Source: an uncultured Candidatus Saccharibacteria bacterium
GTDB lineage: Bacteria > Patescibacteriota > Saccharimonadia > CAILAD01 > BJGX01
Assembly: GCA_964610335.1 (NCBI GenBank)
Contig: CAZSVP010000002.1
Location: forward strand, 14,376 to 78,375
Length of the DNA stretch: 64,000 nucleotides
Direction of reading: 5' to 3'
The first letter of the stretch is position 1. Every line of letters begins with the position of its first letter. Made by a program: the position numbers and the translations under genes. Positions 1 to 64,000 of this stretch are shown in pieces. The notes below the pieces were generated by a model. That model had not been told where the DNA came from. It made no database searches and saw nothing but the letters and a program-made list of their open reading frames with translations.

Positions 1-1290
1 CAACACCACCGACATAAACGTTTGTAGCATGTGCTTGCGATCGAGATCGCGTAGATCCACACCATCGAGCGTTACACGCCCAATCGTGGGATCAAAAGCA
101 CGGCACAACATTTTGGCCAGAGTGGACTTACCACCACCGGATGGTCCGACGATAGCCACAAAGGAGCCTGCAGTGATCTTGGCGCTGATCTCGACCAAGG
201 CTGGATCGGTGCACCCTGGATATGTGAATCCGACCCCGTCGATGCAGATCTCGCCTCGTACTTCGCTCTGGTCGAGCTGGATACCTGGTGAGGCATCGAT
301 CTCCGACTTGGTTTCGAACAGCTCGATCAGGTCGTTGAGGCCCTCGATTCCCTCTTGAGCCTCGCGCTGGAAATCGGCATAGCGGTACATGTGAGCGTAC
401 AGCTTAGCCATCCAAGCATTCAACAAGGCGACGTCACCGATGGTAACACTACCGTCGCTATAGGCTTTGAGGGTAATGAGCCACATGCAGAGCAATGACA
501 GATTGAGCACGTTGTTCTGGACTATCCAGTGCCAAATCCTGGCCTTGCGTCGGTCGTCTTCTTGGTCGGCAAAGCCATCAATCATAGCTTGATAGCTGCC
601 CGATCGTGGCTGCTCCAGGCCTTCGTTCTTGATGGTCTCCCAGTCCTTGATCTGCTGACTGCCTTCCTTTTCTGATGCCTTCCACTGCTCATGGGAGGCG
701 CGGCGAACCTTGGCAAAGCGCTTCTCGAAGTGCCGGGTGACCACACAGTAGACCGTAATGGTCACCACCGACAACACTGTATAGCGCCAGTTGATGAGCA
801 AAAGCCCGGTCACGATGAAGCTGATCATCATACACATCGGCACGAAGTGATAAGCCACCGTGTCGATCAGACGATCCACCTTCCAGATAGCTTTGCTCAG
901 CACCGACTCTTTTTCACCAGTGCCGTGCTCGATCTGATAGGCTGGGTCCAAGTTGATCTGATGCTCATGCCCAGCCCCCAAGATATAGACAAGATTGTGC
1001 CAGACCGATGAGATCTGGAAGTACTCGGCTACCTCGGTTACTAGGGTGTGAGCCAAACGCAGGCCAATCATACCCGCCACGAAGACCAGCAAGCTGGTAG
1101 CTGGCTCGTTAGCCAACATACCGTCAAACAGGCCCCGCAGCGGGAAGGGCTCGGCCACGCTAAGAAGCTCACTCAACAACAGCAGGCTGATTGCCAGCAC
1201 GATGTGCCGGCGCAGCTTGCGGTACTTCTGAGCTACCTCAGGCTTGCTCAAGAGCAAGCGATATAGCTTGATCATGGGTTTGATTCCCAT
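1..1290 (-). CDS. ABC transporter, fused permease/ATP-binding protein (exporter type); C-terminal NBD truncated by window start
   Basis: Minus-strand frame open from position 1 to ATG at 1288-1290 with GGAGG 6 nt upstream; translation shows a multi-TM N-terminal domain followed by Walker A GPSGGGKST; absent from ORF track because no stop lies inside window; ~55% GC. Confidence 0.75.
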   Translation of the reverse strand, partial: MGIKPMIKLYRLLLSKPEVAQKYRKLRRHIVLAISLLLLSELLSVAEPFPLRGLFDGMLANEPATSLLVFVAGMIGLRLAHTLVTEVAEYFQISSVWHNLVYILGAGHEHQINLDPAYQIEHGTGEKESVLSKAIWKVDRLIDTVAYHFVPMCMMISFIVTGLLLINWRYTVLSVVTITVYCVVTRHFEKRFAKVRRASHEQWKASEKEGSQQIKDWETIKNEGLEQPRSGSYQAMIDGFADQEDDRRKARIWHWIVQNNVLNLSLLCMWLITLKAYSDGSVTIGDVALLNAWMAKLYAHMYRYADFQREAQEGIEGLNDLIELFETKSEIDASPGIQLDQSEVRGEICIDGVGFTYPGCTDPALVEISAKITAGSFVAIVGPSGGGKSTLAKMLCRAFDPTIGRVTLDGVDLRDLDRKHMLQTFMSVVL

Positions 1291-1364
1291 GTTCCTCCCT
1301 TGGTTGTAGGTATTTCTCTGTGAAAGATCGTGATGTGGTTGCTTTCTGTCAGGCTACTCGCCCA

Positions 1365-1393
1365 ACAAAAAACCCGGGAGATCTGCTCCCGGG
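1365..1393 (-). terminator. GC-rich hairpin CCCGGGAG-ATCTG-CTCCCGGG followed (on minus strand) by UUUUUUGUU; intrinsic terminator or attenuator ~80 nt upstream of ABC exporter start
   Basis: Perfect 8 bp GC stem, 5 nt loop, A-run on plus strand = U-run on minus strand. Confidence 0.5.
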
Positions 1394-1866
1394 AGGTTGA
1401 CTACGAATAATCGCTAGTTATTGGTCAAAATAATTAATTCCGGAAGCATAGTGTACACAAAACTCGCCAACAGCAAGTGCTGGTGTGACACGAAATTTGA
1501 ATTTGTTACTATTATTTGACATAGTGCTAATCAATATACGCGTAAGCATAAGCTATGTCAACACATTCTTGCAAACTTTTTTGTAAATTTGTAATAATTT
1601 GCCGACAAACTAAAAACAATAACTCAATCAGAAAGGTCCTACATGTGTTTGTGATGCGATAACTCGCTAAGTGTTGGCAGCACGCTCATATGTCGTACTC
1701 GCCAATGAAAAACTAGTAGTCGGACCCTTGTGACTGGGTTCTAGTGATAGTATTTAACTGCCATGCTCAAATAAGTTCGCGGAGTTCACTTGAAACATAG
1801 TGGTAACAGGAGTATAGCACAGTTTTAGCACTTTGTCAATAGTCTCTACAGATTAACTGGTGATTA

Positions 1867-3087
1867 TTATCCTATTTCCAGATATGTCTTCATATAATCA
1901 GCTGTCATAGTAGGTAGTAAGAACTTGCGACGTACAAGCTCGCGTGCCTGCATGCGTATCTGCAAGTAATCGTCTGGGCGACGTAGCACATTGACCATCT
2001 TCTCGGCACTTTCAAAAGCGTTTTCTTCTAGGTAAAATCCAGTACGGCCATCGACTACCTGTAGAGCTATACCACCAACAGGGCGGCTAAATACAAACTG
2101 TTTCTTCCATAATGCCTCAGTCACAGTTAGCCCAAAACCCTCACGATGTGAGTTTTGAACAATTGCACCGGCACCAGCCTGTAAAGCATTGATGCTGGTA
2201 TCATCCGCCTCAGTAATAAGCTGAATATGTTCATCAACCAATGCAACCTTACGCTTCACCTTGTCGTAGTATTCTCGTCCTTCAGGATCATCGCTAGCCA
2301 TGTTACCTACTAGCAAGAGCCTATACTGTGGCATAAAGGCCACCAAATCTCGATATATATCAACTACACCAAGTGGGTCCTTGAATCTATCGAAGCGACT
2401 AACCTGTAGTATATATGGATACCGTTCATCAAGCTCAAATTGGGCAAGCTGTTTCTTGATTTGTTCAGGATTCAATGGCTTGTTCTTGTCGCTCAATGGG
2501 TCAATACTAGGGTGTACTATTGCTACTTTATTGTGGTCCAATCCATGAGCATAGTTTTCAAGACTAAATATTACCTTTTGAAAGTATTTGTAATAGCCTT
2601 TGAGCCAATTTAAGCCGCCAGGATTCGCCTCAGTAAGATCAATGTGGCAACGCCAAATTAATCGATCTGGTGGTAAATATGCTGCCAGACCAAGTGTCTG
2701 AGGATCGTGCAGAACATATATATCACCATCGCGTGGTATGTCGCGCGCGGCTTCAGCAAGATAATCGCTATATTGTTTGAGTAACGATTTGTCTGGTAAT
2801 TCACTATGGCCTTGCAAGCAGTTATGTAGTGTCTTGGTGGTATGGAAAAACGCTTCATTGGGTGGTAACACGTGCCACTCAGCCTGCAACCCCATGCCTT
2901 GCAATAGGGCGATTTTGCCACGCAAAAGCTCCGCTACTCCACCACCATAAGAAGTGGCGTTTATCTCAACTATCTTCTTGCCCCTCAAGCTATGAGCCAA
3001 CTGTGCAAGTTCCAGCTGCTGAGATTCATCGATGTACCGTGTGTAGTCATCTATCGTACGTTTATCTAGGTTAGTAACTTGTGACAT
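1867..3087 (-). CDS. Glycosyltransferase family 4 (trehalose synthase TreT-like / GT1-fold retaining transferase)
   Basis: 406 aa; C-terminal EGFGLTVTEALW motif typical of GT4; N-terminal nucleotide-sugar binding half; ~43% GC. Confidence 0.65.
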   Translation of the reverse strand: MSQVTNLDKRTIDDYTRYIDESQQLELAQLAHSLRGKKIVEINATSYGGGVAELLRGKIALLQGMGLQAEWHVLPPNEAFFHTTKTLHNCLQGHSELPDKSLLKQYSDYLAEAARDIPRDGDIYVLHDPQTLGLAAYLPPDRLIWRCHIDLTEANPGGLNWLKGYYKYFQKVIFSLENYAHGLDHNKVAIVHPSIDPLSDKNKPLNPEQIKKQLAQFELDERYPYILQVSRFDRFKDPLGVVDIYRDLVAFMPQYRLLLVGNMASDDPEGREYYDKVKRKVALVDEHIQLITEADDTSINALQAGAGAIVQNSHREGFGLTVTEALWKKQFVFSRPVGGIALQVVDGRTGFYLEENAFESAEKMVNVLRRPDDYLQIRMQARELVRRKFLLPTMTADYMKTYLEIG

Positions 3088-3190
3088 ATAGTACTTATGC
3101 TACCATATTTTGGCTTGAAAGTGCTGGTGATCTAAGCTATACTTGCCCGGATCGATCTGATCAACGTACCTCGACCCATCGGAGGCACTC

Positions 3191-3439
3191 ATGCCACATA
3201 GCTCTACAGCTACACTGGATTGGGACGTTACCAATCCTGCTCGCCATGTCCTGTGGAAGGACGGCAAGTTGCAAGCCGAAGTCTGGCAACGAACTGTCAA
3301 CAACTTGCCAACCAGCTTCTGGCATGGCCGGATCTACTTCGCGGGTGGCAACCTCACGCTCACGGCCAACGAGAATGTCAACCGCGAAGAAGCCAAAGCA
3401 CGAGTCCACGCCGCGCTCGCTGGGCGCGGCCTGATATAG
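3191..3439 (+). CDS. Hypothetical small protein (82 aa), high-GC block
   Basis: ATG preceded by GGAGG at -5..-10; first of three same-strand small ORFs each with a strong SD. Confidence 0.4.
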   Translation: MPHSSTATLDWDVTNPARHVLWKDGKLQAEVWQRTVNNLPTSFWHGRIYFAGGNLTLTANENVNREEAKARVHAALAGRGLI

Positions 3440-3452
3440 GAGGCGGTCAATC

Positions 3453-3668
3453 ATGGCCAAGATGAAAACGTGCCCCAACTGTGGCGGATCCAAGAGTGTG
3501 TCACTACCTGGTGGCGGTAGTGCGGCTTGTAGCACCTGCAAGATCAACGGCCGGTCAACAGGACAAGTGCCCGAAGACGAGGCCAAGGCCTACAAGTCAG
3601 GTGGCAGCACACGCGCCAGCCGGCAGGCAGCCGCCAAAGCTGCCAAGCGCAAAAAGGGTCGGTGGTAA
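3453..3668 (+). CDS. Zinc-ribbon small protein (71 aa), Lys/Ala-rich tail
   Basis: CPNCGG...CSTC two CxxC pairs; GGAGG 9 nt upstream of ATG. Confidence 0.45.
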   Translation: MAKMKTCPNCGGSKSVSLPGGGSAACSTCKINGRSTGQVPEDEAKAYKSGGSTRASRQAAAKAAKRKKGRW

Positions 3669-3871
3669 CCATGGTTCTACTGTGGGAAGAACCACCGTAC
3701 ACAGGTGAGCCATGTTCTACCTGTGGCGGCCCGCATTCACACTGCCGAAGTGAGATCGATGGCCAACCCAACCCTCACCTGCCCACCTGTCCCTACCGAC
3801 CCTGGGCCGGAGCGCCGTACCTCGACGATCACTTCGTACCGCCAGCCTGTAACTGTCGTGACCGTCGCTAG
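3662..3871 (+). CDS. Cys-rich small protein (69 aa; alternative ATG at 3671)
   Basis: CSTCGG...C...C...CNC cysteine pattern; overlaps stop of previous ORF (translational coupling). Confidence 0.35.
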   Translation: MVTMVLLWEEPPYTGEPCSTCGGPHSHCRSEIDGQPNPHLPTCPYRPWAGAPYLDDHFVPPACNCRDRR

Positions 3872-3951
3872 TGCTGGAGACAGTCAACCCGGGCTCTTCA
3901 TCTATCAAAGGTGAGGAGCTCGGCTTTGTTATAATCATAAACTCAAATATA

Positions 3952-3980
3952 TTGACAAGTTCTTATGCTTGTTGTAGAAT
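3952..3980 (+). promoter_or_regulatory. Sigma70-like promoter TTGACA-17 nt-TAGAAT
   Basis: Consensus -35 TTGACA at 3952-3957, 17 nt spacer, -10 TAGAAT at 3975-3980. Confidence 0.55.
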
Positions 3981-3986
3981 CGTAAA

Positions 3987-4150
3987 TTGTATGAATCAAT
4001 ATAGCCTAACAACCATGAATATAGCTGACCAATCCTTTGTCACAGACAAAGGCCAGCTTGTGATTGCTTTTAGGCTCACTATTGATTTTTGATGATCTCC
4101 ACCAAGTTTATTTGAATGTCACAGTGAGCCTCCGAAACGGAGGCGTTTTT
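3987..4150 (+). ncRNA. Candidate ~165 nt small RNA (or leaderless 32-aa peptide transcript) bounded by promoter and intrinsic terminator GCCTCCG-AAA-CGGAGGC-GUUUUU
   Basis: Promoter at 3952-3980; terminator hairpin 4128-4144 + T-run 4145-4150; internal hairpin CCTTTG-TCACAGA-CAAAGG; no convincing RBS-led ORF. Confidence 0.3.
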
Positions 4151-4267
4151 GATTCAAACGAACTTAACCAAGGTTACAATATCCAATTCGGAGGCTTATT
4201 GGGCCACTCAAAGAAGCCCCTAGGTTTTGCATGCGGCAAAATTTAGCAACCTACAGGAGGATAGCCC

Positions 4268-4933
4268 ATGTTTGGGTTTCCGATGCGCATCACTCTCGAC
4301 GACGGTCGCATGATACTAATGCGCCCAATTGTTGAAGACGAGATGCCAGCAGTTGCAGAACAGATCTCACGCTATGAGATCTGTCGACACATCAGCTTAC
4401 GAGGCTCACAAAGCCCTGAGCAGGAGCTGGCTTGGCTCAAGAGCACCCAAGAACGCGACGATGCCTTCAACTGGGGTATTGCCCTGCCCGAGAGCAAAGA
4501 CGACACTCATGGTCGACTGATCGGCAACAGCGGCGTGTTCGATATCAGCTGCAATCGTGGCGAGAGTGGCGTGGTGTTGTGGGACAGCTCTGTCTGGGGC
4601 ACTGGCATAGCCAGCGCCATCCATCGAGCTCGCTGCCACTATGCTGTCAACGTTCATCACTTGGTAGCAATCGACAGTGGTGCCGACCAGGCTAACCACG
4701 GTAGCCGTAAGGCGCTGGAGCGCGTTGGTTACACCAAGGTGGGAGTTAGCTACAATCGAGGCTACGTCGACGGTGAGATCTGTCACCTAGACAAGCTGCT
4801 TTGGGTCAACCCCACTTCGCATGTCTGGAACTACTTCTGGGGAGGAGAACCTGCGCCCAAGAAGTTCCAGACAGCTCGCAAGCGAGCGATCGCTGCGCTT
4901 GATTGGGCAGCAGAGCGCATCGAGTACCTGTAG
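4268..4933 (+). CDS. GNAT family N-acetyltransferase (RimJ/RimL-like)
   Basis: 221 aa; RBS CAGGAGGA upstream; acetyltransferase fold signature; ~58% GC. Confidence 0.55.
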   Translation: MFGFPMRITLDDGRMILMRPIVEDEMPAVAEQISRYEICRHISLRGSQSPEQELAWLKSTQERDDAFNWGIALPESKDDTHGRLIGNSGVFDISCNRGESGVVLWDSSVWGTGIASAIHRARCHYAVNVHHLVAIDSGADQANHGSRKALERVGYTKVGVSYNRGYVDGEICHLDKLLWVNPTSHVWNYFWGGEPAPKKFQTARKRAIAALDWAAERIEYL

Positions 4934-4980
4934 GGATATGGGTAGTGTGCGAACGCGGCACACTACCCTACACCCTCCAA

Positions 4981-6378
4981 CTATTTGGCAGCTCGCCAAT
5001 AAAGTGTCTGGCTACCAATATCTTCTGTTTCTATACCTACCAGCATTAATTTATTACGGATGCTGTCGGCAGTACCATAATCCTTGTTTTCACGTGCCTT
5101 GTGGCGCTGTTCAAACAAATGTCTCTCATCTGCCGTAAAACTAACTTGTTTTTGCACCAAGTCGATACCAAATACCTGATCGGCCCAAGCGATAGCTTCT
5201 ACGGCGCCGGCCAACAACGGCACCGATTCTAGCTTGCTAAGAGCAGCCAGTGCTTGTGGAGAGCCAAAGTCATCGCGCAATGCTTGTGTGACTTGCAGTT
5301 TAAACTCTTCAACTACTAGTGCATCATGCTTTTGGGGAATGCCAAGCTGTTCAGCAGCTTGATTGCGAGCAACATAGTTACGCAAAGAATTCAATCTATT
5401 CTGGGCAGCAGCTAAATTATCCCAACTAAACTGTGCCTCTGTGCGGTAGTGTGACTCAAGTGCAAGTAGTCGGAACGCTAACAAATCAATCTTGCGCTCT
5501 TCTATGTTTTCTAGTGTGAAGAAGTTGCCAGCCGACTTAGCCATTTTCTTACCATCAACTAGTATAAAGTTGCTATGTAGCCAATAGTTTGCCAAAGGTT
5601 TGCCGGTAGCAGCTTCACTCTGCGCTATTTCATCATTGTGGTGAACAGCAATATGATCAATACCACCAGCGTGGATATCTAAGGTATCACCTAAGTACTT
5701 CATACTCATAGCGCTACACTCGAGATGCCAACCTGGGAACCCCTTGCCCCATGGGCTATCCCACTCCATGTCACGCTGTGAGTCTTGGGGGCTAAATTTC
5801 CAGAGTGCAAAATCTGTGTGACTACGCTTCTGTGGGTTGGCTTCCACCCTAGCTCCAGCTTTCAAGCCCTCAATGTCAATGTTACCGAGCTTGCCGTAGC
5901 CTTCAAATTTACTGGTATCAAAATATACTCCATCATCGATCACATAGGTAAACCCTTTAGACTCCAACTCCTCTACTAGTTTGATCTGCTCAGGAATATG
6001 GGCAGTAGCTCGAGGTAAGTGTTGAGGCTGTGAAATATTGAGCCTATCAAAGCCTGCCTCAAAGTAGTCGGTGTACTTCTGGGCAATCTCCCAGGCGGTA
6101 GCGCTCTCACGTTTGGCCCCTTTCTCAAGCTTGTCCTCGCCTGCATCCGCGTCAGAGGTGAGATGCCCTACATCGGTGATGTTCATAACCCACTCTACAT
6201 CATAGTCATTTGCTTTGAGCACACGATTGAAAAGGTCGTAGCGGATAAACGTAAACCAATTACCAATGTGGGGAAAGTCGTACACCGTCGGCCCGCAGCT
6301 ATAAAATGTAACTTTTGGAGGATTGATAGGTACAAAATCTTCTTTTTGGTGTGTAAGCGTATTGTATAGTTTTAACAT
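4981..6378 (-). CDS. cysS: Cysteinyl-tRNA synthetase
   Basis: HIGN (HIGH) and KMAKSAGN (KMSKS) class I motifs, Cys-binding CGPTVYD. Confidence 0.92.
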
Positions 6379-6381
6379 TGG

Positions 6382-6927
6382 CTAGTCCTTTGCAAAATAA
6401 ACTTTTCGTAATACCTCGGCTGTGACTCGACAGTCTTCTAGAGCATCATGATTGCCACGAGGTTTTAGCCCAAAATATTTGAGTGTTGGCTCTAGTCGAA
6501 CTGTGTCACCCTGTCCATGTCGACACAAATGGGTATAAACTATTGGCCAAACATCAAGATAATGATAGTCATAAATAAAAATGTCCTTTTCTATAGTCCA
6601 CAACATTTTATTAAGAAGCCCTCTATCTAGAATTGAGTTCCAAGATGCTGTAAAAATTTCTGTACCAAACTTTTCTAAGAACTCAGTAATAACTTGTTTT
6701 TGATTTGGCGCTCCTTCTAGATCCTGCTGTGTTACGCCAGAGACTCTCAGTGCCTCCTCGCTAGCCTTGCTTAAATCGGCCTCTATATAACTCGTAAACT
6801 GATCTTTTTCCTTCAGAGACGTTTTGTCGAGTAAAACTGCACCAAGTTGTGTTGGTTCTGCAAATCTAGCATCCAAGCCCGTGCTTTCAAAATCAAGTAT
6901 TAAAATATCTTTGGCAAATCCATTCAT
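6382..6927 (-). CDS. DEDDh 3'-5' exonuclease (DnaQ-like)
   Basis: Exo I DFESTGLD, Exo III HDALEDC motifs. Confidence 0.65.
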   Translation of the reverse strand: MNGFAKDILILDFESTGLDARFAEPTQLGAVLLDKTSLKEKDQFTSYIEADLSKASEEALRVSGVTQQDLEGAPNQKQVITEFLEKFGTEIFTASWNSILDRGLLNKMLWTIEKDIFIYDYHYLDVWPIVYTHLCRHGQGDTVRLEPTLKYFGLKPRGNHDALEDCRVTAEVLRKVYFAKD

Positions 6928-6983
6928 ACATTTAGTATATAGGATTTAGGTGCTTGATGTTAGCTAGCCTCAAAATTAAGGGC

Positions 6984-7583
6984 TTAGAAAGAGGTCCGGC
7001 CAGCCAACGCTCGCCCCAGTGTCAGTTGATCGGCGTACTCCAGATCCGCACCCATCGGCAAACCATGAGCTAGTTTGGTGATTTTGATATCACTACCCTC
7101 AAGTTTCTTAACAATAAAAAGCGCCGTAGTCTCACCCTCAAGGTTTGGGTTGGTAGCTATTATAAGTTCAGTTGGTGCTTCGCTCGCAATACGGCTAAGT
7201 AAACCATCTATCTCCAAGTCCTCTGGGCCCACGCCATCAATCGGGCTGATTGCGCCATGCAGTACATGATACACCCCACGAAATAACCCGGTTTTCTCAA
7301 CTGCCGCCACATCAAGCGGCTGGCTAACAACACATATCACATGTTGCTCTCGGCTTGTATCAGCACATACTGGGCAAATTGGCTCAGTAGTATAGTTACG
7401 ACAACGGTTGCAGAGCTGGATGCCTGTCTGTAAATCAGTAATTGCTCGACCCAACTCAGAATTGTCGCCCTTTTTTAGCATATAAAAAGCGAGTCGTTCG
7501 GCGCTCTTAGGGCCGATCGATGGTAGCTCGCTGAGAGCTTCTATCAGAACTTGAATATTCTTGGGTAGTACTGAGTACCCCAC
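6984..7583 (-). CDS. recR: Recombination protein RecR
   Basis: HhH motif, C4 zinc finger CNRCRN...CPVC, Toprim domain. Confidence 0.9.
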   Translation of the reverse strand: MGYSVLPKNIQVLIEALSELPSIGPKSAERLAFYMLKKGDNSELGRAITDLQTGIQLCNRCRNYTTEPICPVCADTSREQHVICVVSQPLDVAAVEKTGLFRGVYHVLHGAISPIDGVGPEDLEIDGLLSRIASEAPTELIIATNPNLEGETTALFIVKKLEGSDIKITKLAHGLPMGADLEYADQLTLGRALAGRTSF

Positions 7584-7601
7584 TCCCCCTCCTTTTCTAA
7601 T

Positions 7602-7904
7602 TTACATTCCTGGCAAGCCAAGACCACCTGCGACTTCTTGCATGCGACTAGTGGCTTCTTGCATGATCTCTTTGTTGGCTTTGTTGGCGGCCATAGCTAT
7701 CCAACGGCCCAGCTGATCAGCGTCTTCCATAGCTTCGTCACTAATGTGGATCCGTTCGATTTCCACACTCATGTTGGCTTGGCTAATACTCAAGCCAGCC
7801 TCTACCCGTACAGCACCATCACCTGCTTCAGTTTCTATCTTAAGACGTTTAAGTTCTTTTTGTAGTTTTAGGGCCTTAGCGGCCAATTTGGCTTTGTCTA
7901 GCAT
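7602..7904 (-). CDS. ybaB: Nucleoid-associated protein YbaB/EbfC
   Basis: 100 aa, characteristic VEAGDGAVRVEAGL core, upstream of recR as in most bacteria. Confidence 0.85.
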   Translation of the reverse strand: MLDKAKLAAKALKLQKELKRLKIETEAGDGAVRVEAGLSISQANMSVEIERIHISDEAMEDADQLGRWIAMAANKANKEIMQEATSRMQEVAGGLGLPGM

Positions 7905-7927
7905 TTGATTCTCCTAATTTGGTATGG

Positions 7928-9409
7928 TTATTGTACCTGATATAGCCGCGCCACACTATACCCATCAGCTTCGGTTTTAATTAACTGCCAGTTGCTAGGT
8001 ATGTTGGTAAAGTAACGTTGGTCACCAGTTTTACCGATTACCCAAACACGACCCTTGGGGACAGTTGCCCAATTATCAACATAAATGTTCTTGTCATAAA
8101 TCAGGCTGGATTCACCATAACCATTGGGCTGGCCAAAGCCCGTATACAGTTGTAGATTCTGCTCAGTATGGTTGTAATAGCTACTATCAAAAAACGTATA
8201 CAACTCACCGGCAATCAGTTTGTCACCTGGTATATAATCAGTATTTACCACTGAGAATACCTCTCTCATACGATGGCTAGACTGAGCATAGACATTGCGT
8301 ACACCTAGTAACAATAGTGCCACGGTGCCTACCACTGCCACAGTCTCCCAAGAACGCTTACGATGGAATAACTCGTTGATTGCTACTGCAACCAACCCAT
8401 AGAAGACCGGTGCCAAAAATACGAAGTAGCGCTCATGATATATGGGCTTAAATACCGAAACTGTCATAACCACAACCACTGGCAACACTGTGTAGAGTAC
8501 AAGCAACCGGTATAGGCGCTGCTTGGTAGTATCCTGCAGCCAAACATACACTAACACAGCAGCCGCAGCAATGCCGCCAAACCAGTATACTGCAGACAAG
8601 CTACGACCGTCTGTAAAACTTAGTAATTGCCAAACTAGATCAAATGGCGCACGAATAGTAGTTGCAGCAAGCCAGCCGAGGCCTTGCCCTCGAGTAACTT
8701 GACCCATGGCCGACGGCACCCAAGGTAAAAAACAAACCAAGGCAGCAATATTAGCAAACCACCACCATGGTTGTTCCAAGATAGACTGTGCCGATGGTTG
8801 ATGGCGATGACGCAGCCACTGCCATAGACCAAACAACCAAAAACTTCCTATCACAAGCACGGTAAAGTAATGGGTGTATAGCCCCAACATGATTGCAGCA
8901 AAATACAATATATACCCAAACTGTTTGCGAGGATTATCAATAATTACCACCACCGCATACAACGCCACTATCATCAGTAGAGCTTCTAGCGCGTACATAC
9001 GTGCTTCTTGGCTATATCGCACCAGCATAGGTCCTACTGCTGCAAAAAGCGCTGCAATCAGCGCAGTGTGGTAATTACGCACTTTTTTGAACAAGACATA
9101 AACCATGCCGACCGTAGCCACCCCAATAAATAGGCTCAATGAGCGAATAATAACTTCACTATGCCCAAACAGGCGCATCCATACGCCTAGTAGCTCGTAG
9201 TAAAACGGCGGATGAACATCGCGAGCGGTGCGTTGCCAAATTTCAATTGGGTTAAGACTTGATAGCATTATTGAAAAACCCTCATCGTGCCATATACTAG
9301 CCTTTGTCAAAAAAACTAATCGCACTATGAACGCTAGTAGTAGTATTGCAATCACATATACCCAATGCGGTGCAGGATGGTGCAATAATCTGGATCGTTT
9401 GGGAGACAT
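7928..9409 (-). CDS. GT39/GT83-like membrane glycosyltransferase (Pmt/ArnT family, PMT_2)
   Basis: 493 aa, >10 TM helices, N-terminal DE-containing loop (WHDEGFS) typical of GT-C polyprenol-phosphate-sugar dependent transferases. Confidence 0.6.
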   Translation of the reverse strand: MSPKRSRLLHHPAPHWVYVIAILLLAFIVRLVFLTKASIWHDEGFSIMLSSLNPIEIWQRTARDVHPPFYYELLGVWMRLFGHSEVIIRSLSLFIGVATVGMVYVLFKKVRNYHTALIAALFAAVGPMLVRYSQEARMYALEALLMIVALYAVVVIIDNPRKQFGYILYFAAIMLGLYTHYFTVLVIGSFWLFGLWQWLRHRHQPSAQSILEQPWWWFANIAALVCFLPWVPSAMGQVTRGQGLGWLAATTIRAPFDLVWQLLSFTDGRSLSAVYWFGGIAAAAVLVYVWLQDTTKQRLYRLLVLYTVLPVVVVMTVSVFKPIYHERYFVFLAPVFYGLVAVAINELFHRKRSWETVAVVGTVALLLLGVRNVYAQSSHRMREVFSVVNTDYIPGDKLIAGELYTFFDSSYYNHTEQNLQLYTGFGQPNGYGESSLIYDKNIYVDNWATVPKGRVWVIGKTGDQRYFTNIPSNWQLIKTEADGYSVARLYQVQ

Positions 9410-9411
9410 CG

Positions 9412-10173
9412 TTATTTAGCAGCTTTCTTGTACTTACCCCACATCAACCCCCACTTGATCTTGATAATGTCAGGAAATGTTTGAATTGCAGCTTTGAGTG
9501 GTGAGTTGCCGAACTTGCTGCCCGTATCAATATTATGCCAATCTGGTACGTGAATAAGCTCTATGGGATATCCAAGCTGTCGTGCTATGGCAAGCACTTC
9601 CATATCAAATCCCCAGCTATCAATGGTCTGTCGTGAGAAAACCGCGCGCGCTACATCGCTCTCAAAAACTTTAAAACCACATTGAGTGTCAGGGATGCCA
9701 GGCAATATCAGCAACTGTACCACAAAGTTTCCAAAGCCAGAGATAAGCTTGCGGATTCCGCGGTGGCTTTTGTCTAAGTTACGAACACAAATACCAACTG
9801 GACGATTCTGTTGCATTAGTTGTTTTACTGAGTCCAGATACTTAAGCGGTGTTGCCAAATCAGCGTCCATAAACATTATGTAACGACCATGGCCCTGAAG
9901 CATGCCCATCTTGACTTGCTTACCCTTCATAAACTTTTTCTTTGGTCTAGGGCCCGCATCAACTACTTCAAAATGTGAGAACTTATGAGCTGACTGCTTG
10001 GCAACTTCTGCAGTATGGTCAGGACTATGTAGATCTACTATCATCACCTCTACCTCCAACGACAGAGTTTTTAAGTACTCTGATAATTTGTCCAAAGTGT
10101 CGCCAATTTGTTTGGCTTCGTTGTAGGTCGGAATAACGATTGTCAGATCGATTGATTTAGGTTTGGACGGCAT
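9412..10173 (-). CDS. GT2 polyprenol-phosphate glycosyltransferase (Ppm1/DPM1/ArnC-like)
   Basis: IVIPTYNE start of GT-A fold, DAD (DxD) motif; ATG at 10173 (track start 10191 is GTG); 17 nt overlap with upstream gene. Confidence 0.7.
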   Translation of the reverse strand: MPSKPKSIDLTIVIPTYNEAKQIGDTLDKLSEYLKTLSLEVEVMIVDLHSPDHTAEVAKQSAHKFSHFEVVDAGPRPKKKFMKGKQVKMGMLQGHGRYIMFMDADLATPLKYLDSVKQLMQQNRPVGICVRNLDKSHRGIRKLISGFGNFVVQLLILPGIPDTQCGFKVFESDVARAVFSRQTIDSWGFDMEVLAIARQLGYPIELIHVPDWHNIDTGSKFGNSPLKAAIQTFPDIIKIKWGLMWGKYKKAAK

Positions 10174-11713
10174 AGAAAAGTATTTTACCACTAAAGCTAC
10201 TAGTTATTGGCACAACCGATGCGTTGGGGAACTTAGCCTTTAAGAGGTCCAATATCTCCTGTGATTGATCGCCTACCGGCACAATTATTAGTTTGGGAGC
10301 ACCACTTATTGGGAGGTCGCGAGCGCCTTCAAATGTTATCAGCTTATATTGGGACCTATTGTGTGTAAGATATTCGACTGGCATCGCACCATAGCCACCA
10401 GCCACTAGATAGCTATCGCCACCGCCTACATGGCTATTTAGGTATTTGGCTATAGCGGTGGTATCTTCGGAGTAAGCAGCATAGGTGTTAGGATCCTGGC
10501 CCCAAGCCCAGAAATAACCTTTTACCCCTTGAACAACAGTAAGGCCAAGTAAAAACAAGATTAACAACAACCCAATAACACGAGCCAAAGTATTGAGTGG
10601 AAAAGTTTGGTACCAGCGCTGCAACATATAGTTAATACCAACACCACTAAGCACAAATACGGGTACGGCTGTACCAATGCTACGCAGTGCATGAGGCATG
10701 CTTTCGGCCGATACAGCTGCTGGTAACATCATGACTGCCAATATAGCAAGTAGTGTACTATAACGCAGTTGTTTGAAGTAATAGCAAGCAAGCAGTACCC
10801 CAATAACAAATGCTATACCAACAAATACATTCAACAGCGGTTGTGAAGGAATATTGTGTCGTGAGTTTTGATCACCAACCAGATTGTATTGAATGATTGT
10901 CTTGTATGTATTAACCGCCAGGGTTTGCATTGGCTTACCCTGGTTGAGGCTGTTATTTAGAAAACTAGTCCCACCAGCTCGCGCCGTGGAGTCCGCCGGG
11001 TTTCTTACAATAGTAACAATCAACGGTAACAACACTACTAAGGTTGTAATAGCTGCAATTGCTACCCTCTTGTAATTTTCACTCCACCATTTACGACGCC
11101 AAATCAGCACAGCTACCAATAACCCTAACAAAGCTACCCAAATTGCACCAAACGCTGTATATGTGTACATACCAAGACCAGCTGATACTCCAGCAGCAAC
11201 AAACCAAGCGACTTTGCCGCTGCGATAAGCCCGGGCAGCAGTATAAAGTATTGTAGCTACAAAGAATGGCACCAAGCTAGCACGAAAACCATCACGAGAT
11301 ATTATAACTATCCATGGATTAACTGCCATTAGTAACGCTGCTAACAAACCAGCTCGGCGGCCAAATAGCTCCTTGGTGAGCAGATAGACCATCACAACCG
11401 CCAATACTCCAAATGTAGCTGGCGCAACACGTAGCGCCAAGATAGTATTGCCAAACAGCATTACACCTATGGCTTGGAGGTAGAAAAACAGTGCTTCTCG
11501 AGGCCCATTGGTACTATATATCACCCGAATATCATGATGTTCAAGTATGCGAAATATGTCCAATCCATTGGCGGCCTCATCAGGATGCAATCCAGGTGGT
11601 AGAACATTGAGCTTATAAAAACGCATCCCAATCGCGAGTACCAAAACCAGCCCCAGACACAGCCAAGGCAGATACGGCTTAATAGTACTATAGAACTTAC
11701 TTTGCTTCTTCAT
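10157..11713 (-). CDS. Second GT39-like membrane glycosyltransferase (Pmt/ArnT family)
   Basis: ~518 aa, multi-TM, LHPDEAANG loop motif; ATG at 11713 (track start 11725 is TTG). Confidence 0.6.
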   Translation of the reverse strand: MKKQSKFYSTIKPYLPWLCLGLVLVLAIGMRFYKLNVLPPGLHPDEAANGLDIFRILEHHDIRVIYSTNGPREALFFYLQAIGVMLFGNTILALRVAPATFGVLAVVMVYLLTKELFGRRAGLLAALLMAVNPWIVIISRDGFRASLVPFFVATILYTAARAYRSGKVAWFVAAGVSAGLGMYTYTAFGAIWVALLGLLVAVLIWRRKWWSENYKRVAIAAITTLVVLLPLIVTIVRNPADSTARAGGTSFLNNSLNQGKPMQTLAVNTYKTIIQYNLVGDQNSRHNIPSQPLLNVFVGIAFVIGVLLACYYFKQLRYSTLLAILAVMMLPAAVSAESMPHALRSIGTAVPVFVLSGVGINYMLQRWYQTFPLNTLARVIGLLLILFLLGLTVVQGVKGYFWAWGQDPNTYAAYSEDTTAIAKYLNSHVGGGDSYLVAGGYGAMPVEYLTHNRSQYKLITFEGARDLPISGAPKLIIVPVGDQSQEILDLLKAKFPNASVVPITSSFSGKILFYAVQT

Positions 11714-12224
11714 GAGTAAAAACAAATTTCTTATACATCAAGTAATTATACACAAGGACTACCGCAATCGCCGCAAATAGTGCAACATTTCGCTCGTCAA
11801 AATCACGGCTAAGTGGTAAATTTAGGCCGCTCGTGATCTGATAAGCAATTTGTGAAGGCCAAACCCAAACATCTGTTAATAGTTTTAGAATTATCGGTCT
11901 TATTACATATACTCCAAACATAGTGATTACAAAAAAGTAAACAATATGGCGAGTATCAACATGACGAGCTCTAAACGTAAACCTAGCATTGAATATATAG
12001 CTGTTTATCATAGCCAGTGTGCCTGAGATTATACCAGCAACCATCACTCCAGTTATTGTAATAACTGTTCCTGCTATAACAACTTGCCCCAACACTAAGC
12101 TCTTAGGGAGTATGGTAGCTGCCAGAACATTTAGTACAACAATATCAACAATAGTATTGAGCACACCTACAATACCAAATCGTCCGACTTGCAACGCTTC
12201 TGCCTGAGCCTTTGATTTTTTCAC
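11697..12224 (-). CDS. GtrA family membrane protein (polyprenol-P-sugar flippase-like)
   Basis: 175 aa, 4 TM, N-terminal GRFGIVGVLNTIVD GtrA signature. Confidence 0.65.
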   Translation of the reverse strand: MKKSKAQAEALQVGRFGIVGVLNTIVDIVVLNVLAATILPKSLVLGQVVIAGTVITITGVMVAGIISGTLAMINSYIFNARFTFRARHVDTRHIVYFFVITMFGVYVIRPIILKLLTDVWVWPSQIAYQITSGLNLPLSRDFDERNVALFAAIAVVLVYNYLMYKKFVFTHEEAK

Positions 12225-12277
12225 CGATCAAAACTCCTTATGTTTATAACTAGTATAACGACTTTGCATGCCGCTGA

Positions 12278-13651
12278 CTAGCCTGTATGAGTGCGATCGA
12301 TAGTGCGAAACAACATCTGATCAGCCTGGAAGAATAGCTCAATCTCGCCTGTTGGGCCGTTGCGATGTTTTCTAACGAGTATATCGGCAACGTTTTTGCG
12401 TTCACTGTCCTTTTCGTAGTAGTCCTCGCGATAAATAAACATAACTACGTCAGCATCTTGTTCGATACTACCTGACTCACGGAGGTCCGAAAGCTGCGGT
12501 ATTTTTGGAGATCTCATTTCTACAGATCGGCTTAACTGGCTCAATGCTATCACTGGTACATTGAGCTCACGTGCAAGCCCTTTGAGTCCGCGCGAAATCT
12601 CAGATATCTCTTGTACACGGTTTTCACCATAGTTCTGTCGACCACTCATCAGTTGAAGGTAGTCTATGACGATTAGGCCTAAATCATGTTCGGATTGCAA
12701 ACGACGAGCCTTAGTACGCATCTCCATTACATTTGCCATGGCTGAATCATCAATATAAAGCGGAGCTTCGGCCAGCGTGCCCATGGCCTTGTTAAGTTTT
12801 TCAAAGTCAGTATCTTCGAGATTACCAGTGCGCAACTTCCAACTATCGATCCCCGCTTCACTGGCAAGCATACGATCAATCAATTGTTCTTTGCTCATTT
12901 CTAAACTAAACACGCCTACCGGGATACCTTCGTTGACTGCCACATGTTGCGCGATGTTCATAGCAAAACTGGTTTTACCCATACTAGGACGGGCGGCCAA
13001 TATCAGCAGGTCAGACTTTTGCAGGCCAGCGAGCAAGTTGTCCAACCCAACAAATCCAGTGGGCACACCACGTAATTGTTTCTTATCCTTATGTAAACTA
13101 TCAAGTCGATCAAAACTCTCTGCCAATACTTCTTTGATGGCTGTAAAGCTCTGTTTATGGTGCTTTTGGCTTACAGCAAACAATGCCTGTTCTGCCTCGT
13201 CTAAGACTTTTTCAAGATCGGCCGCTTCATCAAATGCCATTTGACCAATCTGAGTTGCGGCCGACTGCAAACGACGCAAAGTAGCTTTTTGCGAAACTAT
13301 CTGAGCATATTGAGCTACATGGGTACTGGACGGTACACTATTGACCAACTCTGTCAGAAAACTAGAACCACCAATATCTTTGAGTTGCTTTTTCTCCTCA
13401 AGATAGTTAGATAGAGTAACTACATCAGCCGGCTGACGTTTTTCGTATAACGCCAAGATAGCCTCATAGACCAATCCATGTTTTTCAAAGTAAAAATCTT
13501 CGCTACTCACTACGTCAGCAACTTTGATAATTGAGTCTTTATCAAGCAGCAACGCACCAATCAAACTCTGCTCAGCTTGCGTATTCTGTGGCGGCAGCTT
13601 GGCAAGTTTGGGATCTACCATTTGGTTATTATTTTGTTTGGTCTTGGGCAT
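12278..13651 (-). CDS. dnaB: Replicative DNA helicase DnaB
   Basis: Walker A GARPSMGKT, DnaB N-terminal domain; start assigned to ATG (MPKTKQ) at 13651 with GGGGAGG 6 nt upstream; 22 nt overlap with dnaX end. Confidence 0.9.
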   Translation of the reverse strand: MPKTKQNNNQMVDPKLAKLPPQNTQAEQSLIGALLLDKDSIIKVADVVSSEDFYFEKHGLVYEAILALYEKRQPADVVTLSNYLEEKKQLKDIGGSSFLTELVNSVPSSTHVAQYAQIVSQKATLRRLQSAATQIGQMAFDEAADLEKVLDEAEQALFAVSQKHHKQSFTAIKEVLAESFDRLDSLHKDKKQLRGVPTGFVGLDNLLAGLQKSDLLILAARPSMGKTSFAMNIAQHVAVNEGIPVGVFSLEMSKEQLIDRMLASEAGIDSWKLRTGNLEDTDFEKLNKAMGTLAEAPLYIDDSAMANVMEMRTKARRLQSEHDLGLIVIDYLQLMSGRQNYGENRVQEISEISRGLKGLARELNVPVIALSQLSRSVEMRSPKIPQLSDLRESGSIEQDADVVMFIYREDYYEKDSERKNVADILVRKHRNGPTGEIELFFQADQMLFRTIDRTHTG

Positions 13652-15068
13652 CGATAACCTCCCCATTAAATATCGCCATAGCGGCACTCACCAACTCCCC
13701 ACTATTTTCTGCATGGTCAACCGGTTGTCCAGCCGGCTCTGGCGCCGATGTAATGGTTGATTTAATGGTAACAGAGTGTTCATACACTTTACTAAAGCAC
13801 TGTTCAATAAGCTGTCGATTACGCGGTTCTTCCATCCGCTCGCGATGAAAACTAAATCGAAATTCTGCCTGTAGCTCGTCGCCAACCATATTAAGTTGGG
13901 CCGATCGCAACACAGCGTAGAGTGAGTTATTGTGCTGTTTGACCAAACTCAATGCCTTTGCTAAAAGTTTGGGATCCTCAGCTTTGATGCTAGGAGTATC
14001 GGCTGTTGGTTTGTCATCTTTTGGTCGTTCTGACACGGCAGAAAACTTGGTGGTCTGCTTCGTCTCTTTCTGTATTATTGGGCTTGATTTGTCAGAATCC
14101 CGAGACTGTGACATTCGAACCAAGGCTAGCTCCAATGGCAAACTTGGGTGAGCGTGTAGTTTGAAGTCTTGCATAGCTTGTTGGAGCTCACTACCAGCCC
14201 GAGCCAAAAACTCCATTGAGTCGGGGTTGATGCCGAGTTGTGAATGCACATACTCGAGCAACTGGCTGGTCATGTCTACCGGCCTAAAACCCTTGTGTAT
14301 TAGCTGGTTTAAGGTTTCAAGTGCTTTAGACAAGTTATTTTGTTCTACCATTGTTAGCAGCTCTGCAATCGACTTGTCGTCAACCCGACCAAAGAATTCA
14401 CCAACCGTAGCAGCAGTTATCTCGTCGTCTAGTACCGACAGCTGGTCAAGCAAACCAATCGCGTCACGAAAACCACCAGCACTCAAGCCCGCTATGGAGC
14501 TTAGAGCATCATCGGTAATGGCTATTTCTTCGGCATCTGCAATTGTTCGTAAGTGTGTCACTAGATCGCTAATTGTTATAGCTCTGAAATCAAACCTTTG
14601 TGTTCTAGAGATAATTGTTTCAGGCAACTTGTGCGCCTCAGTAGTAGCCAGAACAAATACTACGTGCTCAGGTGGCTCTTCGAGGGTTTTGAGCAATGCA
14701 TTGAACGCCTCTCGCGTCAGCATATGTACCTCATCGATAATGTATACCTTGTATCGAAGTTGTGAGCTAGCTGAGCCTATCCCCTCACGCAGTGTACGGA
14801 TCTCGTCGATACCACGATTGCTAGCAGCATCAATTTCGACAATATCCATATAGCGACTCATATCTGTGTCGGTCGGCAACTCATTGATTCGCCGGGCCAG
14901 TATACGAGCCACACTGGTTTTGCCAGTACCACGCGGGCCGCAAAGTAAGTAAGCATGGGCAATACGCCCTTTTTTGATAGCAGCTTCAAGAGTGGTAGTG
15001 ATGTGCGGTTGCCCAACTACATCACTAAGATCCTGGCTACGATATTTGCGATACAATACCTGGCTCAA
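13629..15068 (-). CDS. dnaX: DNA polymerase III subunit gamma/tau (short form)
   Basis: GPRGTGKTS Walker A, clamp-loader box, zinc module; 479 aa. Confidence 0.9.
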   Translation of the reverse strand: MSQVLYRKYRSQDLSDVVGQPHITTTLEAAIKKGRIAHAYLLCGPRGTGKTSVARILARRINELPTDTDMSRYMDIVEIDAASNRGIDEIRTLREGIGSASSQLRYKVYIIDEVHMLTREAFNALLKTLEEPPEHVVFVLATTEAHKLPETIISRTQRFDFRAITISDLVTHLRTIADAEEIAITDDALSSIAGLSAGGFRDAIGLLDQLSVLDDEITAATVGEFFGRVDDKSIAELLTMVEQNNLSKALETLNQLIHKGFRPVDMTSQLLEYVHSQLGINPDSMEFLARAGSELQQAMQDFKLHAHPSLPLELALVRMSQSRDSDKSSPIIQKETKQTTKFSAVSERPKDDKPTADTPSIKAEDPKLLAKALSLVKQHNNSLYAVLRSAQLNMVGDELQAEFRFSFHRERMEEPRNRQLIEQCFSKVYEHSVTIKSTITSAPEPAGQPVDHAENSGELVSAAMAIFNGEVIDAQDQTK

Positions 15069-15254
15069 ACTTTTTCCCTCACTTAGTTCGTCTTTATTAT
15101 ATCAGATGATTTCGAGACTAAGGCAACATGAGTTTGCTATACACAAAGAAGTTCAAGGCGGGATTGAAGCGTGCAGTGAGACGTAGTAAACCTACGTCGA
15201 GCGAGCCCTGGATATTCCAACGAAGAAATTCAAAGTGTAAAGCAAACAGATCGA

Positions 15255-15794
15255 CTAGCGGGTAGTACCTATGACAGCCTCTATAGCAGCCCAAGTAGCT
15301 TCACCGTGTGCTGGCAACACAACAGTCACCTCGTCACCTGGTTGCGCTCGAAAATACGTAACACTTGCATAAAGCACTCGGTACTGTTGTGGACCAATTG
15401 TAGCAACATACTGGCCATTGTCGAGTGCTAGAGTTGCTATTAGCTTCTTGCGCTCTATCGGGCCAATTTGCTTGTATATGAAGCTGCCATCTTCAGCGAT
15501 AGTTAGCTTTAGCGTATCCCCCTCTACAAGCTTGGATTTACTGGCATAGTTGGCAGGCACTGGGTAAACCTTACCATCTGGCCCAATCATATTCTGACCA
15601 TCAAATTTGCCCTCTATAATCTTACCGCCGACTGGGGCAGCTGCTGCAGTCGGACTTACTTTCTTGGGCTCAGGTAGATCCTCGGGTTTTACACCAAGTT
15701 CGTCCAGTTCTTTTTGTACTTTTACTAGATTCTGCTGTGCGGCTGCCAACTGAGCCGACAGTGCTTCAAGTTGTTGTTTGTCTTGTGTTGCCAT
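15255..15794 (-). CDS. Hypothetical protein, N-terminal coiled coil + C-terminal beta-rich domain
   Basis: 179 aa ORF with no recognisable motif. Confidence 0.45.
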   Translation of the reverse strand: MATQDKQQLEALSAQLAAAQQNLVKVQKELDELGVKPEDLPEPKKVSPTAAAAPVGGKIIEGKFDGQNMIGPDGKVYPVPANYASKSKLVEGDTLKLTIAEDGSFIYKQIGPIERKKLIATLALDNGQYVATIGPQQYRVLYASVTYFRAQPGDEVTVVLPAHGEATWAAIEAVIGTTR

Positions 15795-15885
15795 TTATTT
15801 TGCTCTTCCAATTACTTGGCTATAGTGTAGCAAAAAAGAGAATAAATGCCAAACAAAGTGCAAAAGCTTTGATACGACACTTACT

Positions 15886-17916
15886 TTAGATAATATCCAC
15901 TACTGTTCGAATGCCAATTCTTTCATCTGCACCATTATTAAAAACCTCAAACTTAGCAGACCTTTCACGAGTACTCCAATAGGCTACTGGCGTTCGGCCG
16001 TCCGATAATTGCGTGCCAGCTAATCGACACATTTTACCTGTTCCACGCCAATTATCAATAACTTGATGATCAGCTTCTAACCTTGTCAGCGCAAGTATCA
16101 ACCACTCCTCAGGAGTAATCATGTTCTCCCATTCATACTCAGTAGTGTTCAAAGCAGACTTATACGAATCTAGCCTCTTTCCTGCCGGTAGCTGAGTGCG
16201 CCCATAAAGTGTACGTGCCGTAGCATCTGTTGGTATATCGACTAGGTCTTCAACCAATACAACACGCCATGGTCGAGCCACGCTTTCACTACGTTTTCCT
16301 ACAAGATGTGGTAGATATTGAAAAGTGAGATCCGCTTCAGTGGAGCCCAAGGCGGTCATGTTTACTCCAACTGGTCCCACCGACATTGGTGAGCCAGCTG
16401 AGTCTTTTAGCACAGCAGGAATCTGTGTCAGTCGATCACTATATTTGGATGCAATTCTTGCAAGTGGCATGCCAAATGGCACGATCAACATCTCAGTAAA
16501 ACCCTGGTTAATCTTGGTCTCAAACTCTGGCAGATTAGCTTCTATAGCTAAGGCAATCTCTTCTTTTGATGGCATTACTACGCGATTACCATTCACATCT
16601 TCAAAATCACGCATTAAACCAATTAGACCACTACTCTTTAGAAGAGCTAGCTGAGCTTCGTAGCTTTTCAGAAAATCAATTTTACGCAGTTGCTCTTGAG
16701 TTTCTGTTGAAACTGGCAACATTGAAATTTCTGGGTCCACTCCACCTATGGGCCGACGGCGTTTGTTGGGATCTGGTGTGTATTGTACTAGACTCAGCAG
16801 ATTCTCAAGTTTGGTACGATCCTCATCACTTTCTACCTTGCCTAAGTAATAATAGCGAAGCGCTCTTTGAGCGGTTTCAGTAATGTCGCCGTTATAGAAG
16901 CGGGCTATAAAATTGGTAAAACGCCGTTGTTCTTCATCATCATTATACTCGAAAGGCTGTGGCTGACCGCTTGCTATGTCGCGTTCCGATAGGAGCTTCT
17001 GAGCAGACTGGTGGAACTCTGTATACCGGCTTAGGATCTCCACAATTCCAGGAATTTCGGCCAACTGTTCGGGGGTAAGTACATCTTCACGACTCTCATG
17101 CTTAACAAGTTTAGGTATATCTAGCTCTGAGCCAATACCAAACCGAGCTTTGAGACGAATATCAAATGTTTCTTGGGGCAAGTTGGAGGGTCCCTTCATA
17201 TACACCCAGCGGCGCAATTGAGCAGGATCGAGCGGCTCTCGCCCAAAGAAACCAGCGCCAGGCGGATTGGTAAGGGCAATAAGTTTGGTTTTTGATTTAT
17301 CCGCCTCAACCATCTCACCGGCATCTTCTGAAAGTGTAACTGTCCCGCCATGCTCCAAGGCATCCAGAACTTCGTGCATACGAATATTCACCTCTGGACG
17401 AGCAGCGTTATATTCGTCAAGAATTATAACTTTGACCTTACCTTCTTCCTGCATAAGGCCTCGCGTGACTGGCCCAGGAACAAATACAAACTCTGGATCA
17501 GACTTAGTTCTTTTGTTTGGGTTTGGCAAATAACGTCCCATCATAGCCTCAGGATCCGAGAGACCATTGAGATTGACATAGTGTACTTCCCAGCCAAGCT
17601 CAGCACACATTTTTTTGATAGTGGTAGACTTACCAACACTTGTGCCAGCTTCTATTAACATCGGATCGCCAGATTGCAGACATACCGCAATATCACGCTG
17701 AAACTCCAGGCTAAACTCACTCTCTATAAAGTGTTCGTCGTATATCTGACGTCTTGGTGTAGCATCGCCAGGGTTGGCTTTGGGGAGTCGGACCCCCAAA
17801 TAGGTAACATCTTCTGCTGTTTCTACTATTGCAGCCTTAGGCGTCTTCAGCTCAGCTTTTTTGGCCCGCAATCGATCACCAAGGCCTACATCTGGTACGG
17901 GCTCAGCCATGAGCAA
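15886..17916 (-). CDS. AAA_5 (MoxR/dynein-related) ATPase with ~400 aa C-terminal extension of unknown function
   Basis: Walker A GTSVGKST, Walker B VIILDEYN, sensor LIALTNP; 676 aa, about twice the size of canonical MoxR. Confidence 0.7.
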   Translation of the reverse strand: MLMAEPVPDVGLGDRLRAKKAELKTPKAAIVETAEDVTYLGVRLPKANPGDATPRRQIYDEHFIESEFSLEFQRDIAVCLQSGDPMLIEAGTSVGKSTTIKKMCAELGWEVHYVNLNGLSDPEAMMGRYLPNPNKRTKSDPEFVFVPGPVTRGLMQEEGKVKVIILDEYNAARPEVNIRMHEVLDALEHGGTVTLSEDAGEMVEADKSKTKLIALTNPPGAGFFGREPLDPAQLRRWVYMKGPSNLPQETFDIRLKARFGIGSELDIPKLVKHESREDVLTPEQLAEIPGIVEILSRYTEFHQSAQKLLSERDIASGQPQPFEYNDDEEQRRFTNFIARFYNGDITETAQRALRYYYLGKVESDEDRTKLENLLSLVQYTPDPNKRRRPIGGVDPEISMLPVSTETQEQLRKIDFLKSYEAQLALLKSSGLIGLMRDFEDVNGNRVVMPSKEEIALAIEANLPEFETKINQGFTEMLIVPFGMPLARIASKYSDRLTQIPAVLKDSAGSPMSVGPVGVNMTALGSTEADLTFQYLPHLVGKRSESVARPWRVVLVEDLVDIPTDATARTLYGRTQLPAGKRLDSYKSALNTTEYEWENMITPEEWLILALTRLEADHQVIDNWRGTGKMCRLAGTQLSDGRTPVAYWSTRERSAKFEVFNNGADERIGIRTVVDII

Positions 17917-18343
17917 GCTCCTTTACTCCCAATCTAATTGTCATGCCTAGCTTGCTAAGCCAATCGTATTCACTCTGCCAGGTGTTGAGCTGATCAGTTG
18001 TAAGTATCATGATTAATCTATGTTCGCTCAGATCACGGGTGGTTTGTCTGGTTTGTAGTGTAAGCTGGTCCACCAACTCGATACTACCAGTCTGGTACTG
18101 GCATACGAAGTCGTAGAGCTGTTTGCGATCATTTTGCTCAAGTATACTTGGCTCTATAGTAATACGACGATGTACATCAAGCGTGTGCCAAAGTGATCCT
18201 ATCGAGCGAACTGTAGCAAAACGCTGGGTAGCTAGATAGCCAATAACTTCAAGGCGCTGGGCCTCAGTGCCACACACTATCAAACCTACCTCGGTACTAC
18301 CGCCCAAATATTCTACAAACTGGTCAACTTCTGGGATTTGCAT
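17903..18343 (-). CDS. Hypothetical protein (146 aa) between VWA and AAA genes, overlapping both
   Basis: ORF overlaps AAA gene start by 14 nt; no known motif. Confidence 0.45.
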   Translation of the reverse strand: MQIPEVDQFVEYLGGSTEVGLIVCGTEAQRLEVIGYLATQRFATVRSIGSLWHTLDVHRRITIEPSILEQNDRKQLYDFVCQYQTGSIELVDQLTLQTRQTTRDLSEHRLIMILTTDQLNTWQSEYDWLSKLGMTIRLGVKELAHG

Positions 18344-18365
18344 AAGAATTATTGCTCATTATACC

Positions 18366-20456
18366 TCAAAATGTTTGCGGACGCTCGATCACATCACGCA
18401 AGACATCGGCGATAGTCTCGGCCATTTGTTCAATTGATACATCAGCTAAGCTGTTTGGATAATACCTTGCAACATGTTCAGTATATGGCCCAATACCAAG
18501 TCCTAGTATTTTTTGATTAGTAGATGAAGTAATGGTCTGTACTACTGTTTTCAAATCGTATTCTGCTCCTCCATGAATAGTGGATGGTGCTGGCTCGCCG
18601 TCTGAAAGCACAATTAAGAATTTTTCGGATTGTCGCTGACGGTCCAACCGCTCTGAAGCTTGTTGGATTGCCCATCCATCGTCGTTCCAGCTTGCATGGT
18701 AGCTTCGCACTTCATCAAGCATCTCACCAAGTGACTCTTGTTGACTTTTTTCTATGCGTCGACCGAACGGCTTAAATTCATGAAGTACTTCATTGAATCC
18801 TAAGATCTCCATATTTATACCGAGTCGGTTTAGTACTTCGGCGAGTACTACCACCGCCTTAAAGGTTTCGTTAATTTTTGCACCATTCATTGAGCCTGAC
18901 AAATCAACGAGTAGTGAGATAGCGTAGTCCTTCTCACTTGGCAGCTCGCGACGTTCCCAAGAGCGTGATTCGACAGCACTGATACCCTGAGCTTTTTCTT
19001 GCATACGTTTGCTAATATTGATCCGCCGTCCGGTATTATACCCTGTTGTATAGCGGTGTTGGCTGCGTGCCACAAAGATAGCCCGCAAGTCTTGCTCTAA
19101 ACTGTTGATGATTGGAGCAAGATCATGACGAATCTCCTCGTAAGCATTCTGACCTTCATATATGCCCTCCAGAGCTGACTTGAAATCTGTCATTACCGGA
19201 GACGGTTCGGGCGGCCTTACAGGTGAAGTTGGCGGTTCATCTGGGGTATCATTGAGGGATGGTGTTGCTGCTACTGGTAGCTCGGGCGCATCTACTGGTT
19301 CTGGAAGATCTGGTAATGGCGTAGAATCATCTTGTGAATCACCCACCCAACTACCGAGCTTGTCGGCTAACTCGCCGGCTAAATCTTCGAGTTCCTTGGC
19401 AGCCTGTTCGCGAGCAGCTTGTTTTTGCTCATCAGTTAATTCTGGCGGCGACTCTGGAGATTTGGGCTGATTTGATCCTGGTGCAGGAGTAGGGGGTTGT
19501 TCAGGTTCATTTGGCTCGCCTGTGTCTGATGATCCCTCGGGGGGAGATGGCATGTCCAGTCCAGACCCACCAGCTTCCTCATCCATATTTTGCTGCATTT
19601 GTTCTTGTAGTTGTTCAGCCCGATCTTCTACATCAGCTTCGTAGAGCGGTAGCAGATGCGGCCAGATCTGTTCTTCCATGATTCTGAGACTCAGTTCCGA
19701 GTATTTCATAATCTCGTCTTCACCACTATCAGCCTCAGCGCGGGAAGGATAAGTCCACCAGGCCTCTTGCGCTGCATCCAAACAAGCGTCCACTGCCTCA
19801 CGTACATCGTCTGGCAAGCCTTCACTAAGCTCCATTTCCTTCTCAGCCTCATCGCGACTCCACTGCTTGATCAGCTCAAAACCCGCCTGTACAAACCGTG
19901 GGGTTTGACGATCACCACTCTTCTCCTTGGCCCACTGCTCGATCTGCATATCTTGCTGATAAGCATAAACCATATCACCACGCATGGCTGGATAACTATC
20001 AGCCAAAAAGTTGTTAACTCGAGGATCTTCAACACAATTGACCATAAACATAAAGCCTGGCTGTTGGATTGTCTCTTTCATAGACTCAGGGATCCGAGTA
20101 ATCCGCCGGTGTGAGCCTTCGTGTGCTATCACAAATTTGAGGTAAGAATCCTCCTTCTCAAGTAAGTCTACTGGATCAGCAAATATCTCATTATCGCGAA
20201 AATTCCAGTACCAGCCCGCGCCTGGTTTGCTAGCCTTTACTGGAATTTTAAAATCCTTACCAATAAACTTGGCAATGGCTGACAACTCGCGCAACTTACG
20301 TTTGACCTGTTTTCTCTGCTTTTTATCGAGTTCGATAGCCTTGGCTTCAGTCGCCTCGGCATCAATTGGCTCTGAAGTAGGCCCAACACTTTCAGTAGGA
20401 GCCGACTCCGGATCAGGATTATCAGCGACGTTATACAAACGCTCTTGTTCTGGCAT
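18366..20456 (-). CDS. VWA-domain protein with N-terminal HExxH metallopeptidase-like domain (DUF2201-like) and ~200 aa acidic Pro/Glu-rich linker
   Basis: VIAHEGSHRR (HExxH); MIDAS DLSGSM...; T ... SDGEP in C-terminal VWA; low-complexity PEPS-rich middle. Confidence 0.7.
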   Translation of the reverse strand: MPEQERLYNVADNPDPESAPTESVGPTSEPIDAEATEAKAIELDKKQRKQVKRKLRELSAIAKFIGKDFKIPVKASKPGAGWYWNFRDNEIFADPVDLLEKEDSYLKFVIAHEGSHRRITRIPESMKETIQQPGFMFMVNCVEDPRVNNFLADSYPAMRGDMVYAYQQDMQIEQWAKEKSGDRQTPRFVQAGFELIKQWSRDEAEKEMELSEGLPDDVREAVDACLDAAQEAWWTYPSRAEADSGEDEIMKYSELSLRIMEEQIWPHLLPLYEADVEDRAEQLQEQMQQNMDEEAGGSGLDMPSPPEGSSDTGEPNEPEQPPTPAPGSNQPKSPESPPELTDEQKQAAREQAAKELEDLAGELADKLGSWVGDSQDDSTPLPDLPEPVDAPELPVAATPSLNDTPDEPPTSPVRPPEPSPVMTDFKSALEGIYEGQNAYEEIRHDLAPIINSLEQDLRAIFVARSQHRYTTGYNTGRRINISKRMQEKAQGISAVESRSWERRELPSEKDYAISLLVDLSGSMNGAKINETFKAVVVLAEVLNRLGINMEILGFNEVLHEFKPFGRRIEKSQQESLGEMLDEVRSYHASWNDDGWAIQQASERLDRQRQSEKFLIVLSDGEPAPSTIHGGAEYDLKTVVQTITSSTNQKILGLGIGPYTEHVARYYPNSLADVSIEQMAETIADVLRDVIERPQTF

Positions 20457-20549
20457 AAAACTATCATACCAAACTCAGTATGGGAGACATAACTGGAATC
20501 AAAAATGACCCGCATAGCGGGCCATTTTTTGTACAAGCAAACTAGTTGC

Positions 20550-21014
20550 TTATTGGAGTTCTACAGTAGCACCAGCTTCTTCAAGCTTCTTCTGAGCTTC
20601 CTCGGCTTCTTCTTTCTTCACTTTTTCTTTTACCATCTTAGGAGCACCATCTACTAGGGCTTTGCTTTCAGCAAGTCCAAGCCCGGTGATCTCGCGTACG
20701 GCCTTGATCACGTCGATCTTCTTCTCACCAGCACCGGCTAGGAAGATGTTGTATTCACTCTTCTCTTCGGCGGCTTCGGCAGCTTCGCCGCCACCACCAA
20801 CTGCAGCCACAGCCACAGGAGCAGCAGCGCTTACACCAAAGTGATCTTCCAGTACTTTAACTAGCTCAGCAAGATCAAGTACGCTTAGTTTTTCAATCTC
20901 ACTTACCAAGTCTTTGAACTTGGCAGGAACTTCTTTTTTCTCTTCGGTCTTCTCGGCAGTAGCCTCAGCTACTTCTTCTTTTACTTCTTCTGGTTTTGTA
21001 GTTTCTTCAGCCAT
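20550..21014 (-). CDS. rplL: 50S ribosomal protein L7/L12 with ~30 aa acidic N-terminal extension
   Basis: Conserved CTD ...[27 protein letters not shown]... Confidence 0.9.
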
Positions 21015-21017
21015 GAT

Positions 21018-21548
21018 TTAAGCATCTCCTTTGGACTCACCGATGGCATTGAGCGCATACAGTAGTCCGGTTATATTTCCATTCAATACTCGTACAAATC
21101 CACTTAATGGTGCAGCAATTGTGCCGACCAGAGTAGCGGTAAGTTGCTCGCGACTTGGTAGCTTGGCGAGGGCGGCTACTTGCTCTGTGGTTAGTATGGT
21201 GCCAGCCTCATCAATAGCACCGACTATTTCTAGTGCGTCGTGAGATTTAGCAAACTCATATACCAACTTGGCAGTAGATGCCTCGTCATCACCAAAGGCG
21301 ATTGCCATAGGTCCTTCAAACAAGCTCATATCTAAGTCCTTGAGCTTGGTTTGGCTGAGCGCAACTCGTACGAGAGTGTTTTTTGCTACCTTGTAGCTAA
21401 CGCCTGCTTCACGCAATTTGGCACGTAACTCGGTGACGCTCGCGACATTGAGTCCACGATAGTCAGTAAGCACGGCAATCTTGCTAGTCGAAAAGGCATC
21501 GGCCAAAGCAGCTACATCTTGCTCTTTCTGAGAGCGTGATTTTGCCAT
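21018..21548 (-). CDS. rplJ: 50S ribosomal protein L10
   Basis: Start ATG 21548 (MAKSRSQ) with GGAGTG SD; track ORF extends further upstream in frame. Confidence 0.9.
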   Translation of the reverse strand: MAKSRSQKEQDVAALADAFSTSKIAVLTDYRGLNVASVTELRAKLREAGVSYKVAKNTLVRVALSQTKLKDLDMSLFEGPMAIAFGDDEASTAKLVYEFAKSHDALEIVGAIDEAGTILTTEQVAALAKLPSREQLTATLVGTIAAPLSGFVRVLNGNITGLLYALNAIGESKGDA

Positions 21549-21748
21549 ATACACTCCGTTATGGTTAGTTAATGTTCTGTAATTACCAAACAAAAAATCT
21601 TTGGAATTCTCCAAAGACCTCGTGTCCAACAATCATTTGATTGTCACCTCATGTAGCAAATTAAGTCGTTTGACTGCTACAGTCTTTGGTAATTGAGCAT
21701 ATTCTAACAGATTGCCACCTGGTTAGTCAATAGTTAGCATAACGAACT

Positions 21749-21780
21749 CGGGAGGAGACTACCGAAATAGTCTCCTCCCG
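21749..21780. promoter_or_regulatory. Perfect 13 bp-stem hairpin CGGGAGGAGACTA-CCGAAA-TAGTCTCCTCCCG in rplJ leader / 3' of inserted small gene
   Basis: Seen directly; lies between stop of small high-GC ORF and rplJ. Confidence 0.45.
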
Positions 21781-21808
21781 CATTGTCAGCCAGGCATCAT
21801 CTCAACGC

Positions 21809-22126
21809 CTAGCCGACTCGTTCCTTCCGCCGCCGAGGCCCATCGACATCCACCATCTCCCACTCGCCGTCTTCGAAGTTGAAGCGAACGATCTGGTTGT
21901 GGAGCGGTGCTGGCCCTCGATACGCGATCATTGGCCGGCTGCCCAACGGTCGTCCCACACCACCACAGCCCTTCTCAGGACAGAACAGATGGTGAACGAT
22001 CTCGCCGCCCTTGCGACCTGTCAGTGTCACTGGCGACCCCCACAGCTTTGTCTCATGGCCAGTCTGATCTGGGCACACGAGATATCGCAACATGTGAGTC
22101 TGCGGCACGTTCTTACGATGAGGCAT
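21809..22126 (-). CDS. Small high-GC protein (105 aa), possible zinc-binding (CP...H..., HH..CPEKGCGG)
   Basis: ATG 22126 with GGGAGGA SD; ~62% GC island. Confidence 0.45.
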   Translation of the reverse strand: MPHRKNVPQTHMLRYLVCPDQTGHETKLWGSPVTLTGRKGGEIVHHLFCPEKGCGGVGRPLGSRPMIAYRGPAPLHNQIVRFNFEDGEWEMVDVDGPRRRKERVG

Positions 22127-22261
22127 AGTCCTCCCTTGGACGCTATACTGATAGAAACAAAAAAGACCACAGTGAAGCCACTTGGTATTCACTTTTGGTC
22201 CCCGCCACCTAGTAGATGGATCTAGAGTATATCAATGATTATCAGATCGGTCAAGATAGGA

Positions 22262-22888
22262 TTAATACAATTCTACTGGCAATTCCCAGCCTGAAGTATC
22301 TAGCTGTGTTAGATCTATCTTAATATCTATCTCAGTAGGAAGCTCATTGTCCACACCCACTGCTTCTTCCAAATCTCCCTCAACATTTAGCAAATAATGG
22401 CGTCGAGCTCTCTCCAGTGATTGTATGGCTTGATCAGTACCCATTGGTAATACAAATGGTTTGCCATCCCTGTTTAATACTCGATGCTGGTAGTCATACA
22501 TACGAATTAGCTCTTCGGGGATAATCTTGCGCAATATGCGCATACTGTGGTCGTTGGCTATTGCAGCCACCATATCTGTTGCTCCTTGAGATTTTGCGAA
22601 AGCGATCCCTGCTTTGAGTAATCTCTCGCCTATACCACTGTTTCGCAAAGCAGGGTTGACCTTCAACATACCAGGATTGTATGCACGCCTACCATCTTTT
22701 TCGTGCTCGATCCACCCTTCAAGCGTGTTGCTTGCCGGTAGCCGTAGTGATACCAACTCAAAATATTTGGTCTTTTCAGTTTCAACCTGTGGACTTGCAG
22801 TCCTTACGAGCTCAAGTGTTTTGGGAACACTATCTATATCAGACTTGCTTGAATCACCTTTGGTTTCGGTTGGTTTAGGCTCGATCAT
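22262..22888 (-). CDS. GNAT family acetyltransferase with C-terminal extension
   Basis: NPALRNSGIGERLL acetyl-CoA binding motif; overlaps glyA stop. Confidence 0.55.
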   Translation of the reverse strand: MIEPKPTETKGDSSKSDIDSVPKTLELVRTASPQVETEKTKYFELVSLRLPASNTLEGWIEHEKDGRRAYNPGMLKVNPALRNSGIGERLLKAGIAFAKSQGATDMVAAIANDHSMRILRKIIPEELIRMYDYQHRVLNRDGKPFVLPMGTDQAIQSLERARRHYLLNVEGDLEEAVGVDNELPTEIDIKIDLTQLDTSGWELPVELY

Positions 22889-24125
22889 AATACCATTGGA
22901 GTGACTTGGCTATTTCGCTTAGCTGGGACGAAGAATTATAGTTAGAGCTCAGCACGATATTGGCCACAGCGTTTCCAAGCTGTTTGGATTGGTCTGCATC
23001 TAGGCCTCGGCTAGTAAGTGCAGCTGTGCCAAGCCGCAAACCGCCTGGCCTCCAGGGTGATTTAGTATCCTCAGGTATAGCATTGCGGTTAGTAATAACA
23101 CCAAGTGATTCAAGTTTGTTTTGCACTTCCAGGCTGTCTACTTCATCTGGTAGTTTGACGAGTGTAAGATGGGTTTCGGTTGACGACACTATGTCTAACC
23201 CACCCTCTACTAAGCCTTGTTCCAGTGCCCGACAGTTGGCTATTACTTGTTTTGAGTATTCTTGAAAAGATCGATTGTCGGGGTAAGTATCTTCACCCAA
23301 CACTTCTAGCAAGGCTTGGCCTGTAGCCGCGATTTGATTGAGATGTGGCCCACCCGAGGTACCTGGAAATACAGTTTGATTGAGCGACTTGAGATACTCT
23401 TGTTTGGCAAATACCATAGCAGCTCGCGGACCTCGCAAAGTTTTGTGGGTTGTAGTGGTAACAAAGTCTGCTCCTTGGGCGTGAGATTTAAAAGGACTGT
23501 CGTGTAACCCAGCTGCAATTAACCCCGCTATGTGAGCAATATCAGCCAGTACCAAGCAGCCATAGCTGTGAGCGATCTCACATAGTTTGGCAAATTCATA
23601 CTTGCGCGGATAAGCTGAAAAGCCAATTACTACCAAACGCGGCTGAGTAGTTTTTACCTTATCTTCAAAATCATCGTAGCCAATTTCATAGCCATTTGGC
23701 CCAGCTGCTACTGAGTAAGTATCGTGTTTGAAGAACTTCAAGTAACTACTAGTGGCATGCAAATGGCTCAAGTGCCCACCGCTACTCAGCTCTAGGCTTA
23801 ACACTGTGTCACCGGGCTCTAAGACCGTGAAGTACACCATGGCATTGGCCGGACTACCAGAAAGCACTTGCACATTGACGCCATACTCAGCCGTCTTATC
23901 AAATACTTCCAAAGCTTTTTGTTGCACAAACTCTTCGAGCTCATCGGTATGTACATTGCCAGCATAGTAGCGCTTGCCCGGGTAGCCCTCGGCATACTTG
24001 GTACTCCAAACCGAGCCAAGCAGACCGAGCACCTGTGGGCTAGGATAGTTTTCGGAAGCAATGAGATTGAGGCTGTCGCGCTGCCGAGCGAATTCTTTGG
24101 CAGTAAGATCTTCAATGAAATTCAT
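22875..24125 (-). CDS. glyA: Serine hydroxymethyltransferase
   Basis: PLP-Lys motif TTTTHKTLRGPR, 416 aa. Confidence 0.92.
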   Translation of the reverse strand: MNFIEDLTAKEFARQRDSLNLIASENYPSPQVLGLLGSVWSTKYAEGYPGKRYYAGNVHTDELEEFVQQKALEVFDKTAEYGVNVQVLSGSPANAMVYFTVLEPGDTVLSLELSSGGHLSHLHATSSYLKFFKHDTYSVAAGPNGYEIGYDDFEDKVKTTQPRLVVIGFSAYPRKYEFAKLCEIAHSYGCLVLADIAHIAGLIAAGLHDSPFKSHAQGADFVTTTTHKTLRGPRAAMVFAKQEYLKSLNQTVFPGTSGGPHLNQIAATGQALLEVLGEDTYPDNRSFQEYSKQVIANCRALEQGLVEGGLDIVSSTETHLTLVKLPDEVDSLEVQNKLESLGVITNRNAIPEDTKSPWRPGGLRLGTAALTSRGLDADQSKQLGNAVANIVLSSNYNSSSQLSEIAKSLQWYYDRA

Positions 24126-24150
24126 ATGGATAATTATACATCATAACGAG

Positions 24151-24186
24151 AGTGAGCCCGAGGGATGGTAGTCCCTCGGGCTCACT
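24151..24186 (-). terminator. 15 bp perfect GC-rich stem-loop AGTGAGCCCGAGGGA-TGGTAG-TCCCTCGGGCTCACT downstream of thyX
   Basis: Seen directly; weak U-run so could be stabiliser/processing hairpin rather than terminator. Confidence 0.4.
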
Positions 24187-24294
24187 TGAGACAGGCTGCG
24201 GCGAAAAGCCTATCTCGGGTCACACCCTCGAGTACTAGGACCCGAGGATGTGTCTGAGGTGGTCTGACAGGGCGAAGGCCAGTACACCTCAGGA

Positions 24295-26094
24295 TCAGGC
24301 CGTCAGTTCCGCCAACTTGGCCAACTTCTCGGCCGTGGCGGTCTCGCTGGCCATGCGTGTCAGCTCGCCGAGCGTGTCCTGCTGGTTCACGAAGCACATC
24401 GCCTTGGCACTGATCGGATAGACACTCTGCACCTCATCGAACATGAGGTTGCACAGCTTGCGGTAGCCAGGATGGCCTTGCGGTCCGGTGCGCAATTCCA
24501 GCAAGTGGAACAGCTCACGCAGACTGGTGATGAACCGGTAGCGCATGCGATAGCCCATGCACAAGGCGTACTGAGCCTCGTGCTTGTGACCGCCGCCGAA
24601 CATGTCGTTGTACAGCTCACTGGACAACTCGAAGGCTCGACGGTAGTTGGCCTCTTGCCCGGCCTCCGCCACCAACTCCGGTACCTCGTAGCCGAGATAC
24701 GGCGTGAGCGCCGGCCACTCCCACGCACTCACCATGCGATGTCGCTGCAGGTCGCGGAAGGTGCCGTAGTCGCCAACCAGCTCCCAGTCGAAGGTGGCCT
24801 CCTCGGCAGCTCGCCCCGGCCGATGGCGCCGGTTGAGGCGCTGGCCGAAGTAGAGCTGCATGAGCTGACGCTGCTTCTTGCGCGGCAGCTTGGCGACCAA
24901 CTTGCGCAGCTTGGTCATGGAGCGACCATCCACGGCGTAGAGCATGCCAGCGCACAGCTCGCGTTCGTCGCGCGGCTGGTAGTTCAGCAATGTCACCGCC
25001 GCTTCGCCCTTCTTGCTCGACTTGTCTGGCGGCAGCTCACGGAGAGCGAACTCACGCAGGCCAGCGCGGGTCTCGGCCAAGTAGTTGACGGTCATGAGCC
25101 CACGGTCCGGCTTGTCGGTCCGCTCCAGGAACTCTGGGATCACCTTGCGAGCCTCACGCAACAGCGCGGCACCCATGGCCCGGGCCTCGGGCAGCTCACG
25201 CGACAACAGCCGCATGATCAGCGCATCGAGTGCCTGAGCCGACATGGTGATGCCCACAGTCGAACGGGTTCCGACTGGCAGGATGGCGCGGGCGGCATCG
25301 CAGGCCTGAGCTCGCACCGCTCCCGGCCAGCCAGCATGCTTGGCCGGCTCCGTCGTCTTGTCCGGCCGCGGGTTGGTGAGCTTGACGTGCTCGGTGACCT
25401 CGCGCACTACCGTGGAGTAGAGATCGAAAATCTCGTCCATGGTGGACTCGTAGTACTTGAGCATGTCGGGGTCGAGCCCCGGCCGCAGGTACTTGTAGCG
25501 ACCATCAGTCTTGGTGTCGAAGTAGATGTAACGGGTGGACTGCTCGAGATACGCCGCAGCCACCCGACCCCACTCCAACTCCTTGGTCATGAGATTGCTC
25601 ACACCTTCGCAGACGAACATCACTGTGATGAGCTGCTGCACCGAATCGTCACCGAACTCGGTAACCACACGATTGATCAGCGCCGCCGCCTCTTCGGTTC
25701 GCATGCGCCCGGCGGTGAGGTCGGTGATGGCCTGGCGAAGCGTCTTCAACGCCTGTTCACACATCGGCGTGGCATCGAAGTCACCGTCGAAGAAGTTCTC
25801 CAGCGAACGAACAGCAGAAAGCAGCTCATGCTTGCGCAGTTTGGTGAGCACGGCAGCGTCCTGCACGCCAGCGAACTCCTCGAGGATGGTGACACGCAGA
25901 TCACCATCGCGTCGGCTGAGCCGAGCCATGGCAGCGGCCACCACCACGATGTTGGCCTGAGCGGTGAAGAAGTAGACCGGCCCAGTCGGATCGGTCACGA
26001 TCTCGCTCAGGTAGCGGATGCCGCGCTTTGTCGGCACCTTCTGTCCCTTGTAGATCCGGATGTACGGGTTTCTCTCTTGCAGTTTGGCGGGCAT
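24295..26094 (-). CDS. thyX: Flavin-dependent thymidylate synthase ThyX-like (Thy1 family), long ~600 aa form
   Basis: FVCEGVSNLMTKELEWGRVAAAYLEQSTRYI aligns to ThyX FxxEGVSRxxTHELVRHRxASYxxQSQRY core; second RHR (LQRHRMVS) later; ~63% GC. Confidence 0.6.
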   Translation of the reverse strand: MPAKLQERNPYIRIYKGQKVPTKRGIRYLSEIVTDPTGPVYFFTAQANIVVVAAAMARLSRRDGDLRVTILEEFAGVQDAAVLTKLRKHELLSAVRSLENFFDGDFDATPMCEQALKTLRQAITDLTAGRMRTEEAAALINRVVTEFGDDSVQQLITVMFVCEGVSNLMTKELEWGRVAAAYLEQSTRYIYFDTKTDGRYKYLRPGLDPDMLKYYESTMDEIFDLYSTVVREVTEHVKLTNPRPDKTTEPAKHAGWPGAVRAQACDAARAILPVGTRSTVGITMSAQALDALIMRLLSRELPEARAMGAALLREARKVIPEFLERTDKPDRGLMTVNYLAETRAGLREFALRELPPDKSSKKGEAAVTLLNYQPRDERELCAGMLYAVDGRSMTKLRKLVAKLPRKKQRQLMQLYFGQRLNRRHRPGRAAEEATFDWELVGDYGTFRDLQRHRMVSAWEWPALTPYLGYEVPELVAEAGQEANYRRAFELSSELYNDMFGGGHKHEAQYALCMGYRMRYRFITSLRELFHLLELRTGPQGHPGYRKLCNLMFDEVQSVYPISAKAMCFVNQQDTLGELTRMASETATAEKLAKLAELTA

Positions 26095-26117
26095 GCACCT
26101 CTCCTTTTGTTTTTGCC

Positions 26118-26387
26118 CTATTGGGGGCGCGGTTGGTCTCGATACACCGCATCGATTGCGGCATCGACTTCTGTTTGCACCTGCTCAAAGGCTGGTCGGA
26201 GCAAGTGATCGATCAGTTTCTCGCGAAACGTGGCCATATCACCTTCCTCCAACACTACCTCGACCTCAGGCTTGTGATGCGGGTGGCCGGTGTCGCGTGT
26301 AAGCATGCGTGTAGCACGCCGATACGCTTGCCACTTGCCACTCGCTTGGTCGTAACGGATATTCAGATCCAGAATAGGCGCACTCAC
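26118..26387 (-). CDS. Hypothetical protein (89 aa) between tmk and thyX
   Basis: High-GC ORF, same strand, fills gap in operon. Confidence 0.35.
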   Translation of the reverse strand: MSAPILDLNIRYDQASGKWQAYRRATRMLTRDTGHPHHKPEVEVVLEEGDMATFREKLIDHLLRPAFEQVQTEVDAAIDAVYRDQPRPQ

Positions 26388-26398
26388 GCTGCCCCCTT

Positions 26399-27034
26399 TC
26401 AGGCAAGCAAAGGCTCAATATGAGCCAAGATGGATCGTTCGACTTCTTCCACACTGCCGCGACCATCGATGAACACGAATTGGCCAGGCAACCCCTTGGT
26501 AGCCTCGACACGGAAGCCCTCGACGAGTCTAGTATGGAATTCTTCTTTCTCCTGCTCGAAACGGTCGAGCTCGCCGCCTCGTGCGCTGACACGAGCCATC
26601 GAATCAGCAAGGTCGACATCCAGCACAAAGATGCGATGAGGGAACAACTCGTTTACCACCAAGCTGCAGACTGAGCGCACATAGTCGGCGCCGAGCCCAC
26701 GGGCATGGCCTTGGTAGACACAGTTGCTGACATAGCTGCGATCGGAGACCACTGGTCGTCCTGATTGCAGCGCTGGCAACACCACCTCGTGCAGATGCTG
26801 AACGCGATCGGCATTGAACAACAGCACTTCGGCCATGGGCTCGAGTTCGCCGGTAGCTGGATCGAGCAAGATCTGTCGAACCATACCGCCAAGCGGTGTG
26901 CCACCTGGCTCACGAGTCAGCACAGCGCCAATTCGATCGGCGAGGAGTCGGGCTTGCGTGGACTTGCCACAACCCTCGACACCCTCGAATGCAATGTAGA
27001 GCGGTTGGGGCACAGCCCTCACCTCCTTTGTCAA
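26399..27034 (-). CDS. tmk: Thymidylate kinase
   Basis: LYIAFEGVEGCGKSTQ P-loop, DRY-like motif; ~63% GC. Confidence 0.85.
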   Translation of the reverse strand: MTKEVRAVPQPLYIAFEGVEGCGKSTQARLLADRIGAVLTREPGGTPLGGMVRQILLDPATGELEPMAEVLLFNADRVQHLHEVVLPALQSGRPVVSDRSYVSNCVYQGHARGLGADYVRSVCSLVVNELFPHRIFVLDVDLADSMARVSARGGELDRFEQEKEEFHTRLVEGFRVEATKGLPGQFVFIDGRGSVEEVERSILAHIEPLLA

Positions 27035-27118
27035 AGGTCGGAAACTTTCCGCCTCTAAGTCAGGATTAAGTATAGAGTACTAGACAACAAGTAAAAAGTG
27101 TAAGTAGTAATAAATACT

Positions 27119-27928
27119 CTAGAATATCTGTCGTTTGTCGCGCGACATTTTCTTGCGCAAGCTTGTATTGCCACTCGAGTACATACGAGGCAACATGCCA
27201 ACTGGACTCCAGGCTTTTTGTAGCTTGCGAATATCTACACCCGGTTGGTAATGACCGGTGGTACCATAATCGATAGTAGTGGCGGCCACCCAGAAGAATA
27301 TCATCTGCGCGATCGGCATACCCACCACAAGAGGAACCCAGACGTTGGTATTTTTGTTGCGAATCTCCATGGTCCAACGATTGATGTAGCCCACATCGCC
27401 CCAACCAGCGTCGTCGCAAGAGCTAATGTTGATGCGCCCCAGGCTACTGCGAGCTTTCATCATGGTGGTGATGCCATAGCTACCTCCTATGTACTCAAGT
27501 GTATGAGCCAGAATACATTCGCCTGGTGCCAGCACTATAATATATTCGTCCTTGTCGATGCCTGCAAATGATTGTCGACTATGTTGTTTGCACCATGTTT
27601 CATGAGTGACGGCCTTATGGGGGCCTGAATAATACAAATCTACCTCTTCTTTGCTATATGGCGAAAAGTCTACACGATGCCCGACTTGCTCAGCCATATA
27701 ATAGTTACCACCCAATCGCACATCGTAGCTGCTAGAGTTGAGAAGCTCGGGCTCAAATGGATCTATTACAACTTGTCCACTATTGAGACAAGCTGTAAGC
27801 TCAGCATCTCCAAGCACGCCAGAAAATGGTCTGTTGGATTTACGCTGATAAACTTCAACATCAGCTAGATCGAAATCTACAGCTGTTGTGCGTCCTTTTA
27901 ACCACTCTTCTGGACTTTGTTGTTTCAC
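27119..27928 (-). CDS. dcd: dCTP deaminase family protein (dUTPase fold), long form
   Basis: LNSSSYDVRLG motif; 269 aa; backbone-like GC. Confidence 0.65.
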   Translation of the reverse strand: MKQQSPEEWLKGRTTAVDFDLADVEVYQRKSNRPFSGVLGDAELTACLNSGQVVIDPFEPELLNSSSYDVRLGGNYYMAEQVGHRVDFSPYSKEEVDLYYSGPHKAVTHETWCKQHSRQSFAGIDKDEYIIVLAPGECILAHTLEYIGGSYGITTMMKARSSLGRINISSCDDAGWGDVGYINRWTMEIRNKNTNVWVPLVVGMPIAQMIFFWVAATTIDYGTTGHYQPGVDIRKLQKAWSPVGMLPRMYSSGNTSLRKKMSRDKRQIF

Positions 27929-27987
27929 ATTACCTCCAATTTATTTCCTAGACTAACAGACAATCTAGACAAACCCAAGCTTAACTA

Positions 27988-28015
27988 AAATGATCCACCT
28001 TGTGGCGGATCATTT
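27988..28015 (-). terminator. Hairpin AAATGATCCACC-TTGT-GGCGGATCATTT downstream of rplA
   Basis: 12 bp stem with one mismatch, U-rich tail on minus strand. Confidence 0.45.
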
Positions 28016-28034
28016 ACAGAAGAGTTAAGTGCAA

Positions 28035-29045
28035 TTACTCTTTGGCTTCTTTTTGAGCAGCGTTGACATCAAGTTTGATAGATGGGCTCATAGTAGCACT
28101 CACAAACATACTGCGTACAAATACACCCTTTACTCCAGCCGGCTTGGCTTGGTTGAGACCAGCTACTACTGCCTTGAGATTGCTTAGCAAGTCTGCCGGT
28201 TTGAAGCTGAGCTTACCAAATCCAACATGCACTATACCATTGGCATCGGCTCGTAGTTCAGCTTGACCCTTCTTGATTTCTTCGACGGCTGCTGCAGGAT
28301 TGGCAGTAACAGTATTGTTCTTGGGCGATGGCATAAGTCCCTTGGGACCCAAAACCTTAGCATATCGGCCTAGCTCAGCCATTTTAGCAGGTGTTGCTAC
28401 TAGTACATCAAAGTCAAACTTTTCTTTGCCAAGTGCAGCGAGCAAATCTTCTGAGTTGGTAATGTCAGCACCAGCCTTCTTGGCGGCTGCTGCATCTTTG
28501 TCGTCGGCAAGTACGGCTACACGAACAGATTTGCCGGTACCAGCTGGCAAGGCCACGCTACTACGGACTTGTTGATCGGCCTGTTTGGGATCGATATTGC
28601 ATGCCACATGTAGCTCGGCCGTGGCATCAAAATTGACCTTGGAAAGCTTGGGTAAGAGTTCTACTGCTTCAGCCAATGTATATAGCTTGTCTGGCTCTAT
28701 AAGTTCACGCACCTCTTTTTGATTCTTGGAATACTTCTTAACACGCGGTTTTTGGATAACCTTTGGTTTTTCGGTCTCTTCTACTGCCTTAGATTTGGTG
28801 TCAGCCTTGCGATTTTCCTTGGCTTCAGCTTCAGCTGCTTCTTCTTGGGCTTTCTTACTACGTTTGCCTGCCTTAGTAGTTGCAGCCTTGGTAGTTTTCT
28901 CTTCAGCAACTACTTCGTCAGCGACCTTCGCTGGTTTCTTAGTATTCTTTTCTTCAGCCACAACAGGCTCTTTAGCCTTTTTAGTAACTTTCTTATCATC
29001 GGTCTTCTTAGTATCTGTCATTTGATTTGCTCCTTTCGTGGTCAA
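28035..29045 (-). CDS. rplA: 50S ribosomal protein L1 with ~105 aa Lys/Glu/Ala-rich N-terminal extension
   Basis: Conserved L1 core from ...KLYTLAEAVELL onward. Confidence 0.9.
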   Translation of the reverse strand: MTTKGANQMTDTKKTDDKKVTKKAKEPVVAEEKNTKKPAKVADEVVAEEKTTKAATTKAGKRSKKAQEEAAEAEAKENRKADTKSKAVEETEKPKVIQKPRVKKYSKNQKEVRELIEPDKLYTLAEAVELLPKLSKVNFDATAELHVACNIDPKQADQQVRSSVALPAGTGKSVRVAVLADDKDAAAAKKAGADITNSEDLLAALGKEKFDFDVLVATPAKMAELGRYAKVLGPKGLMPSPKNNTVTANPAAAVEEIKKGQAELRADANGIVHVGFGKLSFKPADLLSNLKAVVAGLNQAKPAGVKGVFVRSMFVSATMSPSIKLDVNAAQKEAKE

Positions 29046-29087
29046 GCATGCGCTCTCAAGCGCACTCCCACAGCTAGGTTAATTGTG

Positions 29088-29540
29088 TTACGACTTCGCA
29101 GCGACTTTTTTTGGTTGCTCGGTTTCTACTCCCATACTGCGAGCAGTACCGGCTATGATTTTCTTAGCAGCCTCAATGTCATTGGCATTGAGGTCAGCCA
29201 TCTTGGCTTCAGCAATCTCAGTTAGCTGAGCATCTGTGAGTTTACCAACTTTGTCTTTGTTGGGCACACCGCTACCACTTTTGAGCTTGAGAGCTTCCTT
29301 GATCATGGTTTTTGCAGGAGTACCCTTAACTACAAAACTCATAGACTTGTCTTCGTAGATGGTTACCACTACTGGAGTGGGTTGTCCCTTACGATCTTGA
29401 GTTTGTTCATTGAAAGGATTAATGAAATCCATCATGTTCACACCATGCTGGCCAAGGTTGGACCCAACAGGAGGAGCTGGGGTAGCACCGCCACCCATCA
29501 ATATCATTTTCACTTTTCCGATAACTTTTTTTGCTGCCAT
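29088..29540 (-). CDS. rplK: 50S ribosomal protein L11
   Basis: MAAKKVIGKVKM...PPVGSNLGQHGVN. Confidence 0.92.
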   Translation of the reverse strand: MAAKKVIGKVKMILMGGGATPAPPVGSNLGQHGVNMMDFINPFNEQTQDRKGQPTPVVVTIYEDKSMSFVVKGTPAKTMIKEALKLKSGSGVPNKDKVGKLTDAQLTEIAEAKMADLNANDIEAAKKIIAGTARSMGVETEQPKKVAAKS

Positions 29541-29550
29541 AATATACTCC

Positions 29551-30090
29551 TTAAACTTTCTTCACCTGAAGACCATCGAGCTCCACTGGTGTTTCACGAC
29601 CAAACATACTGACAAGTACCTTGATCTTACCTTTTTGCTCATCTACTTCAGATATAGTGCCATCAAAGCCTTTAAACGGACCGTCGGTAATATTGACAAG
29701 CTCGCCCACAGAATAGTCAATCTTAAACTTAGGCTCTTCTACACCCATACGTTTTTGAATGGCTTTGACCTCGTTTTCACTGAGCGGTGATGGCGTAGTG
29801 CCAGAACCTACAAAGCCAGTGACATTGGGAGTGTTCCGGACCATAAACCAGCTGTCTTCGGTAATCGACATATGCACCATGATATAGCCAGGGAAGATCT
29901 TGCGTTCAACAGTACGACGTCGGCCATTCTTGATCTCAATTTGTTTTTCTTTTGGCACGATCACATCAAATACTTTGTCGGCCATATCCATTGACTCAGT
30001 TCGTTGACGGATTGCCTCTGCTACTTGGTCTTCGTAGCCGGAATAGGTATGGATTACATACCACGCTTGTTCTCCAGTTTGTTTGTTCAT
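29551..30090 (-). CDS. nusG: Transcription antitermination factor NusG
   Basis: [14 protein letters not shown] domain, KOW domain. Confidence 0.9.
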
Positions 30091-30096
30091 GTGGCT

Positions 30097-30288
30097 CTAT
30101 TGCCCTTTTTTAATTAACGCTTGTAAACCTGCGCGCAAAATAGCGTCGAGACCTGATAGATATATACCAATCACGATTGAAACTACTACCACAACAATCG
30201 CCAAGGTTATGGCCTGTCGCCTAGTCGGCCATATTACCTTTTTGAGCTCAGCAATTGAGCCTTGTATGTAAGTGGTAACGCGTTGCAT
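30097..30288 (-). CDS. secE: Preprotein translocase SecE (minimal 1-TM form)
   Basis: 63 aa, single TM, position upstream of nusG. Confidence 0.8.
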   Translation of the reverse strand: MQRVTTYIQGSIAELKKVIWPTRRQAITLAIVVVVVSIVIGIYLSGLDAILRAGLQALIKKGQ

Positions 30289-30305
30289 GTTCTTGGTTGT
30301 AATCT

Positions 30306-30327
30306 AAAAAAGCCTCCGCACGGCTTT
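30306..30327 (-). terminator. Short hairpin + U-run upstream of secE
   Basis: AAGCC-TCCGCAC-GGCTT with A/T run. Confidence 0.4.
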
Positions 30328-30338
30328 ATGGAATAATT

Positions 30339-31484
30339 CTACTTGTTTTTGGTGTTATTGTCAAATGGTTTGACCTGTTTGGCCGACGGAATTTCTAGGT
30401 TGGATTGTTCGACTAGCTTTTTGAGACGAATGGATTGGCTGTGAGCATAATCAAATGCTTTCGGAAGAGCTACTTGTACTATTATTCCTACCAACACGCA
30501 AGCTAGCAAGAAACTATCAATACCAAGAATTAACAGTGCTGTTGACGGATATCGGCGCAACTTAGTAAAACTTTCCAAACCAGGCAGCCAATACTTATGT
30601 TTTTGTAAGTGATCAAAGCTCAAAACAGCTATAGACAAGCAAATACCCATCACTAATCCAAGTACTTGCCAACCGCTAGAAAGACCCGATAATAGCAAAA
30701 GCGTTTCAAAACTAACAATAAAAACCAATATTGCTAGTGTAATAGTAGCAGGTAACAGCCTGTTGGCTATTTGGGACAGGGTGCTCAGTGGACTAGTGGC
30801 TGGGATTATTGGTACAAGTAAGAGTTTGCCTACTTTGGCACTGCGAGCAAAGCGCAAAACATTTCGATTACGACAAGCCCAGCACCACAATATACCAATA
30901 ATCGTAATAGCCCAAAGACAAATTACAACAAATACAGCTAGCACTGGCAAGAAGCTATACAGCTTGTTGATTACCAATGTGGAAAGACCAGTGGCTATAA
31001 TCAAAGCTAATGCCATCAACAACACAAAGTAAGTGGTGCCTACGATCAAGCCACCTACTAACTGCCAATATGGTGGACGATTGGCACTCGATAACTTGAG
31101 CAACCACGGTTCTAACAACCAACCTATTAAGACAAATATTCCTGTACTTGCAGCAATAAATCTTAGGTTGTTGAGGTTGCTAGAAGAGAACCAGTTGGAT
31201 ACAGTTTGAGCAAGTTCGTAGCTATTGAGCTGCATTGTTTTTACTACTATCAGCAAAATAATTGGGGTAGACAGAACTATTAGGAATCTAAGAGAAAAAA
31301 GCATGCGTAGAATTACAACTACTACAACAGGCGTTGATATAACAATAGAATGTTTTGCAGGGGTTTTTGAATGCGGCTTTTTCTTTTTTACAGCTGGCGG
31401 ACTCTTGGAGATTTTACGTGCTCCCTGCTCGGTAATATCATAAGAAATACCGTCAATAGTCATACGAGTTGGTTTGTTTGCCAT
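30339..31484 (-). CDS. Hypothetical polytopic membrane protein
   Basis: 381 aa, multiple TM helices, Lys-rich N-terminus. Confidence 0.5.
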   Translation of the reverse strand: MANKPTRMTIDGISYDITEQGARKISKSPPAVKKKKPHSKTPAKHSIVISTPVVVVVILRMLFSLRFLIVLSTPIILLIVVKTMQLNSYELAQTVSNWFSSSNLNNLRFIAASTGIFVLIGWLLEPWLLKLSSANRPPYWQLVGGLIVGTTYFVLLMALALIIATGLSTLVINKLYSFLPVLAVFVVICLWAITIIGILWCWACRNRNVLRFARSAKVGKLLLVPIIPATSPLSTLSQIANRLLPATITLAILVFIVSFETLLLLSGLSSGWQVLGLVMGICLSIAVLSFDHLQKHKYWLPGLESFTKLRRYPSTALLILGIDSFLLACVLVGIIVQVALPKAFDYAHSQSIRLKKLVEQSNLEIPSAKQVKPFDNNTKNK

Positions 31485-31496
31485 AACTCTAGTGTC

Positions 31497-32345
31497 TCAC
31501 CTTCCGAATAGTTTTGCTAGATGACAGCCAAGCAATATCCAGGCTTTTTCAGGCCCGCTCAAACTCACCCTAGACTTGGAAATTTGCTGCGGTGTTAACT
31601 GAGCCAGTTTGGCTAGTAATCTCATATAGGCACGCATGGCCAAAAGAACACCGTAACGAACACTTTTGGGTAGTTGATCTACCCCGAGCCTAGCCTGCTC
31701 AAAATCTACCTCAATCTCGTTGATTATTGCCATATAACCACCTTGGCTAAGATCTGTAAAATCTATGTTTGGGAAATATTGTCGAGACAATTCTTGCTGA
31801 TCACTACCAAGATCACGCAAGAAATTCACTTTTTGAAACGCTGCGCCTAATGCCTCAGCTGCTGATATAAGCTTCTGGTATTGGCTAGCTTTGCCGTCAC
31901 AGAAAACCGACAAGCACATCAAACCAACTGCCTGGGCTGAGCCATATATATAGTTGTCATATTCTGCTTTTGAGTAACTATGCTTTGAAATATCCATCCG
32001 CATACTGGCAAAAAAAGCCTCAATTGGCTCAATTTCAAGGTTGTACTTACGTGCAGTTGTCGAAAAGGCATGGACTATCAAGTTCTCGCTATATCCCGAC
32101 TTTATAGATTGCAGCGTCTCGGCTTCTAAGGTAGCAAGCCGTTTGGTCATCTTATCTGGCCGCCAACTATCAACCAGCTCATCGGCAATACGAACTAACC
32201 CATAGATGTTATATATATGGTTTCGGTATGGTTGATCTATCAATGTCGTAGCCCGGTAAAAAGAGCTCGAGAATTGACGAGTCACTAGCTCCGCTGCTGC
32301 GAAGCTCGTGTCAGTATATAACTGTTGGTTATAGCGAGTTTGCAT
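31497..32345 (-). CDS. crtB: Phytoene synthase
   Basis: YIYGSAQAVGLM and FQKVNFLRDLGSD squalene/phytoene synthase signatures. Confidence 0.8.
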   Translation of the reverse strand: MQTRYNQQLYTDTSFAAAELVTRQFSSSFYRATTLIDQPYRNHIYNIYGLVRIADELVDSWRPDKMTKRLATLEAETLQSIKSGYSENLIVHAFSTTARKYNLEIEPIEAFFASMRMDISKHSYSKAEYDNYIYGSAQAVGLMCLSVFCDGKASQYQKLISAAEALGAAFQKVNFLRDLGSDQQELSRQYFPNIDFTDLSQGGYMAIINEIEVDFEQARLGVDQLPKSVRYGVLLAMRAYMRLLAKLAQLTPQQISKSRVSLSGPEKAWILLGCHLAKLFGR

Positions 32346-33403
32346 TAGTGATCTCTTCGTACACAGCGACTAGCAAACTCTTGTAGCAATGCCTCGTATT
32401 GTGCAGATACTTCTAATTCCTGGATTTCATAAAGTGTTTTCTGATACATATTATCTGCCAAAGCCTGTACTTGCCTCTTCGCACCGGTGTCATCAAACAG
32501 TTGACGGATCTTTTGCAAGTCTGCAAAACTTGCTTCTGTATTACCCCAATACTTCTGTAGTATTTGTTTTTGTTTTAAGTTGGCATTCTTTAAAGCAAAG
32601 TACACTAAGAATGTTTTCTTACCTTCCTGCATATCTGAAATATTAGGTTTCCCAAGTTTTTTACTGTCACCATATACGCCCAGAATATCATCAGAGAGTT
32701 GGAATCCAGTACCCAGTAGATAGCCTAATCTTTCCAATTTTTCTAGTTGATCATATTTCTTGGCCAAAATGTGCCCAAACTGCAACGGCAATATGAACGA
32801 ATAATAGGCCGTCTTATATGATGCAATCTTCTCGAGCGTAGTCTTTGTTATATGATCTTCTACCGAGGCTAAGATGTCATATTGTTGGCCTATCGCAGTG
32901 ATGGTACTTTTGGTACTCACCAAATTAACTAGACGCATGGCCGTGGCACTATCAACCTTCAGATTACTTATCTGCTCATATACTAGCGCATGCGCAATGT
33001 CGCCAGCGTTAATAGCAGCGCTCAAAGCCACATGATCCCTCTGTTTTTCGGGTAGCTTGTCGAGCCGCTTGCGAAAACGTGCCTCTATAGTTGGTCCACC
33101 ATGCCGTACAAAATCACTATCCTCGATATCGTCATGTATCAGCATAAAGGAGTGTAATAGCTCCAATACAATACTGGATTGAGCTACAATTTGTTGACCA
33201 CGACCACCATACATTTGAAAGCTCATACTCATTAAGAGTGGACGTAATCGCTTACCACCACTCATGGTGTATTTCTCTATATCACTAAAGACAGTTTTGG
33301 TAATTCTATCATTAGCATAAATTCCTTTTGTCCTTGCGAAGTAGCTCACTAGCGATGCATCGATTCTTTTTTTGTTAGCTACAATATAATTGTCTAGGCT
33401 CAT
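32345..33403 (-). CDS. crtE: Polyprenyl (geranylgeranyl) diphosphate synthase
   Basis: LIHDDIEDSD and FQLSDDILGVYGD (two DDxxD). Confidence 0.8.
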   Translation of the reverse strand: MSLDNYIVANKKRIDASLVSYFARTKGIYANDRITKTVFSDIEKYTMSGGKRLRPLLMSMSFQMYGGRGQQIVAQSSIVLELLHSFMLIHDDIEDSDFVRHGGPTIEARFRKRLDKLPEKQRDHVALSAAINAGDIAHALVYEQISNLKVDSATAMRLVNLVSTKSTITAIGQQYDILASVEDHITKTTLEKIASYKTAYYSFILPLQFGHILAKKYDQLEKLERLGYLLGTGFQLSDDILGVYGDSKKLGKPNISDMQEGKKTFLVYFALKNANLKQKQILQKYWGNTEASFADLQKIRQLFDDTGAKRQVQALADNMYQKTLYEIQELEVSAQYEALLQEFASRCVRRDH

Positions 33404-34887
33404 GGTTGTTCCTCAAGTATTCTCTCCACGACCAATTTGGCACTCAATGTAACCATCGGTATACCCCCTCCTGGGTAAGTGCTAGCACCTACAAAGTACA
33501 AGCCCGCTACATCACGGCTTTTGTTGGATGGCCGAAAGTATCCAGACTGAAATAGATTGTGGCTCAAACCAAAAGCGGATCCCTGATGGAGGTTAAATGT
33601 AGATGCAAAATCATTTGGCCCAAAGATTCTTTCTGATCTGATAGAATTCTTTAGTGACACTCCAAATTCTTTCTCAAACCGTTTTAATACCTTGGCCTTA
33701 ATACCTGGGGCTGCTTCTTGCCAATCTATATTGGCCTCTAAGTTTGGCACCGGCACCAACACGTACATCACATGTCTGCCCTTGGGCGCCAGAGTCGGGT
33801 CTGTTTTGGTCGGTACGTAAACATAAAAACTGGGGTCTGTTGGCAGCTTGCCTTCTTTGAAAATCTGCTCGAGATTTTGCTTGAATTGTTTGCTAAGTAT
33901 CACGTTGTGATGGAGCAATCCATCAAGCTCAGCATCTAATCCCCAATAAAACAACAGCGCGGAGCTGGCTTGTTTGTATCCAGTAAGCTTTTGTTCTGGC
34001 ATACTAGGTCTGTGCTTCGCATCTACTAAATCTAGATACGTATACACCAAATCAGAATTGGCCAATACCATATCAAATTGTTTCGCATTTCCAGGCTTAA
34101 GTGTAATCCCCTGAGCAACTCCGTTTTCGATGTTTATCTTTTCTACCTGTGAGTTAAGATGAATTTTGACACCCATATCAATGCATAGTTTTTTGAGTGC
34201 TTGGCTCAACTTATACATTCCGCCTTTGGGATACCATATGCCCAAGCCAGTCTCCATATAACTAACAGTCGAATATATGGCCGGCGCATCATAGGGACTT
34301 ACTCCCAAATACATACTCTGAAAGCTAAATAATTGGCGTAAGCGTTCGTCACGAAAGTAGTGACCTGTAAAATTATATAGGCTACTTAAGCCACGTTTGG
34401 TGAGTAGCTGCACACCATGCTTTGGACTCAAGAAGTCAGTTGGCTTGTCAAAGTTCTTATCTATGTAGTGTTTCCTGGCAAGTCGATAGAACTCAGCTAC
34501 TCTACCGAAATAGTGATAGAACTGTTCTGGCGCTTTAGAATCAAATTTGGCCAGTTGGTTGCAAAACCTAGGCAAGTTACTGCTAACTTCGATGCGACTA
34601 TGATCACCAAAAACTACTTGATAGTTCGGCTCAAGCTGAATTAGCTCAATGTAATCATCGAAGTTTTTACCACAATACTTAAATGTGTCGTACAGGACAT
34701 CAGTCATCATAAGTAGCGTTGGGCCCATATCAAAGCTAAATCCGTCCTGGCTGAATTTGTATGCTCTACCACCCACTTGTGGGTTCTGTTCGTAGACGTC
34801 TACACTATAACCATGTTTTGCGAGTCTTGCAGCTGCACACATCCCACCTATCCCAGCCCCAATTATTGCAACTGACTTCTGTTTCAT
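33400..34887 (-). CDS. crtI: Phytoene desaturase
   Basis: VAIIGAGIGGMCAAARL FAD dinucleotide fold, 495 aa. Confidence 0.85.
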   Translation of the reverse strand: MKQKSVAIIGAGIGGMCAAARLAKHGYSVDVYEQNPQVGGRAYKFSQDGFSFDMGPTLLMMTDVLYDTFKYCGKNFDDYIELIQLEPNYQVVFGDHSRIEVSSNLPRFCNQLAKFDSKAPEQFYHYFGRVAEFYRLARKHYIDKNFDKPTDFLSPKHGVQLLTKRGLSSLYNFTGHYFRDERLRQLFSFQSMYLGVSPYDAPAIYSTVSYMETGLGIWYPKGGMYKLSQALKKLCIDMGVKIHLNSQVEKINIENGVAQGITLKPGNAKQFDMVLANSDLVYTYLDLVDAKHRPSMPEQKLTGYKQASSALLFYWGLDAELDGLLHHNVILSKQFKQNLEQIFKEGKLPTDPSFYVYVPTKTDPTLAPKGRHVMYVLVPVPNLEANIDWQEAAPGIKAKVLKRFEKEFGVSLKNSIRSERIFGPNDFASTFNLHQGSAFGLSHNLFQSGYFRPSNKSRDVAGLYFVGASTYPGGGIPMVTLSAKLVVERILEEQP

Positions 34888-34926
34888 ATTGCACTAATCA
34901 TATCAGATCGTTTAGTGTAGGGGTAG

Positions 34927-35247
34927 ATGAAGATTACTAACCTGATATATATTACTACTCTGGGTACAAGCTTAGTGTGCCTAGTACTAATTGATAAACG
35001 TTGGCGGCTAGCTATGTTTTACGATGCCAAAGCTAGCTTGTTTGCTATTGGAACTGTGGCACTACTACTACTAGGATTTGATGTTGCTGGAATTAGTTGG
35101 GGAATATTCTTCACAAATCAAGCTTACGTGAGCGGAATACACTTATTCTCAAAAAACTTACCTGTTGAAGAGATATTGCTGCTAGCCTTGATATGCTACA
35201 CCACACTTGTACTATATCAGTCGTTCAAGAGAGTATGGCATGAGTAA
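34927..35247 (+). CDS. Lycopene cyclase domain protein (heterodimeric cyclase subunit, CrtYc/CrtYe-like)
   Basis: 106 aa, 3 TM, LPVEEILL (PxEE) motif. Confidence 0.6.
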   Translation: MKITNLIYITTLGTSLVCLVLIDKRWRLAMFYDAKASLFAIGTVALLLLGFDVAGISWGIFFTNQAYVSGIHLFSKNLPVEEILLLALICYTTLVLYQSFKRVWHE

Positions 35248-35578
35248 ATACACTATTCTTTTCGTATTTGAGATCATACTAGTATTAATAGTTCTACTGT
35301 TCTCAAGGCGCCAGCTCAGGTTTAAACCAATACTGCTGACATTAGTTTGTTTGACTATTATTACTTGCATATTTGATAGCTGGCTCACAGCTTGGCCAAT
35401 CGTGCAGTATAATAGTGTAGCGATCAGTGGTATTCGTCTGGGAACTATCCCATTCGAAGATTTTGGCTATACGATACTGGCAGGTATATTGATACCAATC
35501 GTATTTGAGATTATCCATGGACATCAAAAAAACCATCCAAGCAATTCGAGAAATAATCCAGACCAGCCGTCCGGTTAG
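35240..35578 (+). CDS. Lycopene cyclase domain protein (second subunit, CrtYd/CrtYf-like)
   Basis: ~110 aa, 3 TM, IPFEDFGY (PxED) motif; 3' end overlaps next gene across an A7 run. Confidence 0.55.
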   Translation: MSKYTILFVFEIILVLIVLLFSRRQLRFKPILLTLVCLTIITCIFDSWLTAWPIVQYNSVAISGIRLGTIPFEDFGYTILAGILIPIVFEIIHGHQKNHPSNSRNNPDQPSG

Positions 35579-37535
35579 TTGGGTCAATACCGCAGCACCG
35601 TTTGCTGCAGGGTACTTAATAGTAGCTGGCCAAATGGGTCCAAGCTTTTGGATTGGGTTGATATACTTCTTGTTCCCATACAACTTACTGATGTACGGTG
35701 TGAACGACATTTACGACTATGAAAGCGATCTCAAAAACCCGCGTAAAAATTCAATAGAAGGCGCATTACTTAATAAGAGCCGCCATAAAATGATTTGGTA
35801 CGCAATAGCCGCGGCCAACATACCCTTTATAATTGCTATGCTAATTTTGGCTCCTACAATCGCAGCCAAGTTATTCTTCTTGTTATTAGTGGGGTTTTGT
35901 TTTAGCTACAGTATGCCTCCAATGAGATTCAAAGAAATACCGGTAGTAGACTCAGTAAACTCTAGTTTGCATTTTGTTAGCCCGCTCCTATTTGGGCTGT
36001 TATTGGCCGGAGCCGCAAATATTGTGCCCTACTTGATGGCCCTGGGAGCATTCCTATTGTGGGGTATGGCATCACAAGCTCTAGGTGCTATACAAGATAT
36101 CAAACCCGACCGAGCAGCTGGTATTGCTTCAATTGCCACCGTACTGGGAGCACGCAGAACCAATCGGTTTGTGATGGTGTTATATACACTGTCCGCGGTT
36201 TTGGTAGCTGTAGGTTATTTTCCCGTTGGTATTGTGGGAGCAGCATTGCTAAGTTTGTATGTGCTTAATGCTAGTTTTTTTGTCAAATACATATCCGATG
36301 CCCGCAGTGGACAGTTTCATCGAGCATGGCAAAATTTCATATGGCTAAACCAGCTCGTTGGATTTGGACTAACCTTGTTACTACTCTGGTCATATAATGT
36401 TCTGGGCTTTCAAACAAACTGGCTAATGCTACTTAGCTATGGATTAATTGGGCTCAGCATAATCGGGCTGTTGACTATGGCAAGCAACACTTGGCTAATG
36501 CGTGTTAAACGCCAACAGTCCCATCCCCACCACTGGCCAAGAGTGAGTATTTTGCTTAGCTGTTACAACCAGTCAGCCACTATCACCTCAACTCTCTTAG
36601 CTGCTCTGGGACAAGATTACCCTGACTACGAGCTTTTGGTGTCAGACTTGGGTTCAACTGATGCAACTGCTTCTCGTTTGCAAGCCCAGCAAGACAAACG
36701 ATTACGTGTAATTGATCTAGATACCATGCCACCTGGCTGGCAAATACAAAACTGGGCCCTAGAGCAACTGCGTCTAAAAGCGCACGGCGAAATACTAGTG
36801 ATATTACACCAAGATGTTTTACTTTATCCAGCAGCACTGTCTACTTTGGTTGCACAACTTAGTACAAACAGTGTTGACTTTGTAAGTGTCCAAGTTGGTG
36901 ATCCTACCAAGCAGTTGAACCACCAATTAAGTCTTGCTCAGACATGCGCCCTGCAACTTGGTTGGTACCCAGAGTTAATACGCAAACTCTTGCGTCGAGA
37001 CGTTAATATCTGGCTTGGCCAGATTACAGTATGCCAAGCGGGGCAACTTGATAAAATACATGGTTTTAAGAATTTCAAAGCCAGCCCTATTGGCAATTTA
37101 GAAATACAGCGTGCAGCAACAAAACGAGGATTAAAATCAATACAAATACTTGGGAACAATATATCCAGTAGCCATTTTCACCAGGAAGTTATCGCCAGCA
37201 CTCAATACCTAAGTCAGCAAGCATATCCTCAGTATTACCAGTCCCTACCATTAGTGGTATTAATATGCTTCATTATATTGGTAGTTGGGCTATTGCCAAT
37301 ATTGCTGTTTGCATGGCAATTTATAGTGCTCGGTGGTATGGAAGCATGGCTTCTATTGGGAGCGGTCAGCATATACTACCTACAAAGACTAATTAGTGCC
37401 ATTACACTTAAACAGCATCTTATTGGCGTGGCACTGTTCCCAATTGCCGACTTAATCGTTGTATGGTGCATTGTACGTTCTATGTTGGAGACAGAGTTCT
37501 CCACACCTCGATGGCATAACTCACTGAACAGATAA
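35517..37535 (+). CDS. Fusion protein: UbiA-family prenyltransferase (lycopene elongase CrtEb/Lye-like) + GT2 glycosyltransferase (CrtX-like) with flanking TM segments
   Basis: N-terminal NDIYDYESD (NDxxDxxxD) in 8-9 TM UbiA fold; C-terminal VSILLSCYNQ...DLGSTDAT GT-A fold; 672 aa. Confidence 0.65.
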   Translation: MDIKKTIQAIREIIQTSRPVSWVNTAAPFAAGYLIVAGQMGPSFWIGLIYFLFPYNLLMYGVNDIYDYESDLKNPRKNSIEGALLNKSRHKMIWYAIAAANIPFIIAMLILAPTIAAKLFFLLLVGFCFSYSMPPMRFKEIPVVDSVNSSLHFVSPLLFGLLLAGAANIVPYLMALGAFLLWGMASQALGAIQDIKPDRAAGIASIATVLGARRTNRFVMVLYTLSAVLVAVGYFPVGIVGAALLSLYVLNASFFVKYISDARSGQFHRAWQNFIWLNQLVGFGLTLLLLWSYNVLGFQTNWLMLLSYGLIGLSIIGLLTMASNTWLMRVKRQQSHPHHWPRVSILLSCYNQSATITSTLLAALGQDYPDYELLVSDLGSTDATASRLQAQQDKRLRVIDLDTMPPGWQIQNWALEQLRLKAHGEILVILHQDVLLYPAALSTLVAQLSTNSVDFVSVQVGDPTKQLNHQLSLAQTCALQLGWYPELIRKLLRRDVNIWLGQITVCQAGQLDKIHGFKNFKASPIGNLEIQRAATKRGLKSIQILGNNISSSHFHQEVIASTQYLSQQAYPQYYQSLPLVVLICFIILVVGLLPILLFAWQFIVLGGMEAWLLLGAVSIYYLQRLISAITLKQHLIGVALFPIADLIVVWCIVRSMLETEFSTPRWHNSLNR

Positions 37536-38393
37536 TCGCTTATCAGCACGTTTTTGCTTATTGCGTCGTAAGAACCAGAAGAGCAAACCTATACTCATAG
37601 TGACGCCGCCGATTACAGCAAGGCCTGCGATGTAGCCGCCATAGAGTTTTGTTGCTGCCAAAGCTACACGCAAACTTACTAACCACGCGTTGCCTGGTTT
37701 GCCAACAACTTGCATTACTTGTGGCGATGCTATTGTCGCAATAAATAGCATTAGTGCGGCGATAAGAGAGCTTAAACCTAAACCAATAAAGATACTTTTC
37801 TTGGCAAGGATACTAGCGATAGTAGTTAGTACTAGTGCAACCCCAATTATTATCATTAGCATCAGCTGCATTTGCGGCAATTTTATTACTACTGTTTTGA
37901 GACTAGTTAGACCAGACAAGATGTCAACTGAACCTGTGCGTGGATTGACCTCGATTTCGTCTGGTACTGTTTTTTTTACAAAAAACTGATATTCACTTAC
38001 TTTACTTGAGCTCAACCCACTTGGCGGCTGGTTAATAAGAGCATCTCGTAATGGAGTTAGTGTTAAGCTAAGTCTGGGTTCAACCTCAAACGGCTCACGA
38101 AGCCAGCCCACCAAGCCACTAACAACTGGTGTAAACATTGTTTTTATTAATGGCGGCTGCAAAGCACTATCGAGCTGGCTAGAAAGCAAGGTAGCATAGG
38201 GGCTATCTAAGCTAATATTACTAGTTACTTCATCATTAATCTGTGGTTTGATTAGCTCATAAATCTGAGCATCGTCCAACAACATATTTACAGTTTGTGG
38301 CTGTTGAATTATTTGACTCAAAACACTGATCACCACAAACAAACTAATCAACGTCGCCGACAAGAATATTAGTATGTATCTAATTACACGCAT
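37521..38393 (-). CDS. Hypothetical membrane protein
   Basis: 290 aa, N-terminal TM and C-terminal TM cluster. Confidence 0.45.
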   Translation of the reverse strand: MRVIRYILIFLSATLISLFVVISVLSQIIQQPQTVNMLLDDAQIYELIKPQINDEVTSNISLDSPYATLLSSQLDSALQPPLIKTMFTPVVSGLVGWLREPFEVEPRLSLTLTPLRDALINQPPSGLSSSKVSEYQFFVKKTVPDEIEVNPRTGSVDILSGLTSLKTVVIKLPQMQLMLMIIIGVALVLTTIASILAKKSIFIGLGLSSLIAALMLFIATIASPQVMQVVGKPGNAWLVSLRVALAATKLYGGYIAGLAVIGGVTMSIGLLFWFLRRNKQKRADKRLSVQ

Positions 38394-38479
38394 ACGTCTC
38401 TCTATTAGTATCGGCGCTATTATATCACCTACTCGAAAGACATTTATATTGATTTAGTACTAAAATCTACGATTTTAAC

Positions 38480-39244
38480 CTACTGCAAAAAGCTACCGAC
38501 TGTACTAACTAACTGTTGCTTAGCCTGCTCCATCGATTCACTAAACTGTGTAAAAGCCCCTATGATCTGCAGCTTACTTTCTTCATGCGACAGTCTTATA
38601 CTCTTGGCAGCATTAGCCAATAGCCCGCGATCCGCTAATGCTGTTTGCTGAGCAAAATCTATCGCCCTGGTTAAATCTTGTCGTGACGCCGCAGCATTAT
38701 TACCATCAGCGCAGTCAGACTTAGCTTGCTCAAGTGCATTATTGACTTGATCAACAAATTGCTGGCGATTGGCTTTACGAGAATCTTGCACAGATTTGAG
38801 CTCACTATCAACCTGGCTTCGATAGTTACGAACTGCATTATCTACTGCTAAATGTCTTACATCGAGAGCTTGTTTAACCGCTGCTGAATACTGTTCCACC
38901 GCCTGGCTCTGGGCCTCTGATTTGGCGCGTGCCAGCATGGCCTCAACGTGTCGCCTCCGGTCTTCTTCAGCTTTACTGCGCAAGCCAGCAAGTTTTTTAT
39001 CAAACGCTGCACGGCGCTTGGCTAGCTGTTCATCATGGTCGAACTTTACAGGAGAAACTGACTTATAGTACTCGTTTGTTTTTTCTAGTAGCCGACTGGT
39101 TATATTGTCTACTCTCTGACAAAACTGAGGTGTTGGTTCAGCCGAAAGTGGGCTATCTTCAGCCTGTGATACGCCAACCATACCAAAGATTGCAGTTACC
39201 GCAAACAAGATTGCAATAAATCTTATACTACTGCGCCACAGCAT
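38480..39244 (-). CDS. Secreted alpha-helical/coiled-coil protein
   Basis: Signal peptide ...GVSQA-ED, Ala/Gln-rich helical repeats. Confidence 0.45.
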   Translation of the reverse strand: MLWRSSIRFIAILFAVTAIFGMVGVSQAEDSPLSAEPTPQFCQRVDNITSRLLEKTNEYYKSVSPVKFDHDEQLAKRRAAFDKKLAGLRSKAEEDRRRHVEAMLARAKSEAQSQAVEQYSAAVKQALDVRHLAVDNAVRNYRSQVDSELKSVQDSRKANRQQFVDQVNNALEQAKSDCADGNNAAASRQDLTRAIDFAQQTALADRGLLANAAKSIRLSHEESKLQIIGAFTQFSESMEQAKQQLVSTVGSFLQ

Positions 39245-39773
39245 TATATATATCTCCTAAGCTAGTTTGATATTGACTAGCCAGATTAATTTGATTGTCC
39301 AGTAAACTGGTCGGCTGCTCATCCAACGTTGCCTGAGCTTGCTCAGCTTGGGTATTGGCATTAATTTGCGAAACCGTATTGGTAATGGTACCATTTGCCA
39401 CCACAGTAGCTGAGGTAGTTTGATCATTGGCAGGCCGCATTTGTAAAACTAGAACACTACCAAAAACCATCACAAATACAGCTACTCCACCAAAGGCTAG
39501 CGACCATGGTTGTAGCCTTGACCAGTTATGGGAGCTACCATTAATAATTTTTTCTGATTGCTGTTTCTGATTATTCAACTGGTTTAGCACTGCTTGCAAC
39601 TGTGTCTTACTAGCTTCACTAGTAGTTGCGATAGCTTCCATCTGCTCAATCACAGTAGTATCGGCGCTTAAATCAGCCGCAAATTTTGGGTAGCGTTTTA
39701 CTATCGCTCGACGATTTGCCTTTGTCGAACCGATGTATTCTTCTAGTACCAAATCATAATTCGGATTTTTCAT
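39228..39773 (-). CDS. Putative anti-sigma factor (single-pass membrane protein)
   Basis: Overlaps ECF sigma gene stop; one central TM helix. Confidence 0.45.
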   Translation of the reverse strand: MKNPNYDLVLEEYIGSTKANRRAIVKRYPKFAADLSADTTVIEQMEAIATTSEASKTQLQAVLNQLNNQKQQSEKIINGSSHNWSRLQPWSLAFGGVAVFVMVFGSVLVLQMRPANDQTTSATVVANGTITNTVSQINANTQAEQAQATLDEQPTSLLDNQINLASQYQTSLGDIYNAVAQ

Positions 39774-40333
39774 GACCTTTCCTCATCTTTTATTAGTAGA
39801 CGTAGCTTTGCAATCGCCCTTGATTGTAGTTTTCGCGTGGCAACTGGAGTTTTACCAATTATCTCAGCAATTTGCTCAGAGCTCAGCCCTACAAAGAACC
39901 TCAATCGCAACACTTCCTGGTCAAGTTCACTAAGTTTGTGGAGTTGGTTCAACAAATGCTGCTTTTGTTCGTTTATTAAAACGTCCTGGTGTTGATCTTG
40001 TGACGTATCAGCGATTGCAAGTAACACATCTTCAGAATCTCCTATAGGTCGATTACTCGTAGCACGATAGTAATCAATAACTACACTTGATGCAATCTTA
40101 TACAAATATGCTGTCGGGCTATAACCACGATCTTGCCACCTTGATAGATTCTTGTAAAACTTCAAAAACGATTGCTGGGTAAGATCTTCAGCATCTTCCG
40201 TTGTTCTAACCTTGGCTGCGATATAACGGAAAAGTGGCTGATACAATTGCTCGTACAGTTCGTCAAAAGCAGTTTGATCACCGTCTTGTGCACGTGTTAC
40301 CAGCTCGATGAGCGATTGTTTGTTGTGTTGCAT
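39770..40333 (-). CDS. ECF RNA polymerase sigma-70 factor
   Basis: Region 2 (LYEQLYQPLFRYI) and region 4 HTH (LSSEQIAEIIGKTPVATRKLQSRA). Confidence 0.85.
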   Translation of the reverse strand: MQHNKQSLIELVTRAQDGDQTAFDELYEQLYQPLFRYIAAKVRTTEDAEDLTQQSFLKFYKNLSRWQDRGYSPTAYLYKIASSVVIDYYRATSNRPIGDSEDVLLAIADTSQDQHQDVLINEQKQHLLNQLHKLSELDQEVLRLRFFVGLSSEQIAEIIGKTPVATRKLQSRAIAKLRLLIKDEERS

Positions 40334-40357
40334 AATAAAACTATGGCACCAAGCCTA

Positions 40358-41569
40358 TCACGTTCCCCAAATTGCTTCAACTATACGGATGCGAACTGCT
40401 CGCCAGCTAGGCACAAATGCCGATAGCATACTGACCAACAACAGTATTAAAGCATTTAGTAACAAGAAGCCGTAATTGACCGCCAAGTACACATCACCTA
40501 GTGGAAAATGAAACGGATAACGTTTTTCAACTGGTACCGCCACAAATATAAACAACAACACACCTAAAACTGATCCAAACAATGTATACAGAAAAGCCCT
40601 GATCACATAGCTCAGCACAATAGCTGAGCTACTAATACCTATAGCACGTTCTATACCAATCTGGCGACGTTTGTTGACTACATCGACATAAGTAATGATA
40701 AAGATTGTTAGCGCACCAACAACTAGTGCTACGAGACGAAGTATTTGGTTGATTATCTGAATCGAATCTGTGTAACTTTGTACAAACCCGGCTCGTTGCT
40801 GCCAAGTCCTAAACTGCAAGTCTGATTGCAAGTTATTAATTCGATCTATCACAACTTGCTCATTGGCGCCTGGGCTGGTACGCACATTGATGGCATTAGC
40901 TTTACCTACAGTGTCAGGTCTGATAGCATCGAAGTCTTCGTTGGTTACGAAAGTTTTCAGATCTGCTTGCACAAACTCAGTCTGGAAGATGCCTTTGACA
41001 GTATATTTTTTGGTTAAACCACCTGGTAGGTTTACGGTGACTACATCACCCACATGCGCATTCTTCAAACTATCATTGTAAAGCTCGAGTTTGGCCTTAC
41101 CGGCTCCGGCTACCTGTGCTCCTAACACAATTTGGTCACGATCGCCCGGACTCAAGAAGCTCCCTTCAACCATGTTCTGTGGCGCCGAATACACCGCATC
41201 ATAGCTCTTTGGATCAATACCCAAAAGCTCTGAAGTGCCCCGCTCGTTGCCGAGTATCAGTTGAGCACTGGTGTTACGAGATGCAGTAGATGCTTCAACT
41301 CCTGTAGTTTCATCGATCATCTTGACTAGGTCATTTGCGCCAGGTATAAGCGTGCCTGATGGTTTGTTCTCTACTGTAATATTACTAGTCAGCGTATTGA
41401 TTAATTTGGAATTCATTGTGCTTATTACACCTTCTAACAAGGCCGGTGTGAATACCAAGTTCATAAACACCAATATCATCATGAAAGTAGGCATGATACT
41501 TAGCCAACTATTGCCGCGGAATATCGAGCGAACCGTCAGAAAGAAAGCAACTGATATCTTATTTAGCAC
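40358..41569 (-). CDS. ABC transporter permease, FtsX/MacB-like
   Basis: N-terminal TM, large periplasmic domain, C-terminal 3 TM FtsX fold. Confidence 0.8.
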   Translation of the reverse strand: MLNKISVAFFLTVRSIFRGNSWLSIMPTFMMILVFMNLVFTPALLEGVISTMNSKLINTLTSNITVENKPSGTLIPGANDLVKMIDETTGVEASTASRNTSAQLILGNERGTSELLGIDPKSYDAVYSAPQNMVEGSFLSPGDRDQIVLGAQVAGAGKAKLELYNDSLKNAHVGDVVTVNLPGGLTKKYTVKGIFQTEFVQADLKTFVTNEDFDAIRPDTVGKANAINVRTSPGANEQVVIDRINNLQSDLQFRTWQQRAGFVQSYTDSIQIINQILRLVALVVGALTIFIITYVDVVNKRRQIGIERAIGISSSAIVLSYVIRAFLYTLFGSVLGVLLFIFVAVPVEKRYPFHFPLGDVYLAVNYGFLLLNALILLLVSMLSAFVPSWRAVRIRIVEAIWGT

Positions 41570-42242
41570 GACGATCCACCCTCATGATTTGACCATCATG
41601 CATACGAATTACTCTAGTAGCGTAAAAAACGTCATCTGGATCATGGCTCACAAATACCACTGTGGTGCCATACTCATGGTTTAGCCAGAATAGTGCCTGC
41701 ATCACCTTATAGCTACTGGCTGAGTCGAGGTTGGCAGTTGGCTCATCGGCAAAAACAATTTCTGGTTTGTTCATAAGTGCCCGCGCAATCGCCACACGTT
41801 GTTGCTCGCCGCCCGACATTTGTTTAGGCCGATGATCCTTACGACTCAACAAGTCTACTGAATCCAGAAGCGTAATAGCACGATCCCGAAAATCTCCCGA
41901 AAAGCGTCGGAGCATTTTGGCTGGTAAATACACATTTTCCAAAGCCGTAAGCTCGGGCAGCAAAGCATACTCTTGAAATACATAGCCAAACTGACTTAAG
42001 CGTATTCGTGAGCGCTGTGACTCAGGTAGCTTGCTTACATCTATGCCATCAAGCATTACCTTACCGCTTGTAGGTACATCAATAAGACCCATCATGCGCA
42101 GCAGTGTGCTTTTGCCTGAGCCGGACTTGCCCATAATTGCGACAATTTCACCAGCTTGGATAGTTAAATCTACCCCGCGTAGTGCAGGGACGTTAACTTC
42201 ACCTAACTGGTAAATCTTACTGACATTTTTGAGCGTCAGCAT
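41559..42242 (-). CDS. ABC transporter ATP-binding protein (MacB/LolD type)
   Basis: GKSGSGKST, LSGGEQQRVAIARAL, IVFADEPT. Confidence 0.9.
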   Translation of the reverse strand: MLTLKNVSKIYQLGEVNVPALRGVDLTIQAGEIVAIMGKSGSGKSTLLRMMGLIDVPTSGKVMLDGIDVSKLPESQRSRIRLSQFGYVFQEYALLPELTALENVYLPAKMLRRFSGDFRDRAITLLDSVDLLSRKDHRPKQMSGGEQQRVAIARALMNKPEIVFADEPTANLDSASSYKVMQALFWLNHEYGTTVVFVSHDPDDVFYATRVIRMHDGQIMRVDRRAK

Positions 42243-42316
42243 ACCTAATAGTTTAACAGAAAAACGCTTATGTTTGCATGAAACTGCCGGCTAGATCGCG
42301 CGGCATCTTATTGCTA

Positions 42317-43615
42317 TTAGCTAGAAGCTGCAGGTGCTGTCGGATCAACTGCTGGGCTAATTGGCAAAGGTTGGTTGCAACTATTTGGCGCTGGTAAATT
42401 CTCAAAACGATCTTGCAGCCAGGCTACAACTGATGGACCGGCCACAATCGCTACTTGTGTATGCGAGATATTCCCTAACCAATTTGTGGTTAGCTTAACA
42501 CCACTCGCACAGCTTTTCTGCGCAAGTAGTGCTGTGGTATTAGGAAGAACTACAGTGTCACTAAGGCCTTGGGCAACATAAACAGGCACTTTCAACGAGC
42601 TCACTTGCGGTGTTTGTTGTTGAGCAGCTTGGTACCATTGTGAATTTTGAGTTGGATTAGATTGGAAAAACTTCTCTTGTAATGCTGCCCTAACCTCTAA
42701 TCCTGCTACTTCTTGTTGTACGCAGCCATAAGCTAGGCGCTGATAATTATCATGGGCGGCTTTTGTAAGCACTGGTTGCAACGGTAAATTGGGATAAATA
42801 AGTGGCCACGACACGGCTGCATCTGGTCCGATTGCCCAAGCTACCACTTGATTGTACTGTTGCGAGAACAATGCGTTTAGCTCTGCCGCTGGCGCCGCAG
42901 CGCTCGCTGCCACCAGCCGAAGCTCAGGAGCGTAGCTACTCGCATACTGTGCTGCAAATAACGCTGAGTTGCCTCCTTGTGAGTGGCCCCACACTGCAAA
43001 GTCAACTCCAGCACCGGCTGGCGCAAACTGCCTGGCAGCACGGACAGAGTTGAGAACATCATGTGCCTCACTCTGGCCGATTAGATAATATGGGTTACCT
43101 GGCGTGCCAACACCGGTATAGTCGGTAGTTGCGACCACCCAACCGCGTTGCATCATCCCATCGAGCCAATTTTGCATATCATTCATAGGGTTTGAGCTAC
43201 GTGATGGTGTGCAACTATCACCAAAGCCAAGCGTACCATGTGCCCAGGCTACAACTTTGCGGCCACCTTCCGGGACAACACCGCTTGGTACAAAAATCAT
43301 GCCTGACGATACTGCCTCACTACCATCAGCTAGTTGGGTTGTGTAAAGCATGCGATATGCACTACCACCGTTTGGTACACTGATATTCATAGGTTCTGTT
43401 CGAATTAGTGTGCCTGGCTTGCCAGCAGGCAGTGGGTTTGGTGGCGTATAAAAAGGCTCTAGACTCGCTTGATATTGCTTGGCCTGATAGCTTTGATACC
43501 ACTGCAATCCAAGAAGAACGACAATCACAACTAATACCACGGTCAAACTTACCCAAAAGACCATATGCCAAGGTCTGTTTGATAAATACGATAACTTCTT
43601 TTTATGATTAAGCAT
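42317..43615 (-). CDS. Secreted alpha/beta hydrolase, secretory-lipase family
   Basis: N-terminal TM/signal, nucleophile elbow GHSQGG; ~50% GC. Confidence 0.55.
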   Translation of the reverse strand: MLNHKKKLSYLSNRPWHMVFWVSLTVVLVVIVVLLGLQWYQSYQAKQYQASLEPFYTPPNPLPAGKPGTLIRTEPMNISVPNGGSAYRMLYTTQLADGSEAVSSGMIFVPSGVVPEGGRKVVAWAHGTLGFGDSCTPSRSSNPMNDMQNWLDGMMQRGWVVATTDYTGVGTPGNPYYLIGQSEAHDVLNSVRAARQFAPAGAGVDFAVWGHSQGGNSALFAAQYASSYAPELRLVAASAAAPAAELNALFSQQYNQVVAWAIGPDAAVSWPLIYPNLPLQPVLTKAAHDNYQRLAYGCVQQEVAGLEVRAALQEKFFQSNPTQNSQWYQAAQQQTPQVSSLKVPVYVAQGLSDTVVLPNTTALLAQKSCASGVKLTTNWLGNISHTQVAIVAGPSVVAWLQDRFENLPAPNSCNQPLPISPAVDPTAPAASS

Positions 43616-43620
43616 AAGTA

Positions 43621-44247
43621 TTAACTACATTGTAAGTTGTGCTGTGAAATCTGACAAACTGCCTGCTGAGCCACACCAAAAACTAATCCGCCAAGACCTA
43701 CTATCACTACTATCCCCAATACACCTATAATAATTCCCAAGGCCACAACCACCAGATCGTCAAGGACCATTCCAATGCTTAGTATTACTACACCTAGAGC
43801 AGGTAAAGTATCTAGTCCAGAAAAAGGTGGCGCCAAAAACGCAGCGGAAGCAAATATTATCACAAGTATACCAATTAGCCGAACAAACAGATGATGATTG
43901 GCAATAAAGTGTCCGCGAGTTCTAGAAAACTTTTCAAAAAAACGTACAAAGCCGACTAGTCTACCCATACCCTTGCCGGGCTTGGGAGAGTGAATACTGC
44001 GTTTCTCCCATCGTTTGGGTATCCAGATAGCTCGACGACCAGCCACCAACTCCAATGCCAGTAGAACTGTAATAATTTCAAAAAAATGAGTTATACCTCC
44101 TGTTGGCAGTGGCAAAGCCGCAGTCATCATAAGCAAAATAAATGCTAGTGCAAAACTTTTCTCACCAAACATTTCTTCTAAATCCATCAGCTTGATAGAT
44201 TTATGATTGGTGAAAAGCCTTTCCAGGCGAGTGCTGAGATTGATCAT
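43621..44247 (-). CDS. ExoD-like membrane protein (tentative)
   Basis: 208 aa, ALPLPTGG motif region and C-terminal TM bundle. Confidence 0.4.
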   Translation of the reverse strand: MINLSTRLERLFTNHKSIKLMDLEEMFGEKSFALAFILLMMTAALPLPTGGITHFFEIITVLLALELVAGRRAIWIPKRWEKRSIHSPKPGKGMGRLVGFVRFFEKFSRTRGHFIANHHLFVRLIGILVIIFASAAFLAPPFSGLDTLPALGVVILSIGMVLDDLVVVALGIIIGVLGIVVIVGLGGLVFGVAQQAVCQISQHNLQCS

Positions 44248-44338
44248 AATACTATTATACTTTAGTTTGATTTGTTGGTAATCAAATACAACGGCTACTT
44301 TATGCCGGAGATCGGATTGTAATTTTTGCTACACTTTG

Positions 44339-45130
44339 TTACTGATAATATTGGATAGTATTGACTATCTCCCACAACTTGCTTAGCTCAGCCGGATCAC
44401 TACCACCGGGAACTGAGATTCCAAAAAAATATGTATAGTGATTGACAGTATCATCGAGCGAGCCGGCTATACCATTGCCGTTTTGATAGGCATTGAGTAG
44501 GAGTCCAGCCTTGGTAGTGGCATTCTGATAAAGAACCTTATTGCCCTTGGAAGCAGCCAACTGGGCTGTTTTGTCATGCACTTGCCGCGCGAATGCATCG
44601 CTTTTGGTAGCGCCTTGATCCCCAACTGGTATAAGTACCAATGTTGGTAAGCTGGTTTGCTGTACTGAGCTAGCATCTCCATTCGGGCTTTCACTTGGCA
44701 AATTGCTAACAGGCGCAGTTGACAGCAACATCGTTCCAGGATTTGTGGTCTGCATACGACCGAAATAACCAACGGGTACTTCAACCGAATAGTGACCCGC
44801 AGAGTTAGTCACAGTACCGGGCGTAATGGCCACAAATATCATTCCGAAGAAGATTGAGAAACCTAACAACAACAGAAATACAGGTATGGTAAGTATTAGT
44901 GCCGACTTAGCCAAGCGCTGCTGGCGCTTAATTGCAAAAATATTTACTACTAGTGCACTTAGCGCAAGAACGGCGGGCACAAATACTACAAATGGCTGAG
45001 TGGAGTATATAAACAAGCCGATTGTAAAAAGCGCAATTAGGGAGATAACAGCGGACACCAATGTCAACAAAAATGGAGTTTTTGAGCTATTTTGAGAGCT
45101 ATATGCTGCCGAAGAATTATATGAGTTCAT
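44339..45130 (-). CDS. Hypothetical membrane protein
   Basis: 263 aa, 4 N-terminal TM + extracytoplasmic domain. Confidence 0.45.
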   Translation of the reverse strand: MNSYNSSAAYSSQNSSKTPFLLTLVSAVISLIALFTIGLFIYSTQPFVVFVPAVLALSALVVNIFAIKRQQRLAKSALILTIPVFLLLLGFSIFFGMIFVAITPGTVTNSAGHYSVEVPVGYFGRMQTTNPGTMLLSTAPVSNLPSESPNGDASSVQQTSLPTLVLIPVGDQGATKSDAFARQVHDKTAQLAASKGNKVLYQNATTKAGLLLNAYQNGNGIAGSLDDTVNHYTYFFGISVPGGSDPAELSKLWEIVNTIQYYQ

Positions 45131-45176
45131 ACTGGTTATTTACATAACCAGTATATCAGCACTGTGCTACTTGTTG

Positions 45177-45440
45177 CTATAGCCCTAGTATTTGCTTCTT
45201 TTTGGCGTCGAATTCTTCTTGTGTAAGTATACCTTGGTCTTTGAGTTGGCCGAGTTTTTCAAGTTGAGCCATTTGGTCATCTGCTCCCGACGAAGCAGCT
45301 GGTTGTGCAGTTGGCGCGGCCTGAGCTTGCTCCTCAGCACCCCAACGCCTAGCCTGGCGCCTACTCACATTGTTTGAAACCGCAGTAGCGGTACCTGCAA
45401 TCACTGCTGTTCGTGCTACTCCACGTAGTAATCCTGGCAT
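45177..45440 (-). CDS. SHOCT domain protein
   Basis: C-terminal GILTQEEFDAKKKQILGL SHOCT signature. Confidence 0.65.
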   Translation of the reverse strand: MPGLLRGVARTAVIAGTATAVSNNVSRRQARRWGAEEQAQAAPTAQPAASSGADDQMAQLEKLGQLKDQGILTQEEFDAKKKQILGL

Positions 45441-45441
45441 A

Positions 45442-45861
45442 TTACTCTCCTTTTCCGTTGTTTAATTCTGCTTCTGCGTCTGGGTGAATTCGGCCCTCGG
45501 CCAACAGTTCTCCGCCTGCGTTTAGAATAGCTTTTTTAAGATCCTTGGCCCAAAGTTGTTCGATTACTAGCAATCCAGCTGAGCAATCGTTGTCCAGCAA
45601 TTCTGCTACCTCAGCAACATCATCGTCACTTACTAAGCCGGAATCTATCCCTTTGGCCTTAGCAAACTCTGCTATCAGCTCATCTTCTATCTCACTCAGC
45701 TCAAGTGATGTTACTTCACCACTAGCATCTTTTGAGACAAGTGCGATATCCAAAACAGCGATAATACCATCGTTGGTTGCTTTCTCTAGTGCTTTTAGTA
45801 TTTCGCCATTAAACTTATTTTGTTTAAACTCTACTATTATGTAATCGATTGGTCCCCGCAT
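45442..45861 (-). CDS. Hypothetical acidic protein
   Basis: 139 aa ORF adjacent to SHOCT gene. Confidence 0.45.
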   Translation of the reverse strand: MRGPIDYIIVEFKQNKFNGEILKALEKATNDGIIAVLDIALVSKDASGEVTSLELSEIEDELIAEFAKAKGIDSGLVSDDDVAEVAELLDNDCSAGLLVIEQLWAKDLKKAILNAGGELLAEGRIHPDAEAELNNGKGE

Positions 45862-46010
45862 AAGTTCTCCTTAGTTACATTCCTATCATACCAAATTACA
45901 CGTTACAGCGTATTATTTCTACTAACCAAAAAGTGGCTTAAGCGATTGAAAGATGCCGCTAAATCTGCTAGACTGTAATCTGTTTTTGATCTGATTCTTG
46001 TTTTCTTTTA

Positions 46011-46041
46011 CATTTTGCTAAACCAAGCTTCTGTTTAGCAA
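46011..46041. repeat. Hairpin TTTTGCTAAAC-CAAGCTTCT-GTTTAGCAAAA (copy 1 of tRNA-upstream conserved stem-loop)
   Basis: 11 bp perfect stem; loop CAAGCTTCT; second copy at 48676-48705. Confidence 0.6.
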
Positions 46042-46119
46042 AATGAGAGGAAAATTGTTGTGGCAATTGAAGCAATCAGACTTGTCTGATTGTGAAAATT
46101 ACAGTCAACAGTTTGACGA

Positions 46120-46206
46120 GCAGGGGTAGCGAAGCGGCCAAACGCGGCAGACTGTAAATCTGCTGGCTTTATGCCTTCGGGGGTTCGAATCCCTCCCCCT
46201 GCACCA
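46120..46206 (+). tRNA. tRNA-Tyr (GTA), long variable arm, CCA encoded
   Basis: Acceptor GCAGGGG/CCCCTGC, anticodon loop CTGTAAA, 87 nt. Confidence 0.85.
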
Positions 46207-46282
46207 GCCGATGTAGCTCAGTGGCTAGAGCAACTGTTTTGTAAACAGTAGGTCGTGGGTTCGAATCCCTCCATCGGCTCCA
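46207..46282 (+). tRNA. tRNA-Thr (TGT), CCA encoded
   Basis: Acceptor GCCGATG/CATCGGC, anticodon stem ACTGT/ACAGT loop TTTGTAA; abuts tRNA-Tyr with 0 nt spacer. Confidence 0.85.
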
Positions 46283-46306
46283 TGTTATTATCAGCAGCTA
46301 AAACAC

Positions 46307-46382
46307 GCCGCCCTAGCTCAGTTGGTAGAGCGCTTCCATGGTAAGGAAGAGGTCGCGGGTTCGAATCCCACGGGTGGCTCCA
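46307..46382 (+). tRNA. tRNA-Thr (GGT), CCA encoded
   Basis: Acceptor GCCGCCC/GGGTGGC (one G-U), anticodon loop ATGGTAA. Confidence 0.85.
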
Positions 46383-46409
46383 GAAATTATAACAATAAGG
46401 CTAAAAACT

Positions 46410-46634
46410 ATGGCGACCAAGAAAAAAGATACTACTCGTAAGTCCCTATACTTGTCAGACGACAAGAAGCTGCTTGGCGTAGCTGGTGGGATTGCCGAAT
46501 ATTTTGATATCGATCCTGCAATTGTACGAATTATTGCCCTCATACTAATAGTATGCTCAGGATTCGTGCCGGGTATGATTATATACTTCATAATTGGGCT
46601 GTTTATCATGCCTGAAAAAAATGCCAAAAAGTAA
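46410..46634 (+). CDS. PspC-domain small membrane protein
   Basis: LYLSDDKKLLGVAGGIAEYFDIDPAIVRII; start moved to ATG 46410 because track ORF overlaps tRNA. Confidence 0.65.
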   Translation: MATKKKDTTRKSLYLSDDKKLLGVAGGIAEYFDIDPAIVRIIALILIVCSGFVPGMIIYFIIGLFIMPEKNAKK

Positions 46635-46842
46635 CCATAAATCCGACAAGGAACTCACCCTTGCTGCTGATGACAAAAAAGTCGCGGGTATTGCCGGAGG
46701 TATTGCTGAGTATTACAACCTCAGCCCAGTATGGGTGCGTATAGTAGGCATTGTATTTATAGTACTGTCGGGCATCATCCCCGGTCTGCTTATTTATTTC
46801 ATCATTGCTACGGCCATTCGTCGTGGCGAATCAAAAAACTAG
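46621..46842 (+). CDS. Second PspC-domain small membrane protein
   Basis: LTLAADDKKVAGIAGGIAEYYNLSPVWVRIV; tandem paralogue. Confidence 0.6.
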   Translation: MPKSNHKSDKELTLAADDKKVAGIAGGIAEYYNLSPVWVRIVGIVFIVLSGIIPGLLIYFIIATAIRRGESKN

Positions 46843-47273
46843 TTTCTAAGTGTGCCTATCTTATAATCTTGCAACATTTGGCCTGCAGTTGTGGAATGTC
46901 CACGACCACCACTGCGCCCTTGTGTATCGAACGCCTTTGTAGCTTCCTTACCACAGTACGGTATAATCTCAGCTTCACCACCGGGATGCTGACTAAGAAA
47001 CTTCGATACATCATAAACATTACCATTTACTACCAACCAGCAATTTGATGCAGTATTGTGACTCGAGACCTCAGAAATTGTAAAAACTTGAGTGGCTTGG
47101 CTTGGTTGAGTCTGGGTTGGATTGTTGGAGTTTGTATTCGATGGTGAAGGTGTTGTCACTGGCTGAGTAGGTGTAGCAGCTTCTCTTTGTTGTTTTTGTA
47201 AAAAACCCAGTACAAAGATACCGCACATTATCACTGCACAAACACCAGTGATTATCGCAAGTAGATACTTCAT
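46839..47273 (-). CDS. Membrane-anchored cytochrome b5-like heme-binding domain protein
   Basis: N-terminal TM, STP-rich linker, HPGG heme-binding motif. Confidence 0.6.
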   Translation of the reverse strand: MKYLLAIITGVCAVIMCGIFVLGFLQKQQREAATPTQPVTTPSPSNTNSNNPTQTQPSQATQVFTISEVSSHNTASNCWLVVNGNVYDVSKFLSQHPGGEAEIIPYCGKEATKAFDTQGRSGGRGHSTTAGQMLQDYKIGTLRN

Positions 47274-48550
47274 GACAAGCTAAACTCCTCGGTTATGATA
47301 TGGGTTTTGCTTACACCATCATTCACCAAACTTCTTTTAAATGCCTTCATCATGGGTGGTGGGCCACATATCCATATAGCGGTGTTGATATCATAAATCT
47401 TAGTAATGTCATGGCTAGTAAGCTGAGTTTGATGCTCTGTATCGATGAAGTGTATGTGAAAGTTTGGCTTGAGCTTGGCAATAGCTTGCAACTCTCTTAA
47501 GAAATAAGCCTGGGATTTAGAACGCACGCTATAGAACAAGTCGACTTGCTGCTTGTCCAGTGATTTGGCCATTGCCACAAATGGAGTGATGCCTATTCCA
47601 CCAGCTATCCAAATCTGTTTCTGATAGTTAGTAAGCTCACTACCAAATTCACCATATGCCCCCTCAACTATTACGTCGTCACCAACCTTCAGCTCAGTTA
47701 GGCTGTTGGTAAAGTCACCAAGCTGCTTGATGCCCACGCTTATAGTACTACCACCTGGCACAGACGTAAGACTAAAGGGGTGAAATTGCTTTTTGACTGC
47801 ACTATTGATGGGTTTGACAAAAACAAACTGCCCCGGCGTATATCCACCTATGCCGTTATTTGAACTGAGGCTCAGCTCCAGCACTTCAGCTTGCTTAGAA
47901 ATATCAGTTACTTGGTAACTATAGCGTCTGCGAAAACTACCATGAAAAAGTGAACGATATAGCATAACTATGAGCGCCAATCCCACCAGAACACTTCCAT
48001 AAATTATGAGCGGCCACGATTGCAAGACATCACTACCAGTCATATATATAGCGTGGTATGCGCCCAGGAAGAATACTAGTCCCAGTGTGATCTGCAGCTT
48101 TACAAACAGTTCGTGCTTGATTACCAAATAAGTAGTAGCAAAGATCGCCACAAACATAATACCGAGTGTTGCTTCCGCGGCTAGCTGTGGATAGTTCAGG
48201 CTCGGTTTTAGGAACTCATACGCACTAGTAAACGAAATCATGGCATAGCGAATAGCTATAAGCGTCGGGTGGATTATCAACAGCATGAATGCGATACAAC
48301 CTGTACGGTGGTGCCAACGATATAGATTGGGTAATCCTCCATAAAGCCTCTCAAACATCTCTAGCCTTGTGCTGAGTAAGATATTCCAACCAAATAGTGA
48401 GAACCCCGCCAGTGCAAAAAGCTTAACAGCGGTATTAACACTGCTGGATAGTGTATCAAGCAAGATTGGCTGGCTGACAACCCACAATAGTACTGGGAAA
48501 AGTGCCACTACTGCAGTTGTTATAGTTGCTCGAATGTTGGCTTTTTGCAT
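47270..48550 (-). CDS. Ferric-reductase/NOX-family flavocytochrome (6-TM heme domain + FAD + NAD(P)H binding)
   Basis: TM domain with His pairs, HPFS FAD motif, GGIGITPF NAD(P)-binding motif. Confidence 0.65.
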   Translation of the reverse strand: MQKANIRATITTAVVALFPVLLWVVSQPILLDTLSSSVNTAVKLFALAGFSLFGWNILLSTRLEMFERLYGGLPNLYRWHHRTGCIAFMLLIIHPTLIAIRYAMISFTSAYEFLKPSLNYPQLAAEATLGIMFVAIFATTYLVIKHELFVKLQITLGLVFFLGAYHAIYMTGSDVLQSWPLIIYGSVLVGLALIVMLYRSLFHGSFRRRYSYQVTDISKQAEVLELSLSSNNGIGGYTPGQFVFVKPINSAVKKQFHPFSLTSVPGGSTISVGIKQLGDFTNSLTELKVGDDVIVEGAYGEFGSELTNYQKQIWIAGGIGITPFVAMAKSLDKQQVDLFYSVRSKSQAYFLRELQAIAKLKPNFHIHFIDTEHQTQLTSHDITKIYDINTAIWICGPPPMMKAFKRSLVNDGVSKTHIITEEFSLS

Positions 48551-48675
48551 TGTCTTATCATAACCTCTTATATGCCCCCCTCAAGCACTTACCACAAGGC
48601 TATAAATCTACCTGGTTATTTGGTAAAATGATCGAGTTACTATTGTAACTTTCCTAGCCGTTTCAGGATAAACGC

Positions 48676-48705
48676 TTTTGTAAACCAAGTTTCTGTTTGC
48701 AAAAG
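48676..48705. repeat. Hairpin CTTTTGTAAAC-CAAGTTTCT-GTTTGCAAAAG (copy 2 of tRNA-upstream conserved stem-loop)
   Basis: Same stem/loop architecture and near-identical loop as 46011-46041. Confidence 0.6.
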
Positions 48706-48782
48706 CGAAAGGAAGAACACGATGTATGCTGACAGAGATTTCCTTGAAATCGCGAGAAGCAGAAATGCGTGTTCTGACGCAG

Positions 48783-48859
48783 AGGGGTGTAGCTCAGTTG
48801 GCTAGAGCGTCGGTCTCCAAAACCGAAGGTCGCGGGTTCGACTCCTGCCACCCCTGCCA
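48783..48859 (+). tRNA. tRNA-Trp (CCA), CCA encoded
   Basis: Acceptor AGGGGTG/CACCCCT, anticodon loop CTCCAAA. Confidence 0.85.
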
Positions 48860-48873
48860 AAGCACTTATGCTT

Positions 48874-48897
48874 AAAAGACCATTTGGTCTTTTTTTT
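48874..48897 (+). terminator. Intrinsic terminator AAAGACCA-TTT-GGTCTTT + T7
   Basis: Hairpin followed by TTTTTTT immediately 3' of tRNA-Trp. Confidence 0.7.
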
Positions 48898-48949
48898 GTT
48901 ATCATAGGGTTGTATTAAGTTAATTCAATAACCACTTTTAAGGAGCTGC

Positions 48950-49411
48950 ATGAAAAAAGATGAAGTAATGAAGCAATCAATATTGTATGGAATAATAGGA
49001 TTACTGGTAGGCATACTACTGACAGTATTTGTAGCTACGATTTCAGTAAATAACAACAATCAAACTATGATGCGGGTAATGGGTATGAAAACTAACCAAA
49101 ATAGCCCTAGTGTTATGCGTGACTCATCTATGAGCATGGATGACATGACGAATGAGCTTAAAAGCAAAACAGGAGATGAATTCGACAAAGCTTTCTTGGC
49201 TGAGATGATAGTACACCATCAAGGAGCAATAGATATGGCAAATTTGGTACTACAAAAATCTACAAAACCAGAACTCCGTAGCTTAGCAAATGACATCATT
49301 GCAGCACAAACCAAAGAGATTAACCAAATGAAGATATGGCAACAACAGTGGGGTTATCCAGTGAGCTCAAGCTCAGATGATAGTATGGGCGGCATGCATA
49401 TGATGCATTAG
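48950..49411 (+). CDS. DUF305 family protein (copper-resistance associated), secreted/membrane-anchored
   Basis: HHQGAIDMA and ...QTKEINQMKIWQ motifs, N-terminal TM. Confidence 0.65.
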   Translation: MKKDEVMKQSILYGIIGLLVGILLTVFVATISVNNNNQTMMRVMGMKTNQNSPSVMRDSSMSMDDMTNELKSKTGDEFDKAFLAEMIVHHQGAIDMANLVLQKSTKPELRSLANDIIAAQTKEINQMKIWQQQWGYPVSSSSDDSMGGMHMMH

Positions 49412-49414
49412 TGT

Positions 49415-51418
49415 ATGAATCACCAGCAGCACAACCATAGCGAAGAACAAGACTACGACAAGCACGCTGGTCACTCGGTAGCGATGTTTCGTAGTAAGTT
49501 TTGGGTTTGTCTCGTTTTAACAGTTCCCGTTCTTTTGTATTCAGACAATGTTGCACGCTGGCTTCATGTAAGCCCACCGAGTTTCCCTGGCTCAATGTAT
49601 GTACCATTTGTACTGAGCAGCGTCATATTCTTTTATGGCGGCTGGGTATTTATAAAAGGAGCTATTGGCGAACTTAAGAGTCGATTACCGGGTATGATGA
49701 CCCTCATAAGTCTGGCAATCATTACTTCGTATATATACAGTTTAGCAACGGTATTTGGGTTGCCAGGCGAAGGCTTCTTTTGGGAGTTAGCAACGCTTGT
49801 GACTATTATGCTACTTGGCCACTGGCTAGAAATGGCCTCGGTTGCCCGAGCAGAAAGTGCTATTGATGCAATTGCCAAACTTTTACCTGACAAAGCTGAA
49901 AAGCTCGTAAATGGTAAGCCTCAGGCCGTAATGGTTTCTGAGCTAAAGATTGGTGATTTGGTTTTGGTACGACCAGGTACCAATATCCCAGTTGACGGCA
50001 TTGTAACAGACGGTACATCTGCCGTAGATGAAGCAGCCTTTTCTGGCGAATCAAAGCCTGTAACTAAAGCTATTCATGATGAAATTGTGGCTGGCACAGT
50101 CAATCAAGATGGGGCTTTAACGGTCAAAGTAACTAAGCTCGGTGACGATACTGCTTTGGCTGGCATAATGCGGCTAGTCAAAGAAGCCCAAGCCTCAAAG
50201 TCTAATGTTCAAGTGTTGGCAGACAAAGCAGCTTTTTGGCTGACTATTATTGCCCTCTCAGCTAGCTTATTAACGTTTGGATATTGGCTATTTGCCAAAG
50301 ACAGCCTATTCGCCCTAGAACGAGCCGTGACGGTGCTTATAATCGCTTGTCCTCACGCTTTAGGCTTAGCAATCCCTCTTGTAGTATCAATCTCTACGGC
50401 AATCTCTGCCCGCAACGGATTACTCGTGCGAAAACGGTTAGCCCTGGAATCAGCTCGTAAACTAGACATAGTGTTGTTTGATAAAACCGGCACACTAACT
50501 AAGGGTAAGCATGGCGTGACCAATATCTTTACCACTGATGGATATACCAATGATCAAATTCTTAGTCTTACAGCAAGCCTAGAGCAACAAAGCGAGCATA
50601 TCGTTGGTCAGGGCATCGTGAACAAAGCCACCGAACAGAAACTCGAACTGTCGAAAGTGTCGTCTTTTTCGGCAATCCCGGGTATAGGTGTACAGGCAAC
50701 AATAAATAAACAGAAATACTTAGCCGTGAGTTATCGCTATATCGAAGATAATAAGATTGAATTGCCAAGTGTTCTCGGCAAGCAACTCAAACAGGCTGCC
50801 AAAGAAGGAAAAACAGAAGTTTACTTAGTAACAAATAAGAAGGTAGTCGGCGCATTAGCATTGACCGATATAATCAGGACTGAATCAAAAGAAGCTATTG
50901 CGGCCTTGCAGGCCATGAATATTCGTACCGCTATGATTACAGGCGACTCAGAAGATGTTGCAAAGTATGTGGCTAAACAACTTAAATTAGATGTGTATTT
51001 TGCGGAAGTACGGCCAGAGAATAAGGCTGATAAGGTCAAAGAGCTACAAGCACAAGGCGAGCAGGTGGCAATGGTTGGTGATGGTATCAACGATGCCCCA
51101 GCATTAACGGCAGCCACTATTGGGATTGCTATCGGAGCTGGCACTGACGTAGCTATTAAGTCAGCCGATATTATCCTTGTTAAGAGTAATCCACTTGATG
51201 TTGTAAAAGTAATACATTTATCTAAAGCGACATATAAGAAGATGAGGCAAAACTTAATTTGGGCAACTGGTTATAATGTTGTGGCTATCCCGCTGGCCGC
51301 AGGTGTGTTGTATAGCTTCGGAATCTTGTTAGCCCCAGCAATAGGTGCGGTGCTAATGTCAGTGTCTACGATTGTGGTGGCTGCCAATGCCCAACTTCTT
51401 AGAAGGACAAGACTATGA
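49415..51418 (+). CDS. Heavy-metal P1B-type ATPase, CopB-like (His-rich N-terminus, CPH motif)
   Basis: MNHQQHNHSEE...H-rich; CPHALGLA; DKTGTLT; GDGINDAPAL. Confidence 0.85.
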   Translation: MNHQQHNHSEEQDYDKHAGHSVAMFRSKFWVCLVLTVPVLLYSDNVARWLHVSPPSFPGSMYVPFVLSSVIFFYGGWVFIKGAIGELKSRLPGMMTLISLAIITSYIYSLATVFGLPGEGFFWELATLVTIMLLGHWLEMASVARAESAIDAIAKLLPDKAEKLVNGKPQAVMVSELKIGDLVLVRPGTNIPVDGIVTDGTSAVDEAAFSGESKPVTKAIHDEIVAGTVNQDGALTVKVTKLGDDTALAGIMRLVKEAQASKSNVQVLADKAAFWLTIIALSASLLTFGYWLFAKDSLFALERAVTVLIIACPHALGLAIPLVVSISTAISARNGLLVRKRLALESARKLDIVLFDKTGTLTKGKHGVTNIFTTDGYTNDQILSLTASLEQQSEHIVGQGIVNKATEQKLELSKVSSFSAIPGIGVQATINKQKYLAVSYRYIEDNKIELPSVLGKQLKQAAKEGKTEVYLVTNKKVVGALALTDIIRTESKEAIAALQAMNIRTAMITGDSEDVAKYVAKQLKLDVYFAEVRPENKADKVKELQAQGEQVAMVGDGINDAPALTAATIGIAIGAGTDVAIKSADIILVKSNPLDVVKVIHLSKATYKKMRQNLIWATGYNVVAIPLAAGVLYSFGILLAPAIGAVLMSVSTIVVAANAQLLRRTRL

Positions 51419-52038
51419 ATAAAAAAAGCAGTAAAGGTACCCCTCGGTTTGACCTGCTGGTTGCACTTTCATCAGGAATTTTTGCAGGAGCGGCAATATT
51501 TGAAATTATTCCAGAATCAGCGAAACAGTTGGGGTGGATCAATGCCTTTTTATTAACAGTTACTGGGTTTGTGATATGGTATGTGCTTAAATTAGTAACT
51601 AACAAGTTTTCAAAGAACGCTTTTGCCATATCTGCAAGTTTAGCATTTTGGTTTCATTCCCTGCTCGAAGGTGCCATAACCGCCGTAGGATTGAGTATTG
51701 GTGGAATAGTTGGTTTCGGCATAGTAACTGGTATGATACTGCACTTACTCCCTGAATTTTTTGCTGTGGTGGCAATTTTGCGTTCTGAGGGCTTTTCTTT
51801 AAAAAAGTCTGTAATGGTCGATGTAATAACCATCATTGTATTACTTGTAAGCTTTGGTATCACTTATTACTTTCTGCGACAGTTCAGCCAAACTACACTC
51901 GTTGCTCTTGAAGCCGTTAGCGCGGGGGCGTTCTTGTATATTGCCGGACATAGCCTACTAACACGAGTTCGTATGTCAACTTTGGTTGCTGCCACAGCTG
52001 GGTTGGCTATTATGTTATTAATTCGTGTGGTCGTATAA
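51415..52038 (+). CDS. ZIP-family metal permease (ZupT-like)
   Basis: 207 aa, 6-7 TM, FHSLLEGA and AGHSL metal-binding motifs; ATGA overlap with ATPase stop. Confidence 0.6.
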   Translation: MNKKSSKGTPRFDLLVALSSGIFAGAAIFEIIPESAKQLGWINAFLLTVTGFVIWYVLKLVTNKFSKNAFAISASLAFWFHSLLEGAITAVGLSIGGIVGFGIVTGMILHLLPEFFAVVAILRSEGFSLKKSVMVDVITIIVLLVSFGITYYFLRQFSQTTLVALEAVSAGAFLYIAGHSLLTRVRMSTLVAATAGLAIMLLIRVVV

Positions 52039-52058
52039 TTAAAGCAGTCCTAAGCTGG

Positions 52059-52110
52059 TTCACAACGTCCTGCCAGAGTACTTATGCTTAAAGAAGCCCA
52101 CGGGGTTTCT
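52059..52110 (+). repeat. Boundary repeat B: CCTGCCAGAGTACTTATGCTTAAA + hairpin + CTTTTTGATATAATA (tRNA-Trp-3'-end-like core; extended -10 TGATATAAT)
   Basis: Matches 48853-48876 at 22/24 positions; shares ends with copy C. Confidence 0.6.
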
Positions 52111-52152
52111 TTTTGATATAATAAGTTTATTAGAAAAATTATCACTACAACA

Positions 52153-52737
52153 ATGATTACCCTAGACGGCGTTATGCAAGCGCCCGGTGCCTCCAAAGAA
52201 GATACTGCGCAAGGGTTTGAATACGGAGGTTGGCAGACTGGCTATTGGGACGAAGATGCAGACAAAATAATAGACACAAAGGTACAGGCTGCACCTTTTG
52301 ACCTGCTCTTAGGAAGACTCACGTATGAAATCTTTGCGGCTTACTGGCCTAATTACACAGATGAACAGCGTTGGGGCAAGCCATTCAATAGCGCGAAAAA
52401 GTATGTTGTCTCACCCAAGCCCTTCAAACTCTCTTGGAATAATTCTGAACTTATTACGGGTGATGTGCTGGCAGAAATAAAAAAGCTTAAAAAATCAGAC
52501 GGTCCTGACCTATTAGTGTACGGTAGTGGCAACCTTATACAAACGCTTCTTAGTAACAACCTAATAGACAGAATGCACATCTGGACATTTCCTGTTACTA
52601 TTGGTACCGGCAAAAGATTATTCGCAGAAGGCACACAGCCAGAGCGCTTTAACCCGGTAGACTCCAAAATTACCAAGACAGGCATAATATTTGCCACCTA
52701 CGAGCCAAAGGGACCGCTCAAAAAAACCCAGAGCTAG
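52153..52737 (+). CDS. Dihydrofolate reductase family protein (RibD C-terminal domain, YwjB-like)
   Basis: 194 aa; LLLGRLTYE...LLVYGSGNL DHFR-like fold motifs. Confidence 0.6.
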   Translation: MITLDGVMQAPGASKEDTAQGFEYGGWQTGYWDEDADKIIDTKVQAAPFDLLLGRLTYEIFAAYWPNYTDEQRWGKPFNSAKKYVVSPKPFKLSWNNSELITGDVLAEIKKLKKSDGPDLLVYGSGNLIQTLLSNNLIDRMHIWTFPVTIGTGKRLFAEGTQPERFNPVDSKITKTGIIFATYEPKGPLKKTQS

Positions 52738-52779
52738 ACTCGATTATCATTAATAAAGTACTAATCTCGCTTACTACGC

Positions 52780-52831
52780 CCTGCCAAAGTACTAATTGGT
52801 GCCAAGACAATCGAACAGCTTTTTGATATGA
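52780..52831 (+). repeat. Boundary repeat C: CCTGCCAAAGTACT...CTTTTTGATATGATA
   Basis: Shares 14 nt 5' core and 15 nt 3' end with repeat B; middle differs. Confidence 0.55.
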
Positions 52832-52838
52832 TAGTCAC

Positions 52839-54452
52839 ATGAATCGAGCAGAAAAAACTGTTTTAATACTGCTGTGTATGGCGCAGCTTATACTTACCCT
52901 AGACTCTACGGTCATGAATGTATCAATCAGTACACTGGTAGTAGACCTCAACACAACAGTCTCGGCAGTCCAAAGCGCCATAGCCTTCTACACCCTAGTA
53001 ATGGCCGCATTTATGATCGCGGGTGCCAAGATCGGCGATGTGATTGGTCGCAAAAAAGCCTTCATAATCGGACTTATCATATACGGCACCGGTTCACTCA
53101 TCACATCGCTAGCACCCAACATCAATGTACTCAAATTCGGCTGGTCACTTCTAGAAGGCTTAGGCGCAGCCTTGATAGTACCAGCGATGATATCACTAAT
53201 AGCGAGCAACTTTGGAGCTGGACCAAGGCGCGTGCGAGCTTATGGAATGTTGGCCGCTATGGCAGCGATTGGAGCGGCAATTGGACCGATCGTAGGTGGT
53301 CTTCTGACCACCTATGCTAGCTGGCGACTGGTATTTGCCGGCGAGGTGCTAATAGTTCTATATATACTGTTCAATCACACCAAGATAAAAGACGCACCCG
53401 CCACTGCCAATCCACCTCGTCTCGATTGGCTCGGTGTAGGGCTAACTGCTGCTGGTATGTTTACAATTGTACAGGGCATACTACTAGCTAGTACTTATGG
53501 ATTCTTCCGTGCCCGCCAAGCTTTTGAAATCAATGGCAATGTAGTGATTGAGCCTGGTCAGGTATCTCCTACTGTGTACTTTGTGATTGGTGGTGTAGTG
53601 ATACTGGCACTATTTGTGCTGTGGGAGCTTTGGCGGACCAAGAAAAACAAGGACGTCTTGGTGCATCTGCGATTGTTTGCCAACTCTGTTGTGCAATCGG
53701 GTTTAGGTACTATCCTAACACTATACTTCCTGCTTGGTGGTACTATGTATACCCTGGCACTATTTACACAGATTCAACTAGGATACAACGCTCTCCTATC
53801 TGGACTTACCATGCTGCCGCTTTCGGTAATGATATTGCTACTAGCTAGTCGTGGACCAGCCATGGCAGAAAAGTTTGCTCCACGCTACATAGTCCGTGCC
53901 GGATTCCTAGCAATATTTGTGGGTGTAATACTGGTAGGATTGACGTCGTCTAGTGCAACTTCTGGCTGGAAGTTAGTTCCTGGAATTGCCTTTGTAGGTA
54001 TGGGTGTAGGTATTATCATGTCGCAGTTGCAAAACTTGGTACAAAGCTCAGTAGAGTTGAAAGACTCATCGGAGACATCTGGCCTTATGGCTACGTTCCA
54101 AAACCTCGGAATGAGCTTGGGGACAGCTATCGGTGGTGTATTACTAATTATCTCACTACTCAATGTAAGCAGTCAGCTAATCGCTCAAAACACTACTCTC
54201 AGTGATAGTCAAAAAGCTCAGCTCAACACCGCTTACGAACAAAACGCTCAAATCGCCAGCAATGCTCAAGTTGAGGCGGCCACAGCCAGCTTGCCACCTG
54301 ACGTTTCCGCACAAGTGGTAGATATCAACGCTCAAGCACGTAGTGCCGCCCTAAGTAGGGTGTTTATACTGCTTGGAGTTATGAGCCTACTTGGTCTGGT
54401 AGCTACTATCAAGCTGCCACAAAACAAACCTGGTCCAAAAGCGCTCGGCTAG
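52839..54452 (+). CDS. MFS transporter, DHA2 (EmrB/QacA) 14-TMS drug:H+ antiporter family
   Basis: 537 aa, 14 predicted TM, MFS motif A region GDVIGRKKAF. Confidence 0.75.
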   Translation: MNRAEKTVLILLCMAQLILTLDSTVMNVSISTLVVDLNTTVSAVQSAIAFYTLVMAAFMIAGAKIGDVIGRKKAFIIGLIIYGTGSLITSLAPNINVLKFGWSLLEGLGAALIVPAMISLIASNFGAGPRRVRAYGMLAAMAAIGAAIGPIVGGLLTTYASWRLVFAGEVLIVLYILFNHTKIKDAPATANPPRLDWLGVGLTAAGMFTIVQGILLASTYGFFRARQAFEINGNVVIEPGQVSPTVYFVIGGVVILALFVLWELWRTKKNKDVLVHLRLFANSVVQSGLGTILTLYFLLGGTMYTLALFTQIQLGYNALLSGLTMLPLSVMILLLASRGPAMAEKFAPRYIVRAGFLAIFVGVILVGLTSSSATSGWKLVPGIAFVGMGVGIIMSQLQNLVQSSVELKDSSETSGLMATFQNLGMSLGTAIGGVLLIISLLNVSSQLIAQNTTLSDSQKAQLNTAYEQNAQIASNAQVEAATASLPPDVSAQVVDINAQARSAALSRVFILLGVMSLLGLVATIKLPQNKPGPKALG

Positions 54453-55145
54453 CTACTGGCGGATCTTGCGTGGTTGCTTGGGCGGTTGTAGAGCAGCCTT
54501 GGCTCGCTGATTGTCAGGATCAATCTTGAGTATGGCGCGGAATACCTTCTTGGCACCGGCATCGTCTTTTTCATGTACATAGGCTTCGGCCTCGAGTTGC
54601 ATAATATCAATGTTCTTAGGCTCGAGCTTTAGAGCTTCGTGGAGCACCTCTAGCTGCTTATCAAACTTATGCAGTATGCGGTATATACGTGCCAGAGTAA
54701 TAAAACGATTTACATTGGGTTCCATATGGACTGACTTCTCAAGTGCCTCGGCCGACTGGCTGTAGTCATGGTTTTTAAAATACATCATGGCGAGATTATG
54801 ATAACTTGCTGCATTGGGATACATTTGTGCCACTATACGAAAACACTCGATAGCATCGTCGGTATTACCCAGGTGTGAATACACAAAGCCAAGCCGACTG
54901 TAGGCTAGGCTGTTTTTGTGATCGATCTTGAGTACCTTAAGATAAGCCTTCTCCGCTGCCAAGAAGTTGCGTTCTTGGTAGTATCTACCTGCCACTTCTA
55001 ACAAGGCCTCAAGCTGGTCATCGTGTGATATGGCATTGCTATTTGTGGAGTCTATAAGGCTCGCAGCCAAGCGACTGCGACGGGTAACAATCACGCTATA
55101 AGCTGCGATTGCAAAGGCTATAACAATAATGGTTTCGAGTATCAT
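54453..55145 (-). CDS. Membrane-anchored TPR-repeat protein
   Basis: N-terminal TM then >=5 TPR units; ATGA start/stop overlap with holB (start moved to ATG 55145). Confidence 0.6.
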   Translation of the reverse strand: MILETIIVIAFAIAAYSVIVTRRSRLAASLIDSTNSNAISHDDQLEALLEVAGRYYQERNFLAAEKAYLKVLKIDHKNSLAYSRLGFVYSHLGNTDDAIECFRIVAQMYPNAASYHNLAMMYFKNHDYSQSAEALEKSVHMEPNVNRFITLARIYRILHKFDKQLEVLHEALKLEPKNIDIMQLEAEAYVHEKDDAGAKKVFRAILKIDPDNQRAKAALQPPKQPRKIRQ

Positions 55146-55972
55146 GATAGTTTTAGAGCCAGCCACTCGAGGGCTAGTTTGGGTTGTACGTGTGCACGGA
55201 TCGCACGCAAACACCACAGTGTCACCTCAACATCTGCTGACCGCTCTAGTATAGAGAACTTTTTGCCAAATGTGTAGAGCAAACCCAACACGAACTGTTC
55301 TGGTGAGCCGGATTTGGCAATCTCTGCAATAGCCACAAAACGATCGCTAACAGTGCCAGCTAAGAAGCTATCAACTTGTTGTTGCCTGAGCCGTTGCAGC
55401 TCCAGTGCTTCGCTAGAATTGGCTAGTTCTAGAGCTTGTAATGGTAATCCCTGCGCTAAGCCCACAACCTCAGACGCTACCCCTCCATAAGCTTGCATAA
55501 AATTCTCGATCTGCTGATCGTCTAGCGGTAACAACGGGATGGTTAGTACCCGTGAGCGTACAGTGGATGGTAGCTGCTCGGCACTACTTGCCACCAACAC
55601 CAGTACAACATGTGGTGGTGGCTCTTCTAGTACCTTGAGCAATGCATTGGCAGCCTCAGTACTCATGCGATCAGCTTGCATAACCACGCCAGCACGTATG
55701 CCATCCAGCCGTGCCGAAGTGCGCCATAAGTGCTCTATCAACTCACGAACTTGAGCGATCGATACTGTACTAGTCGCTGGCACTACCTTGGCAACCTCAG
55801 CGTCAGTGAGATTAGGGTCTTGTTGTCGTAACAACCACATAGCAGCTTGCTCAGTGCCCAACCCACTATCACCCTCCAACAAGTATGCATGGTGTTGCAA
55901 ACGCGCTGCTTTATGTAGGCGCTGCATACTTGCCGGGTGCAATAGCTGTTCCACCGCTACAGTTGGTTTCAT
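55142..55972 (-). CDS. holB: DNA polymerase III delta' subunit
   Basis: AHAYLLEGDSGLG degenerate P-loop, clamp-loader fold. Confidence 0.7.
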   Translation of the reverse strand: MKPTVAVEQLLHPASMQRLHKAARLQHHAYLLEGDSGLGTEQAAMWLLRQQDPNLTDAEVAKVVPATSTVSIAQVRELIEHLWRTSARLDGIRAGVVMQADRMSTEAANALLKVLEEPPPHVVLVLVASSAEQLPSTVRSRVLTIPLLPLDDQQIENFMQAYGGVASEVVGLAQGLPLQALELANSSEALELQRLRQQQVDSFLAGTVSDRFVAIAEIAKSGSPEQFVLGLLYTFGKKFSILERSADVEVTLWCLRAIRAHVQPKLALEWLALKLS

Positions 55973-56850
55973 AGGCTTTGTAAGAATCCCTCTAGCTCAG
56001 TTGGTAATGCCGCTTCAAACTGCTGGCTAACGCCTGGCGCTATCTCACACTTCAGGCTAGCTGCGTGCAAGAACATCCGCTCGAGCCCATCTGGTCGAGG
56101 CTTACGACTATATAGAGGATCACCCACTACAGCATGTCCTAGGTGTGCAAAGTGCACCCGGATCTGATGCATCCGACCAGTTAATATTTGAATCTCTACC
56201 AGGCTATAGTCGTGATATTGCTGCCGCAGCCGATACTCTGTCACTGCCATACGCCCAGATTGCTCAACCGACATCAATGCCGGCGACTTGGTACTGCGGC
56301 CAATCGGCAGCTCCAGCCTAGCCAATTGGTGCTCGAGCTTACCCCACACCAGTGCCAGATATGTCTTCTCAACAGTGTGAGCCTTGAACTGTGATTGTAA
56401 AAGCTTCTTGGTAGCGGCATTGCGTGCCAAGATCATCACCCCACTAGTATCACGATCTAGCCGGTGCACTATGCCTGGCCTTACCAGATCACTGTCTTCC
56501 ACCTGATCGGCAAATGCAGTAGCTACAGAAAAAGCATTGGACTTAGCAGGTGTTGGATGACTTAGCACGCCCGCTGGTTTGTTGATAACAATCACGTTGT
56601 CATCTTGATGGATTACCGGTATATCGACTGTTTTCTCTGATTCCTCCTGAGAGACTGGTGTGATCTGGATCGCATCACCATCTGACACATGATAAGACGG
56701 CTTAACTGACTGTTTGTTCACTAACACCAAGCCAGATGTGATCTGGCGCTGCCAGCCACTGCGAGTGTTTTCTGGGCGCAACTCACAAAGTAATTGGTCC
56801 AGCCGCTGTCCCGCATATTTGTCACTCACCACTATCTGAGATTTGCTCAT
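55969..56850 (-). CDS. rluD: RluA-family 23S rRNA pseudouridine synthase (RluD-like) with S4 domain
   Basis: S4 N-terminal domain, HRLDRDTSGV catalytic Asp motif. Confidence 0.85.
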   Translation of the reverse strand: MSKSQIVVSDKYAGQRLDQLLCELRPENTRSGWQRQITSGLVLVNKQSVKPSYHVSDGDAIQITPVSQEESEKTVDIPVIHQDDNVIVINKPAGVLSHPTPAKSNAFSVATAFADQVEDSDLVRPGIVHRLDRDTSGVMILARNAATKKLLQSQFKAHTVEKTYLALVWGKLEHQLARLELPIGRSTKSPALMSVEQSGRMAVTEYRLRQQYHDYSLVEIQILTGRMHQIRVHFAHLGHAVVGDPLYSRKPRPDGLERMFLHAASLKCEIAPGVSQQFEAALPTELEGFLQSL

Positions 56851-56902
56851 GCACCTATTATCTCCTATGTTCTGGTATTAAAGCAATCAATAACGAAAGA
56901 AC

Positions 56903-57026
56903 TTGAAAACAACTGTAAGAGATGAAGTGCAAGGCGATAGTGAGTAGCACACTAAGCTGTAGTAGACCTACAGCGAGGAGCAACGCAGCTATCAACGAAG
57001 TAATTCGCTCTTACAGTTGTTTTCAA
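56903..57026. repeat. 124 bp element bounded by perfect 19 bp inverted repeats TTGAAAACAACTGTAAGAG / CTCTTACAGTTGTTTTCAA; internal hairpin CTGTAG-TAGAC-CTACAG
   Basis: Seen directly; right arm overlaps stop codon of upstream gene; lies in rluD 5' region. Confidence 0.6.
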
Positions 57027-58006
57027 ATATGGGTATTTAATGATTCCAGTTGAGTCTTAGTCCCCATCACCACCAGCTTATCACCAGGGTAAAGTATCTC
57101 TCGTCCAGATGGGTTGACCTTGCTATGGCCATCACGATTGTTGATAGCCAAAAATGTCGTTCCTGTACCGTGCTCAATTAGTTGGCTGAGCCGCCCACCT
57201 ACAGCCTTGGAATACTTCGGCACCTCTATCTCTTCGATCTGAAGCTCGGCACTGCGGTTGGTGCTTAGTACATCCAAGAAATCCACCACATTGGGTCGGA
57301 GTACCATGCTAGCCATGTGGAATGCTCCGATCTGTGCTGGCTGAGCTACCTTGTCGGCACCGGCTTGGATCATGCGTTGCATATTACTTTCACGATTGAC
57401 TCGAGCCACTATGAACAAACTAGGGTTCATCTGGCGGGCTGCCAGGGTCACGAACAGATTGTGATAGTCTTCACCTAACGCACTAACTAGTCCTTTGGCC
57501 TTCTCGATATGAGCCTTTTGCAGTACACCTTCGTCACTACTATCACCTATAAAAGCATTGTAGCCCATCTTGATGGCTTCTTTGACCTTATCTTCGTCGC
57601 GGTCTATGGCCACAAATGGCACGTTTTCATCTGCCAATTCACGAGCTACCTGGGAGCCGACTCGGCCCAGGCCACAGACTATGTAATGATCTTTGATTTT
57701 GGTAAGTTGTGCGCGCACTTTTTGCCTCTTTAAACTATCGCCTAGATTAATGATATATTCTCCAAAGCTCTTAAGCAAATATGCCAGGATAACTAAGCTG
57801 GAGATAATCAATATTATTATAGATGCACGAGCTATTGGGCTCTCCATATGGAAGTTGTCGTGATGGCTGAGAAGTATATAAACCGATCTGTACAGACCCT
57901 CGTCGAGCCCTACTCCCTCTGAAAATGAGAACAACAAAGTGCCAAGTATTACCACACCTAGCACGAGTGCTATAAGTTTATAGATGGTTTTGCGCTCTAT
58001 AATCAT
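57023..58006 (-). CDS. Membrane protein with TrkA-N/TrkA-C (RCK) domains; putative K+ transport/channel-related
   Basis: Rossmann CGLGRVG, TrkA-C at C-terminus, 2 N-terminal TM; no TVGYG filter seen; start set to ATG 58006 (track ORF runs into rpsI). Confidence 0.55.
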   Translation of the reverse strand: MIIERKTIYKLIALVLGVVILGTLLFSFSEGVGLDEGLYRSVYILLSHHDNFHMESPIARASIIILIISSLVILAYLLKSFGEYIINLGDSLKRQKVRAQLTKIKDHYIVCGLGRVGSQVARELADENVPFVAIDRDEDKVKEAIKMGYNAFIGDSSDEGVLQKAHIEKAKGLVSALGEDYHNLFVTLAARQMNPSLFIVARVNRESNMQRMIQAGADKVAQPAQIGAFHMASMVLRPNVVDFLDVLSTNRSAELQIEEIEVPKYSKAVGGRLSQLIEHGTGTTFLAINNRDGHSKVNPSGREILYPGDKLVVMGTKTQLESLNTHI

Positions 58007-58097
58007 AAGCAATATTATAGCGTATCTGATTTGATTGGAGAAATACTCGACTTCAGTAACTAAAAAGATCCGCCTGAGGCGGATCTTTTTAGGTTGT

Positions 58098-58523
58098 TTA
58101 ACGCTTACTAAACTGTGGTGCTTTACGGGCCTTCTTAAGACCAGGCTTCTTACGCTCTTTTTCGCGAGGATCACGGGTTAGGAAACCACCTTTTTTGAGT
58201 GACGGACGAAAGTCGGGTGCCATCTCTATAAGTGCACGTGCAATTGCAAGCATGGCTGCATCGGCTTGGCCACTAAGACCACCACCGTGAGGTTGGATAT
58301 TTACATCCACGGCATCGAGCTTGCCAACCAGCTTGAGGGGCTGTTTGATGCGGGCTACGACAGTTTGATTGCCAAAGTAGTCCTCGAGTGTCTGAGTACC
58401 GTTGACGGTGTAGACGCCCTTGCCGGTGGTTAGACGTACTGTTGCTATAGATTGTTTGCGTCGCCCTGTAGCTCCATAATAATTACTTTTCTTGGTCTTG
58501 GGGGTTGTGGTTGTTTCTGTCAT
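58098..58523 (-). CDS. rpsI: 30S ribosomal protein S9
   Basis: GRRKQSIATVRL...C-terminal KKARKAPQFSKR. Confidence 0.92.
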   Translation of the reverse strand: MTETTTTPKTKKSNYYGATGRRKQSIATVRLTTGKGVYTVNGTQTLEDYFGNQTVVARIKQPLKLVGKLDAVDVNIQPHGGGLSGQADAAMLAIARALIEMAPDFRPSLKKGGFLTRDPREKERKKPGLKKARKAPQFSKR

Positions 58524-58525
58524 AG

Positions 58526-58966
58526 TTATACCTCTAATTTCTCTGGTTTTTGACCTTCATGCGTGTGTTCTGCACCAGCGAATACCTTCAAGTTGCGCAA
58601 CATCACAGCTTGCAACTTATTCTTAGGTAGCATACCAGCCACCGCATGCTCTATTACCCGCTCTGGATGTTTGGTAAGCTGATCTTCGAGATTAATCTCT
58701 TTGATACCACCTGGATAACCACTGTGACGATAGTACATCTTGTCATTGAGCTTGTTACCAGTCACCTTGATCTTAGCAGCATTGATTACTACTACGGCGT
58801 CACCGCCTACAACATGAGGTGTGTAGGTAGGTTTGTGCTTACCACTTAGCAGTGTAGCAATCTTGGTAGAGAGACGGCCAAGGGTCTGGCCTGAAGCGTC
58901 TACCAGGTACCACTTGGTTTCTGCATCGGCAGGTTTCTGACTATAAGTTTTAGTAAGTGTTTTCAT
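58526..58966 (-). CDS. rplM: 50S ribosomal protein L13
   Basis: [16 protein letters not shown]... conserved L13 core. Confidence 0.92.
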
Positions 58967-59526
58967 TATTTATCACCTCGACGATTGCGGCCAGTTATAC
59001 TTCGTACTGAAGTAGCCTTGGTGGCTGTAGATTTGGCAGTGGTTTTGCGCACCACAGTTGCTTCTTCTTTCTTCGATTTCTTGTCGGCCTTTTTGTCCTC
59101 AGGTTTAGCTGCTTTGGCGGCCTTGTCTTGCTCGGCCTTAGTATCGGCGGCTTTTTTGATATAGTCTTCGTCAAGCAACAGCTCAATCACTACCATCGGC
59201 GCATTATCACCCCGGCGAGCACCGGTCTTGATAACTCGGGTATAGCCACTGTTACGGCTTTGAAAACCATTGACGAGATCAAAGTACAGCTTCTGGCCAG
59301 CCACAGGGTTGATCACTTCGCTTAGTATCTGACGATAGCCATGCAAAGTTTGAGTCTTGGCCTTAGTAACGAGCTTGTCAAAAAGAGGTTTGATAGCTCG
59401 GGCCTTGGCTTCGGTAGTCTCGATGCGCTCGTACAGAATCAACGAATCAAGCAAACCACGCACTAGAGCCCGACGAGGCCCGGCAGTGCGAGAGAGCTTA
59501 TTTTGTTTGATTCCGTGAGCGTGCAT
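58966..59526 (-). CDS. rplQ: 50S ribosomal protein L17 with ~60 aa Lys/Ala-rich C-terminal tail
   Basis: [15 protein letters not shown]...core then [17 protein letters not shown] tail. Confidence 0.9.
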
Positions 59527-59545
59527 AATAGTATCCTTTTGGACC

Positions 59546-60481
59546 TTAGTCCTTCTTAATCCCCAACTCGTTCATCTTAGCGATTACTTCTTCAAGTGCT
59601 TTGGCGCCAAAGCCTTTGAGCTCTTTTAGATCAGCCCCACTAAGCTCCATCAATTCTTTGATGGTACGAATGTCGTTGTTAAGAAGTGCATTGGTAGTAC
59701 GGGGGCTAAAGTTAACTTCCTCAACTCCAATACTTGCCATGTCAGCTTCTTGCTTCTCGGCTGCAGTTACAATTCCACCAGTACCGACCGATACTACATC
59801 GTGACCAGCGATTACCTGGAAGTGACCTACCAAGATCTCAGCTGACTGCATAATAGCATCGCTTGGGCTGATACTACCATCGGTCTCGACTTCAATAATT
59901 AGCTTGTCTAAGTCGGTCATCTGCCCAACACGAGTGTTCTCGACTTGATAACGAACTCGGCGAATAGGAGTATAAATAGCATCAACAGCTATCATACCGA
60001 CTGGCAGCTTCTCACCTTGTCGGCTCTCGACTGGTGCATAACCACGACCTCGCTCGATGCGAAGCTCAATTTCAATCTTGCTGCGTGCACCATCTAGGTT
60101 AGCAATCTCTAGATCTTTGTTGACTACTTCTAGCCCTGCTGGACACTCTATATCAGCCGCTGTAACTACACCAGCTCCGCTTTTCTTGAGCGTAGCAGTG
60201 GCGCTATCTTCGCTTTCGAGGTTGAAGCGTACTTGTTTAAGATTGAGCAAAATCTCAATCACATCTTCACGCACGCCAGCCACTGTTGAGAACTCATGGC
60301 TTACACCATCAATCTTAACTGCTGTAATGGCGCTGCCAGCAAGGCTGCTCAATAGTACTCGACGCATCGAGTTACCAAGCGTCATGCCGTAGCCTGGGTA
60401 GAGAGGCTCTACTGTAAATGTAGAACGGTTCTCGTCCTGTTTGTCTTCTTTTAGTTCTGGTAGATTGATATCGTACAACAC
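59546..60481 (-). CDS. rpoA: DNA-directed RNA polymerase alpha subunit
   Basis: NTD dimerisation + CTD; 311 aa. Confidence 0.9.
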   Translation of the reverse strand: MLYDINLPELKEDKQDENRSTFTVEPLYPGYGMTLGNSMRRVLLSSLAGSAITAVKIDGVSHEFSTVAGVREDVIEILLNLKQVRFNLESEDSATATLKKSGAGVVTAADIECPAGLEVVNKDLEIANLDGARSKIEIELRIERGRGYAPVESRQGEKLPVGMIAVDAIYTPIRRVRYQVENTRVGQMTDLDKLIIEVETDGSISPSDAIMQSAEILVGHFQVIAGHDVVSVGTGGIVTAAEKQEADMASIGVEEVNFSPRTTNALLNNDIRTIKELMELSGADLKELKGFGAKALEEVIAKMNELGIKKD

Positions 60482-60506
60482 CGCTTTGACTCCTTATTTC
60501 TTATTA

Positions 60507-61118
60507 TTAACGTGAGTAAAACTCAATAATTAATTGCTCTTCGATCGGATCGGTAATCTCTTCGCGCAACGGCAGACTGGTAACAGTAGCAGAAAACTTC
60601 TTGGGCTCGAGCTTGAGCCAGCTTGGTGGGGTGGTAGTGCTAAAAGCTTCGGCACCAGCAGCAAAATATGGTTTTTGCTGACTAGACTCTTTTATCGCGA
60701 TCACATCACCAGGCTTCACACAGATCGACGGAACGTCTACTTTCTTGCCATTGAGCGTCAGGTGAGCATGGCTCACAAGCTGGCGCGCAGATTGGCGAGA
60801 AGGTGCTAGGCCCATGCGATAAACTGTGTTGTCTAAGCGTCTTTCTAGCAACTGCAACAAGATCTCGCCACTTACACCCTCTTGACGCTCTGCCTCTGTC
60901 ACATAGCGTCGGAATTGTTTTTCAAGCACGCCGTACAAACGCTTGACCTTTTGCTTCTCTCGAAGCTGTACAGCATAGTCGCTAGGCTTGGCGCGACGAG
61001 CTTGACCATGAAGACCAGGCACATAGTTACGCTTTTCCAGCGCTTTGACGGCCTTGGGATGCAAGGCAATCCCTTCTCGACGTGAGATCTTAGCGATAGC
61101 TCCTGTGTAACGTGCCAT
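60507..61118 (-). CDS. rpsD: 30S ribosomal protein S4
   Basis: MARYTG...S4 domain. Confidence 0.92.
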   Translation of the reverse strand: MARYTGAIAKISRREGIALHPKAVKALEKRNYVPGLHGQARRAKPSDYAVQLREKQKVKRLYGVLEKQFRRYVTEAERQEGVSGEILLQLLERRLDNTVYRMGLAPSRQSARQLVSHAHLTLNGKKVDVPSICVKPGDVIAIKESSQQKPYFAAGAEAFSTTTPPSWLKLEPKKFSATVTSLPLREEITDPIEEQLIIEFYSR

Positions 61119-61519
61119 TAGACTCTCCTCGGCTTTCTTGGTCGGCAGCCATTGTGTGGTATACCTGTCATGTCACGAATGGAACCAATCTCAATGCCGG
61201 CAGCCATCAATGCGCGTACGGCTGACTCGCGACCACCACCAATGCCTTTAACAATTACATCGGCTTTCTTGAGACCCAAATCCTTGGCCTGACTCAAAAC
61301 TTTTTCAGTCGCGATTTGAGCGGCATAAGGAGTAGATTTGCGAGACCCTTTGAATCCAGCAGCCCCAGCGCTAGACCAGACTGCAACGGCACCTTTTTCG
61401 TCTGTAATCGACACAATTGTGTTGTTGAATGAAGACTGAATATGAACCATACCCTTGGTGAGAGTGATTTTCTTCTTCTTGCGTTTTGCTTTAACTGGTG
61501 TAGGGGTTGCTTCTGCCAT
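61118..61519 (-). CDS. rpsK: 30S ribosomal protein S11
   Basis: [18 protein letters not shown]-type core. Confidence 0.92.
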
Positions 61520-61528
61520 AGTATTACC

Positions 61529-61915
61529 TTAAGTTTTAGCTGCTGCCTTAATACGTCCGCTACCAACTGTTACGCGCTTACCACGTTTAGTACGAGCATT
61601 TGTCTTGGTGCGTTGTCCTCGAACGGGCAATTTGGCACTGTGACGCAAGCCTCGGTAGGCCTTGATCTCTTTGAGACGCTTGATATTGCCTGTTACCTCG
61701 CGTGAGAGGTCAGCCTCTACTACGTAATTGGTATCGACATACTCACGAATCTTGCTCAATTGATCTTCGGTAAGATCTTTGACTCGAGTGTTTGGATCAA
61801 CACTTATTGCTTGCAATATCTGTTTGGCTCGGACTTCACCAATGCCATAGATATAAGTCAAGGCTACTTCAACGCGCTTTTCGTTCGGTATGTTGGTACC
61901 AGCTACACGTGCCAT
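61529..61915 (-). CDS. rpsM: 30S ribosomal protein S13
   Basis: [26 protein letters not shown]. Confidence 0.92.
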
Positions 61916-61918
61916 GGC

Positions 61919-62032
61919 CTAACCTTGCCTCTGCTTATGTTTGGGGTTTTCACAAATAACGGCGACCTGACCGCGACGACGAACGATCTTACAGCGGGCA
62001 CACATTTTTTTTACTCCGGCACGAACCTTCAT
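61919..62032 (-). CDS. rpmJ: 50S ribosomal protein L36
   Basis: Manual translation [37 protein letters not shown] (38 aa; below ORF-track size cut-off). Confidence 0.9.
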
Positions 62033-62049
62033 TTGCTTGAATACTCCAA

Positions 62050-62268
62050 TTACTTACGATAGGTGATACGGCCCTTGCTGAGATCATATGGAGTCATCTC
62101 TAGCACAACCGTGTCACCTGGTAGTATTTTTATATAATGCATGCGCATCTTGCCTGCCACATGCGCCAATATCTCATGACCATTTTCTAGTTTTACTTTA
62201 AAAGTCGTATTGGGCAAGGCCTCCAAAACGGTACCTTCAACTTCTAGTAATTCCTTTTTATTGCTCAT
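62050..62268 (-). CDS. infA: Translation initiation factor IF-1
   Basis: 72 aa S1-like fold, [14 protein letters not shown]. Confidence 0.92.
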
Positions 62269-62325
62269 GAGTACTTAGTTACAATCATTGATTATACCCC
62301 ATCTGGTCTAATCTGTAAACCCCTT

Positions 62326-63645
62326 TTAATACTTTTCATAGGTTGCCATCAATGCTTTAGATTCGACCTGCTTCATGGTTTCGATGACTACAGCTACAAT
62401 GATCAACAACCCAGTACCACCTATACTTACCAATGCTGACGAATTGGACATAAACCGCTGCAGTACAAATGGGAAAAGCGCCAATATACCAAGCGAGAAC
62501 GCTCCTACCAAGGTTATGCGGTTGATGATAGTTTTGAGGTATTTTACAGTTTCAGTACCTGGACGCACACCTGGTATAAAACCACCTTGTTTTTGTAGAT
62601 TTTCGGCTATTTCACTGGGTCTGAATATGATACCAGTGTAGAAGAATGTAAAGCTAAATACTAACAGGAAGTACGTAATTGCATATATCCAGCTGGTTGG
62701 CTGGAACCAACGGCTCAGAGTAGTGGCCATATTGGCTACCCAGGAGGAGCTAGCATTGGAGAATAATTGTCCTAAGAACGCCGGTACACTTAAAAACGCT
62801 AATGCAAAGATTATTGGCACCACACCAGCTGATATTACCCTAAGAGGCAAATGTGTATCGACACTACTACCAGCAGCAATTGCCGTGGTACGACGAGCAT
62901 ATGAGATAGGAATGTTACGCTGACCTTCATTGAGATAGACTACAAATACGATCGCCACAAAAGCGATGGCAGCAAGGGCGATTAATCCAATTAACTTGGT
63001 ACTGTCAGCTTGAGCCAAGCCGAACTGTTGGATAACCGTACCTGGCAGACTCGCTACAATACCGGCTAAGATAAGTATCGATATACCATTACCAATACCA
63101 TATTCGGTAATCAATTCACCAAGCCAAGTAAGCAATAAGCTACCTGCAACTATACTACTAATCATCAGTACCCACTGAGCTATAGTCGGGCTACCTATCA
63201 CATCGACGCCACCTACTTGGACAGACAATGTACGCACAAATGCCACCATGGCAATGGATTGGATTATGGCCAATGGTACAGTAAGCAAGCGAGTATAATG
63301 GTTGATCTTGGCGCGGCCAGACTCACCCTCCTTCTGCAGCTCATTGAGCTTGGGGACTACCTGAGTCAACAACTGGATAATAATGGAAGCATTGATGTAG
63401 GGCCCAAGTCCCATCAAGATAATTGAGAAACGAGACATTGCTCCACCAGTAAACAGGTTGGCAAAGCCGAGCAGTGGACTACTCTGGAACAATTTAAGTA
63501 AGAAATTTTGTAGCTTGTTGGTGTCCGGGACTGGCACTGGCACATTTGTTAGAACAGCGTATATAGCCAAAATACCCAATACTATAAGAATTCGTTTGCG
63601 TAAATCTTTGTTGGTATACAGCTGCCGCAAAAGCGCTTTGTTCAC
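62326..63645 (-). CDS. secY: Preprotein translocase SecY
   Basis: 439 aa, 10 TM, position between rplO and infA. Confidence 0.92.
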   Translation of the reverse strand: MNKALLRQLYTNKDLRKRILIVLGILAIYAVLTNVPVPVPDTNKLQNFLLKLFQSSPLLGFANLFTGGAMSRFSIILMGLGPYINASIIIQLLTQVVPKLNELQKEGESGRAKINHYTRLLTVPLAIIQSIAMVAFVRTLSVQVGGVDVIGSPTIAQWVLMISSIVAGSLLLTWLGELITEYGIGNGISILILAGIVASLPGTVIQQFGLAQADSTKLIGLIALAAIAFVAIVFVVYLNEGQRNIPISYARRTTAIAAGSSVDTHLPLRVISAGVVPIIFALAFLSVPAFLGQLFSNASSSWVANMATTLSRWFQPTSWIYAITYFLLVFSFTFFYTGIIFRPSEIAENLQKQGGFIPGVRPGTETVKYLKTIINRITLVGAFSLGILALFPFVLQRFMSNSSALVSIGGTGLLIIVAVVIETMKQVESKALMATYEKY

Positions 63646-63652
63646 GTTCCTC

Positions 63653-64000
63653 CTATGACTTACTTGGTTTATCGGATAGTTCTGATTTAGCTGAGACTGT
63701 TGGCTTACTATCTGTTAATTGAACACTGCCACCGGCTGCTTCAATCTTCTTAACTGCTTGCTTTGACGCTGCCGCAACAGAAACTGTCAGTTTGGTAGAA
63801 ACATCGCCCATGCTCAGTAGCTTTATAGTACTCTGTTTGCCTTTGACAATACCAGCCTCGGCCAAAACTTCTGAGTTAATAACGGCTTTTTTCAATTTTG
63901 TAAGATCACTAATATTGACGATTTCAAACACTACCTTGGGGTTGGCATTGAAACCGCGTTTCTTAGGTAATCGTCGGCTTAATTTGGTTTGCCCACCTTC
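63653..64000 (-). CDS. rplO: 50S ribosomal protein L15 (N-terminal part lies beyond window end)
   Basis: Reverse translation of 63932-64000 gives GGQTKLSRRLPKKRGFNANPKVV, continuous with track ORF. Confidence 0.85.
   Translation of the reverse strand, partial: EGGQTKLSRRLPKKRGFNANPKVVFEIVNISDLTKLKKAVINSEVLAEAGIVKGKQSTIKLLSMGDVSTKLTVSVAAASKQAVKKIEAAGGSVQLTDSKPTVSAKSELSDKPSKS

Follow-up and report, generated by a model that had tools for sequence, protein, structure and literature searches.

The high-GC patches in the 64,000-nucleotide stretch of Saccharibacteria DNA analyzed here (the window) are, with moderate confidence, explained as alleles and a few accessory genes that arrived in several separate events from a higher-GC pool within the same family. 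The organism is a Saccharibacterium of ~45% GC, an identity proposed in the preliminary description and borne out by the gene order nusG-rplK-rplA-(tmk)-dcd-(tmk)-thyX-rplJ-rplL-orf179-dnaX-dnaB, which is found in ~50 Saccharibacteria loci. The interpretation given in that description, repeated acquisition from a high-GC actinobacterial host, is partly supported: the evidence supports patches that are compositionally foreign and derive from several separate events, and the likely immediate source is relatives from the same bacterial group, not the host.

The patchwork of high-GC segments in a lower-GC backbone is real. The GC content is 0.460 for the whole window, and 0.543, 0.538, 0.567 and 0.607 for the segments at 1–1395, 3095–4950, 21790–22200 and 24150–27060, compared to 0.447 for the remainder; the direction and coordinates originally reported were right, and the percentages were 1–5 points too high. 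The windowed GC/GC3 check proposed at that time gives a clear separation. Backbone genes (n = 54) have a GC of 0.452±0.030 and a GC3 of 0.412±0.044 (maximum 0.500), whereas eight patch genes across five islands have GC3 values of 0.59–0.82 (z-scores of 4–9): the ABC exporter (0.70, z 6.5), orf82 (0.66), orf71 (0.64), a GNAT gene (0.64), a small ORF at 21809–22030 (0.68), thyX (0.815, z 9.2), orf89 (0.59) and tmk (0.61). GC1 and GC2 are near normal in the ABC, GNAT and thyX genes, and the excess is therefore one of nucleotide composition and not of amino-acid content. The GC steps, located with a 50-bp scan, coincide with gene ends, as had been claimed:

~1250–1300: GC step at the 5′ end of the ABC exporter gene
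4933/4981: GC step between GNAT and cysS
~24100–24150: GC step where glyA starts
~27013–27119: GC step between the tmk start and the dcd stop

There are no patches comparable to these islands in the 27–64 kb part of the window. The long antisense ORFs that had been dismissed as spurious are confirmed as such; there are four, the longest (578 aa) opposite thyX at 24472–26208 (+), and the others at 3161–3586 (−; 141 aa), 4406–4786 (−; 126 aa) and 21899–22225 (+; 108 aa).

Most of the patches are allele swaps in conserved slots and not insertions of novel genes. The thyX and tmk genes occupy a phylum-conserved slot (nusG-rplK-rplA-dcd-tmk-thyX-rplJ-rplL), and the ABC exporter and small Cys-rich ORFs are in family-conserved slots, with the same order kept in the relative L097; accessory-like behavior is seen only for GNAT and for a NUDIX gene that is deleted in the window. 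When the same loci were inspected in sister and related genomes, as the preliminary description had advised, presence varied for these two genes and for orf89, and several of the other slots were conserved with differing alleles. Of the repeated acquisition envisaged there, separate events and an ameliorating import of thyX (see below) hold up, with allele replacement mostly taking the place of new-gene insertion. For ABC, tmk, orf89 and the small ORF that precedes rplJ, strains that are otherwise near-identical have alleles with only 51–60% identity, and the breakpoints are sharp, a pattern of repeated allelic replacement. The close strains of the window organism are highly mosaic, and the left end provides two examples:

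1..1290, minus strand: ABC exporter, fused permease and ATPase (Pfam ABC_membrane and ABC_tran), 'allele A'; high-GC island 1
1373..1393, minus strand: GC-rich terminator-like hairpin, CCCGGGAGCAGATCTCCCGGG followed by a T-run; backbone, outside the patch
5400..7900, minus strand: mosaic segment (5′ half of cysS, RNase T, recR, ybaB) at backbone GC; replaced in one sister strain

The ABC exporter gene (GC 0.546) is clipped by the window edge, with 430 of its 589 codons inside. Allele A has 93–99% nucleotide identity to L095. Against L098 and the JGI sister L089, both of which have allele B (593 aa, GC3 0.68), the identity is only 51–69%. The breakpoint is at ~1250–1300, the adjoining TreT is 92–100% identical, and the distribution of the two alleles is incongruent with strain relationships. 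Relatives of the exporter are restricted to the family and are in the same slot, including a 51%-identical gene in L097 (GC3 0.70). The hairpin, previously assigned to this patch, is upstream of the ABC start in conserved backbone that is 99% identical to L089. The segment at 5400..7900 has 51–89% nucleotide identity to L089/L090 compared to 92–98% to L095/L098.

The segment at 3095–4950, initially described as a single unit, is composed of two islands, with the three small ORFs at 3150–3900 and GNAT at 4268–4933, separated by a spacer with a GC of 0.28–0.48:

3191..3439, plus strand: orf82, small conserved protein; GC 0.578; island 2a
3453..3668, plus strand: orf71, small protein with CxxC...CxxC (zinc-ribbon-like) and a tail of Lys/Arg/Ala; GC 0.602; island 2a
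3662..3871, plus strand: orf69, Cys-rich ORF of uncertain coding status, from the ORF listing
4268..4933, plus strand: GNAT (RimJ/RimL-type) acetyltransferase (Pfam Acetyltransf_3, E 2e-16); GC 0.563; island 2b

A promoter-like site is present by orf82 (3115–3143), and a strong terminator with a 15-bp stem and a T-run follows orf69 (3889–3923). orf82 is called in all sister strains and orf69 in none of them; orf71 has no Pfam or PADLOC family match. L097 has homologs of orf82 (38% identity, same position, GC 0.55) and orf71 (42% identity, GC 0.63), and has no GNAT in this slot. GNAT is an accessory or mobile gene; its named relatives are from 'Patescibacteria group bacterium', and a 65%-identical homolog in L100 is in a different context adjoining many small hypothetical ORFs, where it is again a high-GC island (GC 0.566, GC3 0.649) in a backbone of ~0.45.

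Island 3 contains a small ORF immediately upstream of the L10 leader (Rfam; 21583–21707) and rplJ, with an insertion further along the same strand:

21809..22126, minus strand: small Cys-containing protein, ~105 aa from an internal ATG; GC 0.57–0.62; island 3
15886..20456, minus strand: VWA-orf146-AAA_5 module (Pfam VWA/CobT_C and AAA_5); GC 0.46–0.48

The small ORF is hypervariable, with 43–60% nucleotide and ~30% amino acid identity to its L085 counterpart between flanks of 85–99%. The VWA-orf146-AAA_5 module, whose GC matches the backbone, was inserted recently: the window and L003 have it, whereas L085 and all other Saccharibacteria loci lack it between rplL and orf179. Acquisitions here are thus not always marked by GC.

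Island 4 is within a coherent dTMP cassette of dcd, NUDIX (lost here), tmk, thyX and glyA:

22875..24125, minus strand: glyA (SHMT; translation and Pfam SHMT); GC 0.474; backbone-GC right flank of island 4
24151..24186: GC-rich inverted repeat (15 bp, perfect) shortly past the end of thyX, at the right edge of island 4
24295..26094, minus strand: thyX, long flavin-dependent thymidylate synthase (Pfam Thy1, E 9e-38); core of island 4
26118..26387, minus strand: orf89, small protein between tmk and thyX; GC 0.563; island 4
26399..27013, minus strand: tmk, dTMP kinase, 204 aa (Pfam Thymidylate_kin, E 1e-41); GC 0.579; island 4
27007..27040, minus strand: NUDIX deletion scar, with GGAGGTGAGGGCTGTGCCCCA common with the NUDIX start in L003
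27119..27928, minus strand: dcd, dCTP deaminase-like (Pfam DCD); GC 0.472; backbone-GC left flank of island 4

dcd belongs to the conserved thymidylate cassette and is syntenic in ~47 Saccharibacteria loci; glyA, at this position in L003, L085 and L087 and not in other Saccharibacteria, is a family-specific addition, and GC falls to 0.28 where it starts. The NUDIX gene (168 aa, GC3 0.69–0.73) is carried by L003 and L085 and not by L001, L002 or L086; it has been precisely deleted in the window, where tmk, most likely starting at 27013, uses the RBS and start context found ahead of NUDIX in sister strains. DNA identity is ~60% in replaced segments and 85–98% in flanks. One example is the L086 allele of tmk (57% amino acid and ~60% nucleotide identity, with nusG, rplK and rplA at 97–100%), and another is that of orf89 (55% amino acid identity between flanks of 95–100%). 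orf89 has no Pfam or PADLOC family match; L084 and L087 lack it and have tmk directly next to thyX.

The 599-residue ThyX has a ThyX fold, two Thy1 stretches and an RHRMVS motif, and its gene is the GC-richest in the patches (GC 0.627). In neighbor-joining trees built on simple distances, and not by maximum likelihood, the window clade groups with L084 (100% bootstrap), and window ThyX is with Saccharibacteria against Actinomycetota (100% bootstrap). The window–L084 distance is 0.34 for ThyX and 0.23–0.43 for backbone genes; ThyX is saccharibacterial by phylogeny, in concordance with the backbone. In alignment with L003, thyX tracts of 100% and 84% identity alternate. GC→AT changes outnumber AT→GC changes by 69 to 23 in thyX (50:10 at third positions), compared to 104 to 76 in the backbone (65:51), and the difference is significant (Fisher p = 0.005 for all positions, 0.0004 for third positions). 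The gene is thus losing GC at ~3:1, with an implied equilibrium GC3 of ≤0.50 against an observed ~0.82–0.83, and it has the look of DNA imported from a relative of higher GC and now undergoing amelioration. The GC anomaly is specific to the window's lineage: thyX exceeds its flanks by +0.17 in the window, and by a mean of +0.03 and a maximum of +0.078 in 52 other Saccharibacteria. In L084 (backbone ~0.53) thyX is 0.573 and is not an outlier.

Tmk differs from ThyX in its ancestry. Outside the family, every named relative that it has belongs to Actinomycetota (Acidimicrobiales, Ilumatobacter and others; 48–54% identity), whereas syntenic Tmks of other Saccharibacteria are 24–41% identical to it, and the window–L084 distance of 1.11 is discordant with the backbone. 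L087 Tmk, of the same allele family, is at 0.98 from Actinomycetota and 1.70 from Saccharibacteria; saccharibacterial Tmks have a mean distance of 1.67, and in the unrooted tree L025 and L084 each come out 'nearer' to Actinomycetota than they do to one another. An old actinobacterial (Acidimicrobiia-like) ancestry is probable for Tmk, but the low-GC L087 gene (GC 0.485) shares this link, which therefore cannot account for the high GC seen today.

A possible, though less likely, explanation is that no donor was needed and a local force, either GC-biased gene conversion at recombination hot spots or codon/mRNA selection, keeps these genes at high GC3. The patches are loci that recombine, and the near-constant GC3 of old, divergent copies in genomes of differing GC (0.68–0.70 for three ABC alleles, 0.64–0.65 for GNAT in two genomes) fits such a gene-specific equilibrium better than independent recent imports, as does the GC richness of the L097 orf71 and orf82 homologs. 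Several observations count against family-pool imports: island 2 (orf82/orf71 and GNAT) has a balanced flux (34:28 overall, 18:13 at third positions) without significant amelioration and an implied equilibrium GC3 of ~0.56 compared to 0.40 for the backbone; in L087 and L088, too, thyX and tmk are moderately higher in GC than the flanking DNA, and across the phylum they are slightly higher (+0.03); and sampled family members are ~40–53% GC, with none reaching the ≥60% that a thyX GC3 of 0.82 would imply and, in a search of 5.8 billion proteins, none at 68%–83% identity to window ThyX. At third positions, AT→GC changes in thyX also occur at ~2× the backbone rate. However, thyX is far off balance, 5:1 at third positions, and its excess is more than twice the maximum elsewhere in the phylum; other recombining segments (RNase T/recR) are at low or normal GC, and the effect in the patches is far above that associated with bacterial gBGC. 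Ribosomal-protein genes in the window are not GC3-rich, which makes expression-linked codon selection unlikely.

Direct, repeated transfer of all patches from an actinobacterial host is improbable. Cultivated Saccharibacteria do grow on Actinobacteria (PMC10633639), the long ThyX family is common to Saccharibacteria and Actinomycetota, and the ThyX encoded in the corresponding slot of L087 has its closest relatives among actinobacterial ThyX (distance 0.87–0.98 versus 1.30). Nonetheless, the relationships described above already contradict this donor in the case of thyX, ABC and GNAT; it holds at best for tmk, where ~50% identity is not that of a recent transfer; Actinomycetota are also rare donors in groundwater Patescibacteria (PMC12455944). 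Best-hit taxonomy of the patch genes, a comparison that had been recommended, is mixed, neither uniformly that of the backbone nor uniformly actinobacterial. Delivery by a phage, plasmid or other mobile element is a shade less probable still. The thyX, tmk, dcd and NUDIX genes are typical phage auxiliary genes, and GNAT changes context between genomes, but the best phage ThyX matches are at 23–26% identity, viral-contig scans returned no Tmk match and only a 35-residue match to GNAT, the genes are in conserved chromosomal slots, and no integrase, tRNA gene or flanking direct repeats are present at any patch border in the window. Chimeric joins in a metagenome-assembled contig can give sharp compositional steps, but the same junctions and GC steps are seen again in five or more independent assemblies (L001, L002, L003/L089, L085/L098 and L086/L095) from other samples and pipelines (Logan SRR14932608/9, JGI 3300013121, ERR12320366, SRR31809888/9), and the patch genes are in phylum-conserved order; an assembly or binning artifact is effectively refuted.

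We return to import from the family pool. High-GC alleles would be brought in by homologous replacement guided by their flanks, with natural transformation as the most plausible route of uptake. Saccharibacteria show natural competence and recombine incoming DNA that has 0.5–1 kb homology arms (PMC10633639), which makes this mechanism plausible, and detected transfers into Patescibacteria are mostly from other Patescibacteria (PMC12455944). The immediate source would be a pool of genes held in common with higher-GC members of the same Saccharibacteria family, and Tmk may represent an old exchange with Acidimicrobiia-like Actinomycetota followed by circulation inside the family. Allele replacement in the dTMP cassette is an exchange of isofunctional enzymes, with no functions added.

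The GC content of the whole 64 kb is 0.460, and in a 500-bp profile it is raised at 1-1500, 3000-5000 and ~21500-22000, and most strongly at 24000-27000, where it peaks at 0.656. The four segments singled out as GC-rich in the preliminary description are indeed so (0.543, 0.538, 0.567 and 0.607, versus 0.447 elsewhere), although the values it gave were somewhat too high. After real ORFs were separated from spurious ones, 54 genes served as the backbone reference (GC 0.452±0.030; GC3 0.412±0.044 and at most 0.50), and relative to these there are eight outlier genes, with GC3 z-scores of 4-9.

Genes of the window with outlying GC3
ABC exporter gene: GC3 0.70
orf82: GC3 0.66
orf71: GC3 0.64
GNAT gene: GC3 0.64
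21809-22126, small ORF: GC3 0.68
24295-26094 (-), thyX: GC3 0.815
orf89: GC3 0.59
tmk: GC3 0.61

In the larger of these genes GC1 and GC2 are near normal, so the signal is one of nucleotide composition and not of amino-acid content. The boundaries are sharp, with steps at the gene ends, as had been noted, and long antisense ORFs are present within the patches (e.g. a 578-aa ORF at 24472-26208 (+), opposite thyX). Two details needed revision: the second segment is not a single patch but two islands with a low-GC spacer between them, and the GC hairpin assigned to the ABC patch (1373-1393) is part of the backbone, upstream of the ABC gene. The spacer (3952-4144, +) contains a near-consensus promoter, TTGACA-17-TAGAAT, with a terminator-like hairpin ~150 nt downstream; this is the locus previously put forward as a candidate sRNA, and it has no Rfam match at the gathering threshold. 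The same GC steps are seen in independent assemblies from several samples, and assembly chimerism is therefore excluded. The patchwork itself is confirmed.

A profile built on the 599-aa ThyX recovered 80 genomic loci, against which all window proteins were searched by tblastn. The best ~56 of the 80 are from Saccharibacteria (40-51% identity), followed by Actinomycetota (Acidimicrobiia, Nitriliruptorales and others; 36-43%). The gene order in ~50 Saccharibacteria is nusG-rplK-rplA-(tmk)-dcd-(tmk)-thyX-rplJ-rplL-orf179-dnaX-dnaB-...-recR-cysS, and the window matches it; this common order shows that the backbone is saccharibacterial and that thyX and tmk are in their ancestral slot. We note that in these ~50 Saccharibacteria (window 20550-30090 and loci L004-L059) dcd-(tmk)-thyX splits the otherwise near-universal rplK-rplA-rplJ-rplL cluster, and that rplL is followed by orf179-dnaX-dnaB instead of rpoBC. 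Several traits are specific to the family, and are common to the close strains (the locus pairs L003/L089, L085/L098 and L086/L095) and the more distant members L084, L087 and L097: carotenoid genes adjoining secE-nusG, glyA after thyX, and TreT, small ORFs and the ABC exporter gene beside cysS. The carotenoid-type cluster (crtI, GGPPS, crtB), with a UbiA-GT2 fusion, lies at 30339-37535 in the window beside secE-nusG, and is also present in L084, L085, L086 and L087; it has backbone GC, is family-specific, and is not in other Saccharibacteria loci. The thyX, tmk, ABC exporter and orf82/orf71 genes occupy conserved slots in all of the relatives, and presence varies only for GNAT and for a NUDIX gene of the sister strains. 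Most of the patches are therefore resident genes of odd composition and not new cargo.

The anomaly is specific to the lineage of the window. GC of thyX exceeds that of its flanks by 0.17 in the window, but by a mean of only 0.03 (maximum 0.078) in 52 other Saccharibacteria and by about zero in Actinomycetota; the low mean in the 52 led us to reject an intrinsically high GC of thyX. The nearest lineage outside the window clade is L084 (ThyX 70% identical), where thyX, at 0.573, does not stand out from a backbone of ~0.53 GC. Each of the four strains in the window clade has a sharply bounded block, NUDIX/tmk/orf89/thyX, of 0.56-0.63 GC within a backbone of ~0.45.

Comparison of the strains reveals both signs of allelic replacement, namely abrupt drops in identity within the same slot and alleles distributed incongruently with strain relatedness. 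One example is the tmk-orf89 segment, in which the DNA is ~60% identical to L086 between flanks of 85-98%; protein identity is 57% for Tmk, 55% for orf89 and 97-100% for NusG, RplK and RplA. Likewise, L085 has a small ORF upstream of the L10 leader that shares 43-60% identity with that of the window, between flanks at 85-99%, and thyX has alternating tracts of 100% and 84% identity to L003. At the ABC exporter locus, identity between strains is 51-69% versus 92-100% in the flanks. Two alleles of this gene, which are 55% identical in amino acids and both at GC3 0.68-0.70, break at the gene end; the window shares allele A with L095, and L089 shares allele B with L098, even though by backbone identity the window is closest to L003/L089. 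The distribution of the ABC alleles is thus incongruent with strain relatedness. The repeated acquisition proposed earlier is accordingly supported, in the form of repeated allelic replacement.

There are also instances of deletion, import and insertion. The high-GC NUDIX gene of L003 and L085 (L003 6604-7110; GC3 0.69-0.73) has been precisely deleted in the window, and its ribosome-binding site and start context are now fused to tmk; the scar is at 27007-27040, where the sequence around the tmk start codon is the same as that around the NUDIX start in the sister strains. The segment at 5400-7900 (the 5' half of cysS, RNase T, recR and ybaB) has normal or low GC and is only 51-89% identical in nucleotides to the otherwise closest sister, L089. 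It is 92-98% identical to more distant strains, and is an import by recombination that GC does not betray. A module of three genes, VWA-orf146-AAA_5 (MoxR-like), with backbone GC lies between rplL and orf179 (15886-20456, -); only the window and L003 have it, and it is absent from L085 and all other Saccharibacteria loci. Replacement and insertion are thus not restricted to GC-rich DNA.

The GC-richest gene, thyX, is of native type. In the ThyX tree the window clade groups with L084 with 100% bootstrap support, and all Saccharibacteria-type sequences, the window's included, separate from Actinomycetota at 100%; an actinobacterial placement of thyX was not recovered. The mean distance of the window ThyX is 0.84 to Saccharibacteria and 1.13 to Actinomycetota, and the distance between the window and L084 (0.34) is in line with backbone genes (0.23-0.43), as is the ratio of window-to-Saccharibacteria over within-Saccharibacteria distance (1.43; backbone range 1.4-3.1). 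The tree and these backbone-like distances together identify it as native. The protein contains the RHRMVS motif (RHRxxS) and two stretches matching Pfam Thy1 (E 9e-38), and Foldseek matches it to the ThyX structures 4fzb, 2cfa and 3gwc with target TM-scores of 0.55-0.66. No PDB match to the long ThyX was found by sequence, profile search included, and only the fold search recognised it as ThyX. Its AF2 model (pLDDT 72) agrees with ThyX structures only within modules ~200 residues long. This long form (24295-26094, -; 540-600 aa with two Thy1 stretches) is common to Saccharibacteria and Actinomycetota, and some of the relatives are Tmk-ThyX fusions of ~800 aa.

The substitution pattern distinguishes imported from locally maintained composition in thyX. 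With substitutions polarised on the window, L003 and L086 tips and L085 as the outgroup, thyX has 69 GC→AT and 23 AT→GC changes (50:10 at third positions), and the backbone has 104 and 76 (65:51 at third positions); the two differ with Fisher p = 0.005 for all positions and 0.0004 for third positions. The gene is therefore far from equilibrium and decaying toward backbone GC, which is the amelioration of imported DNA and is unlike a locally maintained composition. Synonymous sites are saturated between the window clade and L084, which places entry of the high-GC thyX into a 45% GC genome well after the L084 split and before the four strains diverged. The donor must have stood about as far from L084 as the window backbone does, which suggests a relative of higher GC that has not been sampled.

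For some of the other patches there is a serious rival, in which the ABC exporter, GNAT and orf71/orf82 genes would have a gene- or pool-specific GC equilibrium, maintained for example by GC-biased conversion at recombination hot spots. The orf82/orf71 and GNAT islands do not display clear amelioration, with GC→AT and AT→GC counts of 34:28 versus 146:144 in the backbone (18:13 versus 116:113 at third positions) and an implied equilibrium GC3 of ~0.56 versus 0.40, and the GC3 of the ABC exporter, GNAT and orf71/orf82 genes is near-constant across very divergent copies whatever the GC of the genome; both fit such an equilibrium. The decay of thyX (69:23) does not. A high-GC donor, as originally suggested, is thus supported for thyX by its GC→AT flux, and is only plausible for the other patches.

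An actinobacterial host as the donor finds little support in these genes. It is contradicted by the saccharibacterial tree of thyX, by the ABC exporter, whose full-length relatives are restricted to the family and in the same slot, and by GNAT, for which the named relatives are Patescibacteria; no nearest homologs of the ABC exporter or GNAT were found within Actinomycetota. GNAT is absent in L097, and a 65% homolog in L100 is in a different context but again in a high-GC island. The small high-GC ORFs (window 3453-3871 and 21809-22126; L097 6739-6933; L085 13927-14244) hold conserved positions but have hypervariable sequences, with CxxC or CxxCxGxG-like Cys/Gly motifs and, in some, Lys/Arg-rich tails; they have no Pfam or PADLOC family match. 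PADLOC returned nothing for the small ORFs, orf89 or the VWA/AAA5 module except a weak NUDIX match, and a defence-system annotation for them was rejected.

The case of tmk is different, and an old exchange with Actinomycetota is probable. The distance between the window and L084 Tmks (1.11) is discordant with the backbone, and all eleven of the named hits outside the family are Actinomycetota (48-54% identity), whereas the syntenic Tmks of other Saccharibacteria are only 24-41% identical. The three-group Tmk tree is unrooted, and its 97% 'split' shows only that the actinobacterial sequences form one clan. The saccharibacterial Tmks are hyper-divergent, and some others are also 'nearer' to the actinobacterial sequences, which evolve slowly, than to one another. 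L087 carries a low-GC member of the same allele family, and this too lies closer to Actinomycetota (0.98) than to Saccharibacteria (1.70), so compositional attraction is excluded as the cause of the likeness. In a three-point calculation the branch from the window/L084 node to Actinomycetota is 0.54 for Tmk and 0.96 for ThyX, and Tmk evolves ~3x faster than ThyX within Saccharibacteria despite this shorter branch. The L087 copy and the branch lengths favour the exchange, which, at ~50% identity and predating the split of several family lineages, is too old to explain the present GC. The host donor proposed at the outset is therefore only probable for tmk, and then an ancient one.

Departures of a similar kind are seen elsewhere in the thymidylate cassette (dcd-NUDIX-tmk-thyX-glyA). 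L087 and L084 are equally close to the window in their backbones, but the L087 ThyX shares only 37% identity with that of the window and is closest to actinobacterial ThyX. In L087 (~40% GC) this is a 597-aa ThyX in the same slot (9126-10919), and dcd is also of a different type. If these assignments hold up, the cassette would have received actinobacterial-type genes more than once (Tmk in the window, ThyX in L087). L084 has two tandem dcd copies (7429-9276), of which the extra dcd1 (GC3 0.74) is the more divergent. Within the ribosomal-protein cluster the cassette acts as a replacement hot spot with actinobacterial-type xenologs, and is an interesting local feature. On a further reading, which we think unlikely, it would be a hot spot dedicated to xenologous replacement, where epibionts would repeatedly exchange nucleotide-salvage enzymes among themselves and with their Actinomycetota hosts. 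The selection behind this would relate to the nucleotide pools or defence of the host, and a GC-biased process, not donor composition alone, would keep the alleles GC-rich.

No phage or viral relatives were found in searches with ThyX, Tmk and GNAT, and a phage or viral vector was rejected on these grounds. There are no integrases or flanking direct repeats at the patch borders, all tRNA genes are at 46-49 kb, and the neighbouring ORFs are all housekeeping genes or small hypotheticals. Of the features of a classical genomic island, the atypical composition with sharp boundaries is present and the mobility hallmarks are absent. Flank-guided homologous replacement fits the sharp breakpoints inside conserved synteny, and published work is in keeping with it. 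Cultivated Saccharibacteria, the only ones for which this has been shown, are experimentally competent and recombine DNA with homology arms of 0.5-1 kb (PMC10633639); comEC, dprA and recA are not encoded within the 64-kb window.

Compositionally atypical, horizontally acquired genes reportedly undergo amelioration, as described by Lawrence and Ochman. The GC3 outliers, the steps at gene boundaries and the net GC→AT flux of thyX toward recipient composition resemble such genes, but the patches mostly replace residents in syntenic slots, their borders are free of mobility genes, tRNA genes and repeats, and the orf82/orf71 and GNAT islands lack clear amelioration. Mosaic genes arise by homologous recombination in naturally competent bacteria, e.g. 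at pneumococcal or neisserial mosaic loci. Near-identical strains with 51-60% identical alleles, sharp breakpoints in conserved flanks and the thyX identity tracts are all similar to these, with the difference that the alleles brought in here have a GC very unlike that of the recipient, and composition therefore reveals the imports. GC-biased gene conversion occurs in recombining bacterial genes, and the GC3-rich loci of the window coincide with recombining loci and include an island with a higher implied equilibrium; however, the effect is very large (GC3 0.64-0.82 versus 0.41), thyX is decaying, and GC is not high in other recombined segments.

For groundwater Patescibacteria the donors inferred are mostly other Patescibacteria and only rarely Actinomycetota, and the genes received include nucleotide-metabolism genes, one thymidylate synthase among them (PMC12455944). 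The relatives of the window ThyX, ABC exporter and GNAT similarly fit mostly patescibacterial donors. That study reports thyA, and events at the level of MAGs, whereas here the exchange is resolved to the strain, thyX and tmk are in a conserved cassette, and there are actinobacterial-type xenologs (Tmk here, ThyX in L087).

Recombination-driven mosaicism and amelioration are known processes, of which the patchwork in this Saccharibacterium is a well-documented instance. It carries a warning for method in both directions, in that the GC-richest gene, thyX, is phylogenetically native and composition gives no hint of the VWA/AAA5 module, which is a true recent insertion; host-to-epibiont transfer should therefore not be read from GC steps alone or from best hits alone. 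The patchwork also provides a strain-resolved view of change in an ultra-small epibiont genome, which proceeds less by gain of new genes and more by the swapping of resident, even essential, genes for divergent alleles, taken from relatives and occasionally from the host phylum. The dTMP pathway would be a concrete place to study gene flow between host and epibiont, provided that the actinobacterial type of Tmk in the window and of ThyX in L087 is upheld.

Follow-up and report, generated by a model that had tools for sequence, protein, structure and literature searches.

What is the function of a three-gene operon that combines a MoxR-clade ATPase with a VWA protein carrying a peptidase-like domain, and that lies among ordinary chromosomal genes in an uncultured Candidatus Saccharibacteria bacterium? 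The operon occupies the minus strand of a 64,000-nt stretch of DNA that was analyzed as a whole (hereafter, the window).

18366–20456, minus strand: gene 1, VWA protein, 696 aa (ORF list)
17903–18343, minus strand: gene 2, small protein, 146 aa (ORF list)
15886–17916, minus strand: gene 3, ATPase, 676 aa from TTG 17916; 15886–17910 from ATG, 674 aa

The three minus-strand genes of an initial annotation are borne out as ORFs at these coordinates, and its HExxH, MIDAS, Walker A, Walker B and LTNP motifs all appear on translation. For each gene, homologues in this same arrangement number from dozens to hundreds; the three are real and not chance ORFs. The 676-aa ATPase described at first holds for the ORF read from TTG, but translation most likely starts at ATG 17910, which is preceded by AAAGGAG and used in homologues and in conspecific gene calls. 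Counted from this ATG, the small gene overlaps the ATPase gene by 8 nt, and the two are probably translationally coupled; the overlap also claimed with the VWA gene is instead a gap of 22 nt (18344–18365). A hydropathy scan revealed no signal-like N-termini or membrane helices in any of the three proteins (maximum KD19 hydropathy ≤1.45).

The three genes travel together. At 77 loci from the Patescibacteria (CPR), the ATPase gene is found in all 77, the small gene, placed between its two partners, in 74, and the VWA gene in 73, with strict colinearity at 55 of the 67 testable loci. The 146-aa protein has neither a Pfam nor a PDB match, and its alignment with homologues reveals a conserved motif, YDFxxQYPTGQ. 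The pairing of a MoxR-clade AAA_5 protein and a VWA/MIDAS protein with a third small gene, recognized in the initial annotation, is thus supported, and the third gene is conserved.

The ATPase divides into a conserved core and a variable C-terminal module:

16747–17829, minus strand: conserved core, aa ~30–390, with an N-terminal YLGVxLxK motif, the AAA+ domain and a helical region that is also conserved
17623–17646, minus strand: Walker A, GTSVGKST
17407–17424, minus strand: Walker B, ILDEYN
17263–17274, minus strand: sensor 1, LTNP
17206–17259, minus strand: GREPLDPAQLRRW, in the conserved core
15889–16719, minus strand: C-terminal variable module, aa 400–676, with an alpha/beta subdomain and, after it, a probable C-type-lectin/FGE-like domain

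The protein matches Pfam AAA_5 (1.9e-8) and has 396 homologues, all named ones of which are from CPR. Walker A, Walker B, sensor 1 and an RR motif are invariant among the aligned homologues, and this conservation shows the 674-aa protein to be a putatively intact catalyst of the MoxR clade (midasin/CobS-like AAA+). What had been described as a C-terminal extension of ~400 aa is variable only over aa ~400–676; aa ~240–390 (~150 aa) are conserved more strongly across the family than any other part. Core identity is ~55% across CPR classes, a level that would equally suit a housekeeping role. Between strains, core dN/dS is 0.03, and dN is 26-fold higher in the tail (0.130) than in the core (0.005).

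One interpretation of such a core is a housekeeping, split prokaryotic midasin, in which a large complex (e.g., the ribosome) would, as it matures, have a factor taken out or put in by the ATPase and the MIDAS protein, and a subunit processed by the HExxH domain. The core conservation argues for it, as do the best solved-structure matches, which are midasin AAA modules (2e-12) for the ATPase and the midasin MIDAS domain (6qt8, 6e-5) for gene 1. Moreover, the operon follows rplJ–rplL in this species, with no minus-strand terminator-like site found between, and ribosomal protein genes lie inside some CPR DGR cassettes (Wu 2018, PMC5758913). The midasin similarity is, however, generic to the AAA_5 clade, with CobS (1e-3) and NorQ (3e-3) matching too. 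The rplJL/dnaX adjacency pointed out at first is present in conspecific strains but not conserved in relatives, and no conserved ribosomal link was seen among the neighbors at the 77 loci. Copy number is variable, both tandem duplicates and free-standing paralogues of the tail being present, and a hypervariable binding domain rewritten by a retroelement, as described below for relatives, fits a fixed housekeeping client poorly. We regard this interpretation as improbable.

Gene 1 is modular as well:

19587–20327, minus strand: N-terminal zincin-like domain, aa 44–290
20109–20123, minus strand: HEGSH
20028–20030, minus strand: E143, candidate third zinc ligand
19137–19586, minus strand: acidic Pro-rich linker, probably disordered, aa 291–440
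18387–18920, minus strand: C-terminal VWA domain, MIDAS intact
18891–18905, minus strand: MIDAS motif DLSGS (D518-x-S520-x-S522)
18597–18605, minus strand: D619 (SDG)

The metallopeptidase-like HExxH domain proposed initially is conserved and zincin-like, as judged from the homologue alignment and Foldseek: H112, E113 and H116 are at least 90% conserved and E143 is invariant. The domain has no Pfam match and no PDB sequence match. It models (AF2, pLDDT 84, pTM 0.79) as a minigluzincin-like fold, with a weak E-value (0.04); its best Foldseek PDB matches are the minigluzincins selecase, abylysin and jannalysin (E 0.04–0.2, prob 0.9–1.0). The domain was detected in 569 cluster representatives and is N-terminal in the full-length ones listed; a C-terminal VWA was present in six of ten distant matches scanned. 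Sequence comparison points to the HExxH domain always being fused to a VWA domain. The linker (aa ~286–440) is acidic and rich in Pro, Glu and Ser, as had been noted, and in Asp as well (P28/E20/D14/S14 among 155 residues), and it is the most divergent stretch of the gene between strains (49 differences per 250 nt between two strain haplotypes). Midasin (Rea1), a eukaryotic ribosome-assembly AAA+ protein, has a D/E-rich linker ahead of its MIDAS domain, and CobT has an acidic middle.

D518, S522 and D619 show no variation across 68 aligned gene 1 homologues, and the VWA part is where similarity to cobaltochelatase arises, through Pfam CobT_C (6.8e-16; VWA, 8e-9) and PDB matches to CobT (21vt, 9uka). 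Together with the CobS match of the ATPase, weak NCBIfam matches to both subunits, and PHROG annotations of ‘CobT’ and ‘porphyrin biosynthesis’, these would suggest a genuine CobS/CobT or other metal-insertion chaperone pair. The scores nevertheless fall far under the equivalog cut-offs (CobT 39.4 vs 759, CobS 21.1 vs 558.6) and the matches are confined to the VWA and AAA cores. To our knowledge, CobT and CobS have no N-terminal zincin domain and no C-terminal variable tail. Across the 77 loci CobN is absent, as is any other conserved neighbor; the only recurring genes outside the module are RT (38), Avd (30) and serine recombinase (10). No metalloenzyme client gene is found near the window copy or recurs across the 77 loci, in agreement with the initial annotation. 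A metal-insertion role is therefore scarcely credible, and a genuine CobS/CobT pair is effectively refuted by the equivalog scores, the lack of CobN and the core-only matches. The view that the genes are not RavA/ViaA, NorQ/NorD or CbbQ/CbbO is likewise upheld.

A role in phage or mobile-element assembly deserves mention, given that the sections of Iyer et al. 2021 (PMC7824862) on group 2.2 jumbo phages describe a similar two-protein architecture, a MoxR and metallopeptidase-vWA pair proposed to act in virion assembly. A comparable assembly chaperone of a prophage or mobile element would be consistent with PHROG matches (phrog_1576, 2e-30; phrog_249, 2e-11), with the 128 phage records that match the VWA part, and with a serine recombinase close by at 10 of the 77 loci. 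Yet the phage matches extend over aa 433–690 (the VWA part), one over aa 303–690, and never reach the zincin domain, and the ATPase is matched by two haloarchaeal virus records only. No recurring phage structural genes lie beside the module at the 77 loci, and the window copy sits in a chromosomal housekeeping neighborhood that is identical in conspecific strains. We consider a phage chaperone highly improbable.

The most informative part of the locus is the ATPase C-terminus. Described at first as lacking known motifs, it is homologous to the region that varies in the most frequent DGR target of CPR. Its AF2 model (pLDDT 83, pTM 0.86) has weak fold matches to EgtB-IV (Foldseek E=1), whose C-terminal domain we take to be FGE-like, and to a DUF1566 protein (TMt 0.55). 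FGE-sulfatase is the sole Pfam family matched by the C-termini of relatives (E 0.036, 2 of 16 sequences), an hhalign comparison between C-terminal subfamilies gave E 1e-3 (probability 21%), and a PDB profile search with the domain returned no match. A C-type-lectin/FGE-like fold is thus weakly supported for the variable module.

Downstream sequence of 2.5 kb or more is available at 54 loci, of which 37 have Avd or RT within 5 kb downstream of the ATPase gene. In DGR-bearing relatives the VR lies at the end of the ATPase gene; in the closest non-conspecific homologues it is followed by TR, bAvd and RT. At 37 loci a template repeat pairs with the last 54–127 nt of the gene (mostly ~115–125 nt), and 576 of 598 VR/TR mismatches fall on template adenines; natural variants were found that differ solely at VR positions. 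The two closest non-conspecific homologues, L004 and L088, with 46–47% identity to the window ATPase, have 9 of 10 and 19 of 21 mismatches at template A, respectively, and are by this signature active DGR targets. By full-length homology, the window ATPase belongs to the ‘AAA ATPase-CLec’/UVR4 target family. No DGR target is more common in CPR than ‘AAA ATPase-CLec’ (Paul 2017, as cited by Doré 2024, PMC10907252), and VR class UVR4/category g1 targets match the Midasin domain (Wu 2018, PMC5758913). Alignment with the L004 VR/TR pair places the equivalent position in the window at:

15889–16011, minus strand: VR-equivalent, last ~41 codons of the ATPase gene

This segment lacks an equivalent of the GC-rich 3′ terminus of the L004 VR. 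Neither a template repeat or second copy of it, nor RT or Avd, is present within the window, and it appears to be frozen. Because there is no DGR, the ‘programmable’ aspect of the family does not apply to the window copy.

We consider it probable that this locus is a DGR-less member of a CPR three-gene module, with an ATPase from the commonest CPR DGR-target family, and that it works as follows. By analogy, the ATPase would form a hexameric ring, every subunit bearing a C-terminal ligand-binding domain in the region that is the DGR variable region of relatives. The MIDAS/VWA domain of the 696-aa partner would probably dock on the ring through its long acidic tether, much as CobT does on CobS and the MIDAS domain on the midasin ring, bringing with it the gluzincin-like HExxH domain, whose peptidase activity is again argued from analogy, as is the nature of the ligand. 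Co-occurrence suggests that the module requires the small protein, as a third subunit or adaptor. The ligand would be intracellular, since none of the three proteins has a signal peptide or membrane helices. Its capture by the tail would be coupled to ATP-driven remodeling and to the zincin domain either cleaving a substrate or becoming activated itself, which would make the module a target-specific remodeler/protease or sensor-effector. At DGR-attached loci, mutagenic retrohoming would rewrite target specificity; in this genome specificity would be fixed, shifting only by ordinary mutation and allele exchange between strains.

An anti-phage or conflict sensor-effector is a specific sub-case of this module and not an exclusive alternative to it. 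Here the tail would sense a cytoplasmic invader protein and the ATPase would relay the signal; the effector would be the VWA-tethered zincin, once released or activated. A DGR-diversified intracellular binding domain suits an arms race; Doré 2024 (PMC10907252) put forward similar logic for DGR targets associated with MoxR and explicitly extended the suggestion to the AAA-CLec targets of CPR, and ternary MoxR-vWA systems have been described (Kaur 2020, PMC7159879). Genomic context is also variable, at times including recombinases, conjugation genes, HicAB, HNH, PLD or Schlafen-like genes. However, the defense association raised initially found no significant PADLOC match, and the window has housekeeping surroundings with no toxin-like effector. 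The core is unusually conserved for a defense gene, no VMAP, iSTAND, FtsH or beta-propeller third component is encoded, and the DGR of VMAP systems targets the vWA protein, not the ATPase (Kaur 2020, PMC7159879). We view a conflict role as possible but doubtful.

Compared with described CPR AAA ATPase-CLec proteins, the window ATPase of our favored three-gene module is of the same family, and its closest relatives carry their VR at the same C-terminal position; the window copy differs in lacking TR, Avd and RT and in having lost the L004-type GC-rich VR 3′ end. The VWA-zincin and small-protein partners are undescribed in the relevant sections of Doré 2024 (PMC10907252) and Wu 2018 (PMC5758913). 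MoxR-vWA-VMAP systems (Kaur 2020, PMC7159879; Doré 2024, PMC10907252) are alike in their three components (MoxR, vWA and a third protein), in the DGR-diversified CLec/FGS binding domain of many members, and in a peptidase as possible effector. Those systems are CoxD/CoxE-derived, belong to multicellular bacteria, bear their DGR target domain within the vWA protein, and have VMAP, iSTAND, FtsH or a propeller as third component, whereas the present module has its variable domain on the ATPase, a peptidase joined to the vWA protein, a 135–150-aa orphan as third component, and CPR hosts. No match to the DUF2201_N, CoxE-type or VMAP families suggested at the outset was found, the one trace being to VMAP-M5 (E = 0.2, among 45 N-terminal domains). 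The jumbo-phage group 2.2 pair likewise consists of a vWA protein with an N-terminal metallopeptidase and a MoxR ATPase, but its peptidase domain has no detectable sequence similarity to that of the window, and neither a small third gene nor a variable ATPase tail is mentioned in the sections of Iyer et al. 2021 (PMC7824862) on this group. Like the minigluzincins (4qhf–4qhj, 4jiu, 4jix), the modeled N-terminal domain has an HExxH helix and, after it, a helix that bears a Glu. Scores against them are weak (TM ≤0.5 on target), and the window domain, at ~250 aa, has additional helices and is joined to the linker and VWA domain.

In sequence, the ATPase/VWA pair has its nearest characterized relatives in CobS/CobT and midasin and does not resemble the VMAP systems derived from CoxD/CoxE. 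Like CobS/CobT of aerobic cobaltochelatase (PDB 9ujv, 9uka, 21vt), the module has a MoxR-clade AAA_5 ATPase and a separate CobT_C-type VWA/MIDAS subunit with an acidic linker ahead of the VWA domain; it differs in scoring below equivalog thresholds, in lacking CobN, and in adding a zincin domain, a small subunit and a ~430-aa C-terminal region on the ATPase. Midasin/Rea1, the top PDB match in sequence for ATPase and MIDAS domain alike, fuses six AAA modules and lacks the peptidase-like domain and variable tail, whereas the module has one AAA module per polypeptide and its parts split over three proteins. Both follow the same plan, in which an AAA ring is combined with an acidic tether and a MIDAS domain.

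The three adjoining genes were recovered by ORF calling where the initial annotation placed them, and translation confirms each of the HExxH, MIDAS, Walker A, Walker B and LTNP motifs that it quoted.

Features of the module in the window
18366-20456, minus strand: VWA-zincin gene, 696 aa (ORF call)
17903-18343, minus strand: small-protein gene, 146 aa (ORF call)
15886-17916, minus strand: ATPase gene, 676 aa if read from TTG (ORF call)
20109-20123, minus strand: HEGSH motif of the VWA-zincin protein (translation)
18891-18905, minus strand: MIDAS motif DLSGS (translation)
18597-18605, minus strand: MIDAS motif SDG (translation)
17623-17646, minus strand: Walker A motif GTSVGKST (translation)
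17407-17424, minus strand: Walker B motif ILDEYN (translation)
17263-17274, minus strand: LTNP, sensor 1 (translation)

Two details of the gene borders needed revision. The small-protein gene, described as overlapping both neighbours, does overlap the ATPase gene, but a 22-nt gap separates it from the VWA gene. An ATPase ORF of 676 aa does run from the TTG at 17916, but translation almost certainly starts at the ATG at 17910, because this codon is preceded by AAAGGAG and because both P0001, a 95%-identical homologue, and the conspecific gene calls begin there. The proposed MoxR-type AAA_5/VWA pairing holds, in that the genes adjoin, are co-oriented, encode an intact MIDAS and, in 73 of 77 loci, remain paired. 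Overall, the analysis confirms what was observed and partly supports the interpretation attached to it.

A scan of one genome per GTDB species yielded 76 loci that span at least 12 classes of Patescibacteria (CPR), among them Saccharibacteria, Paceibacteria, and Doudna-, Gottesman-, Zambryski-, Berkel-, Peregrini-, Peri-, Dojka-, Levy-, Magasanik- and Moranii-bacteria. ORFs from every locus were screened with profiles built on five seed loci. Gene neighbourhood, which had been suggested as a check, proved conserved: 55 of the 67 testable loci show the strict VWA-small-AAA order, and the other 12 mostly have one extra gene inserted. When neighbouring ORFs were clustered all-against-all over 77 loci, only five families recurred, namely the AAA (77 loci), small (74) and VWA (73) families, reverse transcriptase (RT; 38) and bAvd (30); a serine recombinase followed at 10 loci, and everything else was present in five or fewer. 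The VWA-zincin and small proteins are obligate partners of the ATPase. Since only the module genes, RT and bAvd recur, the module is self-contained and has no conserved client gene, in line with the earlier remark that no obvious metalloenzyme client adjoins the locus; a known client gene nearby in relatives, named there as a refuting condition, was sought across the same 77 loci with a negative result. The adjacency to dnaX and rplL, pointed out at the same time, is kept in the conspecific strains L085-L087 but not in other species.

Several loci depart from the usual arrangement. A tandem small-ATPase pair is duplicated after one VWA gene in L010 (9528-14670) and in L079 (6779-11555), where the duplicate copies look fragmented. 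The serine recombinase is found no more than 10 kb from the module (at 19215-20975 in L002, and in nine other loci), and transposase, conjugation/T4SS, HicAB, HNH, PLD and Schlafen-like genes occur near the module elsewhere, including on the contig of the ATPase homologue P0008. There are hints that mobile or defence-island-like regions sometimes carry the module; an association with defence, raised initially, was not borne out by PADLOC, which gave insignificant matches only over all proteins. Though otherwise restricted to CPR, the module also occurs in GTDB MAGs labelled Micrarchaeota, Anaerolineaceae, Gammaproteobacteria, Pseudomonadales, Bdellovibrionales or Geobacteraceae (L013, L022, L028, L031, L040, L044, L045, L059, L061, L065, L068, L069, L074, L082), contigs that are probably mis-binned or mis-labelled.

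The large protein matches Pfam CobT_C and VWA, and has a VWA domain of CobT_C type in which the MIDAS is complete. The 150-aa linker before this domain is acidic and proline-rich, and recalls both the D/E-rich region that precedes the MIDAS domain of midasin and the acidic central part of the CobT protein. No Pfam or PDB sequence family was matched by the N-terminal ~250 aa, homologues' N-terminal domains included; a PDB profile search with the zincin-domain alignment was empty, and the homologues' N-terminal domains gave a single VMAP match (E = 0.2) and no other. Across alignments of 68, 45 and 19 sequences, H112, E113 and H116 are conserved at 90% or more and E143 is invariant, as are R146 and N149 in the homologue alignments. 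The domain model (pLDDT 84, pTM 0.79) runs from three strands to the HExxH helix (103-119) and then to a helix bearing E143 (135-154). Foldseek places it closest to the minigluzincins selecase, abylysin and jannalysin, with the M1 enzyme LTA4H next; the minigluzincin matches have probabilities of 0.9-1.0 with weak E-values of 0.04-0.2, and LTA4H is among the top matches at 0.04-0.5. E143, downstream of HExxH as the gluzincin motif has it, is a candidate third zinc ligand. By its conserved motif, and more tentatively by the model, the domain would be gluzincin-like, a putative peptidase. A profile of this zincin-like domain matched 569 cluster representatives among 1.84 billion; wherever the match was full length the domain is N-terminal in a protein of 640-960 aa, a recognisable C-terminal VWA domain was present in six of ten distant matches scanned, and the domain appears tied to this one architecture, fused with VWA. 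A word-index search with the VWA protein returned only 24 matches, the low-complexity words of the linker having probably swamped the candidate list.

The small protein is 135-150 aa long across its family and carries a YDFxxQYPTGQ motif. It and 45 homologues matched no Pfam family, a PDB profile search with their alignment was empty, and a word-index search found only a 97%-identical conspecific protein. We considered whether it might be a duplicated domain of the VWA protein; hhalign against that protein found nothing. Signal peptides and membrane helices are missing from all three proteins, which therefore look cytoplasmic.

The ATPase matches Pfam AAA_5 (1.9e-8), and its nearest solved relatives in a PDB sequence search are the midasin AAA modules (2e-12), CobS (1e-3) and NorQ (3e-3). 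The family alignment shows no variation in Walker A, Walker B, sensor 1 or the GREPLDPAQLRRW segment, and by these motifs the protein is a conserved ATPase of the MoxR clade, predicted to be catalytically intact. Its homologues number in the hundreds, are 640-790 aa long with ~55% identity across the N-terminal half, and come from Patescibacteria wherever the source names an organism. A ~400-aa C-terminal extension had been described as lacking known motifs; the best-conserved stretch of the family is residues ~30-390, wider than the AAA_5 core, but aa ~400-676 are truly variable. The model of this tail (C-terminal 277 aa; pLDDT 83, pTM 0.86) consists of an alpha/beta subdomain followed by a beta-rich domain. 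Its top PDB fold match is a weak one (E = 1) to EgtB-IV, whose C-terminal domain is FGE-like; a DUF1566 protein is among the top viral fold matches, also weakly (TM 0.55 on target, probability 0.2), and FGE-sulfatase is the only Pfam family matched by relatives' tails (E 0.036, 2 of 16 sequences). A PDB profile search with the alignment of the variable-repeat domain was empty. Because the weak fold matches and the Pfam match all point the same way, we take a C-type-lectin (FGE/DUF1566-like) fold of the modelled tail as likely rather than demonstrated.

The variability of the tail is linked to diversity-generating retroelements (DGRs). In the first two neighbourhoods fetched, bAvd and RVT_1 lie just 3' of the ATPase gene, and in L002 a repeat upstream of bAvd is matched both by the last 118 nt of the ATPase gene (at 89% identity) and by a 327-aa stand-alone protein paralogous to the C-terminal half of the ATPase. 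The survey covered 54 non-redundant loci in which the ATPase gene is complete and is followed by 2.5 kb or more of sequence. Avd or RT is found within 5 kb in 37 of these, and 17, about one third, are DGR-less like the window copy. A template repeat (TR) matches the last 54-127 nt of the ATPase gene (mostly ~115-125 nt) in 37 loci, and 576 of the 598 mismatches between it and the variable repeat (VR) fall at template adenines, a pattern that is the signature of DGR mutagenic retrohoming. Several database ATPase proteins are identical except at VR positions and, judged by these differences, are products of natural diversification. The comparisons indicate that the C-terminal tail is rewritten by a DGR in most relatives. 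The homologues of the window's own subfamily (P0001-P0011) share the whole C-terminal half with the window ATPase, at 40-47% identity over the full length. This subfamily includes active DGR targets: L004, from a Saccharibacteria MAG (46% identity), with a VR at 11956-12077, a TR at 12426-12547 and 9 of 10 mismatches at A, and L088 (47% identity), with 19 of 21 mismatches at A.

Stand-alone paralogues of the ATPase C-terminal half, 285-365 aa long, are common in relatives. They either follow the ATPase gene or sit between the VWA gene and the small-protein gene (14 of 69 loci). In several loci their 3' end matches the same TR, as a second DGR target. In L068, tandem repeats with a period of ~99 nt (1-900 and 5061-5353) are common to the 3' part of the ATPase gene and the region upstream of the VWA gene.

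Stand-alone tail paralogues in related loci
L001, 12145-13206
L002, 12467-13450
L058, 5042-5899
L067, 8354-9439
L076, 8372-9469
L078, 5662-6681

The window ATPase has the AAA_5 domain and the full-length homology to VR-bearing proteins that characterise the AAA-CLec (UVR4/'Midasin') group. No cognate TR, bAvd and RT were found at the locus in the 64-kb window: 15801-16500 has no second copy anywhere in it, tblastn detected neither RT nor Avd, and conspecific strains have no RT, Avd or TR within 10 kb. The gap from the ATPase stop codon to the following gene is only 91 nt, the VR-equivalent segment (15889-16011) has no counterpart to the GC-rich 3' end common to the VR and TR of L004, and four conspecific contigs have the same DGR-less synteny. 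By homology, the window ATPase belongs to the CPR AAA-CLec family of DGR targets, but its locus is not an active target as far as the window shows; a DGR outside the window may yet act on it in trans.

The tail nonetheless evolves fast. Between two strain haplotypes dN is 0.130 in aa 521-674 vs 0.005 in aa 1-395, and dN/dS is 0.23 vs 0.03 over the same segments. The conspecific strains (L083, L085-L087) combine two haplotypes in mosaics whose recombination breakpoints fall within the operon, and divergence peaks at 15886-16350, the ATPase C-terminal domain, and at 19137-19586, the acidic linker of the VWA protein. A DGR origin of the tail differences between the window and P0001 was rejected: this two-haplotype mosaic shows no adenine bias, and 46 of 85 differences are at third codon positions, so we attribute them to allele exchange and not to retrohoming.

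Neither a minus-strand terminator-like site nor a strong promoter-like site lies between rplL and the VWA gene (20457-20549), and the promoter/terminator scan gave no clear transcription-unit borders; the module may be co-transcribed with rplJ-rplL in the window species. Directly downstream of the ATPase, 15255-15794 encodes a 179-aa protein that matches no family, its N-terminus being coiled-coil and its C-terminus beta-rich; the gene is kept in conspecific strains and does not belong to the module in other species. A separate GC-rich island at 24200-27000 (0.56-0.69 vs 0.41-0.50 elsewhere in the window) holds a 599-aa ThyX-like gene (24295-26094; Pfam Thy1 9e-38) and, by synteny with L085, thymidylate kinase, NUDIX and dCTP deaminase genes; it looks like a nucleotide-metabolism block acquired horizontally from a high-GC donor.

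If the module works as CobST, midasin and MoxR-VWA pairs do, the ATPase would form a ring on which the VWA/MIDAS domain docks via the acidic tether; the tails would capture an intracellular ligand, and through ATP hydrolysis this capture would either lead to the ligand being remodelled and cleaved or activate the zincin domain. For the AAA-CLec targets, it has been suggested that the tail senses a signal which the ATPase may pass on (Doré et al., 2024; PMC10907252). We tentatively propose, as a speculative reading to which we give a low probability, that the three genes encode one machine, namely an intracellular AAA+ ring of midasin/CobST type with retroelement-rewritable substrate-recognition tails and a MIDAS partner bearing a zincin protease, of which the window would hold a fixed-specificity, chromosomally domesticated copy. 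Its role may be in conflict, as an anti-phage sensor-effector, or in broader target-specific remodelling. A midasin-like housekeeping role is less likely because the binding domain is hypervariable, the genomic context differs between species and copy number varies. A prophage chaperone is also unlikely; phage matches cover the VWA region and never the zincin domain, and phage structural genes do not recur.

If the single-machine reading is true, the module would be a 'programmable' protein remodeller or protease and would offer the first mechanistic frame for the function of the very abundant CPR DGRs, which according to one review account for ~80% of CPR reverse transcriptases (PMC8632793) and whose targets have been noted to be without recognisable domains (Roux, 2021). 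The commonest CPR DGR target, the AAA ATPase with a variable tail (Paul et al., 2017, as cited by Doré et al., 2024), is a subunit of a tightly conserved, self-contained three-gene module, and the vague idea of 'host attachment' can give way to testable hypotheses that a complex forms, that ATP drives remodelling or cleavage, and that the ligand is intracellular. In DGR-less copies the sequence is fixed, so that they are easier to express and better suited to a ligand search. Its tie to the CPR DGR puzzle makes the finding more informative than first thought; as a locus it is less exotic, being one of the DGR-less members of a widespread family, the ATPase component of which has already been published.

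That component is known as a CPR DGR target: Wu et al. (2018; PMC5758913) matched targets of VR class UVR4 to the Midasin AAA domain and left the VR fold unassigned. A partnership of VWA-zincin and small proteins with a DGR-target ATPase is not described in the literature consulted and at the operon level appears undescribed, although Paul et al. (2017) may already report part of the operon. The module shares clade, MIDAS domain and acidic tether with CobS/CobT and midasin. Cobaltochelatase itself is excluded because scores against the NCBIfam equivalogs TIGR01650 and TIGR01651 are far under cut-off (CobT 39.4 bits vs 759, CobS 21.1 bits vs 558.6) and CobN is missing; neither CobN nor corrin pathway genes are among the recurrent neighbours in 77 loci. 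The genes should accordingly be annotated neither as CobS/CobT nor as generic MoxR. The jumbo-phage MoxR and metallopeptidase-vWA pair (Iyer, 2021; PMC7824862) has only architecture in common with the module. The initial annotation had invoked ternary conflict modules of the VMAP type, and this did not hold: Pfam and NCBIfam gave no DUF2201_N, VMAP or CoxE match except a sub-threshold VWA_CoxE (0.031). The DGR-diversified, ternary MoxR-vWA-VMAP systems (Kaur, 2020, PMC7159879; Doré, 2024) have only their logic in common with the module; they fuse the FGS/CLec domain to the vWA component and use VMAP, iSTAND, FtsH or a beta-propeller as third component, whereas the module has none of these and carries the VR at the 3' end of the ATPase gene, not on the vWA gene. 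From all of these systems the module differs in having its variable domain on the ATPase, a peptidase-like domain on the VWA protein and an orphan small protein as its third gene.

Follow-up and report, generated by a model that had tools for sequence, protein, structure and literature searches.

What are the genes for thymidylate synthesis doing between the ribosomal-protein genes rplA and rplJ of an uncultured Candidatus Saccharibacteria bacterium, and why are three of them so much richer in GC than their neighbors? The window analyzed here is a stretch of 64,000 nucleotides from this organism. All genes of the locus lie on the minus strand, in the order secE-nusG-rplK-rplA, a dcd-like gene, tmk, orf89, thyX, glyA, a weakly GNAT-like ORF, a small ORF, and the L10 leader-rplJ-rplL. 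The order and identities that a sequence-only reading had assigned to the rplA–rplJ interval were borne out by ORFs and profile matches.

The ORFs of secE (30097–30288), nusG (29551–30090) and rplK (29088–29540) are followed by rplA (28035–29021; the longest ORF runs to 29045). The L1 protein matches Pfam Ribosomal_L1 over residues 133–321 and has a long N-terminal extension rich in Lys, Ala and Glu; GC3 in this group is 0.39–0.44. The dcd-like gene (27119–27928, 269 aa) matches PF22769 at 96.4 bits and misses the TIGR02274 cut-off (83.9 bits, cut-off 92.8). Beyond an AT-rich spacer (27014–27118), tmk (26399–27013, 204 aa) starts with a GTG at 27013 behind AAGGAGG, matching the 204-aa P0121; it matches TIGR00041 at 153.5 bits (cut-off 83.25), and its translation contains the P-loop FEGVEGCGKST. 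The orf89 gene (26118–26387) has no Pfam, NCBIfam or PHROG match. The thyX gene (24295–26094) encodes a two-domain protein of 599 aa that matches PF02511 in two stretches (130.4 bits) and misses the TIGR02170 cut-off; in alignment A1, RHR is invariant at residues 451–453 and LEQSTRY lies at 183–189. The glyA gene (22875–24125, 416 aa) matches NF000586 at 400 bits (cut-off 335) and PF00464 at 381 bits. The 208-aa ORF that overlaps its end by 14 nt (22262–22888) has native GC. It had been called a GNAT gene, and the resemblance holds up as a borderline one – 21.7 bits to PF00583 against a cut-off of 20.7, and E = 3.6e-4 to the acetyltransferase phrog_1249. This ORF is 90% identical in the close relative L002 and is found in the closest strains only, being absent from more distant relatives.

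The sequence-only reading took these genes for an insertion that interrupts a conserved rplK-rplA-rplJ-rplL order. That view was overturned by comparison with other genomes: of 76 Saccharibacteria species genomes, 59 have thyX in the rplA–rplJ gap and on the strand of these two genes, and in a further 10 a contig end cuts one side of the locus. A dcd gene is usually present too and precedes thyX in the majority of loci, and a Tmk-ThyX fusion is the usual form. The distance from rplA to rplJ has a median of 6.1 kb and is 6.5 kb in the window. A longer order (carotenoid-like genes-secE-nusG-rplK-rplA-dcd-tmk-thyX-glyA-rplJ-rplL-dnaX-dnaB) is common to the family members L087, L088, L089, L090 and L003. 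Among family members with enough markers, the window, L002, L087, L089 and L090 form a ribosomal-protein clade with 100% support (this and the other trees are neighbor-joining trees on corrected p-distances). The dcd-tmk-thyX set in the gap between rplKA and rplJL is thus the ancestral, inherited layout of Saccharibacteria. The glyA gene is a later addition by the window's own family: it follows thyX in L002, L003, L087, L089 and L090, and no glyA adjoins thyX in the other Saccharibacteria loci.

Nor are these genes inside a ribosomal super-operon, as had been proposed. The site is the boundary of the rplKA and rplJL units: directly upstream, rplJ retains an L10 leader and a promoter-like site of its own, together with a hairpin. 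This unit start (21583–21780) comprises a hairpin with a 14-bp stem (21780–21749), a promoter-like site with TG that has 10 of 12 matches in the promoter scan (21730–21701), and the L10 leader (21583–21707; Rfam RF00557, 49.4 bits, gathering score 44). It is nearly 100% conserved relative to L002, and rplJ (21018–21548, 176 aa, Pfam Ribosomal_L10) and rplL (20550–21014) are 99–100% identical to those of L002. The thymidylate genes are probably co-expressed with rplKA.

The compositional jump over thyX-orf89-tmk is real by both sliding-window GC and GC3. GC climbs from about 46% to 57–67% across ~24145–27013; in 150-bp windows the step at ~27010 is from 0.40 to 0.60, and at ~24145 GC drops back from 0.59 to 0.46. 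The high-GC core therefore stands as described earlier, with its right end at ~27013, not 27060. GC3 is 0.82 in thyX (63% GC), 0.61 in tmk (58% GC) and 0.59 in orf89 (56% GC). The 64 ORFs of the window have a median GC3 of 0.43 (MAD 0.035), so thyX is about 7 robust standard deviations out. The flanking dcd-like gene (47% GC, GC3 0.46) and glyA (GC3 0.44) are native-like, as had been claimed. Both edges are sharp and fall within intergenic spacers. The 5' edge is the dcd-tmk spacer, also a recombination breakpoint by sliding identity; the 3' edge (24145–24294) contains a perfect 15-bp inverted repeat (24151–24186), followed by TGTATAAT 7 nt before the glyA ATG. No direct repeats, integrase or tRNA were found around the block, as expected for homologous replacement. 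A block so sharply bounded between native genes fits the earlier suggestion of in-situ replacement, and not an insertion of new functions.

Since the sequences are metagenome assemblies, and conserved genes can produce chimeric joins, the block might be an artefact of assembly or binning that attached reads of a high-GC organism. This is extremely unlikely. The block has the same position and GC jump in independent assemblies from at least three samples, among them L001 and L002, which come from two other samples. Over 24399–29013, across the dcd/tmk junction, the window and the independent assembly L084 (SRR14932608) have 100% identity, and a single 42-kb contig of L002 spans both junctions. 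Neither boundary falls in conserved coding sequence; both are in non-conserved intergenic spacers, and divergence of the block between strains keeps step with strain divergence.

The sequence-only reading had named, as evidence against itself, relatives with the same genes at this position at the same GC. Relatives do carry the same genes at this position, but only the strain group of the window, L001 and L002 shows the GC anomaly. In these three, thyX exceeds the ribosomal-protein genes in GC3 by 0.39 to 0.41, while the median excess over 66 loci is +0.04 and the other 63 span −0.05 to +0.15. Several family members (L003, L087) reach about +0.15, so the gene region itself, and not a single transfer, may account for part of the excess.

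Could native, never-transferred genes have had their GC raised on the spot, either through selection on the transcript or because a recombination hot spot underwent GC-biased gene conversion? The small excess common in Saccharibacteria, the frequent recombination at this locus and the unexceptional branch lengths of ThyX in the protein tree would fit. So would the high-GC island that thyX forms elsewhere in the genome of another lineage: in L092 and L085 its GC3 is 0.76–0.80, and that of the adjoining orf159 of L092 is 0.81, against about 0.52 in neighboring genes. Such an origin is nonetheless unlikely. Lineage-specific substitutions in thyX run 92 GC→AT to 42 AT→GC, against 152 to 137 in the flanks (Fisher p = 0.002), and the ratio of 2.19 comes near the 1.97 that neutral relaxation to 46% GC would be expected to give. 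A force actively raising GC would push the other way. The substitution rate in thyX is about twice that of the flanks. The block is losing its GC excess and approaching the composition of the host, and the anomaly is older than the 5–10% divergence of the window, L001 and L002. The GC step is also abrupt, without a taper, and the orphans orf89 and a NUDIX gene travel with the block. Preferred codon usage does not favor high GC3, as GC3 is about 0.4 in the adjoining, highly expressed ribosomal-protein genes. The effects reported for biased gene conversion in bacteria are also far smaller than a shift of +0.4 in GC3.

A foreign source was weighed next to these findings. Cultivated Saccharibacteria live on Actinobacteria, and the block's GC3 of 0.6–0.8 is in the actinobacterial range, so a module inserted between the ribosomal genes might have a thyX-tmk core recently taken from high-GC Actinobacteria, such as the host of the epibiont, or from their phages. 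L087 has a ThyX that comes nearest, among those compared here, to Actinomycetota ThyX (40–43% identity), which indicates that such transfers are possible at the thyX site. The expectation that the window's ThyX would nest in high-GC Actinobacteria or their phages failed, however. It falls in a clade of its own Saccharibacteria family with 100% support, sister to L088/L089 at 92%, and its identity is 45–58% to Saccharibacteria ThyX and 37–43% to Actinomycetota ThyX. It shares an insertion of ~50 aa (about residues 85–135) with its closest relatives only; this clade-specific insertion is also in L003. IMG/VR holds no close viral relatives, and PHROG matches are distant only. Identities of about 50% are far below that of a recent donor, and the position of the module is ancestral. 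A recent actinobacterial or phage source for ThyX is largely refuted by the clade and the identities, and for the module as a whole such an origin is quite improbable.

Tmk is the part of the block with an actinobacterial affinity. Its named top matches outside the family are all Actinomycetota (Acidimicrobiales, Ilumatobacter) at 48–54% identity, and Tmk of other Saccharibacteria is only 23–41% identical. The claimed kinship with high-GC Actinobacteria stands in this respect; its link to the GC anomaly does not. Tmk of the whole family resembles that of Acidimicrobiia at 40–51% identity, so the affinity is old and does not explain the present anomaly. The same type occurs in the low-GC members L087, L089 and L090 (40–46%), which suggests an old acquisition. 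The node joining Tmk to Actinomycetota has a bootstrap of 26%.

The favored reading, considered probable, is replacement in situ of the tmk-orf89-thyX core by DNA of an unsampled high-GC relative – ordinary gene replacement, not a new system. A segment of ~2.9 kb, perhaps with the NUDIX gene, would have been swapped in place in the ancestor shared by the window, L001 and L002, with recombination through the conserved flanking genes importing DNA from a much more GC-rich organism. For thyX the donor would be a member of the same family. The flanking proteins are near-equally distant from L003, L087, L088 and L089, but window ThyX has 68% identity to that of L003 and only about 50% to those of L088/L089; this closeness to L003, along with the shared insertion, hints at exchange within the family. 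The closeness could instead reflect a true sister relationship and a faster rate on the shared stem. Because the best outside matches of Tmk are Acidimicrobiia, tmk-orf89 could come from another kind of donor. The proposed donor is hypothetical, as none was found by the searches: nothing outside the strain group exceeds 68% identity to ThyX among 5.8 billion proteins, or 59% to Tmk, and orf89 and the NUDIX gene of L002 are orphans. Among 1.84 billion representatives, the one real homolog of orf89 is the L001-type allele.

Together the genes may supply a route from dCTP through dUMP and dTMP to dTDP, which is plausible from gene content. Among solved chains, the dcd-like protein comes nearest to the dCTP deaminases 2qxx/2qlp of M. 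tuberculosis and to 1ogh, the bifunctional enzyme of M. jannaschii. It is possibly a bifunctional, dUMP-forming dCTP deaminase/dUTPase and would yield dUMP (or dUTP). The two-domain ThyX would convert dUMP to dTMP with CH2-THF and reduced flavin, releasing THF, so that FolA would not be needed. SHMT would recharge THF from serine, thereby supplying CH2-THF, and Tmk would carry dTMP to dTDP.

After the replacement, the block would have drifted to the lower GC of the host while recombination continued. The locus is a mosaic. Between the window and L001, nucleotide identity is 93% in the flanks, ~90% in thyX and 50–70% in tmk-orf89, dropping from 0.94 to 0.6–0.7 at ~27010; Tmk is 55% identical in amino acids. 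Orf89 is present in L001 (56%) and L002 (88%); it is not found in L003 or L087–L090, where tmk abuts thyX. L002 has an extra high-GC NUDIX gene of ~500 bp in the dcd-tmk spacer, at the same column as the ~27010 breakpoint. In L001 the tmk-orf89 allele has been swapped, some strains have the NUDIX gene and others lack it, and exchange has also affected the small ORF that precedes the rplJ leader. This Cys/His-containing ORF (21809–22192, more likely 21809–22126 with 105 aa) is also high in GC (57%) and lies in a hypervariable small-gene cassette (21809–22254), delimited by promoter scan, leader fold and DNA alignment with L002. The cassette has a promoter-like site (22254–22226), a leader with a hairpin and U-run, and GGGAGG-ATG at 22126. 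The leader and GGGAGG-ATG are conserved, the leader and downstream sequence being near-identical to L002. The coding part is 43–49% identical to L002 between flanks at 90–99%, and the protein 28%.

The genes for thymidylate synthesis in the window stand between two pairs of ribosomal-protein genes, all on the reverse strand. Read along that strand, secE (30097–30288), nusG (29551–30090) and rplK (29088–29540), each called as an ORF, and rplA (28035–29021, Pfam Ribosomal_L1) are followed by the dCTP-deaminase-family gene dcd (27119–27928), tmk (26399–27013), an ORF without family match termed orf89 (26118–26387), thyX (24295–26094), glyA (22875–24125), a GNAT-like ORF of 208 aa (22262–22888), a small Cys/His ORF (21809–22192, with 22126 the likelier start), an L10 leader (21583–21707), rplJ (21018–21548, Pfam Ribosomal_L10) and the ORF of rplL (20550–21014). 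The start of tmk is a GTG at 27013 behind AAGGAGG, which agrees with gene calls of a 204-aa protein in other assemblies. This gene order, and a jump in GC content within it, had been read from the sequence alone, and both were confirmed by ORF calls, family models and GC content in 150-bp windows. The L1 protein has a long N-terminal extension, rich in Lys, Ala and Glu and ca. 110–130 aa long (28630–29021, reverse strand), and the Pfam L1 domain begins at residue 133 of the 336-aa rplA ORF. The L1 proteins of relatives (313–347 aa) have the same extension in varying lengths.

The sequence-only reading had taken these genes for a module that interrupts the rplK-rplA-rplJ-rplL order, which a wider comparison does not bear out. 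One genome per bacterial species was scanned with a ThyX alignment; the best matches were almost all from Saccharibacteria, and 76 loci were counted. In 59 of the 76 Saccharibacteria loci, rplA and rplJ flank thyX, with all three genes on one strand, and a further 10 loci are interrupted on one side by a contig end; among the long loci, just two clearly depart from this arrangement. The dcd gene is usually ahead of thyX, and the median distance from rplA to rplJ is 6.1 kb, for which the 6.5 kb of the window is typical. Thymidylate genes in this position are therefore the conserved state in Saccharibacteria – a class-wide neighbour of rplKA and rplJL, usually in the form of a Tmk-ThyX fusion, and not genes that have broken into a ribosomal operon. 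The ThyX reading frame is longer than 700 aa in 69 of the 76 loci, an N-terminal Tmk domain is detectable in many of these long frames, and independent gene calls annotate fusions of PF02223 and PF02511 in Saccharibacteria. In the family of the window, tmk and thyX are separate, and only in this family does glyA adjoin thyX. No description of the dcd-(tmk)-thyX placement between rplKA and rplJL, or of the Tmk-ThyX fusion, was found in the literature searched; the placement is a simple synteny observation that is useful as a marker. The fusion is ca. 770–800 aa long in most Saccharibacteria (loci L005–L079, e.g. L009:9176–11599 and L013:9194–11557), and in many of these loci another tmk-like gene, standing alone, comes immediately after rplA.

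The locus shares with the E. coli type of rplKA and rplJL-rpoBC operons the order secE-nusG-rplK-rplA ... rplJ-rplL and the L10 leader. In E. coli, the rplKA and rplJL units are regulated separately. Two differences are that nucleotide-metabolism genes, conserved across Saccharibacteria, take up about 6.4 kb between rplA and rplJ, and that rpoB does not come after rplL within the part examined, where the window has a MoxR-like/VWA insertion, then dnaX-dnaB beyond. The match to the L10 leader (Rfam RF00557) spans the full length of the model at 49.4 bits, above the gathering threshold of 44, and ends at the start region of rplJ. A long hairpin (21780–21749) and a good promoter-like site (21730–21701) are also found upstream of rplJ, and all three elements are nearly 100% conserved in L002, a near relative of the window. 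Because a recognisable L10 leader lies directly upstream of rplJ, rplKA and rplJL are probably regulated separately here, and the gap appears to be the boundary of two transcription units, not the interior of one. Between rplA and dcd no terminator-like site comparable to the hairpin upstream of rplJ was found, so the genes from dcd to glyA may be co-transcribed with rplKA. On the 3’ side of thyX (24125–24190, reverse strand), a perfect 15-bp inverted repeat (24151–24186) is followed by TGTATAAT, which ends 7 nt before the glyA ATG; these could be a terminator and an extended −10 promoter from which glyA would be transcribed as a leaderless mRNA.

The ThyX protein (599 aa) matches Thy1 (PF02511) in two stretches at 130.4 bits, against a Pfam cut-off of 24.8, and scores 75.9 bits with the NCBIfam equivalog TIGR02170, below the cut-off of 87.9; it is a divergent, two-domain form. 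The ThyX signature RHR...S.RY is split across the two Thy1-like halves: in the ThyX alignment, LEQSTRY is invariant at 183–189 in the N-terminal half, which has WGR in place of RHR, and RHR is invariant at 451–453 in the C-terminal half. A Thy1 match far above threshold, the RHR and (E/Q)xSxRY-like motifs and the linkage to dcd, tmk and glyA are as in known ThyX; the single chain of ca. 540–600 aa, with two Thy1-like halves and one motif in each, is not. It also lacks the N-terminal Tmk-like domain to which most Saccharibacteria ThyX are fused. No PDB chain was matched at E ≤ 0.001 by phmmer or at E ≤ 0.01 by a 20-sequence profile, so the assignment rests on the Pfam match and the gene context. 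An insertion of ca. 50 aa in the N-terminal half (25690–25840, residues ca. 85–135) is found only in the window, L001, L002, P0003 and L003, and varies among them in sequence and length.

The closest ThyX proteins are those of L001 (92% identical) and L002 (83%), which together with the window make up the strain group that shares the high-GC tmk-orf89-thyX block, and that of L003 (68%), a member of the same family. The next are at ca. 50% and belong to the family members L088, L089 and L090, genomes with the extended gene order of the window: carotenoid-like genes-secE-nusG-rplK-rplA-dcd-tmk-thyX-glyA-rplJ-rplL-dnaX-dnaB-GtrA-PMT. The organism tree, a neighbour-joining tree of concatenated NusG, L11, L1, L10 and L7/L12, places the window, L002, L087, L089 and L090 in one clade (100% bootstrap) apart from 54 other Saccharibacteria. 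The ThyX neighbour-joining tree joins the window group with L003 (100%), with L088/L089 as sister (92%), then L090, all inside a 14-sequence clade (100%) apart from the main Saccharibacteria ThyX clade. The two trees are congruent at the family level, and the ThyX of the window is therefore, at the protein level, a member of its own family's lineage. Its predicted nesting among Actinobacteria or phages was not recovered: Actinomycetota ThyX are 37–43% identical to it and fall outside its clade, and no relatives of ThyX or Tmk were found in IMG/VR. A phage vector for the block was rejected on the same IMG/VR result and on PHROG matches that are distant and at the family level only.

Another member of the family, L087, has the same gene order, with a 597-aa ThyX (L087:9126–10919) that is 33% identical to that of the window. 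Its nearest relatives among the sequences compared are ThyX of Actinomycetota MAGs (40–43%), and the dcd of L087 is only 38% identical to that of the window. In L087, this site has undergone a displacement of its own.

What sets the strain group apart is base composition. Along the window, GC content rises from 0.40 to 0.60 at ca. 27010 and falls from 0.59 to 0.46 at ca. 24145. GC3 is 0.82 in thyX, 0.61 in tmk and 0.59 in orf89; the median of the 64 ORFs in the window is 0.43 (MAD 0.035), and the neighbouring ribosomal-protein genes, which are expected to carry preferred codons, are at ca. 0.4. The difference between thyX and ribosomal-protein GC3 has a median of +0.04 over all 66 loci and runs from −0.05 to +0.15 in the 63 loci outside the window group, but from +0.39 to +0.41 in the window, L001 and L002. 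Elsewhere in the family, L090 has no excess, L003 and L087 have ca. +0.15, and L088 and L089, by per-gene values, ca. +0.12 to +0.15. Three further ORFs of the window have high GC3 – a partial ABC exporter (1–1290, reverse strand, 0.70), a 141-aa ORF without family match (3161–3586, reverse strand, 0.62) and an Acetyltransf_3 GNAT (4268–4933, forward strand, 0.64) – and the genome thus holds several GC-rich islets, not the thymidylate block alone.

The block is not an assembly artefact. L084, an independent assembly from another sequencing run (SRR14932608), matches the window at 100% identity over 24399–29013, crossing the dcd/tmk junction. L001 and L002 come from two additional samples and have the same high-GC block in the same place, and the 42-kb contig of L002 covers both junctions. 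Both boundaries fall in intergenic spacers, and no integrase or mobility genes among the ORFs, nearby tRNA or flanking repeats were found at the block; candidate flanking repeats and att-like sites were rejected as short chance matches. An abrupt GC step in spacers, with no integrase, tRNA or repeats, is the pattern that recombinational replacement through conserved flanking genes would leave. In this respect the sequence-only reading, which proposed replacement in place by high-GC DNA between a native dcd and a native glyA, holds.

A high GC content could also be held or raised by a force acting on the genes in place, such as gBGC or selection, and the direction of substitution bears on this. 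Lineage-unique substitutions were assigned to the window or L001, with L002 as the third sequence. There were 92 GC→AT and 42 AT→GC changes in thyX, as against 152 and 137 in 8.4 kb of flanks (Fisher's exact p = 0.002). The ratio in thyX, 2.19, is near the 1.97 expected for a gene of 63% GC relaxing neutrally toward 46%, and substitutions accumulate in thyX at about double the rate of its flanks. The GC→AT bias argues against a force of this kind and favours an ameliorating foreign segment. The block is older than the split of the window, L001 and L002, whose flanks differ by 5–10%. It is a well-bounded natural case of replacement in place with measurable amelioration, in which several strains can be used for dating.

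Lateral transfer is common among thymidylate synthases, which serve as a standard example of it. More than about 20 non-orthologous transfers of ThyA/ThyX have been inferred, with xenologous displacements not even counted (Stern et al. 2010, PMC2826268). Xenologous displacement in situ has been described for thymidylate synthase genes and for other genes of operons, and the GC block is best read as a fresh, clean case of it, not as a new mechanism: a resident copy was replaced by a gene of the same function at the same position, the flanks are native in composition, and the block has no mobility genes or repeats. It differs in that the incoming thyX appears to be from the same family, from an unsampled donor, and in that later swaps have been repeated at the site (tmk-orf89 alleles, a NUDIX gene, the small ORF). 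Since thyX appears to be from the same family, the case is nearer to the replacement of a very divergent allele than to transfer between phyla.

These later swaps are seen among the strains. The window and L001 are ca. 93% identical in the flanks and ca. 90% in thyX but 50–70% in tmk-orf89 (27009–26033), and their Tmk proteins are 55% identical. L002 has an extra high-GC NUDIX gene of ca. 500 bp exactly at the 27010 boundary. The 105-aa Cys/His ORF (within 21809–22254, reverse strand, probable start ATG 22126), which has no family match, is 43–49% identical to L002 in DNA and 28% in protein, within flanks that are 90–99% identical. Near-identity with L002 extends over the promoter-like site of this ORF, its leader (a hairpin, then UUUUUU), the GGGAGG-ATG at 22126 and, downstream, the rplJ leader. 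The ORF may be either an exchanged cassette or a gene that evolves quickly behind a conserved leader resembling an attenuator. In L003, two tandem dcd-family genes lie between rplA and tmk (L003:7429–9276); the first has a GC3 of 0.74 relative to ca. 0.54 and is 49% identical to the Dcd of the window, the second 70%.

A search of 5.8 billion proteins, metagenome contigs among their sources, found no donor, with nothing above 68% (ThyX) or 59% (Tmk) identity outside the strain group, and the one homologue of orf89 among 1.84 billion representatives is the allele of a sister strain. The NUDIX gene of L002 has four matches, three of them close (73–93%) and two of these on contigs carrying the Tmk of the strain group; it is confined to that group. 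As traces of the donor, orf89 and NUDIX are thus dead ends that lead back to the strain group. There are two hints of a relative as the donor of ThyX. In NusG, L11, L1, a CrtI-like protein and GlyA, the window is about equally far from L003, L087, L088 and L089, whereas its ThyX is 68% identical to that of L003, as against ca. 50% for L088/L089, and has the ca. 50-aa insertion in common only with L003. The thyX of L003 is also richer in GC than its neighbouring genes. A GC-rich lineage of the family may therefore be the source from which the insertion-bearing type of ThyX spread. Among the loci, L005, L065 and L091 are from Saccharibacteria with a GC3 of ca. 0.7, the last with a compositionally uniform tmk-thyX-whiB. 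The lineage of L085, L092 and L091, which has a high-GC thyX, was rejected as the donor, with a ThyX that is ca. 55% identical to that of the window and branches outside the family group. In L092 and L085, thyX is at another locus, with an ABC transporter on one side and a polysaccharide deacetylase on the other (L092:9367–11629, L085:10001–11626), and is again a high-GC island (GC3 0.76–0.80, with 0.81 in the adjoining orf159 of L092, among neighbours at ca. 0.52).

The tmk-orf89 alleles, the NUDIX gene, the hypervariable 105-aa ORF, the Actinomycetota-like ThyX of L087 and the duplicated dcd of L003 raise the idea, to which we give rather little credence, that the rplKA-rplJL gap in this family is a standing exchange site, where thymidylate genes and small orphan genes are repeatedly replaced by divergent, often GC-rich versions. 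Together with the separate thyX island of L092/L085, this could mean recurrent selection for swapping and not one neutral transfer. Such selection, if real, might come from host- or phage-derived inhibitors or from conflicts over nucleotide pools in an epibiotic lifestyle.

The other enzymes of the locus were assigned with varying margins. Tmk scores 153.5 bits with TIGR00041 (cut-off 83.25) and 142.9 bits with PF02223, and its translation has the P-loop GVEGCGKST. An actinobacterial Tmk had been proposed, and the named matches outside the family do all come from Actinomycetota (Acidimicrobiales, Ilumatobacter) at 48–54% identity. The affinity is shared, however, by low-GC members of the family: the Tmk of L087, L089 and L090 are 40–46% identical to the Actinomycetota proteins, compared with 26–32% to other Saccharibacteria Tmk. 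Neighbour-joining groups the family Tmk beside Actinomycetota with a bootstrap of only 26%, so no claim of an actinobacterial origin is based on the tree. Tmk may have been acquired long ago, at the origin of the family, an event without connection to the GC anomaly seen today.

The Dcd-like protein matches PF22769 at 96.4 bits (cut-off 27) and falls below the cut-off of the equivalog TIGR02274 (83.9 against 92.8 bits). Its nearest solved chains are the M. tuberculosis and M. jannaschii enzymes, bifunctional dCTP deaminase/dUTPases, which give dUMP, the substrate of ThyX, directly (PMC5519681). The similarity is only 22–48 bits, and the protein of the window differs in having an extra N-terminus of ca. 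37 aa and internal insertions (269 aa against 190–204). SHMT, the glyA product, scores 400 bits with NF000586 (cut-off 335) and 381 bits with PF00464 (cut-off 27). The GNAT-like ORF passes PF00583 at 21.7 bits against 20.7, over residues 77–117 only, and has a weak PHROG acetyltransferase match.

In the pathway predicted from these assignments, the Dcd-like protein would yield dUMP, ThyX would convert it to dTMP with CH2-THF and reduced flavin, SHMT would reload THF from serine, and Tmk would yield dTDP. The chemistry of ThyX, which regenerates THF and not DHF, is established. The genomes of Saccharibacteria are reduced, and the bacteria rely on hosts and on nucleotides that they scavenge; a compact route from dCTP to dTDP beside translation genes is likely to be central to their DNA synthesis.

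Two features near the locus may be of separate interest. A segment of ca. 4.6 kb after rplL (15858–20500, reverse strand) is absent from L002 and appears to be a strain-specific insertion that brought in a MoxR-VWA pair. It encodes, all on the reverse strand, an AAA_5 (MoxR/dynein-like) ATPase of 676 aa (15889–17916), a 146-aa ORF (17903–18343) and a protein of 696 aa whose middle part is rich in proline and which ends in a VWA/CobT_C domain at the C-terminus (18366–20456). Directly upstream of secE is a carotenoid-like cluster (31497–37532) that is conserved across the family (also L088:1175–1823 and L089:345–969), with genes for a phytoene/squalene synthase (31497–32345), a polyprenyl synthase (32348–33403), a phytoene-desaturase-like oxidase (33403–34887) and a divergent UbiA-glycosyltransferase fusion (35505–37532, forward strand). 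The clusters of relatives also encode small lycopene-cyclase subunits. The cluster resembles actinobacterial clusters for C50 or glycosylated carotenoids and is unexpected in an epibiont lineage with reduced genomes.
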